Shown in pieces: positions 1-58,045 of a DNA stretch of 58,045 nt (position 1 is its first letter; the number at the start of each line of letters is the position of its first letter). The stretch is from contig JANPLN010000039.1 in assembly GCA_031426555.1 (NCBI GenBank), positions 1 through 58,045 on the forward strand. Direction: 5' to 3'. Under the pieces are notes generated by a model. It was not told where the DNA came from. It worked only from the letters and a program-made list of their open reading frames with translations, and did no database searches. A program made the position numbers and the translations under genes. The DNA comes from Bdellovibrionales bacterium. Its GTDB lineage: Bacteria; Bdellovibrionota; Bdellovibrionia; Bdellovibrionales; JAGQZY01.

Positions 1-55
1 GTCCAGGGATGGACGCGTCTTAAAAAGAGGCCTGCAAAAGTTTGGATTAAAAATT
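1..55. repeat. Partial second copy of the palindromic element at 9435-9600 (loop hairpin plus start of right arm), cut by the window edge
   Basis: GTCCAGGGATGGACGCGTCTTAAAAAGAGGCCTGCAAAAGTTTGGATTAAAAATT aligns to 9527-9580 GTCCATGGATGGACGCGTCTTAAAAAGAAGCCTTCAAAAGTTCGAATAAAAATT with 5 substitutions and 1 indel. Confidence 0.85.
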
Positions 56-71
56 ACATGCTACAAGTTTC

Positions 72-102
72 AAAAAAAAAGAGCACGGGTGTGCTCTTTT
101 TT
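72..102. terminator. Bidirectional-type intrinsic terminator after the 127..1062 gene
   Basis: A-tract + GAGCAC-GGGT-GTGCTC + T-tract. Confidence 0.75.
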
Positions 103-126
103 GTGTTTAGACTTTCCGCGGAGTGA

Positions 127-1062
127 TTACTTCTTCGGAACGCTTGTTGTGCCGCGTTTGGCGTCGCCGTCTTTAGTGCCAGCGCTTGTGGGCTGTGCAG
201 AACCAAGATCGTTGTATAGGTCGTCTGATTGATAACCACTGCCGTTGCCGCCGTTATAGCCGAGAGGGGATCGTGGATTTTCGATATGTTGTGCGAGCTC
301 ATCGCATTGGCCATGGTTTGTTGGCCCGTAGATCTGTTCGCGATTTCCACGGCTGCCACCGCTGTAGCCACATGAGCCGCCGTTGTTGTTATCATAGCCC
401 ACGTCGCAGTTTCCTCTGCTAAACCAACCGCTGTTGTTACACTGGTTGTTGTGCTGACGATTCATAAACAGACCGCCGAGGACAAGCCCTGCAAGAGCGC
501 CTTTACCTGCCGCTCCAGGAGGACCAAACAAATAGGCTAATCCGCCAAGAGCTGCTGCACCGGCGAGAGCGCCGCCCCAGTTGATAGCAGCGTGGGCTTT
601 CAGGAACATCGAATAGTCGGCCGACGTTTTTTTGCAGCCGATCTGTGCGCAGATTCCAGTAAAGATGCCCTGAGCTGATTGGCGATTGAGCGAAACTTTT
701 TTCCCATTCACAGTGAGAGAATCTTTGCCGTAAATAATATAATTATCTTTGTCGAAATAAACTTTGTCGCCCTTGTGCATGGCTTTTGGAAATTTGGCTT
801 TCAGATCCACTCCCAAGTTTACAAGTTCCGCGCGCACTTGCTCGAGGTCCTCTTTGTTTCCGATCATTCCCAGCCAAGTGATATAATCACCCACTGACTT
901 AAATGAGTTGAGCGCATTGGCAGTGGCCATCGCAGCAAATTGGGTTTGCGGTAATTGTTTTGGTGCCGCAACGACTTGCGAAGCAACCAGCGAGAGTAAA
1001 AATACTTTTAAAAAGAAACGTGACAACATAAGAGTCCTTTCCTTGAAGTCCATAAACATCAT
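127..1062 (-). CDS. Hypothetical exported protein with glycine-zipper-like hydrophobic hairpin and Asn/Gly/Cys-rich tail
   Basis: 311-aa ORF; signal-peptide-like N-terminus; WGGALAGAAALGGL...GALAGLVLGGLF segment. Confidence 0.7.
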   Translation of the reverse strand: MMFMDFKERTLMLSRFFLKVFLLSLVASQVVAAPKQLPQTQFAAMATANALNSFKSVGDYITWLGMIGNKEDLEQVRAELVNLGVDLKAKFPKAMHKGDKVYFDKDNYIIYGKDSLTVNGKKVSLNRQSAQGIFTGICAQIGCKKTSADYSMFLKAHAAINWGGALAGAAALGGLAYLFGPPGAAGKGALAGLVLGGLFMNRQHNNQCNNSGWFSRGNCDVGYDNNNGGSCGYSGGSRGNREQIYGPTNHGQCDELAQHIENPRSPLGYNGGNGSGYQSDDLYNDLGSAQPTSAGTKDGDAKRGTTSVPKK

Positions 1063-1090
1063 ATCAATAGATTACGAAAAGCGAATCTCG

Positions 1091-1144
1091 TCTTTGGTCT
1101 AGATTCTGTCTAGGCCAGAATCTTTGGTCTAGATTCTGTCCAGG
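1091..1144. repeat. Tandem duplication (30-bp period) covering the RluA-family stop codon
   Basis: TCTTTGGTCTAGATTCTGTC(T/C)AGG at 1091 and 1121. Confidence 0.8.
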
Positions 1145-1809
1145 ACTCGCTCGGGGGACGGGAAGCGAGAGGTTTTCACTGTGGGCGGAAGTGACCAACG
1201 GCCTGCGAAGTCCTCGGGAAGGTCGATTTGAATGGAGCGCAAAGCGATTCCGGGTTCGTTCCATGGAAGCTTTGAGCCGTAAAGGCTATCGCCAACAATA
1301 GGCGCATCGTGGCGCGCGAGTTCAAAGCGCAACTGATGTGAGCGCCCCGTGATGGGCATTAATCTCCACTCTAAATACGCGTCTCCCATCAAAACAACGG
1401 TGGCTTTGGTGATGGATTCTTTTCCGTGAGCGGCCTCGAAGGAGCGTTTTTTTCCGCGAAATATTTTACAAGTCCACGTCATGGTCTTGTTGAGCTCAAA
1501 ATTTCGAAGCTCGGTGATGGCCTGATAGGTTTTTTGCACAGTTTTGTTTTCAAAAAGGGAGCTTGCCGCGCTGTGAAAGTCGGGAGTGAGGGCAAACAAT
1601 ATCAGGCCGCTGACTTCTGCATCTAAGCGATGAACGGGAAAAACTTTTTTTGCAAGGGACTGCTCAAGGAGCTTACCGAGAACGGGGCGCTTGTCGGCTT
1701 GGGTCCGCCCAGGGATGGAAAGCCACTGAGCGGGTTTATCAACTATTACGGCATGTTCGTTTTGAAATACTATTTTGAGCGAAGTATCAGAACTCACAAA
1801 CGAACACAC
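1129..1809 (-). CDS. RluA-family RNA pseudouridine synthase
   Basis: VDKP, catalytic HRLD, TGRSHQLR and PIVGDSLY motifs. Confidence 0.92.
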   Translation of the reverse strand: MCSFVSSDTSLKIVFQNEHAVIVDKPAQWLSIPGRTQADKRPVLGKLLEQSLAKKVFPVHRLDAEVSGLILFALTPDFHSAASSLFENKTVQKTYQAITELRNFELNKTMTWTCKIFRGKKRSFEAAHGKESITKATVVLMGDAYLEWRLMPITGRSHQLRFELARHDAPIVGDSLYGSKLPWNEPGIALRSIQIDLPEDFAGRWSLPPTVKTSRFPSPERVLDRI

Positions 1810-1812
1810 AGA

Positions 1813-2367
1813 CTAATAATCATAGCTTAAGATCCCTGCTGGTTCGGAACTTAAAAACTGATCTAGAACATCTAGTTTTGCATCGATGATTTGCTGAGGA
1901 AGACCAGACTTGTTTATAAAATCGGTGGCTTTCGAAAAATCAAAAACTGGGGCGGAAACGCGAATGTCCTGTCCTAGCGAGGATAATTGAAAAAAACTTT
2001 GCTCGCGAATAACGGGTACTTTTTTAAGGTACATATTGCATTGCACTTGTTTTCCATCATCCGTGCATGTCGCAGTCATTTCCTTGGCTTCCCAAAGTGA
2101 AACACCTGTGTCTTCCTCGCCAGAGATGCGTTTAAAATCAACGCGCAGACCGGGGTCACCAGTGAGTTCCTTGGGAAAGATGTACGAAATTTCGGTGGAG
2201 GAAATTCCTGTGTAGGATTTTACAATTTCTACTTGAAAGCGTGAGTGCTCCACAAGATGTGCGGGTGTTGGAACAATATAACTCGCATTTGTACTTTCTG
2301 CATTCGCTGAGGAGAAGGTGGCTGCAAGAAGTGGCAGAAGGATTAACGTGGAAAAGAAACTTTTCAT
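1813..2367 (-). CDS. Hypothetical secreted protein
   Basis: 184 aa; signal peptide ending ANA; AAGGAG RBS; one Cys pair. Confidence 0.75.
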   Translation of the reverse strand: MKSFFSTLILLPLLAATFSSANAESTNASYIVPTPAHLVEHSRFQVEIVKSYTGISSTEISYIFPKELTGDPGLRVDFKRISGEEDTGVSLWEAKEMTATCTDDGKQVQCNMYLKKVPVIREQSFFQLSSLGQDIRVSAPVFDFSKATDFINKSGLPQQIIDAKLDVLDQFLSSEPAGILSYDY

Positions 2368-2382
2368 CAGTAACTCCTTTGT

Positions 2383-4206
2383 TTAAAGAAAATAACGAGT
2401 GGCACGACCTTGCCCAACCCGGGAGACAATACCTAACTCGAACAATTTTGACAAGTCGCGAGTCGCAGTGGGTTTGGAGATGTGTAGTTTTGTAGAAAGC
2501 TCCAGCACCGAGATGGACGGATCATTTTTTAAATAATCTAAGATTTGAATCTGTCTAAAGTTCAAATCTTTTAAGTGCTTGGACCACTTTGCGGGAAGAC
2601 GAACTTTTGCCGGCGCAGGTGGAATTTTGCCTGTTTTCGCTTTTGAATCTTTTGGTAAAATTGCAGGCTTTAAGTTGTTTTTAATAATCACCTTCACTGC
2701 GGGCGAAAGAAAATATCCCTCTTCTGTGAGCTGAACCCAGTCCGCATGCGGTGTCAAAAGTTGACGAATTTTATTGATAGAGGAGTAAACTAAAGAATCA
2801 TGACGAAAAGGATCGTATTCATAGCCCCACACTTCACGCACCAGAAACTCTTTGGATTTCGGCGAGTCCTTGAGTAGCACTAATATTTTTCGCAAAACCG
2901 AGTTGAAGCCTTTGGACTTTAAAAACACGTTTCCTTTGTCCAATAGAATTAAAGTTCCTGGGTGTAGATCAAAAATTAACGACTGCGTACCAAAGGGTAA
3001 ATTATAGCATTTGTGCAAAAGGCCGTAATATCCGCTCTTCAAAACCATTTCCGGAGCTTTCGGGTTTCCGTTTGCCACCTCGTCGAGCAAATCACCGATG
3101 GGATCTTCGCCCTTGGCAAATGCGTGGGCAAGGCCCGACATCCGGGTCATCATTTTTTTATGCACACAGCTCTGTGAATCGTCGGTTTTGTCGTCCAGCT
3201 GTGCGAGAAGCTGTTGGGCCTCCGCGGTTTTTTTAAGGTCGCGATAGAGTTTTATTTTAAGGCCAGTAATTTGCACCCACAAATTGCGATCAATGGTGGA
3301 GTCTACGTTTTGCTCGGCAAAACGAAGGATGTGGAGGGACTGGGTGTACTGACCTTGCAAAAAGAGAACATATGCCATGCGCAAATTGAACAGCGCCATC
3401 TGCCGCCGATTTTGATTTTTATAAATGATATCCGAGGCCTTGGTGACTGTTTCTTCGGCTTTGGTAAATTGCCCACGCAGAATGTACTGGCGAATCATTT
3501 CAAGCAAAAGTTCGCCTTTGGAGTAAACATCGCGAGTCTCAATTTTTGCAAAAGCCGATTCAAGTTGTCCAAGTGTCTGCTCGTTCTCGATGCCAAATTG
3601 GAATCTAAACTTCAGCACTGCGATTTCAATCGTTGGAGCCAGCCAAGATTTATGTTTTTTCGCTACGCTGAGAGTCTCGGAAAAATAACGAAGACCTAGG
3701 TGAACTTGCCCGGTCTGTACGAGAGAATGTGCCAAAAGCTCTTTACTCAACATTTCACCAAGTAAAAACCGATCGCTAACGGCGCTCGCATACGCTAGCT
3801 CCGCATATTTTTTTCCGTGGGAGAAACGACCACAAAAAAACCTGTAAAACGCAATACCCTGATAAATGAAAAATTTTTCTCGGGCGCTGACAGAATTCTG
3901 ATGAATCCTAAGATAACGTAAATTTTCGATCAAATGCCGTTGGCCTTCCTTGTATTGCGAATTACGAATCAGTCCAAGGGCGAGATAAAAACGGCACGCA
4001 CACTGAGATGATGACGTCAGTGCCAGCTGCTTCGACAGAATCTGCGCTTTTTCGAGTTGGCCACTAAAAATGAGGCTTCCAATCCAAAACGGAAATATCT
4101 CGGCGTTTTTTTGCGGGGCTTTTTTGCTTTCGAAAGCATCGCAAACTTCAGCGAAGCGCCCCTCAAGAAACAGATTCGGTACTTCCTGATTGTATAATTC
4201 CTTCAA
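2383..4206 (-). CDS. TPR-like helical-repeat transcriptional regulator with OmpR-type winged helix and C-terminal DeoR-type HTH
   Basis: SKEFLVREVWG...SSINKIRQLL winged helix; RQIQILDYLK...ISKPTATRDLSKL...GQGRATRY HTH. Confidence 0.8.
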   Translation of the reverse strand: MKELYNQEVPNLFLEGRFAEVCDAFESKKAPQKNAEIFPFWIGSLIFSGQLEKAQILSKQLALTSSSQCACRFYLALGLIRNSQYKEGQRHLIENLRYLRIHQNSVSAREKFFIYQGIAFYRFFCGRFSHGKKYAELAYASAVSDRFLLGEMLSKELLAHSLVQTGQVHLGLRYFSETLSVAKKHKSWLAPTIEIAVLKFRFQFGIENEQTLGQLESAFAKIETRDVYSKGELLLEMIRQYILRGQFTKAEETVTKASDIIYKNQNRRQMALFNLRMAYVLFLQGQYTQSLHILRFAEQNVDSTIDRNLWVQITGLKIKLYRDLKKTAEAQQLLAQLDDKTDDSQSCVHKKMMTRMSGLAHAFAKGEDPIGDLLDEVANGNPKAPEMVLKSGYYGLLHKCYNLPFGTQSLIFDLHPGTLILLDKGNVFLKSKGFNSVLRKILVLLKDSPKSKEFLVREVWGYEYDPFRHDSLVYSSINKIRQLLTPHADWVQLTEEGYFLSPAVKVIIKNNLKPAILPKDSKAKTGKIPPAPAKVRLPAKWSKHLKDLNFRQIQILDYLKNDPSISVLELSTKLHISKPTATRDLSKLFELGIVSRVGQGRATRYFL

Positions 4207-4267
4207 AGCAACCCCTTCTCGCTTTACGAATTTTGCGAACTTTGCTACGTTCCCACCTGATTGATGC

Positions 4268-4344
4268 TCGATTTCGTTTTGGAAATCAAATCAAATCGCA
4301 TCAAATGTGCAAGATGTTGTTGGTCGATTTTTAGGGGTAAATCG
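4268..4344. promoter_or_regulatory. Two copies of a candidate operator TCGATTT-N8-AAATCR in the divergent promoter region
   Basis: 4268 TCGATTTcgttttggAAATCA and 4324 TCGATTTttaggggtAAATCG. Confidence 0.45.
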
Positions 4345-4374
4345 TCGATCTTAGGTTCTGGGGGGGCTCGGATT

Positions 4375-5409
4375 ATGAAACTCATAAAATTTAATTTAAT
4401 GATTGCTGTGCTGTCTTTGCTGGCTGGCTGTACGTTTCAGCACAACAAAGTCACAGGCGACGACGGAGCTTTAGGCAAGGTCTGCGAACCCGTTTCGTTT
4501 GCGCAAGTTCAGTCAGAAATCTTTGGAACCCAGAAGGCTCCTGAGGGAAAATGTTTATTCTGCCACGTTCCTGGTGGCCCTCTGCTGGCGCTAGACACGT
4601 ACGGCGCCGTTAAAGCCAAACTCGTACAAATCGAAGATTCCGTTCGCGCAGGCCGCATGCCAAAAAATGCGCCGCTTGCAGCACCGGCAAAACAGCTCCT
4701 CTACGCGTGGATTGAACAGGGAGCACCAGAAATCGCGGATGCTAAATTAGTAGCTAGCGATTGTGCAACCACCATCGACCCGGATCCCACCACACCGGTC
4801 GATCCCCCCGTTCCGACAGTTCCACCTGCGCCAACATCTGTGGATCCCAACTACGAGTCGTTGCGCAAAGTTATTTTTGCCAGCAAGTGTTTGGATTGCC
4901 ACGACAGCAGTGGTATTTTTAGCTCTTACGATTTTTCCACCTATCAGTCCATTACAAGTTACCAAAAGCTTTTCGCGCTTCCCGCAGATGGCTCGGACAG
5001 TCGCTTCGTAACCTCATTAGTCACCGGAAAAATGCCCAGAGGAAAAGCGCCGCTGCCGCCAGAACACATCGAAGTCGTTCGGCAGTGGGTGGCTCTTGGC
5101 CTTCCAGAAACTGCGGCCACGGTACCGGCCAATTGTGATCTGATCGACTTTGAAACTGTGAACAAATTGGTTTTCCAAAGTAGCTGTACGCGCTGCCATG
5201 ACTTCACTTCCAAATTGGATCTGGAATCCTACGCAAATATCAAGCAGCACGTCACCAACGTGAAGTGGATGATCGAGAACGATAAAATGCCTCCTAGAAA
5301 GCCGTTGGACCAAGATCTTAAAGATCTGGTGTTGAAATGGATTGATCAAGGAGCACCCGAAACCGTAGTTTTACCCGAAACCTGTGAGCAACAAGGAGAT
5401 ACAAAATGA
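4375..5409 (+). CDS. Lipoprotein with three tandem class-I-like cytochrome c domains
   Basis: Lipobox LAGC; CLFCH, CLDCH and CTRCH each followed by a (R/K)MP Met ligand and a W(I/V)xxGxPE end; start moved to ATG 4375 (ORF track: 4261). Confidence 0.88.
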   Translation: MKLIKFNLMIAVLSLLAGCTFQHNKVTGDDGALGKVCEPVSFAQVQSEIFGTQKAPEGKCLFCHVPGGPLLALDTYGAVKAKLVQIEDSVRAGRMPKNAPLAAPAKQLLYAWIEQGAPEIADAKLVASDCATTIDPDPTTPVDPPVPTVPPAPTSVDPNYESLRKVIFASKCLDCHDSSGIFSSYDFSTYQSITSYQKLFALPADGSDSRFVTSLVTGKMPRGKAPLPPEHIEVVRQWVALGLPETAATVPANCDLIDFETVNKLVFQSSCTRCHDFTSKLDLESYANIKQHVTNVKWMIENDKMPPRKPLDQDLKDLVLKWIDQGAPETVVLPETCEQQGDTK

Positions 5410-5939
5410 CAATCGCAATCGTTATAGGATTATTTTTCGCGCCAACGGCAGTGGCCAAAACCCTTTCTTCCGACCCAACCAAAGGTTCAGTGGTGTTCAA
5501 TGCCACGGCCATCGGGCTTAAGTTTCAGGGAAAAGGCGAGGGCCCTGCGGGAAATGTACAAGTGGACTCCACTGTCGTGGGCACCTTTAAATTCAAGATG
5601 GACACGCTGGATACCGGCATCGGTTTGCGCAATCAACACATGAAAGAAAAGTATTTAGAAACGGCAAAGCACCCTTATGGCGAGCTAAAAGTCGAAGATG
5701 TCACCGGCTTCAAACAAGCTTCGCCCGATGGATCTTATCCGTTTAAAGGAACCCTCACCATTCACAGCGTTGCCAAGCCCGTTTCTGGAACAGTGCAGGT
5801 TAAAAAATCAGGCGAAGGCTTACAAATCAAGGCCGAGTTTGATACGAAAGTTTCATACTTCTCGATTCCCATGCCAGCCTACGCCGGTGTGGCGCTGAAG
5901 GATGATGTCAAAGTGGTTGTTGAATCCCAGTTAAATTAA
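5406..5939 (+). CDS. yceI: YceI-family periplasmic lipid/isoprenoid-binding protein
   Basis: DTGIGLRNQHM...YLETAKHP and GTLTIHSVAKPV motifs; ATGA overlap with the upstream gene. Confidence 0.9.
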   Translation: MTIAIVIGLFFAPTAVAKTLSSDPTKGSVVFNATAIGLKFQGKGEGPAGNVQVDSTVVGTFKFKMDTLDTGIGLRNQHMKEKYLETAKHPYGELKVEDVTGFKQASPDGSYPFKGTLTIHSVAKPVSGTVQVKKSGEGLQIKAEFDTKVSYFSIPMPAYAGVALKDDVKVVVESQLN

Positions 5940-5975
5940 CAGTCGAATTAACGACTGAATTAAAAGAGGCTTGTC

Positions 5976-7082
5976 GTGCGCGGGTTTTTATTTTTACTAA
6001 TTATAAGTTTTTCCACGAAGCTCTGGGCTTTCCCCGAAATGATTCGACATGGATATATCAACTGCACGACGTGCCACGTGTCGCCATCAGGGGGCGGTCT
6101 TTTAACTGCCTACGGAAGATCCCTCTCTAAAGAAATCCTCAGTCGCTGGAGCACGGAGGGCGAGGAAAACCTTCTGCACGGAGCCATTAAAAACGAAGCC
6201 GTGATCAATTGGCTCAATGGTTCACAAGAGGTGGGATTTAATGTCGGTGGCGATATTCGCTATCTGCAGCAATACACAAACAATGATTTGCGCGAGAGCG
6301 GACGATTTTTTCCCATGCAGCGCGATTTAGAGCTCGGGTTCAAATGGAATCAGCTACAAGTCGTGAGCACTTTTGGTTACAAGTATTTGCCAAACGACGA
6401 TGACAAATTTGAAACTCGCCGCTACTACCTTATGTATCAAGCCACCGAATACGTCTCTTTGCGAGCGGGTCGATTTTTGCCGATTTATGGTTTGATGATT
6501 GCCGATCACTACACAGATATCAAAAAAGGCTTGATGTTCGATCAGGGCCAAGAGCGCGACAATGTAGAGCTGAACTTTATCAAAGACAACTGGAGTGCAA
6601 CGGCCACTTACAGTCAAACTCCGCAAAGTGCCCTTCGCCCCCTCGACAAAGCTGTGTCGTTGCAGGTGAACTACGCGCTGACCGACACCCATCGTGTTGG
6701 TGTAAATTATTGGAATAGTGAATCGGATTTGAAAAAAAGAAATATCATGGGGCTCTCGGGACTATTTGGTTTTACTCACGAGCTCTATGCGCTGTCCGAG
6801 GTGGATCTGCAAACCACCCAGGCCGCCGGTGCACAAACGGAAACTCAAGGAATTTATTATTTTCAAAAGCTGGGCTATGAGTTTACGAGGGGAGCCCATG
6901 CGATTTTGCAAGTGAATGGCTCACAAAGTAATTTAGACGTCTCGAATACCAAGTCTGTGGGTTATGGTCTGGGAATGAATTTTTATCCGCGCCCGCACTT
7001 TGAACTGCAAGCTCTTTGGACACGTTTCGACGCCAATTTGGATCAGGATATGGCGTTTTTAATATTGCATTATTACTTTTAA
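5976..7082 (+). CDS. Outer-membrane beta-barrel protein with an N-terminal CxxCH haem motif
   Basis: Signal peptide; NCTTCHVSPSGGGLLTAYG; amphipathic strands; C-terminal LHYYF beta-signal. Confidence 0.8.
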   Translation: MRGFLFLLIISFSTKLWAFPEMIRHGYINCTTCHVSPSGGGLLTAYGRSLSKEILSRWSTEGEENLLHGAIKNEAVINWLNGSQEVGFNVGGDIRYLQQYTNNDLRESGRFFPMQRDLELGFKWNQLQVVSTFGYKYLPNDDDKFETRRYYLMYQATEYVSLRAGRFLPIYGLMIADHYTDIKKGLMFDQGQERDNVELNFIKDNWSATATYSQTPQSALRPLDKAVSLQVNYALTDTHRVGVNYWNSESDLKKRNIMGLSGLFGFTHELYALSEVDLQTTQAAGAQTETQGIYYFQKLGYEFTRGAHAILQVNGSQSNLDVSNTKSVGYGLGMNFYPRPHFELQALWTRFDANLDQDMAFLILHYYF

Positions 7083-7100
7083 GGACTGTTTTTAGGCCGA

Positions 7101-7439
7101 CTATTTCTTACAGATCACAAACTGCGGGAGACAGCGCGATTTGTCGGAGAGCTTTTGTAAGCACTTGTCCGTGACGGATTGCCTTGCTGCGGTTTCCGAT
7201 AATTCGGTGGCGGTGAAATCGCCATCAAATGGCGTATGAATATCGCAGGTCACATTGGCCACGATCATAAAACCGTTGGAGCGGGTGAGGGTGTTTTCCA
7301 TCTTTTCAACTTTTTGCTTCAGCTCTTTAATTTGTTTTTCGAGGTCCTCAATGCGCTTTTGCGATTCGTCCGCAAATGCGACAGAGAATGAAACGGTGAC
7401 GGAAAGTATTAGACTGCTGAGAGTGAATAAAAACACCAT
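7101..7439 (-). CDS. Small secreted coiled-coil, Cys-containing hypothetical protein
   Basis: Signal peptide ending AFA; heptad segment; 4 Cys. Confidence 0.65.
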   Translation of the reverse strand: MVFLFTLSSLILSVTVSFSVAFADESQKRIEDLEKQIKELKQKVEKMENTLTRSNGFMIVANVTCDIHTPFDGDFTATELSETAARQSVTDKCLQKLSDKSRCLPQFVICKK

Positions 7440-7445
7440 CTCTTA

Positions 7446-9389
7446 TTATTTGAGGTGTTTCTCAAAAAAATCAAGCGCGTAGGTATTTAAAAGCACGATG
7501 TTGGCCCGTTTTGCTACACCATGGCCCTCGTCGGGAAAAATCACCAGCTTGGAATTTTTATTGGATTTTTCGACGGTCTCGTAAAACTGCACAGCTTCAC
7601 CAACCGGAACGCGGGGATCGGTGGCTCCGTGGGCAATCATTAGCGGCTTGGTGACGCGATTGATGTAGCTCACCGGCGAAAGCTTCAGCATGGTGTCGCG
7701 ATCTTTTGCAGGATCACCGTATTCATTCATGCGCAGAGCTCGTCGATAGGGAGCCGTGTTTTCGATAAACGTGATCAAACTGCTCATGCCTACTATCGCC
7801 AGGCCCGCATCATAGGAGTCGGCAAACATCGACACTCCGACAAGAGTGGAGTAGCCGCCGTAGCTTCCGCCAGTGATTCCAATTTTTGGCGCAACACCGT
7901 TCTTGGCCCAATTCTTTTTAATAAATTCAGCACAATCGCGAATGTCGGTAATTACTTTTAAACGTTGAGCGCCGTTATCTGCCTGCAACCATTTTTTGCC
8001 ATAACCATCGCTACCGCGAACATTGGGGGCCACGTACACAAAACCTTTTTCGGTGTACAAGTTATACAATGGCGAAAAGCGCGGAATAAACTGCGCTTCG
8101 GGACCACCGTGAAACTGCACAATCACAGGACACATTTCGGTTTTACATTTTTCCGAACGCCACACAAACATCGGCACCTCAGTGCCGTCTTCGGTCTTGT
8201 AGGACTCAAGCGATGGTTTTACGTAACCAAGAGTATTGATCTCGGGCGTGGAGGGGAGAACCCACTCTTGGGCCTTTTTGGTTTGCAGATCATAAACAAA
8301 ATTTTTGCGAGGAGCATTGTGAAACTCGGCCGAATAACTCAGGTAGCGGTTGTTGGTAGAGAAGGATCCCACATAGGCTTGCTGAGCTTGCTCAAGACCC
8401 GGAAGCGATGTTTTTTGCGACGTGCCCGACGACTTGTCCATATTCACAATTTGCAAGCGGGCGTAGCCCTTTTCGTTAATCACATACACCACGTACTTGC
8501 GGTCTTCTGACATCTTAAAATCGCTGATGTCTGCATCCACATTGGTTCCCCAAGCGGTGAGCGTGCCTTTTTTGAGCAAGTAGAGTTTGCGAAAATCAGC
8601 CACTTTGTTGGTGAGCACCATGTACTCATCTTTATTTTTTGTAAAGGCCACTTCGAAATCTTCGAGCTCATTCTGTCCAATCAAAGGCTCTTTGATTTTT
8701 GTTTTTAGATCAAAAATAAAATGTTCATTCTGCATGCTGCCCTTAAGCAGAGTCAAAATGGCTTTGTCGTCTTTGATATCAGATAGAGTCCAGATACCGG
8801 GCTCGTTCCATATCACTTCGTGAGTGTCTGCAGCCAAATTGTATTTGTAAATGGAATACGACTCCGGAGATTTATCATTCGTGCGGTAGTAAAGAAATTT
8901 AGAATCATTAGTAAAGCCAAGCAAGCTCGATTGATGTTTTGGATTGTAGTACACCTTGCGAAGTTCGCCACCGGCAGTCTTCATTAAATAAACACCAGGG
9001 TTTTCGTCGCCCTTAGAATCTCGCGAAACCACAATCCATTGGCTGTCGGGGCTCATGCCAGCCAAGCGCGAAGCATCTTCGCCGCCAGTCAACTGAATGG
9101 GGAAGCTCTTGGGCCCCGTCAATTTCCAAATTTGCAACGACCCCGTAACATTCCAATTCATAAACAACGACCGACCATCACCAGTCACAATGCCTTCCGA
9201 CGGCGCACGAATATCCACCAGCTTTTCAATTCGATTCTTAAGCTCCGCATTCGGCACCGGCGGCGCATACTTCGCCAACGTCTGCGACGAAATACTCCCC
9301 AACCCAAACCCCGAATATTTTGTGGAAGAAGTTGTGCTGCAACCGAAAAGTAAAACGGCAGAAAGTAAGAAAAAATATTTCATGAGCAA
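7446..9389 (-). CDS. S9-family (prolyl oligopeptidase/acylaminoacyl peptidase) lipoprotein
   Basis: Lipobox LFGC; HGGP; GGSYGG nucleophile; DPRV; DEGHG. Confidence 0.93.
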   Translation of the reverse strand: MLMKYFFLLSAVLLFGCSTTSSTKYSGFGLGSISSQTLAKYAPPVPNAELKNRIEKLVDIRAPSEGIVTGDGRSLFMNWNVTGSLQIWKLTGPKSFPIQLTGGEDASRLAGMSPDSQWIVVSRDSKGDENPGVYLMKTAGGELRKVYYNPKHQSSLLGFTNDSKFLYYRTNDKSPESYSIYKYNLAADTHEVIWNEPGIWTLSDIKDDKAILTLLKGSMQNEHFIFDLKTKIKEPLIGQNELEDFEVAFTKNKDEYMVLTNKVADFRKLYLLKKGTLTAWGTNVDADISDFKMSEDRKYVVYVINEKGYARLQIVNMDKSSGTSQKTSLPGLEQAQQAYVGSFSTNNRYLSYSAEFHNAPRKNFVYDLQTKKAQEWVLPSTPEINTLGYVKPSLESYKTEDGTEVPMFVWRSEKCKTEMCPVIVQFHGGPEAQFIPRFSPLYNLYTEKGFVYVAPNVRGSDGYGKKWLQADNGAQRLKVITDIRDCAEFIKKNWAKNGVAPKIGITGGSYGGYSTLVGVSMFADSYDAGLAIVGMSSLITFIENTAPYRRALRMNEYGDPAKDRDTMLKLSPVSYINRVTKPLMIAHGATDPRVPVGEAVQFYETVEKSNKNSKLVIFPDEGHGVAKRANIVLLNTYALDFFEKHLK

Positions 9390-9434
9390 TTCCTTTTTAA
9401 ACGTTTAAGGCAAAAATAGTTAAAGTGCGGGCAC

Positions 9435-9600
9435 GCTTTTGGGATTGAATGCCGAATTTTTATTCGAACTTTTGAAGGCTTCTTTTTAAGACCTCTCGCA
9501 AACACGATGTTTCGAGCAGCGAGCGAGTCCATGGATGGACGCGTCTTAAAAAGAAGCCTTCAAAAGTTCGAATAAAAATTCGGCATTCAATCCCAAAAGC
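9435..9600. repeat. 166-bp palindromic MITE/REP-like element: perfect 58-bp inverted arms around a 50-bp structured loop
   Basis: 9435-9492 is the exact reverse complement of 9543-9600; related copy at 1-55. Confidence 0.92.
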
Positions 9601-9606
9601 CGTACG

Positions 9607-10569
9607 TTAAGTCATCGAAGCAATAACTTGCTCGAGGGTGTCGTCCATCCAACGTTTATAACCAAAGGGGCGATCACCTTGAGCTAGATATCCCATATGC
9701 CCCCCGGTTTCTTCAAGATGCAGATGGACGTAGGAGCTCTCGCGAGCCGAAAGATAAGGCTGCCATGGGATGAAAGGGTCATCCTTCGACATTAAAATAA
9801 AGGTGGGCGTTTTGATTTTTCCCAAATGCGGCGCCGTTGAGCACTGTGCATAATAATCGTCGGCATTTTTAAAACCAGCCAAGGGTGCCGTGTAGAGTTC
9901 GTCCACATCGTGCAGGTGAGCCCACTTGGGAATTTGAAACTTAAGAGAAATTAAGTTTTTTTCTTGCCGCGAGCGGATTTCTTTTCGACAGCCGTTAACG
10001 AACCATAAATCATAGAGTCGGTTAAAGCCTAGCTTCAGGCTCTCCGACGAGGCTTTCAAATCCGTTGGGCCATTCACAACGATGGCTTGGTCGGGCAGGT
10101 GTTCGCCGCGAATGCCAGTGAGCAGCGAAAGCACAGCATTACCGCTTAAGGAAAACCCCACGGTGATCAATTGTTTTTTTGCAAACTGCTTTCGACAGTA
10201 CGCCACCACTTCCGAAATATCATCGCCCCGGCCCGAGTGATAAGGCCCGCGGGCCAGGCCGTCGCCGTCGCCGCAGCCGCGATGATTCATCAGTAACACC
10301 GAGTGTCTTAGTTTTTGGCTTATGGTGGCCATTCGCCCCATGTATTTAGAATCCACACTGCCAATGAGGCCGTGAAAAAATATTAGCAAGGTGGAACTTG
10401 TTCCCTCGTAATAACGGCCCACAAGTTGATCGCCATCGGGAAGTGGAATTTTTAAAATTTTGAAAGAGGAATCGGGTGCCTTTGATGGGAGCCCATAGGC
10501 CACGAGCGTTTGTTTGTGACCTCCCCGAGCCCAAAGGGGTGGGAAGCAAGGCGCAATATTAAGATTCAC
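9607..10569 (-). CDS. YheT-like alpha/beta-fold hydrolase
   Basis: GGHKQT, HGLIGS, YHSGRGDD, GFSLSG, DDPF, GGHMGY. Confidence 0.9.
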   Translation of the reverse strand: MNLNIAPCFPPLWARGGHKQTLVAYGLPSKAPDSSFKILKIPLPDGDQLVGRYYEGTSSTLLIFFHGLIGSVDSKYMGRMATISQKLRHSVLLMNHRGCGDGDGLARGPYHSGRGDDISEVVAYCRKQFAKKQLITVGFSLSGNAVLSLLTGIRGEHLPDQAIVVNGPTDLKASSESLKLGFNRLYDLWFVNGCRKEIRSRQEKNLISLKFQIPKWAHLHDVDELYTAPLAGFKNADDYYAQCSTAPHLGKIKTPTFILMSKDDPFIPWQPYLSARESSYVHLHLEETGGHMGYLAQGDRPFGYKRWMDDTLEQVIASMT

Positions 10570-11578
10570 GTACAGCGCTCACGCATTTCGAAAAAAAGCC
10601 TCGATCTACTTTTACCGGAGAGGTTACGAATTTTCGCAGTTCATCTTCGATGGGATGCTGAACGTAGTTTTTATAAAAAGGCTCGTGATAGCTAATCGGA
10701 AAGCGCTCGATGGCCCAGTTGAGTTGAGGCGCGTCTCCCTCCTGGATGGAGTCTACAACCGATACAACTCCACCAGGTTTTAAAACCCGCCACGCTTCTT
10801 GGAGCACCGTCAGACGAGTTTTGTGCGGCAACTCGTGAAACAGGTACGAACACGTCACGAGGTCGAAGTGCTGATCTTTAAACGGCAGCGTTTCTGCATT
10901 GGCTTGTAAAAAATTAATTCGTGGAAATTTTTTAAGACTTGTTTGCGCTTGTTTTAAATACGGAAAACTCAAATCTACAGCGGTGATGTTCGCCTTGGGA
11001 AACGTGAGAGCTAAATCGCGAGTCAAACTTCCGGGGCCGCACGCGATGTCGAGAATATTGATTTCGGCTTGCTGTCCAAAAATTTCGCGAGCTGGCGGAA
11101 GGGCCAAGCGGCGCATGGTCTGAGCCGTGCCGTTAAATAATATTTCAACTTGGTGTTCGTAAATCTGCGCGGACTCTTCGCTCAGGTAGCCGTCGGTCTG
11201 AAAATGGAAATTACGTGAGTAGTAATCGGGAACGTCTTTTAAATACTGTTCTGCCGAATCCGAAAAGTCTTGATGCTTTTTTGTTTTCATCCGTCGTGCC
11301 ACTTGCACAGCGTCCGCCCAAACGCGAATCAAGCGCAGCGTATGGGCGAGAGGTGAACCTAACGTAATGACAGTGGGGGGATAAACGTTTTTACGGATGT
11401 TTTGTTCGTCCCATTTGTGCAACTCGTAGATTTCTTTAAACAGAATTTTGAGCTCTTCAATTTTTGGCCCTTCGGCATTTCGACCATGCAGATAGAGCTG
11501 CGAAAGGATAATAAGTGGAAGATTTTCAGAGAAGTAGAGGGCTGATTTTCCGATTGAAAGATAGAGAGATGGAATCAT
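10559..11578 (-). CDS. Class I SAM-dependent methyltransferase
   Basis: ILDIACGPG motif I; LFHELP; RVLKPGG; NFHFQTDGYLS. Confidence 0.9.
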   Translation of the reverse strand: MIPSLYLSIGKSALYFSENLPLIILSQLYLHGRNAEGPKIEELKILFKEIYELHKWDEQNIRKNVYPPTVITLGSPLAHTLRLIRVWADAVQVARRMKTKKHQDFSDSAEQYLKDVPDYYSRNFHFQTDGYLSEESAQIYEHQVEILFNGTAQTMRRLALPPAREIFGQQAEINILDIACGPGSLTRDLALTFPKANITAVDLSFPYLKQAQTSLKKFPRINFLQANAETLPFKDQHFDLVTCSYLFHELPHKTRLTVLQEAWRVLKPGGVVSVVDSIQEGDAPQLNWAIERFPISYHEPFYKNYVQHPIEDELRKFVTSPVKVDRGFFSKCVSAVRES

Positions 11579-11624
11579 GAATTGCTTATAGCACTCTCAA
11601 CAAAAAAGGCAATGGGAATCAGAT

Positions 11625-11660
11625 AAAAACCAGGGCGTTCTGGAGTACAAAACGCCCTGG
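11625..11660 (-). terminator. Intrinsic terminator of lexA
   Basis: CCAGGGCGTT/AACGCCCTGG stem with U-tract on the minus strand. Confidence 0.7.
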
Positions 11661-11691
11661 ATAACAACAACAACACTCTCTAAGATTTATT

Positions 11692-12315
11692 CTAATCCAG
11701 ACGTCGGATGACGCTGGCAAGAACTCCTAAAATTTTAAATTCCGAAATAGGTGAAACGTGGATCACATTGTATTTGGGGTTCGCCGGGTGCAGTTCAACA
11801 CCGGCCTTTCGATGATAGTAACGTTTAATTGTGGCTTCGTTGTCCACAATCGCTACAACAGTTTCGCCGTTTTCTGCTGTGGCCTGACGTTTGATCACAA
11901 CATAATCGCCATCCATGATGCAGTCTTCGATCATGGAGTCGCCTTTCACCGTCAGCGCAAAGTACTCCACGCCCGAGCGCAACAACGAGCGCGGCACATC
12001 CACGTATTCGCGAGTTTCGACGGCCTCAATAGGATAGCCTGCGGCCACTTTGCCCAGCATGGGTAAGCGTTGAATGTCAGAGTCTTCGAAATCGCGCACA
12101 AGCTCGATGGCCCGCTTTCGATTGGCGCCGATGGGGGCTTTGATATAGCCCTTGCCGCGAAGTTGGGAGATAAAATCTTGTACGGTGGAAATAGCGCTGT
12201 AATCGAACTTATCTTGGATTTCATGATAGGTGGGCGGGCGTTGGTTTTTTTCGAGATAAAATTTTATGAAATCATAAACTCGTTGTTCTTTTTCCGTGAG
12301 ACTGGGCAATGACAT
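11692..12315 (-). CDS. lexA: SOS repressor LexA
   Basis: N-terminal winged helix (PPTYHEI); GKVAAGYP Ala-Gly cleavage site; GDSM Ser; ATIKR Lys; ATG 12315 preceded by AGGAGG (ORF track start 12348). Confidence 0.96.
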   Translation of the reverse strand: MSLPSLTEKEQRVYDFIKFYLEKNQRPPTYHEIQDKFDYSAISTVQDFISQLRGKGYIKAPIGANRKRAIELVRDFEDSDIQRLPMLGKVAAGYPIEAVETREYVDVPRSLLRSGVEYFALTVKGDSMIEDCIMDGDYVVIKRQATAENGETVVAIVDNEATIKRYYHRKAGVELHPANPKYNVIHVSPISEFKILGVLASVIRRLD

Positions 12316-12347
12316 TAAACCTCCTTGTTTTTTTGACTGCATTTTCA

Positions 12348-12408
12348 TTTACGAAGCCGTACATTCTCCGTACAAAAGAGAATATACGGTAAAACTACGG
12401 TTCGTAAA
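12348..12408. promoter_or_regulatory. Nested symmetric candidate LexA operator region
   Basis: CCGTA-N6-CCGTA (12357-12372) mirrored by TACGG-N6-TACGG (12385-12400), inside TTTACGAA...TTCGTAAA. Confidence 0.6.
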
Positions 12409-12433
12409 GTCTAGATTTGATGATTTCGCAGCG

Positions 12434-13393
12434 CTAAAGCGACCAGGCGATTTTTTCTAGGGCTTCGAGCTCTTCGGCCCAGTAATTATAGCTTTCAAAT
12501 TGCGGAAACAAGCGGGGGAAGGATGGGTCGTGCCACCGGTTGCCTATCCAGGCAGCATACGAAAAAATACGCAGGCCTCTCAAGGCGGGAATGAGATTCA
12601 GTTCGTCTTCATTAAAGTTCCTAAACTCGGTGTACCCAGATAAAAACAGATCCAGCTCTTCTTGCGTATCCTCCACTGTTCCCGGAAGCAGCATCCACAG
12701 ATCTTGCACGGCGGGGCCGTTGATACAGTCATCAAAATCCACAAAGAAAAAGGAGTCGCCGTTGTGCAGAATGTTTCCGCGATGGCAGTCCCCGTGGATG
12801 CGCAAAAAGCGCTGCTCGGGCAGTTCCGAGTCCAAAAAATCCAAAATATCTAAACAGGCGGCTTCGTAGCTCGACCACACCTCGGGCGCTACCCATTTTC
12901 TTAACACCGACAAACTTTGCCAGCCAATGTGATTATCCGAACCCATGGTGGGGCGGTGTTGAAAGGTCTTTTTAGCGCCGCAATTGTGCAACTGTGCCAG
13001 CATGGTGCCGATGCGTTTCCAGTCCGCAGCAAAAAACTCTTCGGGCATTCTGCCAGCCGTTTTAGGAAACAACGAAAAATAAATGGGTCCGGCAAGCTCG
13101 TCGATGGTGCGCCCGTTTTTTAAAACCATTGGCGCCACCACATCCAAATCCTGCTCTCGAAGCTCCGCCAGAAAGCTATGCTCTTCACCAATGGCGGCCA
13201 TGTCCCAGCGTCCGGGGCGGTAAAATTTAGCAATCACTTGCGAGAGGGGCTGTTGCGGAGTGGTTTCTAAGCGAAGATTAAAAACGCGATTCTCGTAAGA
13301 GTTTAACTGATAGAATTCGCCCGTGGTTCGCAATTGATGGGTTTCGATGGCATTCAGGACAGAATCGGGCGACAGAGAAAAAAAACTATTCAT
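12434..13393 (-). CDS. srkA: SrkA/RdoA (YihE) stress-response Ser/Thr kinase
   Basis: LNSYENRV, KFYRPGRW, HGDCHRGN, DFDDC, GPAVQDLW, RWHDPSFP. Confidence 0.93.
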   Translation of the reverse strand: MNSFFSLSPDSVLNAIETHQLRTTGEFYQLNSYENRVFNLRLETTPQQPLSQVIAKFYRPGRWDMAAIGEEHSFLAELREQDLDVVAPMVLKNGRTIDELAGPIYFSLFPKTAGRMPEEFFAADWKRIGTMLAQLHNCGAKKTFQHRPTMGSDNHIGWQSLSVLRKWVAPEVWSSYEAACLDILDFLDSELPEQRFLRIHGDCHRGNILHNGDSFFFVDFDDCINGPAVQDLWMLLPGTVEDTQEELDLFLSGYTEFRNFNEDELNLIPALRGLRIFSYAAWIGNRWHDPSFPRLFPQFESYNYWAEELEALEKIAWSL

Positions 13394-13429
13394 GGCTATC
13401 TTAACTAACAGATAATGGTCTAGGGGACA

Positions 13430-15781
13430 CTAGAAAAAGTAGCGGAGATTGAACTGGCCGAGGGAATATCCTTCACGGTAATCAGGATAGGTGGGAAATT
13501 GCGACGTGGTACCAAACATCACGCTGGATTTTACGCCCACACCCATGGTCCATTGTTTTTTAAAGAAGTAAGAAACATCAAAAAGCGCTTCATACTTCGT
13601 GAGTGAGTCGCCCGTGCCATAGGCGGCGGTGAGTCCCATGGTCCAGCTTTGCATCAATGGCAGCTCAAAAAACAATCCTAGCTTCGCCATATTGTACTTT
13701 GATACAAAGTAGAGACTGTTGCTGTTGGAATACGTTTCGTAGCCAACAAACGGTGAAAGGTGAAAGCCAATCATGTCAGGTCGGTCTTTGCTATCGTAAA
13801 AGCGATAGTGGTATCGACCTTCGGCGGAATAAAAATCGGCGGCTCCCGGCTCGTTGCTGGAAAGATTTTTTTGCACCATCAGTTCGCCTCCGTGGTGACC
13901 GCGCCAGCCGAGGGCGGCGACTTGCAGGCCCGGTGTTGGCACTGGAAGTTCAGAGGAGGCTGCGAGCACCGGAGAGTAAACAATGTCGTAGTAATTGGTG
14001 GAGAAGGTTAAGCGCGAAAGAATAAAGTCGGCGTTGTAACCCAGTTTGATCACGGGGAACTCTGTTCGCACTTCCACATCTTGGCTCGAGCCTTCTTTTG
14101 AAGCGGTTTTGCGTGAGTCCTCAGTTTCGTTATCATCTGCGCCAGTCGCGCCGCCAGTAAATGAGTCGGTGAGCTTAGAGAGACGAATGATAGCCGCTTT
14201 TACGATAACGGCGGCGAGGCCCGGTTCAGAAACTCGATTTTGCGAACCCAGGCTTCTCACTTCAGCCCGATACGTCCCGGGATTGCGCGGTGTCCATTCA
14301 AACGATGGGTCCGAAACTGTTTTTTCGAGGATCGTTTTTTCCTTAGCATCGGTAATTGCGATCTTAAATTTTTCGAGCTGGTCGGGATTGCTCCACGAGA
14401 GAAGCAAAATTTCATCTGAATTGGTTGTGTATTCGCTACGTACAAACTGTGGAGCATTCAGCGGAGCCAATTCCAATACTTCGATGGGTGTTGTTTTTGA
14501 CCATTCACCCAAACGCAAATTTTCGTCGACGGCTCGGAAGCGATAGTAGTAAGTTCCCGCGCGATTGAATTGCAGGTGCAGTTTACTTTCGTAGGCCCAG
14601 TGGGTGGTGGATTTTCGATCGAACGAGGCGGTGTTCGAGGATTCAACCAGGTAACCGTTGGCGTCGATGTCTGTCGAGAGCTGTAGATCCACATTCGCAT
14701 TGCCATTTTTCAAATAGAGAGAGTTATCGTTCAAACGAACCTGCACTGCAGAGCTCGGCAAGGTGACTGCGCGAACGACAAAGTGTCCAGTGGAGGACCA
14801 GTCTTGCTTGTTTTGTGAAGCGCGCCAGTAGTTGTCGCCAAGATACACCTGCGCCAAAGTGCGGTCCAAAGAATCGGCGACATATTGACGGCTTTCTGAG
14901 AGGTCGGCGTTGTTGGAGTAGTCGACAAAGATTTCTTTTGTGCTATCGAACGTTAAAATTTCTAAAGGAACTGCAAAGCGAACAAGAGTTCGTCCTGACG
15001 GTTTGAGCTTAAGTTGCTCTCCATGGCGATCGTACACATCGTACATTTTTACGTTGTAGTCGAAGGTTTTGAACTCTGCGTTGATCTGCACGGCTACGGG
15101 TAGTGGTGCTTCTTCGACCTCAGAGTTTGAAGGCTCGCGCGAGCCTTTGTCCTCATCAGCAAAATCAGAGTTCAGTTGGTTAGGGCTGCTCGTAGGGGCC
15201 ATAATTTCAATCGTCGAGGGCGCCTCTTTTGTGGGAGAGTAAACCTTGGATTGATATTGAATTCGTGGTGTTCCCTGCAACGTTTCAACACTGATGGTTT
15301 TGTTTTTAGCAACTTTCAAAATGATCTCTGATTGGCCTTCGATGTTGGCAATTTGTCCTTTGATGGCAATTTTTAAATCCTTCACAATGGCAACTCGGTA
15401 CTCCCCCTCCTCGAGATCCGCAATGTTCATGTTTTTAACTTTTTTAAATTCTACGAGACTGTTTTCTTTGAGTTCGATTTTTGCTTCGTTTTTTAAATTG
15501 ATCTTGGCAAAGGATTTTTCGCCAGTGTAGATCTTGTCGCCTTCGCGCACTTTCTGCTGGCTCTTCGCAGATTGCCATAAACTTTGCGCATAATTTTTAA
15601 TGCGAATGTCAGATTGCGCTTCGGACAGAAAACCAATTTCGCGTTCTAATTTTACAGTTTTTGAATTTGAAAAATTATAAAATTGCAGGAGGTAAAGACA
15701 AAAAGCGATGCCCACGAGACTGATGTAAATCAGTTTCTTTTCGGTAGATTGTAATCCGCGAAATACGTGAAGTTCTCCCAC
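13430..15781 (-). CDS. FecR-domain protein with FN3/Ig-like repeats and a probable C-terminal beta-barrel
   Basis: N-terminal TM; GDKIYTGEKS...IELKENS FecR-like motif; YYWR/YYYRFRAV repeats; ends NLRYFF. Confidence 0.7.
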   Translation of the reverse strand: MGELHVFRGLQSTEKKLIYISLVGIAFCLYLLQFYNFSNSKTVKLEREIGFLSEAQSDIRIKNYAQSLWQSAKSQQKVREGDKIYTGEKSFAKINLKNEAKIELKENSLVEFKKVKNMNIADLEEGEYRVAIVKDLKIAIKGQIANIEGQSEIILKVAKNKTISVETLQGTPRIQYQSKVYSPTKEAPSTIEIMAPTSSPNQLNSDFADEDKGSREPSNSEVEEAPLPVAVQINAEFKTFDYNVKMYDVYDRHGEQLKLKPSGRTLVRFAVPLEILTFDSTKEIFVDYSNNADLSESRQYVADSLDRTLAQVYLGDNYWRASQNKQDWSSTGHFVVRAVTLPSSAVQVRLNDNSLYLKNGNANVDLQLSTDIDANGYLVESSNTASFDRKSTTHWAYESKLHLQFNRAGTYYYRFRAVDENLRLGEWSKTTPIEVLELAPLNAPQFVRSEYTTNSDEILLLSWSNPDQLEKFKIAITDAKEKTILEKTVSDPSFEWTPRNPGTYRAEVRSLGSQNRVSEPGLAAVIVKAAIIRLSKLTDSFTGGATGADDNETEDSRKTASKEGSSQDVEVRTEFPVIKLGYNADFILSRLTFSTNYYDIVYSPVLAASSELPVPTPGLQVAALGWRGHHGGELMVQKNLSSNEPGAADFYSAEGRYHYRFYDSKDRPDMIGFHLSPFVGYETYSNSNSLYFVSKYNMAKLGLFFELPLMQSWTMGLTAAYGTGDSLTKYEALFDVSYFFKKQWTMGVGVKSSVMFGTTSQFPTYPDYREGYSLGQFNLRYFF

Positions 15782-15891
15782 AACTAAATCTTAACACCCC
15801 TGCTGCGGAGCGTAAGTCTGGTGGGTGAGAAATGGACTTAGCTCAGTAGACGAGAGACGTATCAAAAAATTGTCACTTTAAGAGTCGTGAG

Positions 15892-17634
15892 TTAGCTGTC
15901 GCGACTTATCGAGACGAAAGTGATGTCATCCTCGAGCTGCTCGATGGAATCCGACTTTTCTCGAAGGTATTTGTAAAGGGATGCACAGAACTGTTCCTTA
16001 CCTTCGTCCGACTGGAAGAAGCCATTGTAGATGCGAAGGATTTGTTTTTCGCTCATCTCTTGCTTCTCACGGAACATCGACGCTTGCACACCGTCGGTGT
16101 ACATCACAAAGTGATCCCCGGGCTGCAGTTCGAAGGTCTGGATCTTCTTCTGTGCGTTTTTGCGCTCGCCCAAGCTGCGATTGGGCGGAAGCGAGATGTA
16201 AGAGCCGGTTTTTTTGTCGGCGGCATAATGAACAGGCGGTTCGTGGCCCAAGTTTACAATTTCTGCCTTGCCCGTTCTTAAATCAATGCGGCAGATTTGC
16301 GCGGTCATTAAAACCTCGCCCTTCGACGTGGAATAAACGACGTCATCCCAGACATCCACTAACTCCTCGAGGGAGGAATCTTTTTTACTCATATAGGAGA
16401 ATACGGCGTTAGAGGCCGACGTAACAAGGGCGGCCGGCGTGCCGTGGCCAGTGGCATCGGCGATGATAAGGAATAAAGAGTTGTTGTGTTGATAGTAGTG
16501 CCACCAGTCACCACCGCACTCGGTGGAGGTGAGGTAGTGTCCCGAGACTAAGTAGTTGCCAAATTTTTTATTTTTTTCGATGGGGAAAAGTTTATCTTGA
16601 ATAATCCCCGCATTTTTTAATTCTCGTTCCATTCGATCTTTTTCGAGTTTTTCGGCGAAGAGTTTTTTGATCTCCGTTCCCATTTTGCTAAAGGCTCGCG
16701 AAAGAATTCCCACTTCATCCGTGCTCTTTGCATCCATAGCAATATCAAAGTTGCCTTTACCAATCTCGGCAGCCACATCGGTGAGCTGGTTGATTCGATA
16801 TGTGAGACTGTTCGAAAGAAGGAGCGACACCACAAACGTCACCAACGCACTGATAATTAAAAACACGATAGATTTGTTGTAAAGTTCATTCAAAGCCAAC
16901 AAGGCGTCTTTTTCATCGGTCATGGACACAAAGGTGAGACCTTCGTGATTGGTTTTTACAAACGACGAGAGATACGACGACCCTTCGATTTTTACCTTAG
17001 TGGTTGTGCTCGAAATGCCCTCGGTGGTGGCGATAAAGTTTTTCACGACCTGCGAAGCCTGATCGGACTTCACGTAATCCATACCTGTGGTTTTGACGGG
17101 TGTAAGATTTTCGAAAAAAAACGTTTGCGTATTGGCAGACTCACTGGCTTCGGGTTTCCATTTGATAAACAGTAAAAGCACCTTGTTGACTTCATGGCGC
17201 AGAGGAATGGAGGCTATAAAAAAATCGTCGTTGTAGTGGATGACATAGGTCTTTTTATAATTAATTTTGTTGTAAATAAGCTCGGGGTCAACGCTGAGCT
17301 CGGGAGCTTTGGTAAAAATTGTCTCAACACTTTTTTGTGTGTAATTAAAAGTAAAAATGCCCTCGATAAAGGTTTGGTTTTTTAACAAAACTTCTTGTTC
17401 ATTTTTTGCTTTATCAATCACCTGATCTTTAAACAGCAGGCGAGCAAACCAGATCGAACTATCGATGGCTTGGTTAAATTTTTGCACTTGAAGTTGCAAT
17501 TTGTTTTGCTGCTCATCAAAAATGTAGCTAATTTTGTCGGATTCAAACACGCGGGTAGCGGTGAAAATGTAGATGGACACAAGGCAAAGCGACACTATGA
17601 TCAAACTTAATGTGATCTTCCATTTAATTGACAT
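15892..17634 (-). CDS. Membrane sensor with HAMP and SpoIIE/PP2C-type phosphatase domain
   Basis: Two TM helices; HAMP (DEVGILSRAF); CGGDW, IADATGHG, YTDG, DDIT. Confidence 0.9.
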   Translation of the reverse strand: MSIKWKITLSLIIVSLCLVSIYIFTATRVFESDKISYIFDEQQNKLQLQVQKFNQAIDSSIWFARLLFKDQVIDKAKNEQEVLLKNQTFIEGIFTFNYTQKSVETIFTKAPELSVDPELIYNKINYKKTYVIHYNDDFFIASIPLRHEVNKVLLLFIKWKPEASESANTQTFFFENLTPVKTTGMDYVKSDQASQVVKNFIATTEGISSTTTKVKIEGSSYLSSFVKTNHEGLTFVSMTDEKDALLALNELYNKSIVFLIISALVTFVVSLLLSNSLTYRINQLTDVAAEIGKGNFDIAMDAKSTDEVGILSRAFSKMGTEIKKLFAEKLEKDRMERELKNAGIIQDKLFPIEKNKKFGNYLVSGHYLTSTECGGDWWHYYQHNNSLFLIIADATGHGTPAALVTSASNAVFSYMSKKDSSLEELVDVWDDVVYSTSKGEVLMTAQICRIDLRTGKAEIVNLGHEPPVHYAADKKTGSYISLPPNRSLGERKNAQKKIQTFELQPGDHFVMYTDGVQASMFREKQEMSEKQILRIYNGFFQSDEGKEQFCASLYKYLREKSDSIEQLEDDITFVSISRDS

Positions 17635-17727
17635 AATACTATTAAACTACAGATCAAGTTTTAAACAAGAAAATGGTCAAACCCAGACGGGGTCAGGACC
17701 ATGGTCGAGATCAAATAAGAGCTCGAA

Positions 17728-17991
17728 TTATCGACTTTTATGCAAGCTCATGACGGCACTCACATTGGTACCTGTCATCAAGCGGTTGGTGGGTGTAATG
17801 GTGGCCTTCATCGAAATATTATTACCAACACTGCGCACGGATCCAGGAGACAGTTTAAAGGCTCCGTCGTCCTCTCCGCCACCGCCGACGACCGGAGGTC
17901 GTGGGGATGCGGCGTTGTCCACGAAGTCTTTTACGACCTTCGCACAGCCTGTAAGCAAGATGAATGCTATAAGTGCTAATACAATACGCAT
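17728..17991 (-). CDS. Small hypothetical lipoprotein
   Basis: Lipobox LTGC; 87 aa. Confidence 0.7.
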   Translation of the reverse strand: MRIVLALIAFILLTGCAKVVKDFVDNAASPRPPVVGGGGEDDGAFKLSPGSVRSVGNNISMKATITPTNRLMTGTNVSAVMSLHKSR

Positions 17992-17997
17992 GATTTC

Positions 17998-18024
17998 TTA
18001 TCGACAGGACTGGATATTTCTTAA
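17998..18024 (-). promoter_or_regulatory. sigma28 (FliA)-like promoter of the small lipoprotein gene
   Basis: Minus strand TTAA-N15-GTCGATAA, 6 nt before ATG. Confidence 0.55.
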
Positions 18025-18088
18025 GTCCAGGTCCTAATTTTCTCATAATGAGACAAAACCAGACGCCATCTAGTTTAAAAGAAGGGGG

Positions 18089-18115
18089 TCTAGTCGAACA
18101 AAAAAATGCCGATAT
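18089..18115 (+). promoter_or_regulatory. sigma28 (FliA)-like promoter of the large secreted protein gene
   Basis: TCTA-N15-GCCGATAT, 7 nt before GTG 18123. Confidence 0.5.
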
Positions 18116-18122
18116 CTATAAT

Positions 18123-20141
18123 GTGAAATTCTTTTTTTGTTTTTCTTTTTTATTTTTAGTGGCCTCGGCCGAAGCGACGTTCGAAGCCAAATCGGATTGG
18201 CAATACAATGCCTTTCCTTTTTTGCCAAAAAACATTCCGCAAAAAAAGAACGAGCCCGAAGTTTTAAAAATCGGGAAAACTCCCTTGCATGCATTGATGA
18301 GCCGGCAAAGCGGAACCCACGTGCGCTGGGGCGTGGAGCAGGTTTATTTATCCAAAAATTTAAAAAAGAAAGTTTTTGTTAAGTACAATGTCTCGCTCAG
18401 CTCCGCAGCGCCCATTGGCGGGTGGCTGCGACTTAAAAAAGGCCAAGTGCTGCATCTGCGAAAAGGAAAATCCATTGTCGCCTATATGGCGCAAGGTTTT
18501 AACAATCGAGAGCTTTACGAACTGCAAATGCAGCTGCGAGACCAACCAAAAGTCACCGAATGGAATCCGTTTATCAACTGCGCCCATGCAGAGGTAGTGA
18601 CTTCGCCAGATGGCAGTGTTTATTACGACACCGAACAAAACACGGCACGTGCAGCACCCGCTGCGAGTTCGTCGTGGCTCAGTCGTGCGGGCAGTATTTC
18701 TCTGTGTGTGGGGGCCGAAACTTTAGAGGCTTCCAAAGAGTCGGCACGGCAGCTCTGGGAAAATGCGTCTCTGGGTGGATTTGCTTCCGGTGCTCAGGCT
18801 GCAGCTTCCGCGGCCTGGCAGGCAATTCCGTCGCGCGAAGAAATTCGCAGCGGTTGGAACGCGACCACAGAGTTTGTTAGCACGGCTTGGAATCAGCCAG
18901 AGCAAGCCTGGAGTGACGTTGTGGACGGCTTTGATCGCTCTCTCCAAGCTATTGCACGAATTGCCGAAAAAATTGCAGACAGTGTGGAAGGATTTTTTGA
19001 TCTCAGCGAGGAAATTCAGAATCGACTTGTTTGTGATGGCGTTACATTTTTTGCGCAGAGGCGTGCCTTGAGTGCCGTTATGGTCATGACGGGGGCGGGG
19101 ACAGCCGCTGCGATCGCGCTCATCACGTCCACCGCCTTACAATACGCCGACCGTATCAAACCGATCATACACATTCTTCGCGTTTTAAATGTATCCGACT
19201 TTGACTCCAGCGAAAAAATGCAACAAGTGGAAGCTTTGCTCAAGGGATCCATGTCCCAGCAGGAACAACAATCTTTGTTGGAACGGCACGGTGATTTTTT
19301 GTCAACAGCCGCAGCAACAACAGCAACTCCCTCTGTGGCCAGTCGTCTTGCGGCAGTTAGAAACATGAGTGAAGCTGAGCGTACGGCAATGCTTCAAGCC
19401 TCGAGCCGCCTGGATACTCCAGGTCGCGTTCGTGCCGCTGAGGCCGCCCTTGGCCGCAATCTAACACCAAAGCAAAGGTTAGCTCTAGAGGAAGCCCATG
19501 AGATTGGTTACCCAAGGGGTTTTGGAACTTATACGCCGCGAGACCTTTTAGAAAAACGGCGAGCACTCGGGCGAGCTGGAATTGAAGGACCCGAGGCCGA
19601 GCTTCTCCTCCGCCAAGGAATCGCAGGTCAGTATGTTTCTGGCTCCGTCACTTTTGCAGCGCCGGGAGGAGCCCTTGCGTCGACCGGGGGTAATGTTTTT
19701 GCCGCGACAACAAATCCAAATTTCACTTTGATGAAACTGACCACGCCTGCGGAATTTACCCAAGCGCGGACGTTCTTTAACAACCGAGCACAAGACGCCT
19801 TAAAAAATAATCGAACGTCCTATGCGCGCTCCGATTTTCTTTCAGCAGGAAATCACGAGGGGTATATTGAAACTTTTATAAGTCCAAGGCCAGACGGAGG
19901 CTATCGCATGGTGGACTCCGCAGAGGCTCGAGCCGCTATTGCGCAGCTCCAGCGGGAGATCAAATCGGTTTCGATCACTGATGCGGGACGAGTGAATATT
20001 CCCACGACGGGTTTAACAACCGAGCGCTTCACCCAAGGCGAAGCCCTGTACTCCAATGAATATGTGAGTCACTATCAGGGTGTGCGCCAGCGCGCGATCA
20101 AAGAGTTGCAGGAGTGGCTCAGCACAGCCGATTCTCCTTAA
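18123..20141 (+). CDS. Large secreted hypothetical protein
   Basis: GTG 18123 gives signal peptide VKFFFCFSFLFLVASAEA (ORF track start 18048); central amphipathic/hydrophobic region; no recognised catalytic motif. Confidence 0.7.
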   Translation: MKFFFCFSFLFLVASAEATFEAKSDWQYNAFPFLPKNIPQKKNEPEVLKIGKTPLHALMSRQSGTHVRWGVEQVYLSKNLKKKVFVKYNVSLSSAAPIGGWLRLKKGQVLHLRKGKSIVAYMAQGFNNRELYELQMQLRDQPKVTEWNPFINCAHAEVVTSPDGSVYYDTEQNTARAAPAASSSWLSRAGSISLCVGAETLEASKESARQLWENASLGGFASGAQAAASAAWQAIPSREEIRSGWNATTEFVSTAWNQPEQAWSDVVDGFDRSLQAIARIAEKIADSVEGFFDLSEEIQNRLVCDGVTFFAQRRALSAVMVMTGAGTAAAIALITSTALQYADRIKPIIHILRVLNVSDFDSSEKMQQVEALLKGSMSQQEQQSLLERHGDFLSTAAATTATPSVASRLAAVRNMSEAERTAMLQASSRLDTPGRVRAAEAALGRNLTPKQRLALEEAHEIGYPRGFGTYTPRDLLEKRRALGRAGIEGPEAELLLRQGIAGQYVSGSVTFAAPGGALASTGGNVFAATTNPNFTLMKLTTPAEFTQARTFFNNRAQDALKNNRTSYARSDFLSAGNHEGYIETFISPRPDGGYRMVDSAEARAAIAQLQREIKSVSITDAGRVNIPTTGLTTERFTQGEALYSNEYVSHYQGVRQRAIKELQEWLSTADSP

Positions 20142-20151
20142 ACCTTTATTT

Positions 20152-20883
20152 CTATTTATTCAAACCCGAGGGGATAAAAATTTCGATGCGGCGATTGTCG
20201 GATCGACCTTGAGCGGTTTCGTTGCCCGCGATCGGTTTGGTGTCGGCGTAACTTGCGGCCGAGAGCCGCGCGGGTGGAATATTAAAATCGCTGATAAATA
20301 AACGCACAACAGTTGTGGCGCGCATGGCACCCAGCTCCCAATTTGTCTTGATATCTCCGTCGCCATTGAGTGGCTGATTGTCGGTGTGCCCTTCAACAAC
20401 CACGGGGCGGTTGGAATTTTTAAGAATGATGGCAAGCTTTCCTAGGGAAACAAAAGAGGCAGGATTCAAAGCGGCAGCACCGGGTTGAAATAAATTCGAC
20501 GACTGCAAACGAATGCGCACGCCTTTGGAGTCGTACGTGATATCTTGAATGATGCTGCCTTTTTCTTCCTTATTTAAACGCGTATTAATTTTTTTTTGAT
20601 AGTAACTCTGCATGTCTATCGGCATGGCATTTTTCATTTGCTTGCCGATGGGGTCCAATTCCGAGCCCACTTGCATATTGAGTGGATTAAAACCACCGCC
20701 GTAGATGCCTAAGTTAAGACTGTTGCGGATAGATCCTTCAAATTGCTTTTGTTTGGCGGGATTGGATTGCGAAGTGGCATAAAGCACAACAAAAAATGCA
20801 AAGAGGAGAGTGATGAAGTCGGCATAAGACACCAGCCAACGCTCATGGTTCTCGTGCTCCTCGTGCTTTTTCTTTTTAGCCAT
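20152..20883 (-). CDS. motB: Flagellar stator protein MotB
   Basis: WLVSYADFITLLFAFFVVLY; OmpA-like EGHTD...NWELGAMRA...NRRIEI. Confidence 0.95.
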   Translation of the reverse strand: MAKKKKHEEHENHERWLVSYADFITLLFAFFVVLYATSQSNPAKQKQFEGSIRNSLNLGIYGGGFNPLNMQVGSELDPIGKQMKNAMPIDMQSYYQKKINTRLNKEEKGSIIQDITYDSKGVRIRLQSSNLFQPGAAALNPASFVSLGKLAIILKNSNRPVVVEGHTDNQPLNGDGDIKTNWELGAMRATTVVRLFISDFNIPPARLSAASYADTKPIAGNETAQGRSDNRRIEIFIPSGLNK

Positions 20884-21634
20884 TTTCTTCTTCTATTCCA
20901 GTGTAGGCACGAAGTTTACGCTCTACGATTTTTGGATTGAGGCCGGCGCCGATCATCAAAGCGCCTTCAAGCAGGGCCTGTCGCTCAGAGGTGTGGTGGT
21001 GAGCTTTCTTTTTAATTTTGTTACCAGCCGGCAAAAAGAAAAGATTCGCCGCTCCCACTCCGTAAACTGTGGCCACGAACGCCACCGCGATACCCGGGCC
21101 CAATTTTGTGGGATCAGACAAATTATTCATCACGTGAATGAGTCCGAGAACAGCTCCGATGATTCCAATAGTGGGGCAAAAGCCGCCGGCATCGGTCCAT
21201 ATCTTTGAGCCTGCAGCAATTACTTCTTCTTCCTTTTGCATGCGAGTTTCAAAAATATCACGAACTGTAACGGGATCAATTCCATCGATCACTGCAGAAA
21301 TAGCATCTCTAAAAAAATCATTTTCAATGGTATTGAGTCTTTTTTCCAAAGAGAGAATGGATTCTTTTTTGGCAATCTGTGCACATTGGATAATTTCATC
21401 CAGGTTTTTTTTCATATCCGTATGCGAATCAAAAAATGTTTTTCCAAAGTATTTGAGGCCGGTTTTGAGATCGGACATGGTGTTCGAAAACATCACAGCA
21501 CCTATGGTGCCACCTAGCACGATGATTGCGGCGGTTAATTGCATCAGGGAATCAAGGTGACCCCCTTCCATCGCGTTGCCACCCAAGATTGCTGCCAAAC
21601 CAATAATGAAACCGAGAATTGTTGCTAAATCCAT
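20876..21634 (-). CDS. motA: Flagellar stator protein MotA
   Basis: GGFCPTIGIIGAVLGLI; GIAVAFVATVYGV; 4 TM. Confidence 0.95.
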   Translation of the reverse strand: MDLATILGFIIGLAAILGGNAMEGGHLDSLMQLTAAIIVLGGTIGAVMFSNTMSDLKTGLKYFGKTFFDSHTDMKKNLDEIIQCAQIAKKESILSLEKRLNTIENDFFRDAISAVIDGIDPVTVRDIFETRMQKEEEVIAAGSKIWTDAGGFCPTIGIIGAVLGLIHVMNNLSDPTKLGPGIAVAFVATVYGVGAANLFFLPAGNKIKKKAHHHTSERQALLEGALMIGAGLNPKIVERKLRAYTGIEEENG

Positions 21635-21667
21635 GAAATCAGTATGCCGATTCTCTCTTGGTGAAGG

Positions 21668-21694
21668 TAGTCGGGAGCTTAGAACCTGGACTTA
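21668..21694 (-). promoter_or_regulatory. sigma28-like promoter of motAB
   Basis: Minus strand TAAG-N15-CCCGACTA; motAB is a typical sigma28 target. Confidence 0.5.
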
Positions 21695-21722
21695 GAACCC
21701 GGAGCTTGCTAGAACACTGGGC

Positions 21723-22811
21723 ATGGATAAAAACTGGTCCGATTGGATGTGGCAACAATCACATGCGATAAAGGATTTTTCACAGCTCAAACAACAACTG
21801 CCCTGGGTGGAGAACGGACTCGAAGCCACATCGGCGTACTTCCGACTCCAGGTGACGCCGTATTATCTTAGCCTGCTCGATGCAAGCAATCCACAGGACC
21901 CGTTAGCAAAAATTTGCATTCCTTCCTTACAAGAGCTCATCACTTCCGAAGAGGAACTGGGGGACCCTATCGGCGATCGTGTTTATACCGAAGAACTCAA
22001 GCACAGTCCCACAGCTGCCATAGTTCATCGTTATCCTGATCGCTGTTTGCTTCTCTTAACGCCGCTTTGTTCGTCCTATTGTCGCTATTGTTTTCGCCGC
22101 GAGATTGTGAGCAAAGCTGAAAATTCAATTTCAGCAGACGTCTTGGAAAACTCCTTCGAATATATTCAAAATACGCCGCAGTTGCGGGAAGTGATTCTTT
22201 CCGGAGGGGATCCGCTTTTACTGTCAGACAATAAGCTTGCCGACGTTTTAAGTAAGCTCGATAATGTCAAACACTTGCGATCGGTGCGCATTCACACACG
22301 CTTTCCTATTTTTAATCCGTTTCGCATCACCGATGAGTTCGTAAATAGGATCGGCGCCTTTTCCCGTCCACTGGTTATCATGCTGCATATTATGCATCCG
22401 CGCGAAGTGACTGCGGAGTTTAAAAACGCCATGGAAAAATTGCGCAAGGCCGGCATTGTGCTGCTGAATCAGAGCGTTTTAATCAAAGGCTGTAATGATG
22501 ATGTGGAGACTCTCAAAGAATTAAGTTATTGCTTAGCAGATTGCGGAATAGTTCCGCAGTACTTGCATCTGTTGGATCGGGCCAAAGGCACATCGCACTT
22601 CCGCGTTTCCGTTGATCAGGCGCAAAAGTTGCTCCAGCAACTGCGCGGTCGAATATCGGGTCACCTCATCCCACAACTCACACTGGAAATCCCCGGAGGC
22701 TACGGTAAGATTCCGATGGAAACAAATTACTATGAGCAGCTGACAAAAGAATCCTATCAACTCCGTTCACCGCATCTGCCGCATAAAACAATCAACTACC
22801 GAGATCTCTAA
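21723..22811 (+). CDS. KamA/EpmB-family radical SAM aminomutase
   Basis: HRYPDR, CSSYCRYCFRR, SGGDPL, NQSVL, IPGGYGK. Confidence 0.92.
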   Translation: MDKNWSDWMWQQSHAIKDFSQLKQQLPWVENGLEATSAYFRLQVTPYYLSLLDASNPQDPLAKICIPSLQELITSEEELGDPIGDRVYTEELKHSPTAAIVHRYPDRCLLLLTPLCSSYCRYCFRREIVSKAENSISADVLENSFEYIQNTPQLREVILSGGDPLLLSDNKLADVLSKLDNVKHLRSVRIHTRFPIFNPFRITDEFVNRIGAFSRPLVIMLHIMHPREVTAEFKNAMEKLRKAGIVLLNQSVLIKGCNDDVETLKELSYCLADCGIVPQYLHLLDRAKGTSHFRVSVDQAQKLLQQLRGRISGHLIPQLTLEIPGGYGKIPMETNYYEQLTKESYQLRSPHLPHKTINYRDL

Positions 22812-22812
22812 A

Positions 22813-24036
22813 ATGCGTGACCGTCAATTTTTCCCATTGTTTTGGACCCAATTTTTAGGAGCCTTTAACGACAACCTCCTTAAAAATGCTCTGGTGATGG
22901 TGGTGGCCACGCGAGCCCTCTCCGTATTTGGTGTTCCCTCCGATCAGTCGGTGGCTTTGGCGGGGGGCCTCTTTATTTTGCCCTTCTTTTTGTTTTCAGG
23001 AATCGCGGGCGAACTTTCTGATAAATACGATAAAAGCCGTGTGCTGCAAGGAACAAAATTGTTGGAGATTGCGGTTATGCTTTTTTCGGCAGCCGCACTT
23101 TGGATTGAAAATTTTGATTTTTTAATGATCACATTATTTTTTATGGGCCTTCAGTCTGCCTTTTTTGGACCGGCCAAATTTAGCATCCTGCCGCAACATT
23201 TACCCCCGGAAAAACTGATGCAAGCCAATGCCTGGGTGGAAGCAGGAACTTTTCTGGCTATTTTACTGGGGACGATTTCGGGCGGGGTGCTGGTGTTAAT
23301 GCCAAACGGTTTGTTGATTGTTGCCGGCGTCTTAGTGTTCATTTCTATTCTTGGTTTTTTAACCAGTCTGTTTATTCCGCGGGCGCCATCGCCGCACTCT
23401 GGTCATTTTGCCATGGACTGGAATCCCTTAAGTACAACGTGGAAGCATTTTCAACTATCCGCCAAAGACCCCGCGGTGTTTTCGGCAATGATGGCAGGCT
23501 CTTGTTTTTGGTTTGTCGGAGCCATGATTTTATCTCTTCTTCCCGCCTTGTGTTTAAAGCATTTAAAATTATCAGAGAGCTCCATCACCATCTATCTCGT
23601 TGTTTTTTCGGTGGGAGTGGGCGTTGGGTCCTTTTTATGTTCTCGTCTTTCGAAAAATAAGGTGGATCTGCGACTTGTCTTTAAAGCTTTATTAGCAATG
23701 ACTGTCTGTTTGCTGTATCTCGCTGTTTTCAACAGCACGTTGATCGTGGCTGGTGTGGGGCTTTTTTGCCTTTCCGTGGCCAGCGGACTTTATATCGTTC
23801 CACTCAACACGCTGATCCAAGAGCAGTCAGATGTGAAAGTGCGCTCACAAGTGATTGCGGCCTATAACATCAGCAATTCATTTTTTATGGTCTTAGCGTC
23901 GCTTTTACTGATGCTTTTCTTTTCGCTAAAGATCTCCATAGGTGGAATCTTTTTTATTTTATTTCTTCTGAGTGTGGCTGCGATTGTGTGTTTAAGAGGT
24001 ACCCTGCAAGGCTTAACAAAAAAGGTCCAAGAATAA
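22813..24036 (+). CDS. MFS transporter (LplT/Aas-associated type)
   Basis: FWTQFLGAFNDNLLK; LFILPFFLFS; QSAFFGPAK; multiple TM helices. Confidence 0.88.
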   Translation: MRDRQFFPLFWTQFLGAFNDNLLKNALVMVVATRALSVFGVPSDQSVALAGGLFILPFFLFSGIAGELSDKYDKSRVLQGTKLLEIAVMLFSAAALWIENFDFLMITLFFMGLQSAFFGPAKFSILPQHLPPEKLMQANAWVEAGTFLAILLGTISGGVLVLMPNGLLIVAGVLVFISILGFLTSLFIPRAPSPHSGHFAMDWNPLSTTWKHFQLSAKDPAVFSAMMAGSCFWFVGAMILSLLPALCLKHLKLSESSITIYLVVFSVGVGVGSFLCSRLSKNKVDLRLVFKALLAMTVCLLYLAVFNSTLIVAGVGLFCLSVASGLYIVPLNTLIQEQSDVKVRSQVIAAYNISNSFFMVLASLLLMLFFSLKISIGGIFFILFLLSVAAIVCLRGTLQGLTKKVQE

Positions 24037-25036
24037 GGCCCTTAAGTCCAAACAGGCTGATACTGCCGATCAAACAGAAAAACGAGATAAAGGGGTTGAT
24101 GACGGTATTTGCTTGCGACAGCAAAAGTACCCGAAGCACGTTATCCATGGTGGAAGCAATCACTCCCGCTACGATAAAAATGATCAACGACGACGGCCCA
24201 AAAAGGTAATAGCCATGTAAGCCTCCAACCACGATGATTGGCAAAAGACCCACAACTGGGACAAATGAAAATGCGAAGGCCACGATAAAATAAACCGGCC
24301 ACATATCGATCCCGCTGATCAAGGCGCCCAAACTGATGATGACTCCTTGAGTGATTGCCACGACAAAAGTGGAAACCACGGTATCGTAGGCGCTCAATTC
24401 GCAAAACTGAAAAACCGTTTTCAATCGCTCTCGAGCCTTTGCAGACTGGGTGTACATAAAAATTTTAAATTTTGCATTTTTGTAAGAGCGCGCCACAATA
24501 AAAGACGAGATCGAAAAAACAAAAAGTCCTAGCAAGATCTCCGGAAAACTTGCAATCACCTGTAGAAAGCCAGACACAATGAGCTCTGCGCCTTTGGCAA
24601 TAGTTTCGCTCACCTTAGCATCAACAAAACTAACCGCCTCTTGGCTGTCTAAAAAATACGATGCAATACCGGTAAACGTTTGTTTCATCGGCGTCAGCCA
24701 GTTAACGAGTTGATCCATGAGGTTACTTTTGTTGGCCGCCTCAGGCAGTCTAGTCAAAGTTGTAAAAAAATGCGAAACACCAAAAAATACAGCCGTTAAA
24801 AAACCAATGGTTCCCGCGGTGATGCCCCCGATAATGAGTCTCCTTTTTTTTGGATTATAGGTGGCCATTCTCTTTTGGAATTCGAGATACGCCATGTAGC
24901 AAATTGTGGAGAGTACAAAAATGGCGATGAAGTCGATGAGCATGATCGCAATAAGAGCGATGGCTAAAAACGAATAGAGGAAGCGGCTTTCGTGGACCAT
25001 GGTTTCCCAATGGTCATTGCGCTGGAGCGTCTTCAT
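23954..25036 (-). CDS. AI-2E (UPF0118) family membrane protein
   Basis: Multi-TM; SFVPVVG, DNVLR, FGLKGLILGP. Confidence 0.85.
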   Translation of the reverse strand: MKTLQRNDHWETMVHESRFLYSFLAIALIAIMLIDFIAIFVLSTICYMAYLEFQKRMATYNPKKRRLIIGGITAGTIGFLTAVFFGVSHFFTTLTRLPEAANKSNLMDQLVNWLTPMKQTFTGIASYFLDSQEAVSFVDAKVSETIAKGAELIVSGFLQVIASFPEILLGLFVFSISSFIVARSYKNAKFKIFMYTQSAKARERLKTVFQFCELSAYDTVVSTFVVAITQGVIISLGALISGIDMWPVYFIVAFAFSFVPVVGLLPIIVVGGLHGYYLFGPSSLIIFIVAGVIASTMDNVLRVLLLSQANTVINPFISFFCLIGSISLFGLKGLILGPFLLSLAGYLLNTQSQPHSEEIK

Positions 25037-25463
25037 TAAGCTTTCCTTGGTACTGAGCCAGTCGGCTAAGAATAAAACTTTTCATATCCTGCTTTAAAAC
25101 TTTATGCTGAACATAAAAATGTTTCAAATCGACACTGCGTTTAAGAAGGTTTGCAGAGGAGGACATTAAAATTACCGGAACTTTGTTTTGATACAGATCC
25201 GAGTTTTGAATGCTTCGATCTGTTTCAATAAAATTATCTATGCGCGAAAGAAGTTCATGGCCAGAAATTTCGGGGATATTAATATCTATAAACATAAGAT
25301 CATACTCATTGTTTGCCATATCCAAAAGGGCATCGTACGGGTTAGCGACAATTTTGTAAGTCAGCTCCGTGGGACTAAACTTTCCCAGCATATGATCAAA
25401 AGCAGCTCCCATGTCCAAATCGTCATCGACGATTAAAATATGCAGACATGTCTTAACTCTCAT
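25014..25463 (-). CDS. Single-domain response regulator (atypical, with insertion)
   Basis: ILIVDDD, DLMFIDINIPEISG, VPVILMSS; probable ATG 25463 (ORF track 25490). Confidence 0.82.
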   Translation of the reverse strand: MRVKTCLHILIVDDDLDMGAAFDHMLGKFSPTELTYKIVANPYDALLDMANNEYDLMFIDINIPEISGHELLSRIDNFIETDRSIQNSDLYQNKVPVILMSSSANLLKRSVDLKHFYVQHKVLKQDMKSFILSRLAQYQGKLNEDAPAQ

Positions 25464-25488
25464 CGACTCACCCCCGTATGTGCCCGAC

Positions 25489-25518
25489 AAAAAAATGCGG
25501 AAGCCGAAGCCTCCGCAT
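25489..25518 (-). terminator. Intrinsic terminator with UUCG loop after the OMP gene
   Basis: Minus strand ATGCGGAGGC-TTCG-GCTTCCGCAT followed by a T-tract. Confidence 0.7.
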
Positions 25519-25575
25519 AAAACAGCCTGTGGTACTACTGGGCGTCGTAGTAGCTGTTTTGAGAAATAAATCTTG

Positions 25576-26175
25576 TTATAACTGAATCGGGAATGAGACG
25601 CTTGCTAACCAAGATTTATTCTCAAGATCTACGCTGCTAAAATCTGCGGGACCAAAAGGACCAGCTTCTTGCACCTGAGCTGTGTCATATGTGATTTCTT
25701 GATACTCAATATTCACGCTCACAGCTTGAAAACGAAGACCAGCACCAACTCTAAAACCTTTACCATCTTTAAATTTTGCATCAAAAGAAGATCCATCTGG
25801 ATCAAGCTCTCCGCCAGCGATGTAAGAACCCCAAATGCGCAGTCCGTAGTCAGGCATTTGCATTCCAATTACCGGACCCCAGTTGTAGGCCTTGGCGTCT
25901 TCTTTCCAGTCGCCGAATTCTGATTTTGGCATTGAATAACGCGCATCCGCTCCGAGAAAAAAGGCTTCATTTAAATGAAAGCCAAGGCGAGCGCCGAGAC
26001 CGAATCCAAAAACATCTCCATCGGTCGATCCGAGAGGTGCAGGAAAGTTAATTTCTCCGCTTCCCATTTCGTAGGTCACAGCTGGCTCAACAAATAAACC
26101 GCCGTCATCATTTGCGAAGGCAAAATTCGCAGTCAAAAGAGCTATTGCAATGGATGTAAATTTAATTAATTTCAC
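25576..26175 (-). CDS. Small outer-membrane beta-barrel protein
   Basis: GTG start with AGGAG RBS (ORF track 26193); signal peptide ending AFA; alternating beta strands. Confidence 0.8.
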   Translation of the reverse strand: MKLIKFTSIAIALLTANFAFANDDGGLFVEPAVTYEMGSGEINFPAPLGSTDGDVFGFGLGARLGFHLNEAFFLGADARYSMPKSEFGDWKEDAKAYNWGPVIGMQMPDYGLRIWGSYIAGGELDPDGSSFDAKFKDGKGFRVGAGLRFQAVSVNIEYQEITYDTAQVQEAGPFGPADFSSVDLENKSWLASVSFPIQL

Positions 26176-26189
26176 GAAAAACTCCTTAT

Positions 26190-26474
26190 TCATTTTTTAT
26201 CAACCTTGTTACCGACTTCGTTCACTTTCGTTTTTGCTGCATCCATTGCATTCTGACCTGTGTGCTTTACCTGCTTGGCTACGCACTCCATTTTTCCGTT
26301 GATCATTTCACATGTTTTGTCTTTAACATCGCGAGCTGTATTTTTAACCGAATCAACAGCTTTATTTTTAACGTTCTCAGCTTTTTCGAGATTTGTTTCT
26401 TCTGCTTGAAGCGAAAAAGAACCGAAAAGGCCTAAACATAATATTGTGAGTGTGGACAGTTTTTTCATAATCAC
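26190..26474 (-). CDS. Small secreted hydrophilic (LEA-like) protein
   Basis: Signal peptide; K/A/D-rich helices; C-x7-C pair. Confidence 0.75.
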   Translation of the reverse strand: MIMKKLSTLTILCLGLFGSFSLQAEETNLEKAENVKNKAVDSVKNTARDVKDKTCEMINGKMECVAKQVKHTGQNAMDAAKTKVNEVGNKVDKK

Positions 26475-26540
26475 CTTTCTGTGAATGCTAAACTTAAAGA
26501 TTAATTTCTAATTTTTGATTATCTATTGTTGTTTGTTGTA

Positions 26541-26580
26541 TTGACGGCCGCTCTTGCCATTAGCAACAAGCGGCCGTTAA
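26541..26580. terminator. Intergenic stem-loop after the DUF1328 gene
   Basis: TTGACGGCCGCT...AGCGGCCGTTAA inverted repeat. Confidence 0.5.
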
Positions 26581-26599
26581 CTTAATTACAGTCTACTGA

Positions 26600-26782
26600 C
26601 TAAGGAAGTTTTGTAGAGCTTCGGCCTGTGACGAGGGAGCCAACAAAGCTCACTGCCGCTAGGATCAAGAATGCGATAAGCAACATTCTACCAATTTCCA
26701 TGGACATTCCACCGACTCCGCTTGCGCCCAAAAAGTAAGCTACCAAAGCGATTACAAAAAACCCAATTGCTGCACGTACCAT
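26600..26782 (-). CDS. DUF1328 (YtjA/UPF0391) small membrane protein
   Basis: MVRAAIGFFVIALVAYFLGASGVGG...IGRMLL pattern; AAGGAGG RBS. Confidence 0.88.
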   Translation of the reverse strand: MVRAAIGFFVIALVAYFLGASGVGGMSMEIGRMLLIAFLILAAVSFVGSLVTGRSSTKLP

Positions 26783-26851
26783 ATTTATCCTCCTTATTAT
26801 TTTTCATTCCCTGGAAGCGAATCAATTCCGTCATCCATTCAATTTGGTATC

Positions 26852-26867
26852 AGCAAGCAATGTGCCA
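26852..26867 (-). promoter_or_regulatory. sigma54 -24/-12 promoter
   Basis: Minus strand TGGCAC-ATTGC-TTGCT, full consensus. Confidence 0.88.
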
Positions 26868-26915
26868 GTAATTTAGAGGCTTTAAATGAATTATTTTGCC
26901 GTTTAGAATTTTTTC

Positions 26916-26930
26916 GTCCAAAAGAAGTAC
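26916..26930. promoter_or_regulatory. Candidate bEBP upstream activating sequence
   Basis: GTCC-AAAAGAA-GTAC; weaker second site GAGT-ATTATTT-GTAC at 26939-26953. Confidence 0.65.
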
Positions 26931-26990
26931 GTTTGCTTGAGTATTATTTGTACCTGTGTTAACTAAATTCTAAGCGTTTAGGAGGATTAC

Positions 26991-28421
26991 ATGAAATCAT
27001 ATATTGGTAAGACCGTAGCGGTGGTAGATGACGACGTTGATGTGCAAGAGCTTGTGGAGGCATTCTTTCGCCAAAAAGACTTTAAAGTTTTGGTTTATGG
27101 AGATGCGGAAACTGCCATGGAAGCATTGGAGGCAGACCCTGCAGTTTGGGATGTGGCTTTGGTTGATTTGCACTTGCCAAAGATGAGCGGTTTGGATTTT
27201 ACTTTGGCGGCAAAGAAGATCACGCAAAACCTTCCCATTATTTTAATCACCACAAGCAAATCTGCAGAAATGGCCGTGGATGCCATCGAAAAAGGGGCCT
27301 ACGATTTTATTGTAAAACCCATTCACTTTCCACAGCTGTATATATCGGTGCAACGCGGACTGCATTTTAAAAATCTGCAAGGCGATATTTCGGATTTACG
27401 AACCCATGTCAAAAATCTCAAAAATCCCCACGGAGCGATCATTGGCAAGAGCCCACGATTTCTCGATGCTTTAAATATTTCGAAACGTGTGGCGCCAAGT
27501 ACAACCAACATTTTTATTTCTGGAGAGAGCGGTACCGGGAAAGAAGTTTTTGCAAAGTACATCCACAATGAAAGCGCCCGAAAAAAGGGACCCTTTGTTG
27601 CCATCAATTGCTCGGCGATTCCTGAGAATCTTCTGGAGTCAGAACTTTTCGGTCATGCAAAGGGCGCCTTTACAGGAGCTCAAGATAAAAAAATCGGTCT
27701 TTTTGAAGAAGCTGAAGATGGAACGCTTTTTTTAGACGAAATCGGCGATCTCAGTTTGCCTTTGCAAGCAAAAATCCTGCGAGTTCTGCAAGAGAAAAAA
27801 ATTAAACGAGTGGGCGAAAATCAACAGCGCGCCGTCAACTGCCGAATCATCTCGGCAACCCATAAGGATTTAATCAGCGAAATCAAACACGGTCGGTTTC
27901 GTGAGGATTTGTATTTTCGGTTGAAGGTGATCCCAATCCATCTGCCGCCACTCCGCGAACGCCGTGAAGATATTTTACCTCTGGCAGAATCATTCATGCG
28001 TAAGTTTTCGTTAGAAAATGGTTCGCCTGCTAAAAAGTTCTCAACGGAAGCCATCGAGTTTTTGCTCTCTAATTCCTGGAGAGGAAATGTTCGCGAGCTC
28101 GAAAACGCCGTGGAAAGAGCCGTTGTTATTGCCATGGGCGAAGAGATCTTACAAAAAGACTTTATGTTAGATCAATTTGAATCTGTGGATTTTTCCGAAG
28201 ACTCAATGTTAGACGTATCTAAGATGGAAACAAAAGGGTTCTACGTTCCTTACAGTGCGGACAATATCATAACGCTTGAAGAAGTGATGAATCGGTACAT
28301 CGAGTACACCGTTAAAAAGAACAATGGCGCGCGCGATAAAACGGCCCGCGAAATAGGGATCGACCGCAAAACCCTGTACAAACGATTGTCAAAAGCCAGC
28401 GAATCAACATTGGAAAACTAG
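26991..28421 (+). CDS. NtrC/AtoC-type sigma54-dependent response regulator (REC-AAA+-Fis HTH)
   Basis: VVDDD...LVDLHLP...KP receiver; GESGTGKE; ESELFGHAKGAFTGA; LFLDEIGD; WRGNVRELEN; IGIDRKTLYKRL. Confidence 0.96.
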   Translation: MKSYIGKTVAVVDDDVDVQELVEAFFRQKDFKVLVYGDAETAMEALEADPAVWDVALVDLHLPKMSGLDFTLAAKKITQNLPIILITTSKSAEMAVDAIEKGAYDFIVKPIHFPQLYISVQRGLHFKNLQGDISDLRTHVKNLKNPHGAIIGKSPRFLDALNISKRVAPSTTNIFISGESGTGKEVFAKYIHNESARKKGPFVAINCSAIPENLLESELFGHAKGAFTGAQDKKIGLFEEAEDGTLFLDEIGDLSLPLQAKILRVLQEKKIKRVGENQQRAVNCRIISATHKDLISEIKHGRFREDLYFRLKVIPIHLPPLRERREDILPLAESFMRKFSLENGSPAKKFSTEAIEFLLSNSWRGNVRELENAVERAVVIAMGEEILQKDFMLDQFESVDFSEDSMLDVSKMETKGFYVPYSADNIITLEEVMNRYIEYTVKKNNGARDKTAREIGIDRKTLYKRLSKASESTLEN

Positions 28422-28435
28422 CATGCACAAAAAGA

Positions 28436-28461
28436 AAGAGGTGACGGGGTGGTCACCTCTT
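28436..28461. terminator. Hairpin between convergent genes
   Basis: AAGAGGTGAC-N6-GTCACCTCTT. Confidence 0.7.
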
Positions 28462-28484
28462 AAGATGGGATGGGCGGGTGGGAG

Positions 28485-29147
28485 CTAGTTTCTCAACGCA
28501 AATATTAATGCGTGTGAGGCTTTGCTAGGGAATTTCATCTTGTCTGCAGAAGTGGGCAACCCCGCGGCAACAAGTGAATTCTTAATCTTACTATCTTGTG
28601 TGTTTAACCAATCCGAAACTGTCGACGGCTGTTGCGCCATGCTATGAGTTTCTACAGTCACATTTTTAAGAGTCTTTACAAATTTAGAAATCGTTTCGTT
28701 ACGCTTTTTGGCAAGATCCAATTGTTTTGGAGACAGTTTATCTTTTTGTTCTGAAGGGTACTCTTGGTCACCCCAGGCGAGAACAATCACTTGGTCCAGC
28801 TTATTTTTATCCATCTTACTCAAATTCATCAAATTACGGATAGATGCTTTGGATTCTGCAGTAAGCTTTGACGAATTTTGTGGGAATTTAATCTCGACAA
28901 AACTGTGGGCGTCCACTTTTTCGGCAGTGGTTTCGGAAATCGCCGCGCCCTCTTGCTCACTGGTGTAAGGCTCTCGAGGACCATCCGAAGTGCTAACCCC
29001 GCCAGGCTTTGTCGAAGCACAGGCTACAATAAATGCCGTGCAAACACACAGCGCCATAAACCCAACAAATGATTTTTTAAAGAATACATCTCGAACCTTT
29101 ACAACATCTTTTTGCTTTTGTGGCTGCGAATTTTTTTGTGACTGCAT
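28485..29147 (-). CDS. Hypothetical lipoprotein with a degenerate OmpA-C-like domain
   Basis: IVAC lipobox; VEIKFPQNSSKLTAESKASI...LAKKRNETI. Confidence 0.7.
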   Translation of the reverse strand: MQSQKNSQPQKQKDVVKVRDVFFKKSFVGFMALCVCTAFIVACASTKPGGVSTSDGPREPYTSEQEGAAISETTAEKVDAHSFVEIKFPQNSSKLTAESKASIRNLMNLSKMDKNKLDQVIVLAWGDQEYPSEQKDKLSPKQLDLAKKRNETISKFVKTLKNVTVETHSMAQQPSTVSDWLNTQDSKIKNSLVAAGLPTSADKMKFPSKASHALIFALRN

Positions 29148-29220
29148 GATGGCGCTCCTTGTCTGTAAAGACTTATTTTTTGCTGTTTGATAAATTTATC
29201 AATATTGATCAAACATTAAG

Positions 29221-29235
29221 GCAATTGGAATGCCA
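29221..29235 (-). promoter_or_regulatory. sigma54 -24/-12 promoter
   Basis: Minus strand TGGCAT-TCCAA-TTGC. Confidence 0.8.
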
Positions 29236-29285
29236 AACCATAAAACAAGGAAAGGCCAACTGCGGTTGGAAAAAATGATTTTCAT

Positions 29286-29320
29286 GTTCAATTAAAGTAC
29301 TTTAGGTGGAAATTTGGAAC
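29286..29320. promoter_or_regulatory. Two candidate bEBP upstream activating sequences
   Basis: GTTC-AATTAAA-GTAC (29286) and GTGG-AAATTTG-GAAC (29306). Confidence 0.6.
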
Positions 29321-29401
29321 TCAAGACTGTCTGGGACTATAGTTAGAGTATGTGGAAGTGGATTTGCGGAGTTGGTGTATCATTTGCAAAGCAGAAAGGC
29401 G

Positions 29402-31003
29402 ATGAACACGTTCAAAATCTTAATAGTCGATGATCAAGAGAATGATGTCTCTCGGTTGATGCAAGCACTGGAGCACCCCTCGGTCGCGTTTATATCAGCG
29501 ACCAGCGGGATCGAGGCTTTACGCATTCTAGCAAGTTCACCAGATATCGAACTGGCCTTGGTAGACACACAGATGCCGGGGATGAATGGGTTTGAGCTTG
29601 CCACAAAGATGCGAAATGTGGATCAAACAAGGCACATTCCAATTATGTTTTTAACAGAAAATATGACGTCGCATGAGTACGAGTTTAAAGTTTACGAGGC
29701 GGCGGCCACGGATATCCTCGCTAAACCAGTGAATGTAGAAATATTGAAATCAAAAATCGATGTCTTCAAAAAATTGCGCGAAAAACGACTCGCAGTTGAG
29801 GAAAAAGTCGTGATGCTTGAAAAAGTAACCCAGGACTTAGTAGAGGCGCGTAAAATAGCTGAAGAAGCAGATCAGGCGAAATCGGCATTTCTGGCGAATA
29901 TGAGCCACGAGATTCGAACTCCCATGTCTTCGATCCTGGGTTTCGCAGACCTTATTAAAAATAGTCGACTTGAGCCTGATAAAGTCAGCAGTTATATTGA
30001 TATCATTATCCGAAACGGCAAGCACTTGCTGGACATCGTCAACGACGTCCTCGATCTATCAAAGGTCGAAGCGGGGCAACTCAACGTAGATATTGCAAAT
30101 GTAAATTTAAAAAAGCTCATAGAGGAAGTGGTCCTTTTTTTAAGCAGTGTCGCAGAGTACAACAACGTGACTTTAAAAATGGGAGACTGCTTTAAGGAAG
30201 ACATTGTTATAAAAGCCGATTCGACACGTTTGAAGCAAGTTTTAATTAACTTGATTGGAAATTCCATTAAGTTTTCAAAAGGTGGAACGGTCCTAATTGA
30301 TTGTCAGATCGCACAGACCACCATAGATATCATCATCGAGGATAACGGGATTGGAATTCCCATCGAGAAGCAAAGGCAACTCTTTATTCCTTTTAGTCAA
30401 CTCACCGACTGCAATGAACTCACTATGCGGGGAACGGGTTTGGGCCTCTGTCTTTCAAAAAAATTAATGCAAAATATGAACGGAGATATCTTGCTCGAAC
30501 GCTCGGAGCCAAACCAGGGAACAACTTTTCTGGTGCGCACCTTGCTTGGGGATTCCCATATTGCAGAATTTTCCCCCATCCAAACGCGGACGCCCATCGA
30601 AAAAGAGTGTCTAAAGGATCGAAAAATTTTTGTTGTGGACGATTCGAAAGACAATCAAATGTTGCTGCAGATAATGCTCGAAAAGTATGGAGCCACCATT
30701 GACTTTGCAGAAGACGGACAACAGGCAGTGGAGCAAGTGAATAACAAGCAGTTTGACATTGTTCTGATGGATTATAAAATGCCGGTTATGGATGGATTTG
30801 AGGCCACTCAAAATATAAGAATGAGTGGAAACTCGGTGCCTATCATATTACTCACCGCTAATGCGATGAAGGGCGAAAGAGAAAAGTCGTTGCAAGCCGG
30901 GGCTGATGCCTACATTTCCAAGCCCATCGATTGGAGCGCACTGCTTCAATCAATTCTTTCTCTCGTCGAACCTAATGTAAAAAATGCTGAGACTACTTTA
31001 TGA
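29402..31003 (+). CDS. Cytoplasmic hybrid histidine kinase REC-HisKA-HATPase-REC
   Basis: [48 protein letters not shown]; probable ATG 29402 (ORF track 29306). Confidence 0.94.
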   Translation: MNTFKILIVDDQENDVSRLMQALEHPSVAFISATSGIEALRILASSPDIELALVDTQMPGMNGFELATKMRNVDQTRHIPIMFLTENMTSHEYEFKVYEAAATDILAKPVNVEILKSKIDVFKKLREKRLAVEEKVVMLEKVTQDLVEARKIAEEADQAKSAFLANMSHEIRTPMSSILGFADLIKNSRLEPDKVSSYIDIIIRNGKHLLDIVNDVLDLSKVEAGQLNVDIANVNLKKLIEEVVLFLSSVAEYNNVTLKMGDCFKEDIVIKADSTRLKQVLINLIGNSIKFSKGGTVLIDCQIAQTTIDIIIEDNGIGIPIEKQRQLFIPFSQLTDCNELTMRGTGLGLCLSKKLMQNMNGDILLERSEPNQGTTFLVRTLLGDSHIAEFSPIQTRTPIEKECLKDRKIFVVDDSKDNQMLLQIMLEKYGATIDFAEDGQQAVEQVNNKQFDIVLMDYKMPVMDGFEATQNIRMSGNSVPIILLTANAMKGEREKSLQAGADAYISKPIDWSALLQSILSLVEPNVKNAETTL

Positions 31004-31013
31004 TTGGTCTGAG

Positions 31014-31304
31014 TTAATTTTGGGCAGCGATTTTTTCCTGAGCGGATTGAAGCCAAACTTTATATCGGTTAAGGAGTTCGCCACCTTCCGACGTAAGGGT
31101 GTCCGGCGTGAGGTCTTCCATTTGAGAAGCTATTGGAACGAGTTCATCAAAACCGAAGCTGGGGGCGTTGCCAACCAACTGATGGCCAATACGATTGAAT
31201 TCTTTCACAGAATTTTCGGAAATGCTCTTTTGCAAGGTGTCCACATCAATGGCTCTGCGTTGCAGGTAGGTCTCGATGACTTCTTTAGGTAAATCCATGT
31301 CCAT
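31014..31304 (-). CDS. Stand-alone Hpt phosphotransfer protein
   Basis: RIGHQLVGNAPSFGFDEL Hpt motif. Confidence 0.88.
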   Translation of the reverse strand: MDMDLPKEVIETYLQRRAIDVDTLQKSISENSVKEFNRIGHQLVGNAPSFGFDELVPIASQMEDLTPDTLTSEGGELLNRYKVWLQSAQEKIAAQN

Positions 31305-31400
31305 ACATATTCAATAGCACAGTGATTTTTCGAAATCCAACATTTTTAAAATAGTAAGGGGGATAAATCGATGAATATTTCCCTCGAATAATCTAGCAAC

Positions 31401-31415
31401 GTACTTTTTTGGTAC
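31401..31415. promoter_or_regulatory. Candidate bEBP upstream activating sequence
   Basis: GTAC-TTTTTTG-GTAC. Confidence 0.65.
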
Positions 31416-31454
31416 ATGAGCACACCTCTAATGAAATATAAAGCAGATGAGGGT

Positions 31455-31470
31455 TGGCCTGCGTATTGCG
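31455..31470 (+). promoter_or_regulatory. sigma54 -24/-12 promoter
   Basis: TGGCCT-GCGTA-TTGCG. Confidence 0.75.
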
Positions 31471-31518
31471 ATAGAGATTTGTATTCAAACGTGATCGAAG
31501 ACACATAGGGAGACGAAA

Positions 31519-31959
31519 ATGAGCACGCACAAACAAAAAGTTTTAATCATCGAAGACGATAAGGACATGGCAGCCGTCATTAAGTACCGCATTGAATCCT
31601 ATGGTGGAGCTTACTGCGATATCGTCAGCGACCCGTACGAAGCTCTAAACCTGCTCAGCGATTCTGCTTACGATATGGTGCTCGTGGATCAAAAGCTGCC
31701 GGGGATGTTGGGTTCCAATGTGTTAACACAGGTGGACCGCTTTATTGATATCGACCCCACGCTTTCCGAGCTTCAACGTTTTAGTCAAAAAATTCCTGTG
31801 ATCCTAATGTCTGGCGCTCCAATTAAATTGGGAAGTCGTTACCGCCTTAAGCATTTTAGCATTCGAAAAATTCTCGACAAAAAAACCGAGCTTGCCTCGT
31901 ACCTCAAACAGACTTTTGGCGAGCCCAAACCTTTTCAGCAAATTGAAGCCATAGCGTAA
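31519..31959 (+). CDS. Single-domain response regulator, paralogue of 25014..25463
   Basis: VLIIEDD, DMVLVDQKLPGMLG, IPVILMSG. Confidence 0.85.
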   Translation: MSTHKQKVLIIEDDKDMAAVIKYRIESYGGAYCDIVSDPYEALNLLSDSAYDMVLVDQKLPGMLGSNVLTQVDRFIDIDPTLSELQRFSQKIPVILMSGAPIKLGSRYRLKHFSIRKILDKKTELASYLKQTFGEPKPFQQIEAIA

Positions 31960-31991
31960 TTTTAAACAGCAACAAGCAAAAAGGAGAAGTT

Positions 31992-32156
31992 ATGAACAAA
32001 ACAAATCTAGAAAATTTTAAAAAATTAGACAAAAAATTATCTGTCACTCAAAGAATCATCGATAATCAACAGGGAAAGATCGGCTACCTAGTGGCCTGGA
32101 TGCTCGGAGTTCCCGCTTCTTTGTTGTTTGTGATTTTTCTATTCCGTGGCGGATAA
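31992..32156 (+). CDS. Unannotated 54-aa single-TM small protein
   Basis: AAGGAG RBS; MNKTNLENFKKLDKKLSVTQRIIDNQQGKIGYLVAWMLGVPASLLFVIFLFRGG; below the ORF-track cutoff. Confidence 0.75.
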   Translation: MNKTNLENFKKLDKKLSVTQRIIDNQQGKIGYLVAWMLGVPASLLFVIFLFRGG

Positions 32157-32230
32157 CTTTAGGCCACTTTAATTGAAGCGACTTAATTTGATTAGCAACT
32201 AACTACAACTAACTTTTAGAGGAGAAAAAA

Positions 32231-32521
32231 ATGAATAAAGATATCGTAAAAGGAAAATGGCTCGAAATTAAAGGCGAAGTGCAAAAAGCGTGGGGAAAAC
32301 TCACCAACGACGAACTCGATAAAACTGAAGGCGACATGAAAGCTGTTGCTGGTTTAATTCAGCAAAAATACGGCGAAACCAAAGACGGTTTTCAAGACAA
32401 ACTCGATGGGATCTACGGTCGTTTTGTCGATGCTAAAGATAATGTAGCAGAAACGGTTAAGGACACCCTACGCAAGCCCGAAGACAAGGCGACGCCAACT
32501 GTAACAACTGGACAGTATTAA
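32231..32521 (+). CDS. csbD: CsbD/YjbJ-family general stress protein
   Basis: MNKDIVKGKWLEIKGEVQKAWGKLTNDEL...GLIQQKYG. Confidence 0.93.
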   Translation: MNKDIVKGKWLEIKGEVQKAWGKLTNDELDKTEGDMKAVAGLIQQKYGETKDGFQDKLDGIYGRFVDAKDNVAETVKDTLRKPEDKATPTVTTGQY

Positions 32522-32576
32522 TTTTAACAACACGAAGTGATTTTAAACTCATCAAATAAATAAAGGAAAAAATTAT

Positions 32577-32894
32577 ATGAACAACCAAACGAATTATAAC
32601 GACACGATGAACGGTGCAACCAAAGCAGCGAAAGACATTAAAAAGAACGCTGAGGGTAAAGCCATGGAATACGGAAGCGAGATCAACAAATTTAGTGAAG
32701 AGGCTGGTAAAAGAGTTGGCGACGTTGCTTCGCAAGTAAAGTCTGTGGCCGACGAGTACATGGCTTCGGGTCGTGAGTATATGGAACGTAGCCAAGAATA
32801 CGTTAAATCAAATCCAGAGCGCAGCCTTGCCATGGCATTAGGTGTTGGCGCAGTAATCGGTGGACTTGTCGTTTTTGCTTTTCGCAAGAAGTAA
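32577..32894 (+). CDS. DUF883 (ElaB/YqjD/YgaM-like) tail-anchored stress protein
   Basis: YVKSNPERSLAMALGVGAVIGGL + basic RKK tail. Confidence 0.85.
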   Translation: MNNQTNYNDTMNGATKAAKDIKKNAEGKAMEYGSEINKFSEEAGKRVGDVASQVKSVADEYMASGREYMERSQEYVKSNPERSLAMALGVGAVIGGLVVFAFRKK

Positions 32895-32908
32895 GTTTAG
32901 CGTTGCAA

Positions 32909-32936
32909 ACCCAGCTCTCTATAAAAAGAGCTGGGT
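32909..32936. terminator. Intergenic stem-loop without U-tract
   Basis: ACCCAGCTCT-N8-AGAGCTGGGT. Confidence 0.55.
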
Positions 32937-32956
32937 AAGCAATCAAGGAGGTCATT

Positions 32957-33169
32957 ATGATAAATTTCATTTTTCTTAAATTAAAAGAGTTTTGGCAAAG
33001 GACTTCGTATTACTTAAATTGTCATTTGTGTAACCGACTTTTTAGTAAATCTCTGAAGAATAAAGACTGCCTCCAGGCAGCTCGACGAAGTGATCAAAAC
33101 GGCAACTACGACATCGATGGGGTCTCTTTTGACGGAAACCATACTTTCGTTAATGGAAAGCTTCATTGA
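32957..33169 (+). CDS. Hypothetical 70-aa protein
   Basis: AAGGAGG RBS; operon context. Confidence 0.55.
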   Translation: MINFIFLKLKEFWQRTSYYLNCHLCNRLFSKSLKNKDCLQAARRSDQNGNYDIDGVSFDGNHTFVNGKLH

Positions 33170-33219
33170 ATTAAGTTGATAAAAATCCCAAAAATTTAAA
33201 CAGCTCTGAAGGAGCCACT

Positions 33220-33816
33220 ATGTTCACAAAAAAAATATTTCTTCTCATAAGCTTATTTACATCACTTGCGATGGTAACCGCGGTAGGGTCAGCCGAAGAT
33301 GTTGTTGAATCTTCCGCGGGCTCCATCATTTCGGAACCACGCGCACCCGCAACCGAGGGAGAATTTAAACCGCATCTAGGATTTCTTCTTGGGCTTTCTA
33401 ACCCCGAGGGGGCCTATTCTTCTGGTGCTGAAATCGGGATAACAATGGGGTATCAGTTTTACATTCCTTACTCCTTAGGTTTCGAATTGTCGTCGGTAGG
33501 CAACGAGGCGAGTTCCGACTCCGCTGAACTACGCAGAACAAAAGTTCTTGCACAGCTCGCCTATAACTTTGCGGGCAATATTCCCGTGCTTTCAAAATCC
33601 TACGTGGGTTTCGCCATGGGGCCGATGCTCGAATCCTTCCGCGGTGACGACGATGTTGTTTGGGGTGTTATGCCCATCGTTGGCTTTGATATTCCCCTCG
33701 GCGGTGGTAATACTGAGAATGATTTTACACTTGGCGGCAACGCACGGTATCTTATAAGTTCCAGTGGTCTGCCCAATGTTTTTTCAACCAATGTGGCTGC
33801 GAAGTATTGGTTCTAA
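33220..33816 (+). CDS. Small outer-membrane beta-barrel protein
   Basis: Signal peptide; beta-strand pattern; ends AKYWF. Confidence 0.8.
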   Translation: MFTKKIFLLISLFTSLAMVTAVGSAEDVVESSAGSIISEPRAPATEGEFKPHLGFLLGLSNPEGAYSSGAEIGITMGYQFYIPYSLGFELSSVGNEASSDSAELRRTKVLAQLAYNFAGNIPVLSKSYVGFAMGPMLESFRGDDDVVWGVMPIVGFDIPLGGGNTENDFTLGGNARYLISSSGLPNVFSTNVAAKYWF

Positions 33817-33819
33817 ACA

Positions 33820-34770
33820 ATGAGTATTAAATTTTTTAAGGCGAGATCGCTTTCCTGGGTCAGTTTAATCACTGGCCTTTTTGTATTTGGGTTACTCTGC
33901 AAACCAGCAACATCGCACGCAGCCTCCATTGGCTCAGAAGCAGAACCAGCACAAACGGTGCAAAAAGACGACTTAATGCCGGGGAGTTCTTCTCTTAATA
34001 AAACTTTAAAAAACCGCTATTCTTTTTTCCTGCACAAACGAAACTATCTTTTACCTCTCAGTTATAACTGGCAGCCCCACAACGAGCTCTACAGTGGTAT
34101 CGCTCCGCAAAACAATGGAGCCAATCCCTTTTACGAAAAAACCGAAGCTGAATTTCAGATTAGTTTTTTTGCTCCATTAATCGAGAATGTTGTTTTTGAG
34201 GATTTTGATCTCCTCTTGGCGTACACACACCATGCCTGGTGGCAGCTCTACAACTCATCGTGGTCAAAGCCCTTTCGCGAAACCAATTATGCTCCCGAGT
34301 TGTTTTTTAGAAAATCCATCGAATTGAACGAGGGAAATGTGAAGCGTTTTCTTTTTTTGGATGCGGGTTATATTCACGAATCAAACGGACAGTTTGAAAC
34401 CCTGTCGAGGAGTTGGAATCGTGTCTTTTTTCGCACCCACTTAAGCACCAAAAATTTTTTGGTTGTTTTTTCCACCTGGTATCGCCTACCGGAAGAAGAA
34501 AATCAGGATGAGAACCCTGGTATTCAGGATTATTACGGTTACGGGGATATCGCTCTCTTTTATTCGTTAAGAAGCCACACGGTGGATCTTAAACTTCCGT
34601 TTTCCAAAAGTCCCGGATTAGAAATTGGTTACTCGTATCCGATTAAAGATTTTTATCGTCTGTACGTGAATTACAAATACGGCTACGGCCATTCGTTAAT
34701 TGAGTATAACAAAACCATCGAACGTTTTGGAATCGGAATCACCCTTGAAGGTGGAATGGATCGTCGGTAG
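33820..34770 (+). CDS. pldA: Outer-membrane phospholipase A
   Basis: EFQISF, WWQLYN, PFRETNYAPE, catalytic HESNG, SRSWNR, GYGHSLIEYN. Confidence 0.93.
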   Translation: MSIKFFKARSLSWVSLITGLFVFGLLCKPATSHAASIGSEAEPAQTVQKDDLMPGSSSLNKTLKNRYSFFLHKRNYLLPLSYNWQPHNELYSGIAPQNNGANPFYEKTEAEFQISFFAPLIENVVFEDFDLLLAYTHHAWWQLYNSSWSKPFRETNYAPELFFRKSIELNEGNVKRFLFLDAGYIHESNGQFETLSRSWNRVFFRTHLSTKNFLVVFSTWYRLPEEENQDENPGIQDYYGYGDIALFYSLRSHTVDLKLPFSKSPGLEIGYSYPIKDFYRLYVNYKYGYGHSLIEYNKTIERFGIGITLEGGMDRR

Positions 34771-34854
34771 TGGAAAAAGCGGTACTGCAACACGTTTTTT
34801 CGTGGAAAATATAGCCGTCTAAATATTAAATTCGTTTTTAAGCCCTCTCGCCCC

Positions 34855-34870
34855 CGGCACATGGTTTGCT
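34855..34870 (+). promoter_or_regulatory. sigma54 -24/-12 promoter
   Basis: CGGCAC-ATGGT-TTGCT; weaker UAS TGGA-AAAAGCG-GTAC at 34771-34785. Confidence 0.78.
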
Positions 34871-34937
34871 CTCTTAGTTAGTCAGCGAGTACGGAACGTG
34901 GTTGTTCCCGAAACAGCAAACCAACCAAGGAGTGTTT

Positions 34938-35153
34938 ATGCAACAGAAAAACGACAATCAAAAAGATGTAGAAAAAAAACAAACTGCCGGTGGCCAACAA
35001 GATCAACAACCTAATAAAGGCTTCGAAAAACCAGCACGCCGTGATGAAGATTTAGATGAAGAAGACGATCAAAGCATCGAGCAAGCTCCGTCTCGTGAAA
35101 CAGATGCGCTCAATAAAAATCGAGAACCGAAAGATAAAAAATCTAAAGTGTAG
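34938..35153 (+). CDS. Small, highly hydrophilic, probably disordered protein
   Basis: AAGGAG RBS before ATG 34938 (ORF track 34902); Q/K/D/E-rich. Confidence 0.7.
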   Translation: MQQKNDNQKDVEKKQTAGGQQDQQPNKGFEKPARRDEDLDEEDDQSIEQAPSRETDALNKNREPKDKKSKV

Positions 35154-35236
35154 TAACAGCCTAGAGAGTGGCCCCAAGCGTCTCCCCCCGATAGCGGGGC
35201 TAACCTCTACTGTTTCTTATTTAAAAAGGAGTATAT

Positions 35237-35626
35237 ATGAGACTATTTAGAAATATGACGGTGGCACTTGCTCTCGTTTTTGGATTGTTTGTGTCACACA
35301 ACTCTTTAGCGGCCCCCTTAGTCGCTGTTGAGGACTCCACAGCCCTCAACGCAAAAGACGCTGACGGAACTACAAAGACCCCGCTTGATCAAATGAAGGG
35401 TAGCGACAAGGATATTGAAACCACTCGGCAGATTCGCCAAGCTTTGATGGACGACAGCTCTTTGTCGACGAACGCACGAAATGTAAAAGTAATCACTCTT
35501 AAGAACAAAGTCACCATTCGTGGTGCAGTGAATTCCAGTGATGAGCTTCGCCGTGTTGTGAGTCTTGCTAAAACTACGGCATCAAAAGATTCTCAGGTTG
35601 TCCACGACTTAAACGTCGTTGAATAA
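35237..35626 (+). CDS. BON-domain (OsmY-like) periplasmic protein
   Basis: DIETTRQIRQALMDDSSLSTNARNVKVIT...VTIRGAVNS. Confidence 0.9.
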   Translation: MRLFRNMTVALALVFGLFVSHNSLAAPLVAVEDSTALNAKDADGTTKTPLDQMKGSDKDIETTRQIRQALMDDSSLSTNARNVKVITLKNKVTIRGAVNSSDELRRVVSLAKTTASKDSQVVHDLNVVE

Positions 35627-35705
35627 AATTGATGAATAAAACTGTTGAATAAAACTGCAGAGTCATCGGTCTTTGAATAATCAACTAACAGTATTAGGAG
35701 TTTTT

Positions 35706-36350
35706 ATGGAAAATAATAAAAAAGAATTAACAAACTCAGTTTTCGGCATTTTTCAAACGCAAATCGCGTTGGAATTTTGTATTACCAAATTAAAAGAAAA
35801 AGGATTTTTTGGTGCAGATATTTCTGTTCTGATGCCTTCAAAGTCAGAGACTAAGACTTTTGCCCACGAAAACTCCACAAAATCCCCAGAGTTTGCCTCT
35901 GGTGGTGCAGCCGGCGGTGCCGTGCTGGGTGGTGTGCTCGGATGGCTTGCTGGAATCGGCACTTTGGCCATTCCAGGAGTTGGTCCCTTTATCGCCGCAG
36001 GTCCGATAGTCGCAGCACTTTCGGGTGCTGGAATCGGTGGCGCCATCGGTGGAATTTCGGGTGCACTCGTAGGCCTTGGAGTGCCAGAGTACGAAGCAAA
36101 ACGCTACGAATCCTTAGTCAATGCCGGCGGGATGTTGCTGTCGGTGCATGTAGGCACTTCCACATTGCAGGATTCTGCGATGGACATTCTAAAACAGTGT
36201 GGTGCGTCTGATATCAGCGTTAAAAAAGAATCTAAAGGGTCCGATATTGATAAAGACGATCGCCCTGATCGCACGGACGCTATTGCCGTGACTCGGGCGC
36301 AATCAAATATTCCGCCAGAATTGCACGTTAACACCTCAAGACCTATTTAG
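35706..36350 (+). CDS. General stress membrane protein (YflT/DUF3341-like)
   Basis: GGVLGWLAGIGTLAIPGVGPFIAAGP...GLGVPEYEAKRYE; AGGAG RBS before ATG 35706 (ORF track 35673). Confidence 0.85.
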   Translation: MENNKKELTNSVFGIFQTQIALEFCITKLKEKGFFGADISVLMPSKSETKTFAHENSTKSPEFASGGAAGGAVLGGVLGWLAGIGTLAIPGVGPFIAAGPIVAALSGAGIGGAIGGISGALVGLGVPEYEAKRYESLVNAGGMLLSVHVGTSTLQDSAMDILKQCGASDISVKKESKGSDIDKDDRPDRTDAIAVTRAQSNIPPELHVNTSRPI

Positions 36351-36386
36351 TGAATGCCTTAGTTTTTGAAGGATAACCTGCTTTAT

Positions 36387-36414
36387 GTCGAAGGCTAACG
36401 CCTTCGACTTTTTT
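36387..36414 (+). terminator. Intrinsic terminator
   Basis: GTCGAAGGC-TAAC-GCCTTCGAC-TTTTTT. Confidence 0.85.
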
Positions 36415-36426
36415 CTTTTGTATTAA

Positions 36427-36471
36427 GTCCAAAATTTGTACGCAAGTATGGCTAGCGTTCCAAAAATGACC
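36427..36471. promoter_or_regulatory. Two candidate bEBP upstream activating sequences
   Basis: GTCC-AAAATTT-GTAC (36427) and GTTC-CAAAAAT-GACC (36457). Confidence 0.62.
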
Positions 36472-36520
36472 AATTTTCCATGTCCATATCTCTGAAATCT
36501 CTTTCGGGCGAACTCACCTT

Positions 36521-36536
36521 TGGCATTGGGCTTGCT
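36521..36536 (+). promoter_or_regulatory. sigma54 -24/-12 promoter
   Basis: TGGCAT-TGGGC-TTGCT. Confidence 0.83.
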
Positions 36537-36572
36537 CATTAGTTCTGTGACTCAATACAAAAAGGACTTCAT

Positions 36573-37091
36573 ATGATTTTAAGACAACTTTCAATCTTCA
36601 TCGCCACCTATTTTTTACGCGAAAAGTTTTCGCGCCCGCAAAACAACTGGATCAGTGATTCAGCAAAAGCGCTAACCTATTCCGCCGTCACGAACATGTT
36701 CATCAACAAACTCAGTGTACTTCTCAAAAAGAGCGTTGTGGTGATTCCTCTCGTGGTTTTGGGAACGGTTCTTGGTGTATTTTGTTACCTCGATCTAATG
36801 AACGTTGTTGATTATGGCGTAAAAAAGTTTGCTCCCTCTTTTTTAATTAACCTCGTCGTGACGATCTTGAGTTTTTTAGGTGCGATCTATGTGCTTAAAA
36901 CTCCAAAAGACTCCGAAGTGAGTAATGCCGAAACGGGGAGCACGGAGGATGGGGCGGATCCCCTGCAGACTGCTGGTCTGCAAATTCAAGAAAATTTCGC
37001 ATTCTTCAAGCGCGGCTTTGCACAAGCTTTCGAAAAACCCTCTGACGACTTAAAAGCCCTTGGAAACTCCAACCCAAAGTCCCATGATTAA
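36573..37091 (+). CDS. Hypothetical two-TM membrane protein
   Basis: Two hydrophobic helices; AAGGA RBS. Confidence 0.65.
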   Translation: MILRQLSIFIATYFLREKFSRPQNNWISDSAKALTYSAVTNMFINKLSVLLKKSVVVIPLVVLGTVLGVFCYLDLMNVVDYGVKKFAPSFLINLVVTILSFLGAIYVLKTPKDSEVSNAETGSTEDGADPLQTAGLQIQENFAFFKRGFAQAFEKPSDDLKALGNSNPKSHD

Positions 37092-38373
37092 GAATATTAA
37101 ATTATGGAAGCTTATCGACTACGCCGTGTGGTCGCTACCCCTGGCTGCAATGCTATTGTCGTTTTATTTAATTTTTGACTATTATGCATCACGCGATATC
37201 AACCTTCGCATTGTATTTAAAGATGCCTCCTCCATTGAGCCACAAAAAACTCAGCTCGTTTACAAAGGCATTGTTGTTGGCCTAGTAGAGGGTGTTCAGC
37301 TGGATGCAAAAAGTCATGGGGTTGTGGTGCGTGCAAGTCTAGACAGGGAAGCCAAGGATCTCGCAGTCCAGGGTTCTCGTTTTAAAATTGTTCAGCCCAA
37401 GGTGGGATTTTCCGGGATTAGCGGTCTTGAGACTTTGCTGAAAGGGTCCTACATTAAAATCGAAAAGGGCAACACCGATCAAAGCCTTATACAAAAAATA
37501 AAAACTAACTTTGAGGGAATCACTACCGACGAAGAAGACGACATGCACGATGCGACCGCGTTCGTGTTGCGGGCGAAAAATGGCAAGGGTCTTAACGTGG
37601 GGATGCCCATCGAGTTTAAAGGCGTAAAAATTGGCTCCGTTGTCTCCATTGATTTCGAAGGTCTCACCAAAGAGGGTGTTTTTAACTATCAAGACATTCT
37701 CGTGAAAATTGGGATCGATAATAAATACGTTGATATCATCAATGCCGATAGCCGCTTTTGGAAGCGTCCCGCAGTGAACGCTCGCTTGGATGTGAGCGGG
37801 ATGAATTTTGAAATTTCCTCCTTAGAGGCCTTACTTAAGGGCGGTATTCTTGTTGAAAGCTCCAATCAAAACGCCGATGCGGCCCACGTGGGGCACCAGT
37901 TTGCACTCTACGAGAGAAGGCCAGCCAAAAGATCAACAGATGCCGAGGCAAAAATATTCCAGCTCATCACGAACGATGCTGAATCCTTACAAAAAAACGA
38001 TCCCGTTTTTTATCGGGGAATTAAGGCTGGCGCCATTCAAGATGTACAATTAAAAGAGGATGGGCGTGCGGTCGTTCGCGTGCGCGTGGAAGCTCAGCAC
38101 AAACATCTGGTGAAAGCCAACACGGTTTTTTGGCGCAAATCAGCGGTGGATAGCAAATTGGGATGGTCGGGACTTTCGCTACGTGTTTCGTCTTTGGAAA
38201 GCCTTGTGCGCGGTGGAGTTAACTTCGCAACGCCCACTCAGTTTGGTGCCGACGTGAAAGATGGAAATTCCTTTACATTGAACGACGGTGAGCCAGACGG
38301 GGATTGGAAAAACTGGAAGCCGCAGTTTCCGAAAATAGTTAAACCTACAGATCTGAGTTTACGCTATGAATGA
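37084..38373 (+). CDS. pqiB: PqiB/LetB-type protein with three MCE domains
   Basis: VWSLPL TM; LVYKGIVVG, IEFKGVKIG, VFYRGIKAG repeats; SGLETLLKG; probable ATG 37084 (ORF track 37060). Confidence 0.88.
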   Translation: MIKNIKLWKLIDYAVWSLPLAAMLLSFYLIFDYYASRDINLRIVFKDASSIEPQKTQLVYKGIVVGLVEGVQLDAKSHGVVVRASLDREAKDLAVQGSRFKIVQPKVGFSGISGLETLLKGSYIKIEKGNTDQSLIQKIKTNFEGITTDEEDDMHDATAFVLRAKNGKGLNVGMPIEFKGVKIGSVVSIDFEGLTKEGVFNYQDILVKIGIDNKYVDIINADSRFWKRPAVNARLDVSGMNFEISSLEALLKGGILVESSNQNADAAHVGHQFALYERRPAKRSTDAEAKIFQLITNDAESLQKNDPVFYRGIKAGAIQDVQLKEDGRAVVRVRVEAQHKHLVKANTVFWRKSAVDSKLGWSGLSLRVSSLESLVRGGVNFATPTQFGADVKDGNSFTLNDGEPDGDWKNWKPQFPKIVKPTDLSLRYE

Positions 38374-38899
38374 TCACACATTTTGCGAAAACTGTGGTTC
38401 GTCCTCCGTGCAAAAAAAACAAGGGGACAACAAATTATTGGCTCCGTTTGTACTCACCGCTTTGTTTTTGTACATGCCGGCCATGTTTTTGCCGTTTATG
38501 ACCATTGAAATCAACGGTATAAAAAACACATCGACAATTTATCAAAGCGTGGTCTCCCTTTCAAAACAGGGATCTTGGTTTATCGCCATCATCGTGCTAC
38601 TTGCGAGCATTGTGATTCCCATCGGAAAACTGGGTTTGCTGCTGTTTTTGGAGCTAACCAAGGATGTCACTTTGCGCGCGGGATTGCGCGGCAAAATATT
38701 TAAGTTTGTCGAAATGATCGGCAAGTGGTCTATGTTAGATGTCTTTTTACTGGCACTTATGGTAACCATTTTAAAATTGAAACCTTGGATGAATGTGACG
38801 GTTGAGCCGGGTGCTTTATTTTTTGCGATGGTAGTTATTTTTACCATGCTGGCCTCGCAAAACTTTAACAAGCATCATCAGCCCCAGAAGTCCTCGTAG
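38366..38899 (+). CDS. pqiA: PqiA-family inner-membrane protein (single PqiA domain)
   Basis: ASIVIPIGKL, IGKWSMLDVF, GALFFAMVVIFTMLAS. Confidence 0.9.
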   Translation: MNDHTFCENCGSSSVQKKQGDNKLLAPFVLTALFLYMPAMFLPFMTIEINGIKNTSTIYQSVVSLSKQGSWFIAIIVLLASIVIPIGKLGLLLFLELTKDVTLRAGLRGKIFKFVEMIGKWSMLDVFLLALMVTILKLKPWMNVTVEPGALFFAMVVIFTMLASQNFNKHHQPQKSS

Positions 38900-38911
38900 G
38901 AAGCAGTAAAA

Positions 38912-39556
38912 GTGTTTTTCTATATCCTATTCAGCCTTTTGAATTTTCAAACCGCGCAGGCGGAACCTCTTGAACCGAAGGTTCAGCAACCACCCGAACC
39001 GAAGGTTCAGCAGCCCGCAGAGCCAGAAAAGCCACAAAACAAATTGATGCTCGCTGTAGTGGCAAGCAAAACCCTTGCAGAGAGCGTGCAAGGCGATAGC
39101 TGGTCTTTCGAGCGGCCCTCCGTGGGAGTGGAAATCCGCGCCAACGAATTCGTGGCCGCGCAAACCTCCCTCACATTGCTCGATCAGCAGTACGTTGTGG
39201 ACAAAGGCGGAACCGGTGTCCTTTTTGAAAGACGCCGGCTTGTTTTACCCATCATGATTTCCTACAGAGCGTTTCCGTGGTTTTATGTTTCCGCCGGCCC
39301 CTACATTGGCGTTGCTCTGAACGAAATAAAAACCTACCGAAGAGGATTAAATCCTCTCTTGAGCCCGCCCAAAAGCTCCATGGATGATTTTTTGGAATTC
39401 GGTTTTGTAACAGCTTTGCAGTTTTTTATTCCAGTGACCAAAAAAATCGAAGGAATGGCCAGCATTTACTACTATGCACCGTACGATGAAACGCAGTTAA
39501 AAAAATCCAATTCGTTATTTTTTCTCTTCGGAGTTAAGTTTGGGTTGGGAAAATGA
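38912..39556 (+). CDS. Outer-membrane beta-barrel protein with an N-terminal EPKVQQP repeat
   Basis: Signal peptide ending AQA; 24-bp repeat at 38972-39019; beta-strand pattern. Confidence 0.7.
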   Translation: MFFYILFSLLNFQTAQAEPLEPKVQQPPEPKVQQPAEPEKPQNKLMLAVVASKTLAESVQGDSWSFERPSVGVEIRANEFVAAQTSLTLLDQQYVVDKGGTGVLFERRRLVLPIMISYRAFPWFYVSAGPYIGVALNEIKTYRRGLNPLLSPPKSSMDDFLEFGFVTALQFFIPVTKKIEGMASIYYYAPYDETQLKKSNSLFFLFGVKFGLGK

Positions 39557-40599
39557 TCAGGAAAATGATCAGACAAATGATCAGACAAATGAGTAGTCCC
39601 GTTGGTCGGAAACTTTTTTTCAGTGCCATCATTATGCTCAGCGCGTGGAGTGTGCGTGCCGACGAGCCGGTGATGATGCCCGAGCCTGAAAAAGAAAAAC
39701 CGTTTTTTTCGAAGCTTCTGTCAAATTTAGAGGACTCGCGCGAGGGAATGTCGGTATTTTTAGTGGATAAATCCAATGAGATTGATCTTCTCTTTGCCAA
39801 TCCCAACTATTTGGCCACCCGAAACACCACGAACATGCGTTTTTCAAATACGATGAAAGTTGCCGACGAAGAAGGTTTTAATAACGACTTTGATTTTTCG
39901 TTTAAGTTAAATTTACCACGCAGTCAGGATAAACTTCAGTTTCAGTTTGACCAAGCCGTGGATGAATTTAGATCGGGTGATGGAAGTCAGAATTTTAATC
40001 AAAACTTAAATCAAACAGCAGAGCAAAGACAAGTTGGCCGCGGACGAGCCGGAATTAACTTTTATCAAAATGTTTTCGACACGGATGTAAGGCTCACAGC
40101 TGGGGTGCGCATCAAAGATCAGCTGATTCCATGGACCAACGTAAAACTGCGAAATTATATTTTAAAAACCAGAAACGAAAAGCATTTAATGGAGCTCATC
40201 CAAGATTATTACGGTGAAACGGCTGAGGGGCTCGAGCACAAAGGGTATTTGGCCTACACTTATAAAATCAACGAGAGATTTTTATTTCGTGTTTCTAACG
40301 AAAGCCAATATCGAGACTTTGATAACAGTTTTCAAATCAGTCAGGGCATGACGATTTTTCATAATGTCGACTATGGACATTCTTTGGCCTACGGTGTATT
40401 TGCACTGTCAAAAAACCCGGCGGCCCAGTCGGTTTACTTTGTCGACTCCTATACAGCTAGCGTGGCCTATCGCCGGCGGCTCTACAAACGGCACTATTAT
40501 TTAACGATTCGCCCCGGTGTGATCAGTCCTAAGGACAAAGATTGGGAGCTTTTAGCCGGTATCCAAGTGGGAATCGACATCTTTTTTGGAAATCCATAA
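39553..40599 (+). CDS. Hypothetical outer-membrane beta-barrel protein
   Basis: Signal peptide ending VRA; KLNLPRSQDKL; ends GIDIFFGNP; start uncertain (four in-frame ATGs 39553-39589). Confidence 0.7.
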   Translation: MIRKMIRQMIRQMSSPVGRKLFFSAIIMLSAWSVRADEPVMMPEPEKEKPFFSKLLSNLEDSREGMSVFLVDKSNEIDLLFANPNYLATRNTTNMRFSNTMKVADEEGFNNDFDFSFKLNLPRSQDKLQFQFDQAVDEFRSGDGSQNFNQNLNQTAEQRQVGRGRAGINFYQNVFDTDVRLTAGVRIKDQLIPWTNVKLRNYILKTRNEKHLMELIQDYYGETAEGLEHKGYLAYTYKINERFLFRVSNESQYRDFDNSFQISQGMTIFHNVDYGHSLAYGVFALSKNPAAQSVYFVDSYTASVAYRRRLYKRHYYLTIRPGVISPKDKDWELLAGIQVGIDIFFGNP

Positions 40600-40618
40600 A
40601 CATAAGAGGGAGGCATCA

Positions 40619-41149
40619 ATGCCAAATTTAAAAACCATTAGTCAAAGTAAGACGAAAAAAGACACAACGGGCGTGATTACACAGCTTTTAAAGGACCATA
40701 AAAAAATGAAAGCGCTCATGAAAAAAATAAAAGCACCGCGCACCTCCGACATCGTGTGTGAAAAAACCTATCAAGTGCTGTTGATGATTTTGCATCCGCA
40801 CGTAAAGTCCGAAGAAAAATCGTTACTCAATGTGCTAAAGGGTCACCCCCTGTTTGACGACATGGCTCAGGAGGGCTACGAGGAGCATCGCTTGCACGAA
40901 ACTGTCCTCAGTCGCATCGACCGAACAAAAGACTTGCAAAAAAAATGTGTGCGAATCAAAATTTACTGTGAAATGCTTGAACACCATCTCGATGAAGAAG
41001 AGGAAGACTTATTCCCAGCTTTTAAAGATTACTCCGCCAAATCGACGCGTAAAAAAATGGGCACGGTCTTTCGAAAAGAGCGAGAAAAGCGCAAAAACAA
41101 GCGCGAAGAAAAAATGTACAAAGAGACCGTTGAAAACAGCAGCGTGTGA
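40619..41149 (+). CDS. Hemerythrin/HHE cation-binding domain protein
   Basis: LLKDH, HVKSEE, EEH, EHHLDEEEEDLFP; GGAGG RBS before ATG 40619 (ORF track 40586). Confidence 0.88.
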   Translation: MPNLKTISQSKTKKDTTGVITQLLKDHKKMKALMKKIKAPRTSDIVCEKTYQVLLMILHPHVKSEEKSLLNVLKGHPLFDDMAQEGYEEHRLHETVLSRIDRTKDLQKKCVRIKIYCEMLEHHLDEEEEDLFPAFKDYSAKSTRKKMGTVFRKEREKRKNKREEKMYKETVENSSV

Positions 41150-42186
41150 TGAGGATCCTTCCGCGCCGCCGTCTCTTTGCCATTTTAATTTTTTTTCTTT
41201 TCATCCTCGGAGTGCGCCTCGCCGCGCCTCGAGTGACCCTGTACTTCGCCAATCAATACTTAGCTGAATTTTCGCCCATCTACCGAGGGCATATCGCTGA
41301 TTTGAACTTTTACCTCTGGCGAGGAGCTTACAGGTTTGAGGGCGTAAGTTTAACCATGAAAGACCGTCCGCTCACTTTCGCCACCGTGCGCGATGTGGAT
41401 GTGTCGGTGGCGTGGCGAGAGCTGCTTCGCCTGCATGTGCGGGTGGATGTTGTGGTGAGCGAGGCCCAACTGCTGTACAGCGATAGTCTGCGTAAAGAGA
41501 TTTTTCAGCAACCCCAGGTGCACAAAAAAGATGCGCAAAGCGCGCTCAGCAAACTGGTTCCCCTGGGTGTAGAAAGAATTCGCGTTTTGGATTCGAGTTT
41601 AGGCACCGCTGATTTTTTTGGAATTTCCGAAAAGCTTCCGGCTGCCATCAGCGGTTTTTCGGCCACCATCAATCATCTCACCACCGATGCCAAACACCCG
41701 GTCATGTATTTTGAAGCGCAAGGCAAAGTGTCGGGCGATTCCATCATGCAGGTGGCGGGCGATCTGAATACCTTTCAAAAAGAAAAAACGGGCAGCGTAA
41801 AAATGAATCTTCAGAGCTTCGACATTCGCCGCCTAAATCCCTGGATGATTCATCTTTTGCCGCTGTCCTTTGAGAAAGGTTTGCTCACGGTGTATACCGA
41901 AGTCAAAATCCAAGGCGCAGATGTGACCGGGTATTTAAAGCCCTTCTTGCACGATCTGCACATTGTTGGCGATAAAATGGATTTTACCAGTCTTCGTCAA
42001 TTCGGAGTTGAGCTTTCGGTGTCTTTGTTAAATTCGCTCTTTCAAGACAAAGACGACGATCTCGCAGCGCAAATCGATTTTAAATACACCGACGGCAAGC
42101 TCGACTGGAATTTTTGGGACATTTTAAAAAGTATGATCAAAAACAGCCGGAAAAATAACTTGAAAAAATCCTTTAACTCCCATTGA
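41146..42186 (+). CDS. DUF748 (AsmA-like) family protein
   Basis: N-terminal TM; YRGHIADL...LWRGAY; VSVAWRELL; GYLKPF. Confidence 0.75.
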   Translation: MMRILPRRRLFAILIFFLFILGVRLAAPRVTLYFANQYLAEFSPIYRGHIADLNFYLWRGAYRFEGVSLTMKDRPLTFATVRDVDVSVAWRELLRLHVRVDVVVSEAQLLYSDSLRKEIFQQPQVHKKDAQSALSKLVPLGVERIRVLDSSLGTADFFGISEKLPAAISGFSATINHLTTDAKHPVMYFEAQGKVSGDSIMQVAGDLNTFQKEKTGSVKMNLQSFDIRRLNPWMIHLLPLSFEKGLLTVYTEVKIQGADVTGYLKPFLHDLHIVGDKMDFTSLRQFGVELSVSLLNSLFQDKDDDLAAQIDFKYTDGKLDWNFWDILKSMIKNSRKNNLKKSFNSH

Positions 42187-42210
42187 ATAAATGGGAAGCG
42201 AGGGCAAAGC

Positions 42211-43488
42211 ATGCGCACGAATAATAACGAAGTTTATGTACTGGGCAGTTCACGGGTTCCCTTTGTAAAAAGCCAAACAACCTACAGCAACACAAAACGC
42301 AAAGAGCTCATGGTGGCCGCCTTAAATGGTCTGGTGGAGCGCTATAAACTCAGCGGGGTGTTGATCGACGACACCGCTCTGGGAGCGGTGATGAATGGGT
42401 CGGCTGATTTTAATTTAGCCCGCGAAGCCATCCTGTCGACGGCTGTGCATCCAGATTCTCCCGGAGTGAATGTGCAGCGCGCCTGCGGAACAGGGCTTGA
42501 GGCCGCTTGGCTGATTGCTATGAAGGCGCACACAGGTTCCATCGACCTTGGCATCGCAGGCGGTGTGGACACAAACAGCGATCTCCCCATCGAAGTTTCG
42601 GACGAGCTGCAAAAAATCCTCCTCGGCGCCAACAAAGCAAAAACCTTCGGCGAAAAATTCAGCGTTTTTAAAGATCTTCGCCCATCGCACTTTAAACCCA
42701 AAGCGCCCAGTGTGGATGAGCCCCGCACACATCTATCCATGGGTGACCACACTGAATTAATGGTGAAGGAATGGAAAATTCCTCGTCAGGCCCAAGACGA
42801 ATTAGCTCTGCGCAGCCATCAGCGTTCGGCCAAGGCCTACGACGAAGGTTTTTTTGACGACCTCGTGGTTCCTTTTTTGGGCCTTAAACGCGATGGAATT
42901 TTACGGGCCGATACAACCATCGAAAAGCTTGCTAAACTCAGACCCGCCTACGACAAAGTGAATGGAACATTAACGGCTGGAAACAGCACCGCTCTTACAG
43001 ACGGAGCCGCCAGTGTGCTCATCGCCAACTCCGCGGGAGCAAGCCGCATTGGCGCAAAGCCGCTCGCCAAGTTTATAGACTTTCAAACAGCTGCTGTGGA
43101 CTTTCCAAAAGGCGCGGGGCTTTTAATGGCTCCCACCAAAGCGGTGGCGCAGTTGCTCATGCGCAATAAACTCACGTTTCAAGATTTTGATTTTTTCGAA
43201 ATCCACGAAGCCTTCGCCGGCCAAGTGCTTTGCAATCTCAAAGCCTGGGAATCCGCCGAGTACTGCAAAAATGTTTTAGGCTTGCAAGCTCCCCTGGGGC
43301 CCGTCGATGTAAGCAAACTCAACGTGGTGGGTAGTAGTTTGGCCCAAGGCCATCCCTTTGCAGCCACAGGTGCGCGCATCGTTGGCGTGCTTGCAAAATT
43401 ATTAAGTCGTAGCGGCAAAAAGCGCGGCCTCATTTCCATTTGCACCGCCGGTGGAATGGGAGTTGCGGCCATTATGGAGTCAGTCTAG
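42211..43488 (+). CDS. Acetyl-CoA C-acyltransferase (thiolase)
   Basis: QRACGTG, EIHEAFA, GHPFAATG, SICTAGGMG. Confidence 0.95.
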   Translation: MRTNNNEVYVLGSSRVPFVKSQTTYSNTKRKELMVAALNGLVERYKLSGVLIDDTALGAVMNGSADFNLAREAILSTAVHPDSPGVNVQRACGTGLEAAWLIAMKAHTGSIDLGIAGGVDTNSDLPIEVSDELQKILLGANKAKTFGEKFSVFKDLRPSHFKPKAPSVDEPRTHLSMGDHTELMVKEWKIPRQAQDELALRSHQRSAKAYDEGFFDDLVVPFLGLKRDGILRADTTIEKLAKLRPAYDKVNGTLTAGNSTALTDGAASVLIANSAGASRIGAKPLAKFIDFQTAAVDFPKGAGLLMAPTKAVAQLLMRNKLTFQDFDFFEIHEAFAGQVLCNLKAWESAEYCKNVLGLQAPLGPVDVSKLNVVGSSLAQGHPFAATGARIVGVLAKLLSRSGKKRGLISICTAGGMGVAAIMESV

Positions 43489-44942
43489 GCTTCGATTTTA
43501 AATTGCGGGTCTCGCATAGCCATCATGACTCCCGAGAAGAGCCAAAAAAAACAGCTCTCGGGGTTGTACACGATGCCTTCCGCACCGTAGGATCCCAATG
43601 CGATGGCAAACAGCGAGCTAAAAATGGCCATTTGTGGGCCAAGAATTTGTGGCCGTTCTTCGGTGCGCCAGACGCGAAAGCCAACATACAAAATACTTAA
43701 AATCATTGCGGTGACAATAAGCAGACCGGGAATACCGATTTCGATCACTAACAGAACAAACAAATTGTCGGAGAAAAAATATTTTCGTGGAAAGTGCGGA
43801 TCCGTTTTTTGTAAATCAAGGAAAGCCCCTGATGACGCCCCCACACGTGAAAATCCAGCACCAAACGGCACGTCGCTCGCGTATTGCAAAAATCTATTTA
43901 AGGAGCCTCGTCTTGCGTTCGACATGGCTTCGAGATCGAAAGTCGAAAGGCTGCGCTCGAGTGATCGTTCATTATCTTCGTAGGAGTCCACCGAATATCC
44001 AAGAAAAGAAAACATGGCAAACAACGTCACGCAGCCCAGAGATGCCGCCCCAACCAGATACAAAACACGACGCGAAAGCGATACGGGGATGCGACCCGTA
44101 CTCATGGTAAAAATAAATAGGACCATCGCAATCACAGCCTTTGCAATTGCCGAGCGAACTTGACACATAAACAGCGCCACGCCAATGAATGGTGGCAGAA
44201 CAACCGAAAATAAGCGTATCCATTGCGAGCGGGAGTAGAAAATAAAATACGCGAGGAAAGGTAAGACCATAAAGATATAAACTGAAGGTCCACCAGGAAG
44301 GTTGGTCAAACCAAAGGGTCTAAAGGCATAGGCACCCATTTTTTGCAGCGGAATGGCATAGCCGGGATGAAGCGATAGCACGCTCGAGGGGCCGCTCAGC
44401 CCTTGATAGATGGTGAAAACAGTTTGCACGGCGCCCAGCACGGCGAAGACTGCAAACAGTCTTTTTACATCGGCTAAGTTGTTTACTAAATAATAGCCAA
44501 AAAAGTACAACAGGAACATCGAAATATAAACTTTCGATCCTGCGATACTCGACATCACACTGAGCGCGTAAGGATTAAACAAAACAATAAAGATCCACGC
44601 AAAATGTAGAGCAAACAACCACGAAAGTGGCGGAGGCGGCTTGTTGCGTTTTCCCAAGTTTTTAAAAAGCACTTTAAATAAAAGTGCAATCACCACCGCA
44701 TCGGCGCCCACGTGAATAAACGGATGGTAGTTGGATACAATTTTAAAAAACCCCTGAAACCAAATAAAAATAAGCACCAAAATCAGCGAAGCTTGCAGGG
44801 GAGCCGCGAAAATTCCGACCAGGGTCACGCCCAGCGATAAAAACGAAAAGGCCAGGAATCCCATTTTGTCGAAGGTGATACCGATCGCAAAAAAACACAG
44901 GAGCAAGGGGATAATAATAATAGACTTTGATAAATGCTGCAC
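43485..44942 (-). CDS. O-antigen ligase/Wzy-like polytopic membrane protein
   Basis: Many TM helices; RPFGL; PFGAGF...DNLFVLLVIEIGIPG. Confidence 0.7.
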   Translation of the reverse strand: MQHLSKSIIIIPLLLCFFAIGITFDKMGFLAFSFLSLGVTLVGIFAAPLQASLILVLIFIWFQGFFKIVSNYHPFIHVGADAVVIALLFKVLFKNLGKRNKPPPPLSWLFALHFAWIFIVLFNPYALSVMSSIAGSKVYISMFLLYFFGYYLVNNLADVKRLFAVFAVLGAVQTVFTIYQGLSGPSSVLSLHPGYAIPLQKMGAYAFRPFGLTNLPGGPSVYIFMVLPFLAYFIFYSRSQWIRLFSVVLPPFIGVALFMCQVRSAIAKAVIAMVLFIFTMSTGRIPVSLSRRVLYLVGAASLGCVTLFAMFSFLGYSVDSYEDNERSLERSLSTFDLEAMSNARRGSLNRFLQYASDVPFGAGFSRVGASSGAFLDLQKTDPHFPRKYFFSDNLFVLLVIEIGIPGLLIVTAMILSILYVGFRVWRTEERPQILGPQMAIFSSLFAIALGSYGAEGIVYNPESCFFWLFSGVMMAMRDPQFKIEA

Positions 44943-45062
44943 GTCTAAATTGTAGCCCTAAAATGCCTGGAACAGAAATCAGATTTCCACAATGGGCTTA
45001 AGTCGGGGGCAATTTTGAAAGTTGTGGTTTGCCTGGCTCGCGATTTATGCTATTCCCTTTGC

Positions 45063-46133
45063 ATGACACCTACAATCACGCGCACGACGGTTCCCAAATC
45101 TCGTCCATCTGCAGATCAATTCGGCTTTGGGCGTCACTTCACAGATCACATGTACATTGCCCGCTATTCGCAGGCCAAAGGCGGCTGGTACAGCTCCGAG
45201 GTTGTTCCCTACGCGCCGCTCGCCATCGATCCTTGCGCCAGCGTGCTGCACTATGGCCAGGCCCTTTTTGAGGGCTTAAAAGCTTTTAAACAAATCGATG
45301 GCCGCATTGCGGTGGTTCGGCCAGAGTTTAACTGGCAACGGATGACAAGCGGCGCAGACCGCCTCTGTATGGAAGCCCCGCCCAAAGAACTTTTTATGCA
45401 AGGCCTCGAGGCCCTTTTGAAAGTGGATCAAGATTGGATTCCCTCCGAGCCTGGAACGTCCATGTACATTCGTCCTACTCTGATTGCCACCGAAGCGTTT
45501 TTAGGCGTGCGGCCCTCAAAGGAATATATTTTCTTTATCGTGCTCTCCCCCGTGGGAAATTATTACGGAACAGGTTCGCAAGCCGTGCGCATTTGGGTGG
45601 AAGCGGAATACACGCGCGCCGCCCCGGGTGGACTGGGTGCGACCAAAGCAGGTGCGAACTACGCGGGCAGTTTAAAGGCTGCGCACATCGCTAAACAAAA
45701 AGAATTCGCGCAGGTGTTGTGGTTGGATGTTACAAAAAAATACATCGAAGAAGTGGGCACCATGAACGTGTTTTTTGTGATCGACGGCAAAGTGATCACA
45801 CCAAAACTCAATGGAACCATTCTTGAGGGCGGAACGCGGGCCATCGCCATCGAGCTGTTAAAAAAATCAGGCTATGCCGTGCAAGAGCGTTTAGTTTCCA
45901 TCGAAGAGCTTCGTAACTCCTACAGCACTGGAGATTTAACCGAATCCTTCGGCACGGGAACCGCCGCCGTGATCACTCCCATTCGCGATCTAACGTCCGA
46001 AACCTTTACCATCGATTTTAATTCCTCAAATCCCGAAGGTATGGGGCCCGTGGCAGCCCAGCTGTATGAGCAGATCACAGCGATTCAAACCGGCGTCGCT
46101 AAAGACACTCATAAGTGGCTCCATTATCTCTAA
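45063..46133 (+). CDS. ilvE: Branched-chain amino acid aminotransferase
   Basis: LHYGQALFEGLKA, YIRP, KAGANY, EEVGTMN, FGTGTAAVI; probable ATG 45063 (ORF track 45015). Confidence 0.95.
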   Translation: MTPTITRTTVPKSRPSADQFGFGRHFTDHMYIARYSQAKGGWYSSEVVPYAPLAIDPCASVLHYGQALFEGLKAFKQIDGRIAVVRPEFNWQRMTSGADRLCMEAPPKELFMQGLEALLKVDQDWIPSEPGTSMYIRPTLIATEAFLGVRPSKEYIFFIVLSPVGNYYGTGSQAVRIWVEAEYTRAAPGGLGATKAGANYAGSLKAAHIAKQKEFAQVLWLDVTKKYIEEVGTMNVFFVIDGKVITPKLNGTILEGGTRAIAIELLKKSGYAVQERLVSIEELRNSYSTGDLTESFGTGTAAVITPIRDLTSETFTIDFNSSNPEGMGPVAAQLYEQITAIQTGVAKDTHKWLHYL

Positions 46134-46134
46134 C

Positions 46135-46149
46135 GTTCGTTTTTTGGAC
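46135..46149. promoter_or_regulatory. Candidate bEBP upstream activating sequence
   Basis: GTTC-GTTTTTT-GGAC, 49 nt before the sigma54 box. Confidence 0.6.
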
Positions 46150-46198
46150 GCATCAAAATTTAAAGTCTCCTCAAAATAACCGTATTCATTCTTAAAGT

Positions 46199-46214
46199 TG
46201 GCTTCGGCTTTGCT
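46199..46214 (+). promoter_or_regulatory. sigma54 -24/-12 promoter
   Basis: TGGCTT-CGGCT-TTGCT. Confidence 0.72.
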
Positions 46215-46271
46215 TTGTTAGTTTGAAACGAGAGGGCAAAACTTTGCCTGTAAAGTTGAAGGAGACGAAGT

Positions 46272-46559
46272 ATGTTTTTACAATTAAATCCACCCATTCC
46301 AGTGGAAACCTCGAAGGGTCCTGGTATCGCTCATTTTTTGGTAGATTATTCCGTTGAGCATGATCTCTATTGGGTTGTTTTTCTGGACAACTCCGGCGAA
46401 TGTTGGACTTTAAATAACAAGGAAATTCGTGCGCAAAAAAACATCTCGATCGGAAGACATCATGTCGAATCTTTTAATAAAATCCCTCCAAATACGCACA
46501 AGTCCATCCCACCTGCAACCACGGTGCACTCAACCACGGTGCACTTTGGAAGATCTTAA
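46272..46559 (+). CDS. Small hypothetical protein
   Basis: AAGGAG RBS; MFLQLNPPIPVETSKGPG...SGECWT. Confidence 0.75.
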   Translation: MFLQLNPPIPVETSKGPGIAHFLVDYSVEHDLYWVVFLDNSGECWTLNNKEIRAQKNISIGRHHVESFNKIPPNTHKSIPPATTVHSTTVHFGRS

Positions 46560-46564
46560 AACCC

Positions 46565-47389
46565 ATGGGGTCTGAATTTTTAAAAAAAAGATTTTCCAAT
46601 CTAATTTCGCAAATCAACGAGCACGATATCTACATGCTGGCCTCTTCGCTCGCCTTTAATTTAGTGCTCGCCGTGGCGCCGTTTTTAATTCTTCTTTTGA
46701 TTGGCGCAGCGCTTTTGCCGGCGTTTTACAAATCCCTCGTGGTTGCGGAGTCGCAGAACATGCTGGGTCCCGATGCTGGCACCTTTATGGGCTTGATTGT
46801 TCGCGGCGCCGAAAACAATCAGTATTACAGCGGGATCAGCGGATACATTTCGTTAGTGGTGATTTTGATTTCTGCTTCGTCGATTTTTTCGCAATTGCAG
46901 TATGGAATGGATAAAATTAATGGCACCGAGAGTAGTACAAAACCCTGGAGCCTTTTAGTTTTCCTTAAAGAGCGAGTGGCATTTTTATTTTTTTTATTTG
47001 GCATGGTGGTGCTGATGCTCACGTCCCTTGTGGTGAGCACCTTTGTAAATAGTTTTATGGAGGGAACGCAGGCCCTCGTCTATCTCACATTTTCCTTTGT
47101 GATCACAGTGGCCTTACAAACTTTGGTGTTCGCCTGCATTTTTCATTTTATCCCCACCGAGCGCTTTACGTGGGCGCGAAGTTTTGTTTCGGGCTTTATC
47201 GCCGCCTTATTTTTTGCCATCGGCAAAGAACTGGTGAGTCTTTATTTAGGACGATCTGCAGTGGCCTCGATTTATGGAGCCGCAGGCTCGGCCATTATTT
47301 TTTTGCTGTGGCTGTATTATTGCTCGCTGACTTTTTATATCAGCCACGAATTCACTAATAATTTTTTCTTCAGGAAGAAAACTCGATAA
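46565..47389 (+). CDS. YihY/BrkB-family membrane protein
   Basis: LASSLAF...[21 protein letters not shown]. Confidence 0.9.
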
Positions 47390-50372
47390 ACTTGCTTAAA
47401 CACTCCTGCAGTTTAATTCGATTCACGGGCTTACATAGATACTCATTAAACCCCGCTTCCAAACAGCGCTCACGGTCGCCCTTCATGGCATGGGCCGTGA
47501 GTGCCACCACCGGTCGAGAATACTGGTGCTCTCGCAACTGGTGCACAGCCCCAAACCCATCAAGCTCTGGCATCTGCACATCCATCAGCACCACATCATA
47601 CTTATCGTGAGTGGCCTTTTCCACGCCCTCGATGCCGTTGTGGGCCACTTCGGAGTCCAAGCCCATCATGCGTAAATACGCTTGCGTTAAAATCAAATTA
47701 TCGGGGGCGTCGTCCACCACCAAAACTTTTCCGCGCGCTTTGGGTTGCAAAGACAGAATTTTTCGGTCAGTGGCCTGCGCGGACTGAGCGAGAACTTCCG
47801 GTTGATCGATAAGATCCACTTTCAGCGATACACGAAATCGACTTCCGCGATTTTCATGGCTTTCCTCAAGCACCACGTCGCCTCCCAGTAGCTGCGCAAG
47901 CTTTCGCGATAAAAACAACCCAAGACCAGTGCCGCCAAATTTTCGCGAGGTGGAATCGTCCGCTTGCACAAAAGGCTCAAACAGTCTTGCCGACTGACCG
48001 GGTGTTATGCCGATACCCGTATCGGAAATATGAAACACCAGCACCACTTTGCCCGGATTCGAAAGGTTTTCTTTTTTTAGGTGCACGCTCACACAGCCTT
48101 TATCGGTAAACTTAACGGCGTTCCCCACAATATTTAGCAAAATTTGTCGCAGTCTTAAAGGATCAGTGCTGATGGTGTCGGGAATGTCGTCGGCCACTGT
48201 CACTTTGAGGCCAATATTTTTCTCTTCCGCTTTGATCACCAAAAGCGATTTCACTTCTTCGAGCAAACGTTTTAACGAAAACGAAATTTTATCGATCTGA
48301 ATACGATCCGACTCCACCTTGGCCAGATCCAAAAGCTCGTCCACCAGGCATATCAGCTGGCGCCCATTTCTAACGATGGTCGATGAATAATTATTTTGCT
48401 CTTCGGTAAAATTTTGATTGTCCAAAAGGAGCTCAGCAAAGCCCAGCATGGCGTTGAGCGGCGTTCGGATCTCATGGCTCATGTTGGCTAAAAAGGCACT
48501 TTTCGCACGATTTGCCAACTCGGCGCGATTGAAAAGCTGTGCGTTTTCGATCGCGATGGACGCGCGTTTTGCCAAATCTTGAGCCACCGAAAGGTCGATG
48601 ACGGTAAAACTGGGTTGGGATTTTTTAGAGACCAAAGTCATCGCACCAAAGGTTTTTCCATAACTCGTTAAAGGAACAGTGATGATGGAGCTCGGCTCTG
48701 CCGCAACAATTTGCTCCAAAATCAACTTCGAAAAAAATGTTTTTGCAAGCAGGTCGCGATCGGGCTGCTGATGCAGCTGCGATTTGCCTGTAAGAATCAC
48801 TCCATTGATGCCATCGGTGTCCCTGGAATCTAGAGTGTTTTCCATGCCGGTGTGATCTGCATCGGCATTACAGGTGTGATGCACATTTTTAGAATCATTC
48901 GACAGACAAATCAGATTTGTAATGAGGTTTGTTGACGGCTCGTAAATATCGATCAGGCACCAATCGGCCATCTTATCAATAAGGAGACTGGAAAAGCAAT
49001 GCAGCATGGACTCCATATCCAGCGAACAATTCAGCGACGCGCTGGCCTCCGCCATAAAGGCCAATCGTTCAGCACTTCTTTCCGCCTCGGACCGGGCGGC
49101 CTGGGCCTGCACTAACTCCATACGTTGCTTTTCGGCGATCTTTTTTTGTGTGATGTCTTCGGCGATTCCTAGCAAATACAGGGGGGCGCCGTGTTTATCA
49201 AACAGCGGAATTTTTTTGGTGTGCAGATAACGGAGACCCTGGGTTGTTGTGATGGGTTCGTTATCAATTTCCACAACCTTTCCACCGGCTAAGACCGCGC
49301 GATCCTTTTCGGTAAACGCATCTGCTTCTGCCGCAGGAAAAAAATCATAGTCATTTTTTCCCACCAAGTCCGTACGTTTGTAACCGACGATTTTTTCTCC
49401 GGCTCTGTTAAAACGAATAAAGCGCAAGTCTTTGGCGTCTTTTACAAAAATCATATTTGGAATATTTTCGATCACCAGATCCAAAAACTTTTCAGACTCG
49501 CGCAGCTTTTCCACGGTCGCCGCATTCTCTTGCACCAATCGCGAGAGCTCCTCATTCGACTTCAACAACTGCCGTGTGCGCTCTTGCACTCCGGCCTCTA
49601 AGCGAAGATTTGAGTCGGCTAATGCTTTTTCGGCGAGTTTTCTATCGCTAATATCCAAAACGTACGCCACATTTAAATTGGGCTCAACGCAGGCGGCACC
49701 CACTAGTACGGCCACTCGATGTCCGTTCTTATGAATGTATTCTTTTTCAAAGGGCACAACACTGTGATTGTTTTTTAAATCTTCCAGCGAGCGGTTACTC
49801 ACCGGCATATATTCCGCAGGCGTGAGGTCGCGCCAGGACAAGTGTCCCGCGACCATCTCCTCCCGCGTATAACCCAGAATGCGCGAGATATGATTGTTGA
49901 TATCCAGAATCCGACCCTCAAAATCGCTAAAGATTAAACCAATCAAATTGGATTCAAAAACCCGCTGCAGGCGTTCGTCGCTCTCTTTTAAAGACGCCTG
50001 CGTGTTTTTAAGCTCTCTTAACGAGCGGTCGGCCTGTTTTTTAACTTTTTGCAACCGACTGCAGATAGTAGCAACAATAAGCCCTTCGATAAAAAACAAA
50101 CACATGCGCAAATACCACGTGTTAATGGGATCGTTTGCAAACTTCCACAGAGAAATTGTAGTGAGCATGAGCGACGCCGAAATAACGATGGCGAAAACCC
50201 CTTGAAAAAATCCGCCGTAAAGAGACGCAATGGTAATCGCTAAAAAAAACAAAAGCGTGGGGGATTCGAGACCTGCAACTTCATGAATCAGCAGTTTTAA
50301 AATGAAGGCGACGGTCACCGAAAAGATGGTGAGCAGGTACGGTTTTAATACGCTTAAATCTCTATTTAACAT
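47370..50372 (-). CDS. Membrane hybrid histidine kinase (DUF4118-like TM, 2 PAS, GAF, HisKA, HATPase, REC)
   Basis: [10 protein letters not shown] and [23 protein letters not shown] end; [18 protein letters not shown]. Confidence 0.94.
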
Positions 50373-50430
50373 GCGCGGTAAACTAACTTAGGTTGAGAAA
50401 AATGTCTAACTTGCCGCGCTAGTAAATCTG

Positions 50431-50874
50431 TTAAGTTTTCTCAATATGTGTTGGGGATTCCACAAATGTTAATTGTTTAACATCAATATTCACCGATTTT
50501 AAAAGTTCAATGGACTCCGTGGAGCGATAGGGGTTGCGAAAAAATACTTTTCGAACCCCGCCCAAGTTGATCAACCGTTTTGCGCAGGCCACGCAGGGCA
50601 AATGAGTCACAAAAACATGTTTCTCCAAAGCGCGGGGAGAGTCGCAATTGATAACGGCGTTTTCCTCAGAATGCAAACAGCCGCAGTTGCCCACATCGGT
50701 GCGATCGCACTGATTTGGCAAGCCGGCAGCGTTGCCGTTGTACCCCACCGCAAGAACTTTGCGGTAGTCCGTGGAGGTGATCACGGTGCCCACGTTCAAG
50801 CGGTGGCAGGTGGAGCGTGCGGCCAGCGCCTGGGCAAGCTGCATGTAAATTTCTTCAAAACTTGGACGATTCAT
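50431..50874 (-). CDS. dCMP deaminase-family protein
   Basis: RSTC, GYNG, HSEEN, PCVAC zinc motifs. Confidence 0.9.
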   Translation of the reverse strand: MNRPSFEEIYMQLAQALAARSTCHRLNVGTVITSTDYRKVLAVGYNGNAAGLPNQCDRTDVGNCGCLHSEENAVINCDSPRALEKHVFVTHLPCVACAKRLINLGGVRKVFFRNPYRSTESIELLKSVNIDVKQLTFVESPTHIEKT

Positions 50875-50897
50875 TGTGGGTTTTCCTTAAGCCGTTG

Positions 50898-51836
50898 TCA
50901 TATTCTAGGCACTACCAGTTGTAAAGCCTTGGGTAAGGACTTTACTTCGAGGGGAGCCTCCATATGAAACAGCTCTCCATCCAGGGCCACGTCGTGAGAT
51001 TTGCGTTTTGTATGGATGGTCATTGACCGCATGCAGAAACTTTCCACGTCTTTATCGGAGTTGATCTTGCCGGTCATTCCATGGAACAAAATGCGCAGCA
51101 CAGAGGACCGAGTCACCGGTTTAAATAACACCACAGCCAGCATGTCTTTTTTCATGCAGGCGGCGACGTCGAAATTCAAATTGCTGAGTTGCAGGTAATT
51201 ATTGCCAATAAATATCATGGGGGTCTTGCGCTCCACTGATAAAGTGTCGCCGCCCTGGGCGACTCCATGATCACCGCTTTCGAATTTTGCGTGCAGGAGG
51301 CGCTGGGAACTTAGCATGCTCTTCAGCGTAGAGAGAGTAGCCACCAAGCGATTGCGGCCAAAGCGTTTGGTATTTTGCTCGCGCTCGGCAATGGACTTTG
51401 CATACAAGCCCACGCTGGCATTGATTAAAAACATATGGCCGTTAACTTCGCCAAGGCGAACGGCTTTCACATCGCCGGTCAGCGCATCGCGAATGGCCTG
51501 TTCGGGCACTTCCGAAAGTTTGTGAGTGCGTGCAAAAAAATTAAACGTGCCGATGGCAATAGCGCCAAAGCGCACATCGGCTAAGGCCGCGGCTTCGGCC
51601 ACCGCGCGAATGGTGCCGTCGCCGCCAGCGGCTAAAACAACGCCACCGTCGTCGGCGGCGTGGTTCACAGCTACTTGGATTTGTTTTTTAAACTGCTCTG
51701 CATCTGTCGGAGAGTAGGTCACAAGCTGGCGGCCCAGCTCATCGCAGATCTTTTGCGCGATCACCGGGATGTCTTCGCCAAGGCCCTTTCCAGAGCGAGT
51801 GTTGGCAATCAAATAAACACGATTGTTCACAGTCAT
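50898..51836 (-). CDS. Diacylglycerol/lipid kinase family protein (YegS-like)
   Basis: NTRSG, AGGDGT, GTFNFFA, DGE. Confidence 0.9.
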   Translation of the reverse strand: MTVNNRVYLIANTRSGKGLGEDIPVIAQKICDELGRQLVTYSPTDAEQFKKQIQVAVNHAADDGGVVLAAGGDGTIRAVAEAAALADVRFGAIAIGTFNFFARTHKLSEVPEQAIRDALTGDVKAVRLGEVNGHMFLINASVGLYAKSIAEREQNTKRFGRNRLVATLSTLKSMLSSQRLLHAKFESGDHGVAQGGDTLSVERKTPMIFIGNNYLQLSNLNFDVAACMKKDMLAVVLFKPVTRSSVLRILFHGMTGKINSDKDVESFCMRSMTIHTKRKSHDVALDGELFHMEAPLEVKSLPKALQLVVPRI

Positions 51837-51892
51837 GCCGCCAAGTATTCCTTAGAGCAAGAATAAGGTCAATTGAGTTGATTTTGGCTCAA

Positions 51893-51992
51893 GTGGAAAA
51901 TGCGTACTTTTTGTTTTTTTATGGATAAAAATTTCTCAGATAGCAAGGCAGGTCCACGGAAAAAGGCACACGCGCAAGGCATCTACATTGCA
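51893..51992 (+). promoter_or_regulatory. Candidate UAS plus sigma54 promoter
   Basis: GTGG-AAAATGC-GTAC (51893-51907) and AGGCAT-CTACA-TTGCA (51977-51992). Confidence 0.58.
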
Positions 51993-52004
51993 ACACTAAG
52001 ATTT

Positions 52005-52109
52005 ATGAAAAAACCAAAAATCACAAAAAAGCCACAACCACCTCCACAAAAAAAACCACAACCGACTGTAGAAGACGCCCCAAAGGTGGGCGAAGAATCA
52101 GCACCCTAA
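52005..52109 (+). CDS. Possible 34-aa Lys/Pro-rich peptide
   Basis: MKKPKITKKPQPPPQKKPQPTVEDAPKVGEESAP; ATG ~2 nt from the predicted sigma54 +1; no RBS. Confidence 0.45.
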   Translation: MKKPKITKKPQPPPQKKPQPTVEDAPKVGEESAP

Positions 52110-52150
52110 AGGCTCGTTAATTTATTTCGGCAATGCACCGAAATGCTTCT

Positions 52151-54055
52151 ATGAGCTCTAAAAAATTATTATCCAAATCCCGTTTTAAAATCGCTCTCGA
52201 ATGCCCCACCAAGCTGTATTACAACGCCCATAGCGAGTACTACAGCAAAAAGGCCGACGACGAGTTTTTAAAGGCCCTGGCCCGTGGGGGATTTCAGGTG
52301 GGCGAACTCGCAAAGGCTTACTACCCCGAAGGCGTGGACATCCAGACGTTGGACAAGGACCAAGCTCTAGCTCTTACCAACGAACAGCTCAAAAAAGACC
52401 GCGCGGTGATTTTCGAAGCTGCAGTCCAGGTAGAAGATTTTTTAATTCGCGTCGATATTCTGATCAAAAATAAAAACTCGCTGCATTTGATCGAAGTGAA
52501 GGCCAAAAGTTTCGATCCCACCTTGGATAATCCCTTTTACACAAAAACATCGGTTAAAAACGGGGAGCCCAAGATTTCTTCGGACTGGGACGAGTACCTC
52601 AACGATATCGCCTTTCAAAAACAAGTGGTAAAACTTGCGTTTCCAAAGGCGAATGTGACCGCATCGCTGATGCTTGCCGATAAATCCAAAGTGGCCACGG
52701 TGGATGGCCTCAATCAAATGTTCCTTTTGAAAAAAAAATCAAACGGTCAAACATCGGCGGTGCGCGTTGGCACGGGCGATCTGGGCGAAAAGGTTTTGTG
52801 CGAAGTGAACGCGGACCAGGAAACCAATTTGCTGCTTTCCGCTCCTGACTTTTTAAAAAAAGCCCGCCACTGGGCCGAGCTTTTAAAAAATGATATTAAA
52901 GAGTCCACTCCCATTGGTTCCCATTGCAAAGGCTGCGAGTATCAGCTCACCGAACACGCGCCCCCAAAGGCAAAAAATGGCTTTCAAGAATGTTGGAACG
53001 TCGCTAAAAACGAAGTGCCCGTTCTAAAAATCTGGAACTTTCGAAAGACCGACGACTTGCTCTCCGAAGGCAAAAAATATTTTAGCCAATTGCGAGAGGA
53101 TGATGTCGCCCCAAAACCCGACAGCAAAAAGCCCGGTATGTCACAAACCGAGCGCCAGTGGTATCAGGTGCAATGCGTACAAAAAAACACAAATACACCA
53201 GTGATCGATCACGGCGGACTTTCCAGTGCCATGGGCGAGTGGGTGTATCCGCTCAATTTTATTGATTTTGAGACCACCATGTCGGCCTTGCCGTTTCATA
53301 AAGGCCGCAGGCCCTACGAGCAACTGGCGTTTCAATTTTCCCATCACATCCTCCACGCCGACGGGCGAGTGGTGCACGCGGCAGAGCATATCCATCGCGA
53401 AGAGGGCACGTTTCCAAACTTCGAATTCGTACGCGCTCTTAAAAAAGCCCTCAGCCAAAACCAAGGAACGGTGTTTCGCTACTCCCATCACGAAAACACA
53501 GTGCTTGTGCAAATTCACGAACAGGTGCAAGCGAGCGACGAGGGTGATCGCGACGAACTGTGCTCGTGGATCGAAACCATTACTCATAAAAGCCAAGGCA
53601 AAAAAGTAATGTGGCAAGGCCCGCGCGACATGCTCGATCTGTGCGATTTGGTGAAGCGCTATTACTATCATCCAAAAACCCAAGGCTCAAATTCCATCAA
53701 ATTCGTTCTTCCCGCAATCATCGCCGAATCTAAAGCCGTACAAAAAAAGTTCTCCGAGTGGATCACCTTTGACGAAGCGGGGAATCCCAAAGATCCCTAC
53801 AAGCTGCTGGGACCGCTGCTAGAAGGCTACGACAACGATCAGATTGAAGAGTTATTATTCCAAGGTGAAGATATCAAAGACGGCGGCGCCGCTTCCACAG
53901 CTTACGCCATGATGCAATTTACCCAGATGTCACAAATGGAGCGCGAACGAATCCTCAAAGCGCTCCTCAAGTACTGCCACCTCGACACCTTAGCCATGGT
54001 CATGCTCGCCGTGCATTGGCTTGAAGTAACGGGTGTAAAACAAAAGGTCGGGTAG
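52151..54055 (+). CDS. DUF2779-type protein: PD-(D/E)xK nuclease-like plus RNase H-like exonuclease domain
   Basis: LSKSRF..ECPTKLY, RVDIL..LIEVK, CKGCEY..CW, FIDFET, FQFSHH, SNSIKFVLP, YCHLDT; ORF track start 52133. Confidence 0.82.
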   Translation: MSSKKLLSKSRFKIALECPTKLYYNAHSEYYSKKADDEFLKALARGGFQVGELAKAYYPEGVDIQTLDKDQALALTNEQLKKDRAVIFEAAVQVEDFLIRVDILIKNKNSLHLIEVKAKSFDPTLDNPFYTKTSVKNGEPKISSDWDEYLNDIAFQKQVVKLAFPKANVTASLMLADKSKVATVDGLNQMFLLKKKSNGQTSAVRVGTGDLGEKVLCEVNADQETNLLLSAPDFLKKARHWAELLKNDIKESTPIGSHCKGCEYQLTEHAPPKAKNGFQECWNVAKNEVPVLKIWNFRKTDDLLSEGKKYFSQLREDDVAPKPDSKKPGMSQTERQWYQVQCVQKNTNTPVIDHGGLSSAMGEWVYPLNFIDFETTMSALPFHKGRRPYEQLAFQFSHHILHADGRVVHAAEHIHREEGTFPNFEFVRALKKALSQNQGTVFRYSHHENTVLVQIHEQVQASDEGDRDELCSWIETITHKSQGKKVMWQGPRDMLDLCDLVKRYYYHPKTQGSNSIKFVLPAIIAESKAVQKKFSEWITFDEAGNPKDPYKLLGPLLEGYDNDQIEELLFQGEDIKDGGAASTAYAMMQFTQMSQMERERILKALLKYCHLDTLAMVMLAVHWLEVTGVKQKVG

Positions 54056-54164
54056 ACGATACTGAGCCGGTCCTTCATTGGTGATTTCATCACGATACTA
54101 TTTGGCAGCAGCTCGCATCCAATACAAAAGACTCAAATCGCTTTCTGCATTGATTAACACGAAA

Positions 54165-54929
54165 TCAGTTTAATGGGGCGTCTGGGGGTCGAAGGAGAGA
54201 TTGTCCATAGGGTTTAAAAATGCTTTTATCCAGATCGAAGGTCAGCTGCTCCCAATAGTCGGGGCGTTCAAAGTAGAAGCTTCGCAGGAGCAGCCTTTGC
54301 CTATGGGACGGATCTTGTACGATTTTAGAATCGGGCAAAAATCCAAAGTGATCCCACACGGCCTCATTAGGTTCGAAGGTGACCCCTGTGTAGTTAAATT
54401 TTTCGAAAAGATGTCGAATGGCAACAAGTGTTGAGTCCATTATTTTTGCGCCGGGTTCAATGCCAACGATGGAAACACTTTGTCCGTAAAGGAGGGATGT
54501 GGAGCTAAAGCGCACGCCGCTATTTTGCAGTTCAATGACTCGGCCTACTTTAATAAGAGCCTTCCTTAAAGGATAGATGGACCCCTCACTGCCAAACAGA
54601 GTGGTGGGATCCACAGGGAGTGTAATAACGGTGTCTTCGACAATAAATTTTCCACCAACATGTCGAGAGAAGATGACAGGTTCAGTGTGAAGTCTGCTTA
54701 AAGAGACGGTTCCGCCTCGGGTGGGATCCCAAAACTCAAACTGAACACCTTGCTGCTGCAGCTTATGGACAAGATCAGAATAGTTCTGATTATAGAAGTA
54801 ATTTTTATTGAGTTTATTTTGGAGCAAACGCTCTTTGAATTTCGAAAAAATTTCCATGCAGGACATCGGTTCAGCCGCAGCAGTGTTTTGCCATATAAAA
54901 AAATGAGCTAAAATGAGAAGCAAACGCAT
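54165..54929 (-). CDS. Hypothetical secreted protein
   Basis: Signal peptide ending AAA; GAGG RBS. Confidence 0.65.
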   Translation of the reverse strand: MRLLLILAHFFIWQNTAAAEPMSCMEIFSKFKERLLQNKLNKNYFYNQNYSDLVHKLQQQGVQFEFWDPTRGGTVSLSRLHTEPVIFSRHVGGKFIVEDTVITLPVDPTTLFGSEGSIYPLRKALIKVGRVIELQNSGVRFSSTSLLYGQSVSIVGIEPGAKIMDSTLVAIRHLFEKFNYTGVTFEPNEAVWDHFGFLPDSKIVQDPSHRQRLLLRSFYFERPDYWEQLTFDLDKSIFKPYGQSLLRPPDAPLN

Positions 54930-55222
54930 AGGAACCTCGTGAACAGAAGGTCCTTATAACCCATCAATGCGGGGAGTATCATCTTTCGCCAAAGATTTTG
55001 TAAAATAGTAAAGATTTAGCTGAATGAGACATCGCTCGAATTAAAACAGACTTACGCGGGGGAAGTTATTCCCCGTCACTTATGCACTTAACGATAATTA
55101 TACTCCTTAATAATCGAGAGCCTTGCTTCTGGAAGTTTTGAGACCACTTACAGACGGACCAATATTTGCAGTGTTAAAATTTAGCAAATCTACGACTTTC
55201 GCAGAATAAGGATAAACCAAAA

Positions 55223-55915
55223 ATGCTCCACGAATTTTTATTGAAGAATCAGGAAAAAATATTAGCTCTGACTGAAGAGAAAGCGCAGGAGCTTGCGGGA
55301 GATCACCCCAGTTCAGATCAACTCAAGCGGGGGCTACCCAAATTCTACGTGCAGGTCATCGAGGTTATCCGCAACGCCGGCAAACCTTCGGCTCCTCCAG
55401 CTAAAGACATAGAAGCGATAGCAAGAGCCGCCGACCAAGGGGATGAACCTGCAATGGCGGTAGCAGCCGGGCAACCACTCGAAGCAGAAATTGCGAGAGC
55501 AGCAGGCGATCATGGTACTGAATTGGTGCGACTCGGCTACACACTTTCCCACGTCGTACATGCTTACGGAGCCATGTGCCAGGCAATTACGGAAGTTGCG
55601 TCGAGGGACAATTATCCCGTTACAGCCACAGAATTTCACGCGCTGAATAGATGTTTGGACGTTGCCATTGCCGGTGCAGTAACGGTGTATCAGGCTGTTC
55701 AAGACGCTGCTAAAGAGCAAAGCGAAGAAAGCATACTACCAGCGTCTTTAGCCCGTGAAATGCGAAATTTACTAGCGAGTGCAAATGTTGCGTTTCAATC
55801 AATCAAAAGTGGGGCGGTTGGATTTAGTGGCAGCACGGGACAAGTTTTGGAAAAAAGTTTGAAGCGGCTAGAGGAAATCATCGATCGTTCACTGAATCAG
55901 GAAAAGTTTGATTGA
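55223..55915 (+). CDS. RsbRD-N-like sensor fused to a degenerate HisKA helix (His replaced by Arg), no ATPase domain
   Basis: HGTELVRLGYTLSHVVHAYGAMCQAIT...LNRCLDVAIAGAV; LAREMRNLL where HE(L/M)RN is expected. Confidence 0.7.
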   Translation: MLHEFLLKNQEKILALTEEKAQELAGDHPSSDQLKRGLPKFYVQVIEVIRNAGKPSAPPAKDIEAIARAADQGDEPAMAVAAGQPLEAEIARAAGDHGTELVRLGYTLSHVVHAYGAMCQAITEVASRDNYPVTATEFHALNRCLDVAIAGAVTVYQAVQDAAKEQSEESILPASLAREMRNLLASANVAFQSIKSGAVGFSGSTGQVLEKSLKRLEEIIDRSLNQEKFD

Positions 55916-55964
55916 TTGGGAAAAAATATAGTCAAAAGTTTTTGAGCGTGCTAGGTTTTTTTGC

Positions 55965-58045
55965 ATGAAAATCGGTCAAGAATCTGAAAACGAAAATACC
56001 TTTTTACATGCCGTTCTAGACAATCTGGCTGACGGTGTTGTTGCGTGCGATGCCGAAGGTCACTTGACTATTTTTAACCGGGCGACTCGCGAATTTCATG
56101 GTTTACCCGAAAAATCCATCCCACCAGATCAATGGGCCGACTATTACAATTTGTTCGAATCGGATGGAATTACCCCTTTGAAAAAAGAACGAATACCGCT
56201 TTTTCGCGCTCTCATTGAGGGCAAAGTTGAAAACGCTGAAATGAGCATCAAGCCAAAAGATGCAAGTGTAAGATCTATTGTGGCAAGCGGTCAGGCTTTC
56301 AAAGATAAAACCGGCAACCTCTTGGGTGCCGTCGTCATCATGCGCGATCAAACTCAGATAAGAGACTCCGAGGAGCGGCGACTCAAGCTCGAATTAGAAA
56401 AACAACAGTTGTTAGCAGACGAAGAAAAATCAAAGCAGTTTCAGGTGTTAGCAAATACAATCCCACAGCTGGCTTGGATGGCAACGCCTGATGGGCACAT
56501 TTACTGGTACAATCAACGTTGGTATGATTACACGGGTTCCACTCCCGAGGAGATGCAAGGTTGGGGCTGGACAAAAGTTCACAAGCCGGAAACGTTACCG
56601 AAAGTTTTGAAAAAGTGGAACGAAGCTTTGGCTGCGGGAACTGCCTGGCAGGATGAATTTCAGGTGAAAAGTAAACTTGGTGAATACAGGTGGTTTTTGT
56701 CCCGGGCGCAGCCTCTACGGAATTCTGATGGGCAAATCACGAGTTGGTTTGGTACCAATACGGACATCGAGGATACAACAAAATTACACCGTGAATTAGT
56801 CGATACAATCGAAAGCATGCACGACGGCTTTGTCGCCCTCGACGAAAACTGGTGTATTACGATGGTGAATTCAAAAACTGAATCCATATCGCAGGTAAAA
56901 CGCGAAAATCAAGTGGGTAAAAATATTTGGGAGCTTTACTATCCAAATGGCTCCTATAAGGATTCTATTTCGTACAAACATTATACGAAGACCATGAACG
57001 AACGCGTGTACACGGAGTTCGAAGATTATTATGAGCCCCTAGATATCTGGGTTGCTGTTCGCGTATTTCCAAAAATCGAGGGTGGAATTGCATTATTCAT
57101 CACGGATATTACACAGCGAAAAAAATCGGAAGTTGAACTTAAAAAGGCCATCGTCGACGCCGAACACGCTAAAGTAGAGGCCGACCGTGCCAACAAACTC
57201 AAATCCGCCTTTTTAGCAAACATGTCCCATGAAATTCGAACTCCGCTTGGCGCTATGATCGGGTTTGCCGACCTCCTCCGCGATCCAGGTATAAGCAATA
57301 CAGAGCGCAGCAACTACGTCGATATCCTCATGCGAAACGGCGAGCAGCTTTCGATTATCATCAATGACATCCTTGACCTCTCAAAAGTCGAAGCGGGGCA
57401 TTTAACTTTAGAGTATGTCACGGTGGCGCCCGACACCATTGCCCTCGATGTTATTTCACTTTTACAGGTGAAAGCGAAAGAAAAAAATTTGGCACTCGAA
57501 TTTATCTTTGAGGAATCAGCACCTAAAAAGTTGTGGACCGATCCAACACGTGTTCGACAAATCCTGCTTAATTTAATTGGCAATGCCATCAAATTCACTC
57601 CGTTTGGTTCTGTAAAGGTTCGCATGTTCGGGGAAGACACAACTTTTGGAATTAAAAACGTGTGCATCGAAGTTAAGGACACGGGAATTGGTATCCCTCC
57701 CTCTTTAAAAGAAAAGATTTTCGAAATGTTCGTGCAGGCGGACGACACCACGACTCGACGCTTTGGTGGAACGGGGATTGGTCTGGCATTGTCACGACAT
57801 TTAGCACGCGCGCTGCGCGGGGAAATTATCATCAGCGACACACGCGAAGGATTCGGCACGACATTTTTGGTTTCAATCCCAGATCAACCGCATAAATTTG
57901 CGAGCGAAAAACCTGCGCTGCCTGCAGTTCCCGATGAGGTCGAAATAAAAAACCTTGCCCTCTCTGGATTGAGGATTTTAGTGGTCGACGATTCCCCCGA
58001 TAATCTACAGTTGCTTTGGAATTATCTGAATAAGGAGGGGGCGAT
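55965..58045 (+). CDS. Cytoplasmic multi-PAS hybrid histidine kinase (runs off the window; absent from the ORF track)
   Basis: ATG 55965 is in frame with the DGVVACD, IPQLAW..WYNQRWYDYTG and DGFVALD PAS motifs, [15 protein letters not shown] (57222 region) and receiver LRILVVDDSPDN (57969). Confidence 0.92.
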   Translation, partial: MKIGQESENENTFLHAVLDNLADGVVACDAEGHLTIFNRATREFHGLPEKSIPPDQWADYYNLFESDGITPLKKERIPLFRALIEGKVENAEMSIKPKDASVRSIVASGQAFKDKTGNLLGAVVIMRDQTQIRDSEERRLKLELEKQQLLADEEKSKQFQVLANTIPQLAWMATPDGHIYWYNQRWYDYTGSTPEEMQGWGWTKVHKPETLPKVLKKWNEALAAGTAWQDEFQVKSKLGEYRWFLSRAQPLRNSDGQITSWFGTNTDIEDTTKLHRELVDTIESMHDGFVALDENWCITMVNSKTESISQVKRENQVGKNIWELYYPNGSYKDSISYKHYTKTMNERVYTEFEDYYEPLDIWVAVRVFPKIEGGIALFITDITQRKKSEVELKKAIVDAEHAKVEADRANKLKSAFLANMSHEIRTPLGAMIGFADLLRDPGISNTERSNYVDILMRNGEQLSIIINDILDLSKVEAGHLTLEYVTVAPDTIALDVISLLQVKAKEKNLALEFIFEESAPKKLWTDPTRVRQILLNLIGNAIKFTPFGSVKVRMFGEDTTFGIKNVCIEVKDTGIGIPPSLKEKIFEMFVQADDTTTRRFGGTGIGLALSRHLARALRGEIIISDTREGFGTTFLVSIPDQPHKFASEKPALPAVPDEVEIKNLALSGLRILVVDDSPDNLQLLWNYLNKEGA

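Follow-up and report, generated by a model that had tools for sequence, protein, structure and literature searches.

Within the window, i.e., the whole stretch of 58,045 nucleotides that was analysed, each of the seven sigma54-type promoters of one gene cluster has a 15-bp palindrome upstream (7/7 boxes with a site of at least 9.7 bits), as the first-pass annotation had proposed. Judging from the sequence, it is probable that these palindromes are the enhancer (UAS) sites of the activator that is encoded at 26991-28421, which would turn on a general-stress regulon that depends on sigma54. Sigma-54, and not a stress sigma factor, would then likely be what switches the general stress response of this lineage; we found no earlier account in the literature of a general-stress gene set that is wired to sigma54. 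Little has been mapped of the means by which Bdellovibrio-like predators endure starvation and stress between prey. The present genome, which is Bdellovibrionales-like, is apparently without RpoS: sigma54 is present, the RpoS profile had no match above the cut-off and ECF-size sigma factors, their classes unassigned, also occur. The motif together with its phase rule yields a candidate master regulator and a list of targets that can be put to the test, and the sites are a natural data set of unusual clarity on how the face of the helix constrains short sigma54 loops.

The palindrome and the promoter units of the window

The motif takes the palindromic G-N13-C form GT(A/T/C)C-W7-G(A/T/G)AC with G(T/G)GG as an alternative half-site, and replaces the asymmetric form GTNS...GDAC that had been put forward. 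The sites lie 38, 49, 59, 70 or 80 bp upstream of the -24/-12 boxes, with their centres at ~-72 to -115 from the start if the standard -24 position is assumed, which agrees with a UAS being a palindromic site that precedes the start of a GG-N10-GC promoter by ~70-150 bp. All of the ten previously reported 15-mers were correctly placed (10/10) and their gaps were confirmed: 48/71 and 50/70 for the - strand boxes at 26867 and 29235, respectively, and, for the + strand boxes, 39 (31455), 69 (34855), 79/49 (36521), 49 (46199) and 69 (51977). As members of the motif, 9/10 were retained, while 34771, which carries a 1-bp insertion, was not. The leave-one-out scores in bits were 11.0 (26916), 3.2 (26939), 11.1 (29286), 11.6 (29306), 12.1 (31401), -6.8 (34771), 16.0 (36427), 9.5 (36457), 11.5 (46135) and 6.0 (51893). 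The relatives' matrix gave 8.6-17.5 bits for 9/10 reported sites and -11.8 for 34771, a scoring that is partly circular because it was the window matrix that served for the initial choice of the relatives' sites. The promoter at 34855 (+) is served by a second conserved site at 34802-34816. The promoter units, 6/7 of which recur in close relatives, are as follows.

25014..26782, - strand: inferred target operon, led by DUF1328 (26600-26782), with a secreted 94-aa protein, an OMP beta-barrel and a single-domain receiver
26852..26867, - strand: sigma54 -24/-12 box of the DUF1328 operon (17.8 bits; conserved)
26916..26930: putative enhancer site, the promoter-proximal one of the divergent DUF1328 operon (gap 48)
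26939..26953: second site at the DUF1328 promoter, weaker and offset by 23 bp from the proximal one (gap 71; 8.6-9.7 bits)
28485..29147, - strand: predicted lipoprotein of OmpA type, candidate target (below the cut-off for PF00691, E 8e-4)
29220..29235, - strand: sigma54 box of the OmpA-like gene (18.0 bits; conserved)
29286..29320: two sites, 29286-29300 and 29306-29320 (gaps 50 and 70; 13.5 and 14.5 bits; conserved)
31401..31415: putative enhancer site (gap 39, kept in relatives; 12.7 bits)
31455..31470, + strand: sigma54 box of the receiver / CsbD / DUF883 operon
within 31519..34770, + strand: inferred targets, i.e., single-domain receiver, 54-aa membrane protein, CsbD (32231-32521), DUF883/ElaB-like (32577-32894), 198-aa protein and phospholipase A1
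34770..34785: degenerate site, reported as 34771 (one base extra compared with relatives L032 and L071)
34802..34816: previously missed putative enhancer site (gap 38; 10.3-11.9 bits; conserved)
34855..34870, + strand: sigma54 box of the small acidic protein / BON / 225-aa membrane protein operon (34902-36350)
36427..36471: two sites, 36427-36441 (gap 79) and 36457-36471 (gap 49), with 15 bp between them (17.5 and 13.7 bits; conserved)
36521..36536, + strand: sigma54 box of the PqiB/PqiA, hemerythrin, DUF748 and thiolase operon (36573-43488)
46135..46149: putative enhancer site (gap 49, kept in G001-G004; 12.8 bits)
46199..46214, + strand: sigma54 box of a 95-aa ORF and YihY (46272-47389)
51893..51907: site of the least supported unit (gap 69; 9.7-9.9 bits)
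51977..51992, + strand: sigma54-like box, followed by an ORF of 34 codons (52005-52109) and a DUF2779 gene (52133-54055)

The site at 26916..26930 was identical in 4/4 aligned sequences, with a variable spacer, and the 46-48/69-71 pair of sites is also found at the DUF1328 promoters of distant relatives. The 51893/51977 unit was absent from the syntenic place in L071 and L072, where synteny breaks. The regulon would comprise at least six operons in the cluster of the window.

Among other observations, the AI-2E gene (23954-25036) comes after the DUF1328 operon. The + strand GG-N10-GC boxes at 29353 and 29373, which are 2-4 bp off phase, could share the 29286/29306 sites, and the letters of 34770..34785 are identical in the one public run that was compared, which may be the source.

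Specificity, conservation and helical phasing

A site of 9.7 bits was reached by all of the cluster boxes compared with 4/75 other sigma54-like boxes of the genome (p 1.3e-5), and by 17/1215 gene-upstream windows genome-wide. The strict pattern fitted to the reported sites had 16 matches in 3.14 Mb, 10 of which were intergenic, and five of these lay within the cluster. The search for a motif de novo against shuffles, which was made in the relatives with the window left out, found the motif again: in 85 upstream regions of the core clade, GT-N11-AC ranked first among the 2-bp dyads (47 vs 26.7 in shuffles) and EM produced GTtCAAAAAat.CaC, while no second conserved enhancer emerged from the dyad/EM search of these regions. 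That the sites are chance A/T-rich matches that were picked after the fact is scarcely credible. Such an origin would suit the degeneracy of the motif (10-12 bits; 280 matches of at least 10 bits genome-wide) and the failure of one listed site, but it was refuted by the held-out tests, as the sites were recovered, are conserved against a varying spacer, are phased and have coherent predicted targets.

The half-site type tracks the activator clade, GTxC being found in the core clade and GGGG elsewhere, a covariation that represents about one evolutionary event (tree support 0.35). Recognition-helix reversions retain the GTxC type, the core-clade loci of genus g15 comprised 9 GTxC vs 9 GxGG, and several core-clade loci had no site at the thresholds that were applied. 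The motif and the promoters recur with the activator homologues across the phylum, in at least three orders, in which the gene orders are reshuffled. The composite of motif and promoter was only modestly more frequent in the genomes with the activator helix than in those without it (0.38 per Mb vs 0.24 per Mb), with the controls differing likewise (0.14 vs 0.08); among the matches listed, 70/110 and 25/40, respectively, were in phase.

The proposal that the sites are helically phased was borne out. The ten reported gaps alone gave a Rayleigh Z of 7.7 at 10.5 bp (p ~5e-4), and the held-out relatives (220 sites, 199 boxes, 80 loci) had a period of 10.6 bp and a Z of 67.5 compared with a null 99th percentile of 8.9, in a set in which a G-run site can be counted twice in adjacent registers and in which the site counts overstate independence because they include related loci. 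Without the DUF1328 promoters, the Z was 60.6 (205 sites), and in the other orders (54 sites, 69 boxes, 20 loci) the period was 10.5 bp with a Z of 13.7. In one relative, an exact 10-bp insertion in the DUF1328 spacer keeps the phase (gap 58 vs 48). Outside the cluster, 25/32 sigma54-like boxes with a site of at least 5 bits were in phase vs 41% expected (p 2e-5), whereas the low-scoring boxes showed no phasing (21/53). Because the site centres are only ~72-115 bp from the start, a short loop would work only on one helical face, and the spacing would therefore drift in whole turns. The IHF consensus was not enriched in the spacers (at most two mismatches in 65/112 vs 70.4 in shuffles); the genome has three genes of the HU/IHF family. 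A weak 10-bp A/T periodicity is also seen in control promoters that have no sites.

Phasing would also be expected of the DNA-bending sites of a Fis-like nucleoid protein, which, or else a second small HTH_8 protein, might bind the palindromes in an architectural or repressing role, with the activator acting from elsewhere. The motif has the 15-bp G-N13-C core with G at +/-7, the Y-R steps and the A/T centre of Fis sites, as these are described (PMC4784862). Moreover, a 98-aa Fis-like gene with an INRNTLKKK helix was found at G000 C18:42015-42311, and a second small HTH_8 protein is encoded too. We nevertheless consider this reading very unlikely. The generic Fis-type pattern is ubiquitous (2430 matches, 329 intergenic, 8 in the cluster vs ~4 expected), and adding T2/A14 to it concentrates the matches in the cluster (4/41 vs ~0.5 expected). 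Furthermore, 71/75 other sigma54-like boxes are without a strong site, the dyad/EM search of these regions turned up no further conserved enhancer and the half-site changes along with the activator clade.

In Alphaproteobacteria, the LexA box is GTTC-N7-GTTC. The palindromes bear a superficial likeness to it and a lexA gene lies in the window at 11692-12348, but the probability that they are LexA (SOS) boxes is close to nil. This candidate was largely refuted by the lexA upstream region, the SOS promoter that was scanned, which scores at most 1.6-2.9 bits, by the placement of the sites 38-80 bp upstream of the promoters and not overlapping them, by the non-SOS targets and by the symmetry of the motif, which is inverted and not direct.

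The activator, its candidate phosphorelay and the predicted regulon

The regulator and the candidate members of its phosphorelay are encoded at the following positions.

26991..28421, + strand: NtrC-family bEBP, likely binder (REC with D15, D59 and K109; AAA+; Fis-type HTH)
29402..31003, + strand: cytoplasmic hybrid kinase REC-HisKA-HATPase-REC, candidate relay member
31014..31304, - strand: Hpt phosphotransfer protein, which may be the phosphodonor of the bEBP (PF01627 above cut-off)
47370..50372, - strand: membrane hybrid sensor kinase with PAS/GAF, candidate for the top position in the relay

In the activator, PF00072, PF00158 and PF02954 are all above the cut-off, which corresponds to the group I (NtrC-type) architecture. 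Its Walker A/B motifs, GAFTGA loop, R-finger region and phospho-acceptor Asp are intact (GESGTGKE at 178, GAFTGA at 225, LFLDEI at 246, RFREDLYFRL at 302, and D59) and conserved in 41 aligned homologues; among 81 homologues, the loop was GAFTGA in 42 and GSFTGA in 36, with no match in 3. Its structure model (pLDDT 87.7) had NtrC1/NtrX/NtrC4 as the best folds, and the best PDB relatives were NtrC1, LuxO, NtrC4 and ZraR. However, it fell below every named NCBIfam equivalog cut-off (AtoC, NtrC, ZraR, LuxO, NtrX and GlrR), e.g., 415 of 714 for AtoC and 385 of 559 for NtrC. Homologues were found in at least 177/384 genomes of the order and in 63/251 genomes sampled across the phylum. As they are widespread and include many single-contig genomes of genus g24, a test is likely feasible in a cultured strain.

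The IDRKTLYKRL helix at 457 makes this activator the only one of the ten bEBPs of the genome with an IDRKTLY recognition helix, and there is a high probability that it binds the 15-bp sites. Real enhancers could, on the other hand, belong to another of the ten bEBPs or be shared, with the phasing being generic to the sigma54 promoters of the lineage. Helices of Fis type are common to all of the bEBPs, genomes in which no homologue was detected have in-phase composite matches as well, and the A/T periodicity of the site-less control promoters would fit; moreover, one of two co-located regulators failed to bind in a study of another system (PMC4641369). Such an assignment is unlikely, as the site-bearing promoters cluster round the homologue despite reshuffled gene orders across orders, the remaining nine bEBPs have different recognition helices and the low-scoring boxes are unphased. 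Autoregulation of the activator, which had been suggested for the 26916/26939 pair, was not supported: serving as the enhancer of the divergent DUF1328 promoter accounts for the pair in full, the same 47/70 pair being found again in relatives, there is no sigma54 box directed towards the activator gene and the single sigma70-like match is at chance level.

With the 26991-28421 activator as the binder, a stress signal would reach Asp59 by way of the hybrid kinase(s) and the Hpt protein encoded nearby. Activator dimers would read each site via the invariant D-R-K-T-L-Y helix, in which Arg459, like Arg85 of Fis, may contact the outer G, and the phosphorylated activator would then oligomerise and remodel the sigma54 holoenzyme through GAFTGA. 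The activation chemistry is textbook. The kinase-activator link is a candidate one that is drawn from neighbourhood, as an Hpt homologue lies within ~10 kb of the bEBP in 45/67 loci, and the 47370..50372 kinase may likewise be linked to the bEBP.

The claim that the motif can define a regulon found support, the sites being predictive, with out-of-cluster boxes that are in phase and have stress-type targets. Seven of the top 14 out-of-cluster boxes lead to stress-type gene families, and the first genes at the targets of the relatives (n=100) were DUF1328 (15), CsbD (12), single receiver (12), OmpA-type (10), hemerythrin (5) and ferritin-like (3). Stress-type targets, i.e., DUF1328, CsbD, ElaB, OsmY/BON, hemerythrin, GlsB-type and Ku, also occur outside the cluster, and the general-stress content comprises YtjA, YjbJ, ElaB, OsmY, YmgE and Ku, of which we take ElaB, OsmY and Ku, as well as DUF421, to be stress-role families. 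Further operons elsewhere in the genome likely belong to the regulon: hemerythrins, GlsB-type, triple BON, DUF421, DUF883 and Ku.

Comparison with known systems

The closest tested analogue is the NmpR regulon of Myxococcus xanthus (NmpRSTU, PMC11841059). There, too, an NtrC-like response regulator ends a multi-kinase phosphorelay, which is a candidate relay in our case, the 15-bp palindrome (GCGCA-N5-TGCGC) has the same G1/C4/A5 geometry, and seven promoters, including the own locus, are served, with a hemerythrin among the targets. Paired sites are 14-15 or 5 bp apart for NmpR and 15, 8 and 5 bp apart here. The half-site, however, is GTHC or GGGG instead of GCGC, the matrices having T in the second and A/T/C in the third position, or GGGG, and the sites depart from the NmpR consensus. 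Many promoters here have one strong site only, the targets are DUF1328, CsbD, ElaB, BON, PqiB, YihY and Ku compared with oxygen-use genes for NmpR, and no haem/protoglobin domain, cf. NmpU, was among the Pfam matches of the cluster kinases.

NtrC/glnAp2 and other group I bEBPs (NtrC1, NtrC4, ZraR, AtoC, LuxO) share the REC-AAA+-Fis HTH architecture, GAFTGA, upstream palindromes and looping. Face-of-the-helix dependence and a minimum distance of ~70 bp are known for sigma54 looping (PMC7408454). In contrast to these systems, the sites here are close (centres ~-72 to -115), their phasing is strict over many promoters, and the IHF consensus, a site that is common but not universal among them, is not enriched. 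In Fis sites, the G at +/-7 of the 15-bp core with its A/T centre is read by the Arg that starts the recognition helix (PMC4784862), whereas the present sites have an additional T/A at +/-6 and C/G at +/-4, and strong ones go with some of the sigma54 boxes instead of being distributed genome-wide and independently of promoter class. The predicted EBP regulons of Desulfovibrio vulgaris (PMC4641369) were obtained using the same comparative method, with EBP genes co-located with or divergent from the promoters and most sites within 100 nt; no general-stress regulon is noted among them in the accessible portion of that paper.

Regarding the RpoS, SigB and EcfG regulons, ElaB, OsmY, Ku and DUF421 are in common by family name. 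The shared target families also include YtjA/DUF1328, YjbJ/CsbD and YmgE, and ytjA, yjbJ and ymgE are sigmaS-controlled in Salmonella (PMC5437024). Here, by contrast, -24/-12 promoters are combined with a predicted ATP-dependent activator. The chances are about even that the general stress response of Bdellovibrionota represents a fourth architecture, in which a hybrid-kinase/Hpt relay onto one sigma54 activator subfamily (IDRKTLY helix) would replace RpoS, SigB or EcfG, with enhancers that lie as near as looping permits and on one helical face, that lack IHF sites, and with a half-site that switched from GGGG to GTHC with the activator clade. If this is true, the regulon could be read from the sequence in any member.

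Enhancer sites and their helical phasing

All ten 15-bp palindromic sites listed by the first-pass annotation are present at their positions, and its gaps to the -24 box are correct, provided that the pairs 26916/26939 and 29286/29306 are measured to the boxes of the minus strand, 26867 and 29235. In leave-one-out scoring, seven sites reached 9.5-16 bits, while 51893, 26939 and 34771 scored 6.0, 3.2 and -6.8 bits, respectively. Site 34771 has one extra base in the alignment with the loci L032 and L071, and the alignment shows a further, conserved site at 34802 (gap 38) with a score of 10.3-11.9 bits. The claim that a site precedes all seven sigma54-type promoters thus stands, as each has a good one, but that of box 34855 is the previously unlisted 34802 and not 34771. 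Six of the seven site/promoter units were found again in close relatives, and the unit 51893/51977 was not, because synteny breaks there. The start predicted for the 51977 promoter is followed, about 2 nt on, by a Lys/Pro-rich ORF of 34 codons (52005-52109), which has no ribosome-binding site and was not found in the relatives that were checked.

A matrix of 54 sites from relatives gave at least 9.7 bits at 7/7 cluster boxes versus 4/75 other sigma54-like boxes (p 1.3e-5), scores that are partly circular since these sites were first chosen using the window matrix; at that threshold, 17 of the 1215 gene-upstream windows of the host genome (G000) matched. The motif occurs beyond chance. Two approaches that are free of this circularity were applied to the relatives. 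Dyad counting in 85 core-clade relatives' upstream regions placed GT-N11-AC at the top (47 vs 26.7), and expectation maximisation (EM) on the core clade returned GTtCAAAAAat.CaC; in remoter clades, EM kept the 15-bp G-N13-C frame with GGGG(C/A) half-sites, mixed sites being common. A stricter motif-plus-promoter pattern had a match in 14/41 genomes, mostly close kin.

The spacing of the sites by helical turns was borne out, with a period of 10.6 bp in held-out loci and 10.5 bp in other orders. The window-trained matrix found sites at 57/223 intergenic boxes of held-out loci, with gap peaks at 46-50, 57-61, 69-71 and 77-83. A neutrally seeded EM, run without the window on 199 boxes in 80 loci, yielded 220 sites at gaps of 30-100 with a Rayleigh Z of 67.5 at the best period (null 99th percentile 8.9; p at most 0.001), 36.7 for the 113 sites above a stricter threshold and 60.6 without the DUF1328 promoters, and 54 sites from twenty loci of other orders gave 13.7; these values are inflated because related genomes were counted and the 80-locus set also holds adjacent-register duplicates, but the troughs between the gap peaks were nevertheless near-empty. 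The union EM matrix is dominated by GGGG-type sites and gave low scores (-1.5 to 9.4) to several sites in the window, so it was applied to phasing only. In one 96%-identical relative, exactly 10 bp are inserted between the sites and the promoter (gap 58 vs 48). The phase peaks lie at 38, 49, 59, 70 and 80 in the host's order and about 2 bp further out in other orders (L211-L230), near 40, 51, 62, 73 and 84. Within the spacers, the IHF consensus was not enriched (65/112 vs 70.4), and intrinsic A-tract phasing was weak (amplitude 0.03 vs 0.02-0.03 in controls), so no claim is made of it. The enhancer is real, conserved and phased.

The probable reader of the sites

The host genome (3.14 Mb, 72 contigs, the window being contig C39) has one sigma54 gene and 10 bacterial enhancer-binding proteins (bEBPs). 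The 24-54 kb cluster encodes an NtrC-family activator, two hybrid kinases, one Hpt protein and two single-domain receivers, together with DUF1328, CsbD, DUF883/ElaB-like, BON/OsmY-like, OmpA-like, PqiB/PqiA, hemerythrin, DUF748, YihY and AI-2E genes.

Signalling genes of the cluster
26991-28421, plus strand, NtrC-family activator
29402-31003, cytoplasmic hybrid kinase, candidate relay member
31014-31304, Hpt protein
47370-50372, hybrid kinase, sensor candidate

Judging from sequence, the neighbouring activator is probably the protein that binds the sites, as had been proposed. Its REC, Walker, GAFTGA and HTH motifs are intact, and its recognition helix, D-R-K-T-L-Y, is invariant across 41 aligned homologues and not found in the remaining nine bEBPs of the genome. 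The closest homologues are 92-98% identical and belong to Bdellovibrionales. The activator scored under every cut-off of the named equivalogs; its single-sequence structure model was uninformative (pLDDT 35), the alignment-based model confirmed the family and nothing further, a PDB search with the HTH alone gave weak matches to ZraR, and a plasmid search gave solely generic bEBPs of ~40% identity among the matches listed.

By eye, the activator helix aligns with that of the genome's Fis-like protein. According to PMC4784862, Arg85 of E. coli Fis reads the G at +/-7 within a 15-bp core whose centre is A/T, which explains the motif frame and also keeps Fis in play as a possible reader. Against this, a generic Fis-type pattern matches 2430 times and is hardly in excess in the cluster, adding T2/A14 concentrates it there, and the site is missing at most sigma54 boxes. 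The genome also encodes, in addition to the Fis-like gene on contig C18, a stand-alone 131-aa protein with a Fis-type HTH and a GRATLYRK helix (L168:557-952, contig C32). LexA was ruled out because no site precedes lexA (11692-12348), whose upstream region (12349-12434) has short inverted repeats unlike the motif, a candidate LexA operator.

Returning to the activator as the reader, half-site type goes with activator clade, which amounts to about one event at a weakly supported node; in genus g15 the contrast was 9:9 in core-clade loci versus 6:36 in others. A single-residue code (K/R at 464 versus half-site type, 16:2 and 2:28) was rejected as the determinant, since GTxC persists in reversions and related loci do not count as independent, and a within-genome paralogue contrast was set aside, with too few sites per locus. 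Among 280 genomes, composite motif-plus-promoter matches numbered 0.38 per Mb with the activator helix versus 0.24 without it (controls 0.14 vs 0.08), a comparison that did not tell the groups apart; the full-length search behind it scored only four candidates in each genome and passed over copies that were split or distant, and in-phase matches occurred in both groups. In genus g36, divergent envelope genes have sigma54-like boxes with a strong GGGG-type site between them (L179:4667 in G120, L180:4721 in G125). As a search at E 1e-95 gave no match to the activator in G125, a related motif may be read there by a different regulator.

Some g15 genomes carry two or three activator-subfamily copies within 10 kb (L138, G173 C29; L144, G169 C32), and at L177:5218-6686 (G053) the main activator is divided between two overlapping genes, one for a 163-aa receiver and one for a 326-aa AAA+-HTH protein, with phased sites kept. 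Genus g24 has a REC-less paralogue of ~320 aa, comprising AAA+ and the same IDRKTLYRK helix, which adjoins a gene that is DJ-1/PfpI-like by eye. This paralogue may feed a second signal into the regulon; at L170 and L175, sites at gaps of 37-39 and 60-61 accompany the sigma54 box of a convergent operon of small genes.

REC-less paralogues in genus g24
L170:3932-4888
L171:4226-5176
L175:4093-5061
L176:4082-5065

Predicted targets

The use of the motif to define a regulon was supported outside the cluster, where a site of at least 5 bits accompanies 32 of the 92 sigma54-like boxes in G000, 25 of the 32 being in phase (41% expected, p 2e-5); low scorers were in phase in 21/53 cases. Contigs C72, C38, C51, C56, C67, C54 and C62 are among those that carry predicted sites. 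Downstream genes were scanned for 13 of the 14 boxes with at least 8 bits: seven encode DUF883 (below cut-off), two hemerythrins, DUF421, a transglycosylase-associated protein, a triple-BON protein and Ku, three encode MotA/ExbB, an EEP-family protein and PGA_cap, and three have no family. At L159 (C62:72300-74800), a Ku gene and a DUF72/Fpg-like gene diverge, both with a sigma54-like box and a site of their own (gaps 67 and 83), which suggests DNA-repair members of the regulon. At L163 (C15:154364-154498), a single site is in phase with two divergent boxes (gaps 49 and 69) preceding 993-aa and 219-aa proteins, neither with a Pfam family. Genome-wide, ~80 intergenic boxes of at least 10 bits resemble sigma54 promoters, many preceding genes with signal-peptide-like N-termini, and sigma54 seems to be widely used in this organism.

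The scan of first genes behind the relatives' promoters covered 100 of 105 and gave DUF1328 (15), CsbD (12), single receivers (12), OmpA-type (10, several below cut-off), hemerythrin (5), ferritin-like (3), DUF883 (1), one hybrid kinase and one bEBP, the rest being without family or spurious. Of 67 loci, 41 have a DUF1328 homologue within ~10 kb of the activator, 38 a CsbD homologue and 45 an Hpt homologue. PMC5437024 lists Salmonella ytjA (DUF1328), yjbJ (CsbD) and ymgE under sigmaS control; three matches to RpoS in G000 were all under the curated cut-off, and an Rfam scan of the window gave 0 matches. The genes served are likely a sigma54 general-stress regulon, and the chances are about even that this system is the main stress switch of the phylum.

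Autoregulation had been suggested for the 26916/26939 pair, which lies 37-75 bp ahead of the activator start. The same gap pair (46-48/69-71) precedes DUF1328 promoters in distant relatives, so its presence here needs no further explanation. No sigma54 box facing the activator was found, and a sigma70 promoter scan stayed at chance level (2 matches vs 1.5 +/- 1.1). A sigma70-like match at 26881-26909 would put the transcription start roughly on the first site and so leave room for repression of the activator.

Proposed mechanism and known systems

Only the cis-elements, gene content and conservation were observed directly; the chain of events that follows is inferred. A stress signal would reach a sensor hybrid kinase (47370-50372 and/or 29402-31003) and be relayed through the Hpt protein (31014-31304) to Asp59 of the activator, which would oligomerise on one or two sites. 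A short loop on a single helical face would then be followed by GAFTGA-driven opening of the sigma54 holoenzyme at six or more cluster operons and at others elsewhere in the genome. The receivers, and possibly the cytoplasmic kinase, would themselves be targets, from which feedback would arise.

In the literature searched, with subscription journals mostly outside it, no description of a sigma54-driven general-stress regulon or of this motif in Bdellovibrionota was found; for the D. vulgaris EBP regulons, the search covered the text. In PMC11841059, NmpR bound only 5 of 10 predicted promoters, which calls for caution on the out-of-cluster targets. The enhancers of the cluster would work like those of NtrC and NmpR. 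With the -24 box at its standard position, the sites are centred near -72, -83, -93, -104 and -115, just past the NtrC minimum of ~70 bp reported in PMC7408454, and the NmpR motif in PMC11841059, GCGCA-N5-TGCGC in pairs 14-15 or 5 bp apart, has the same frame as the sites described here.
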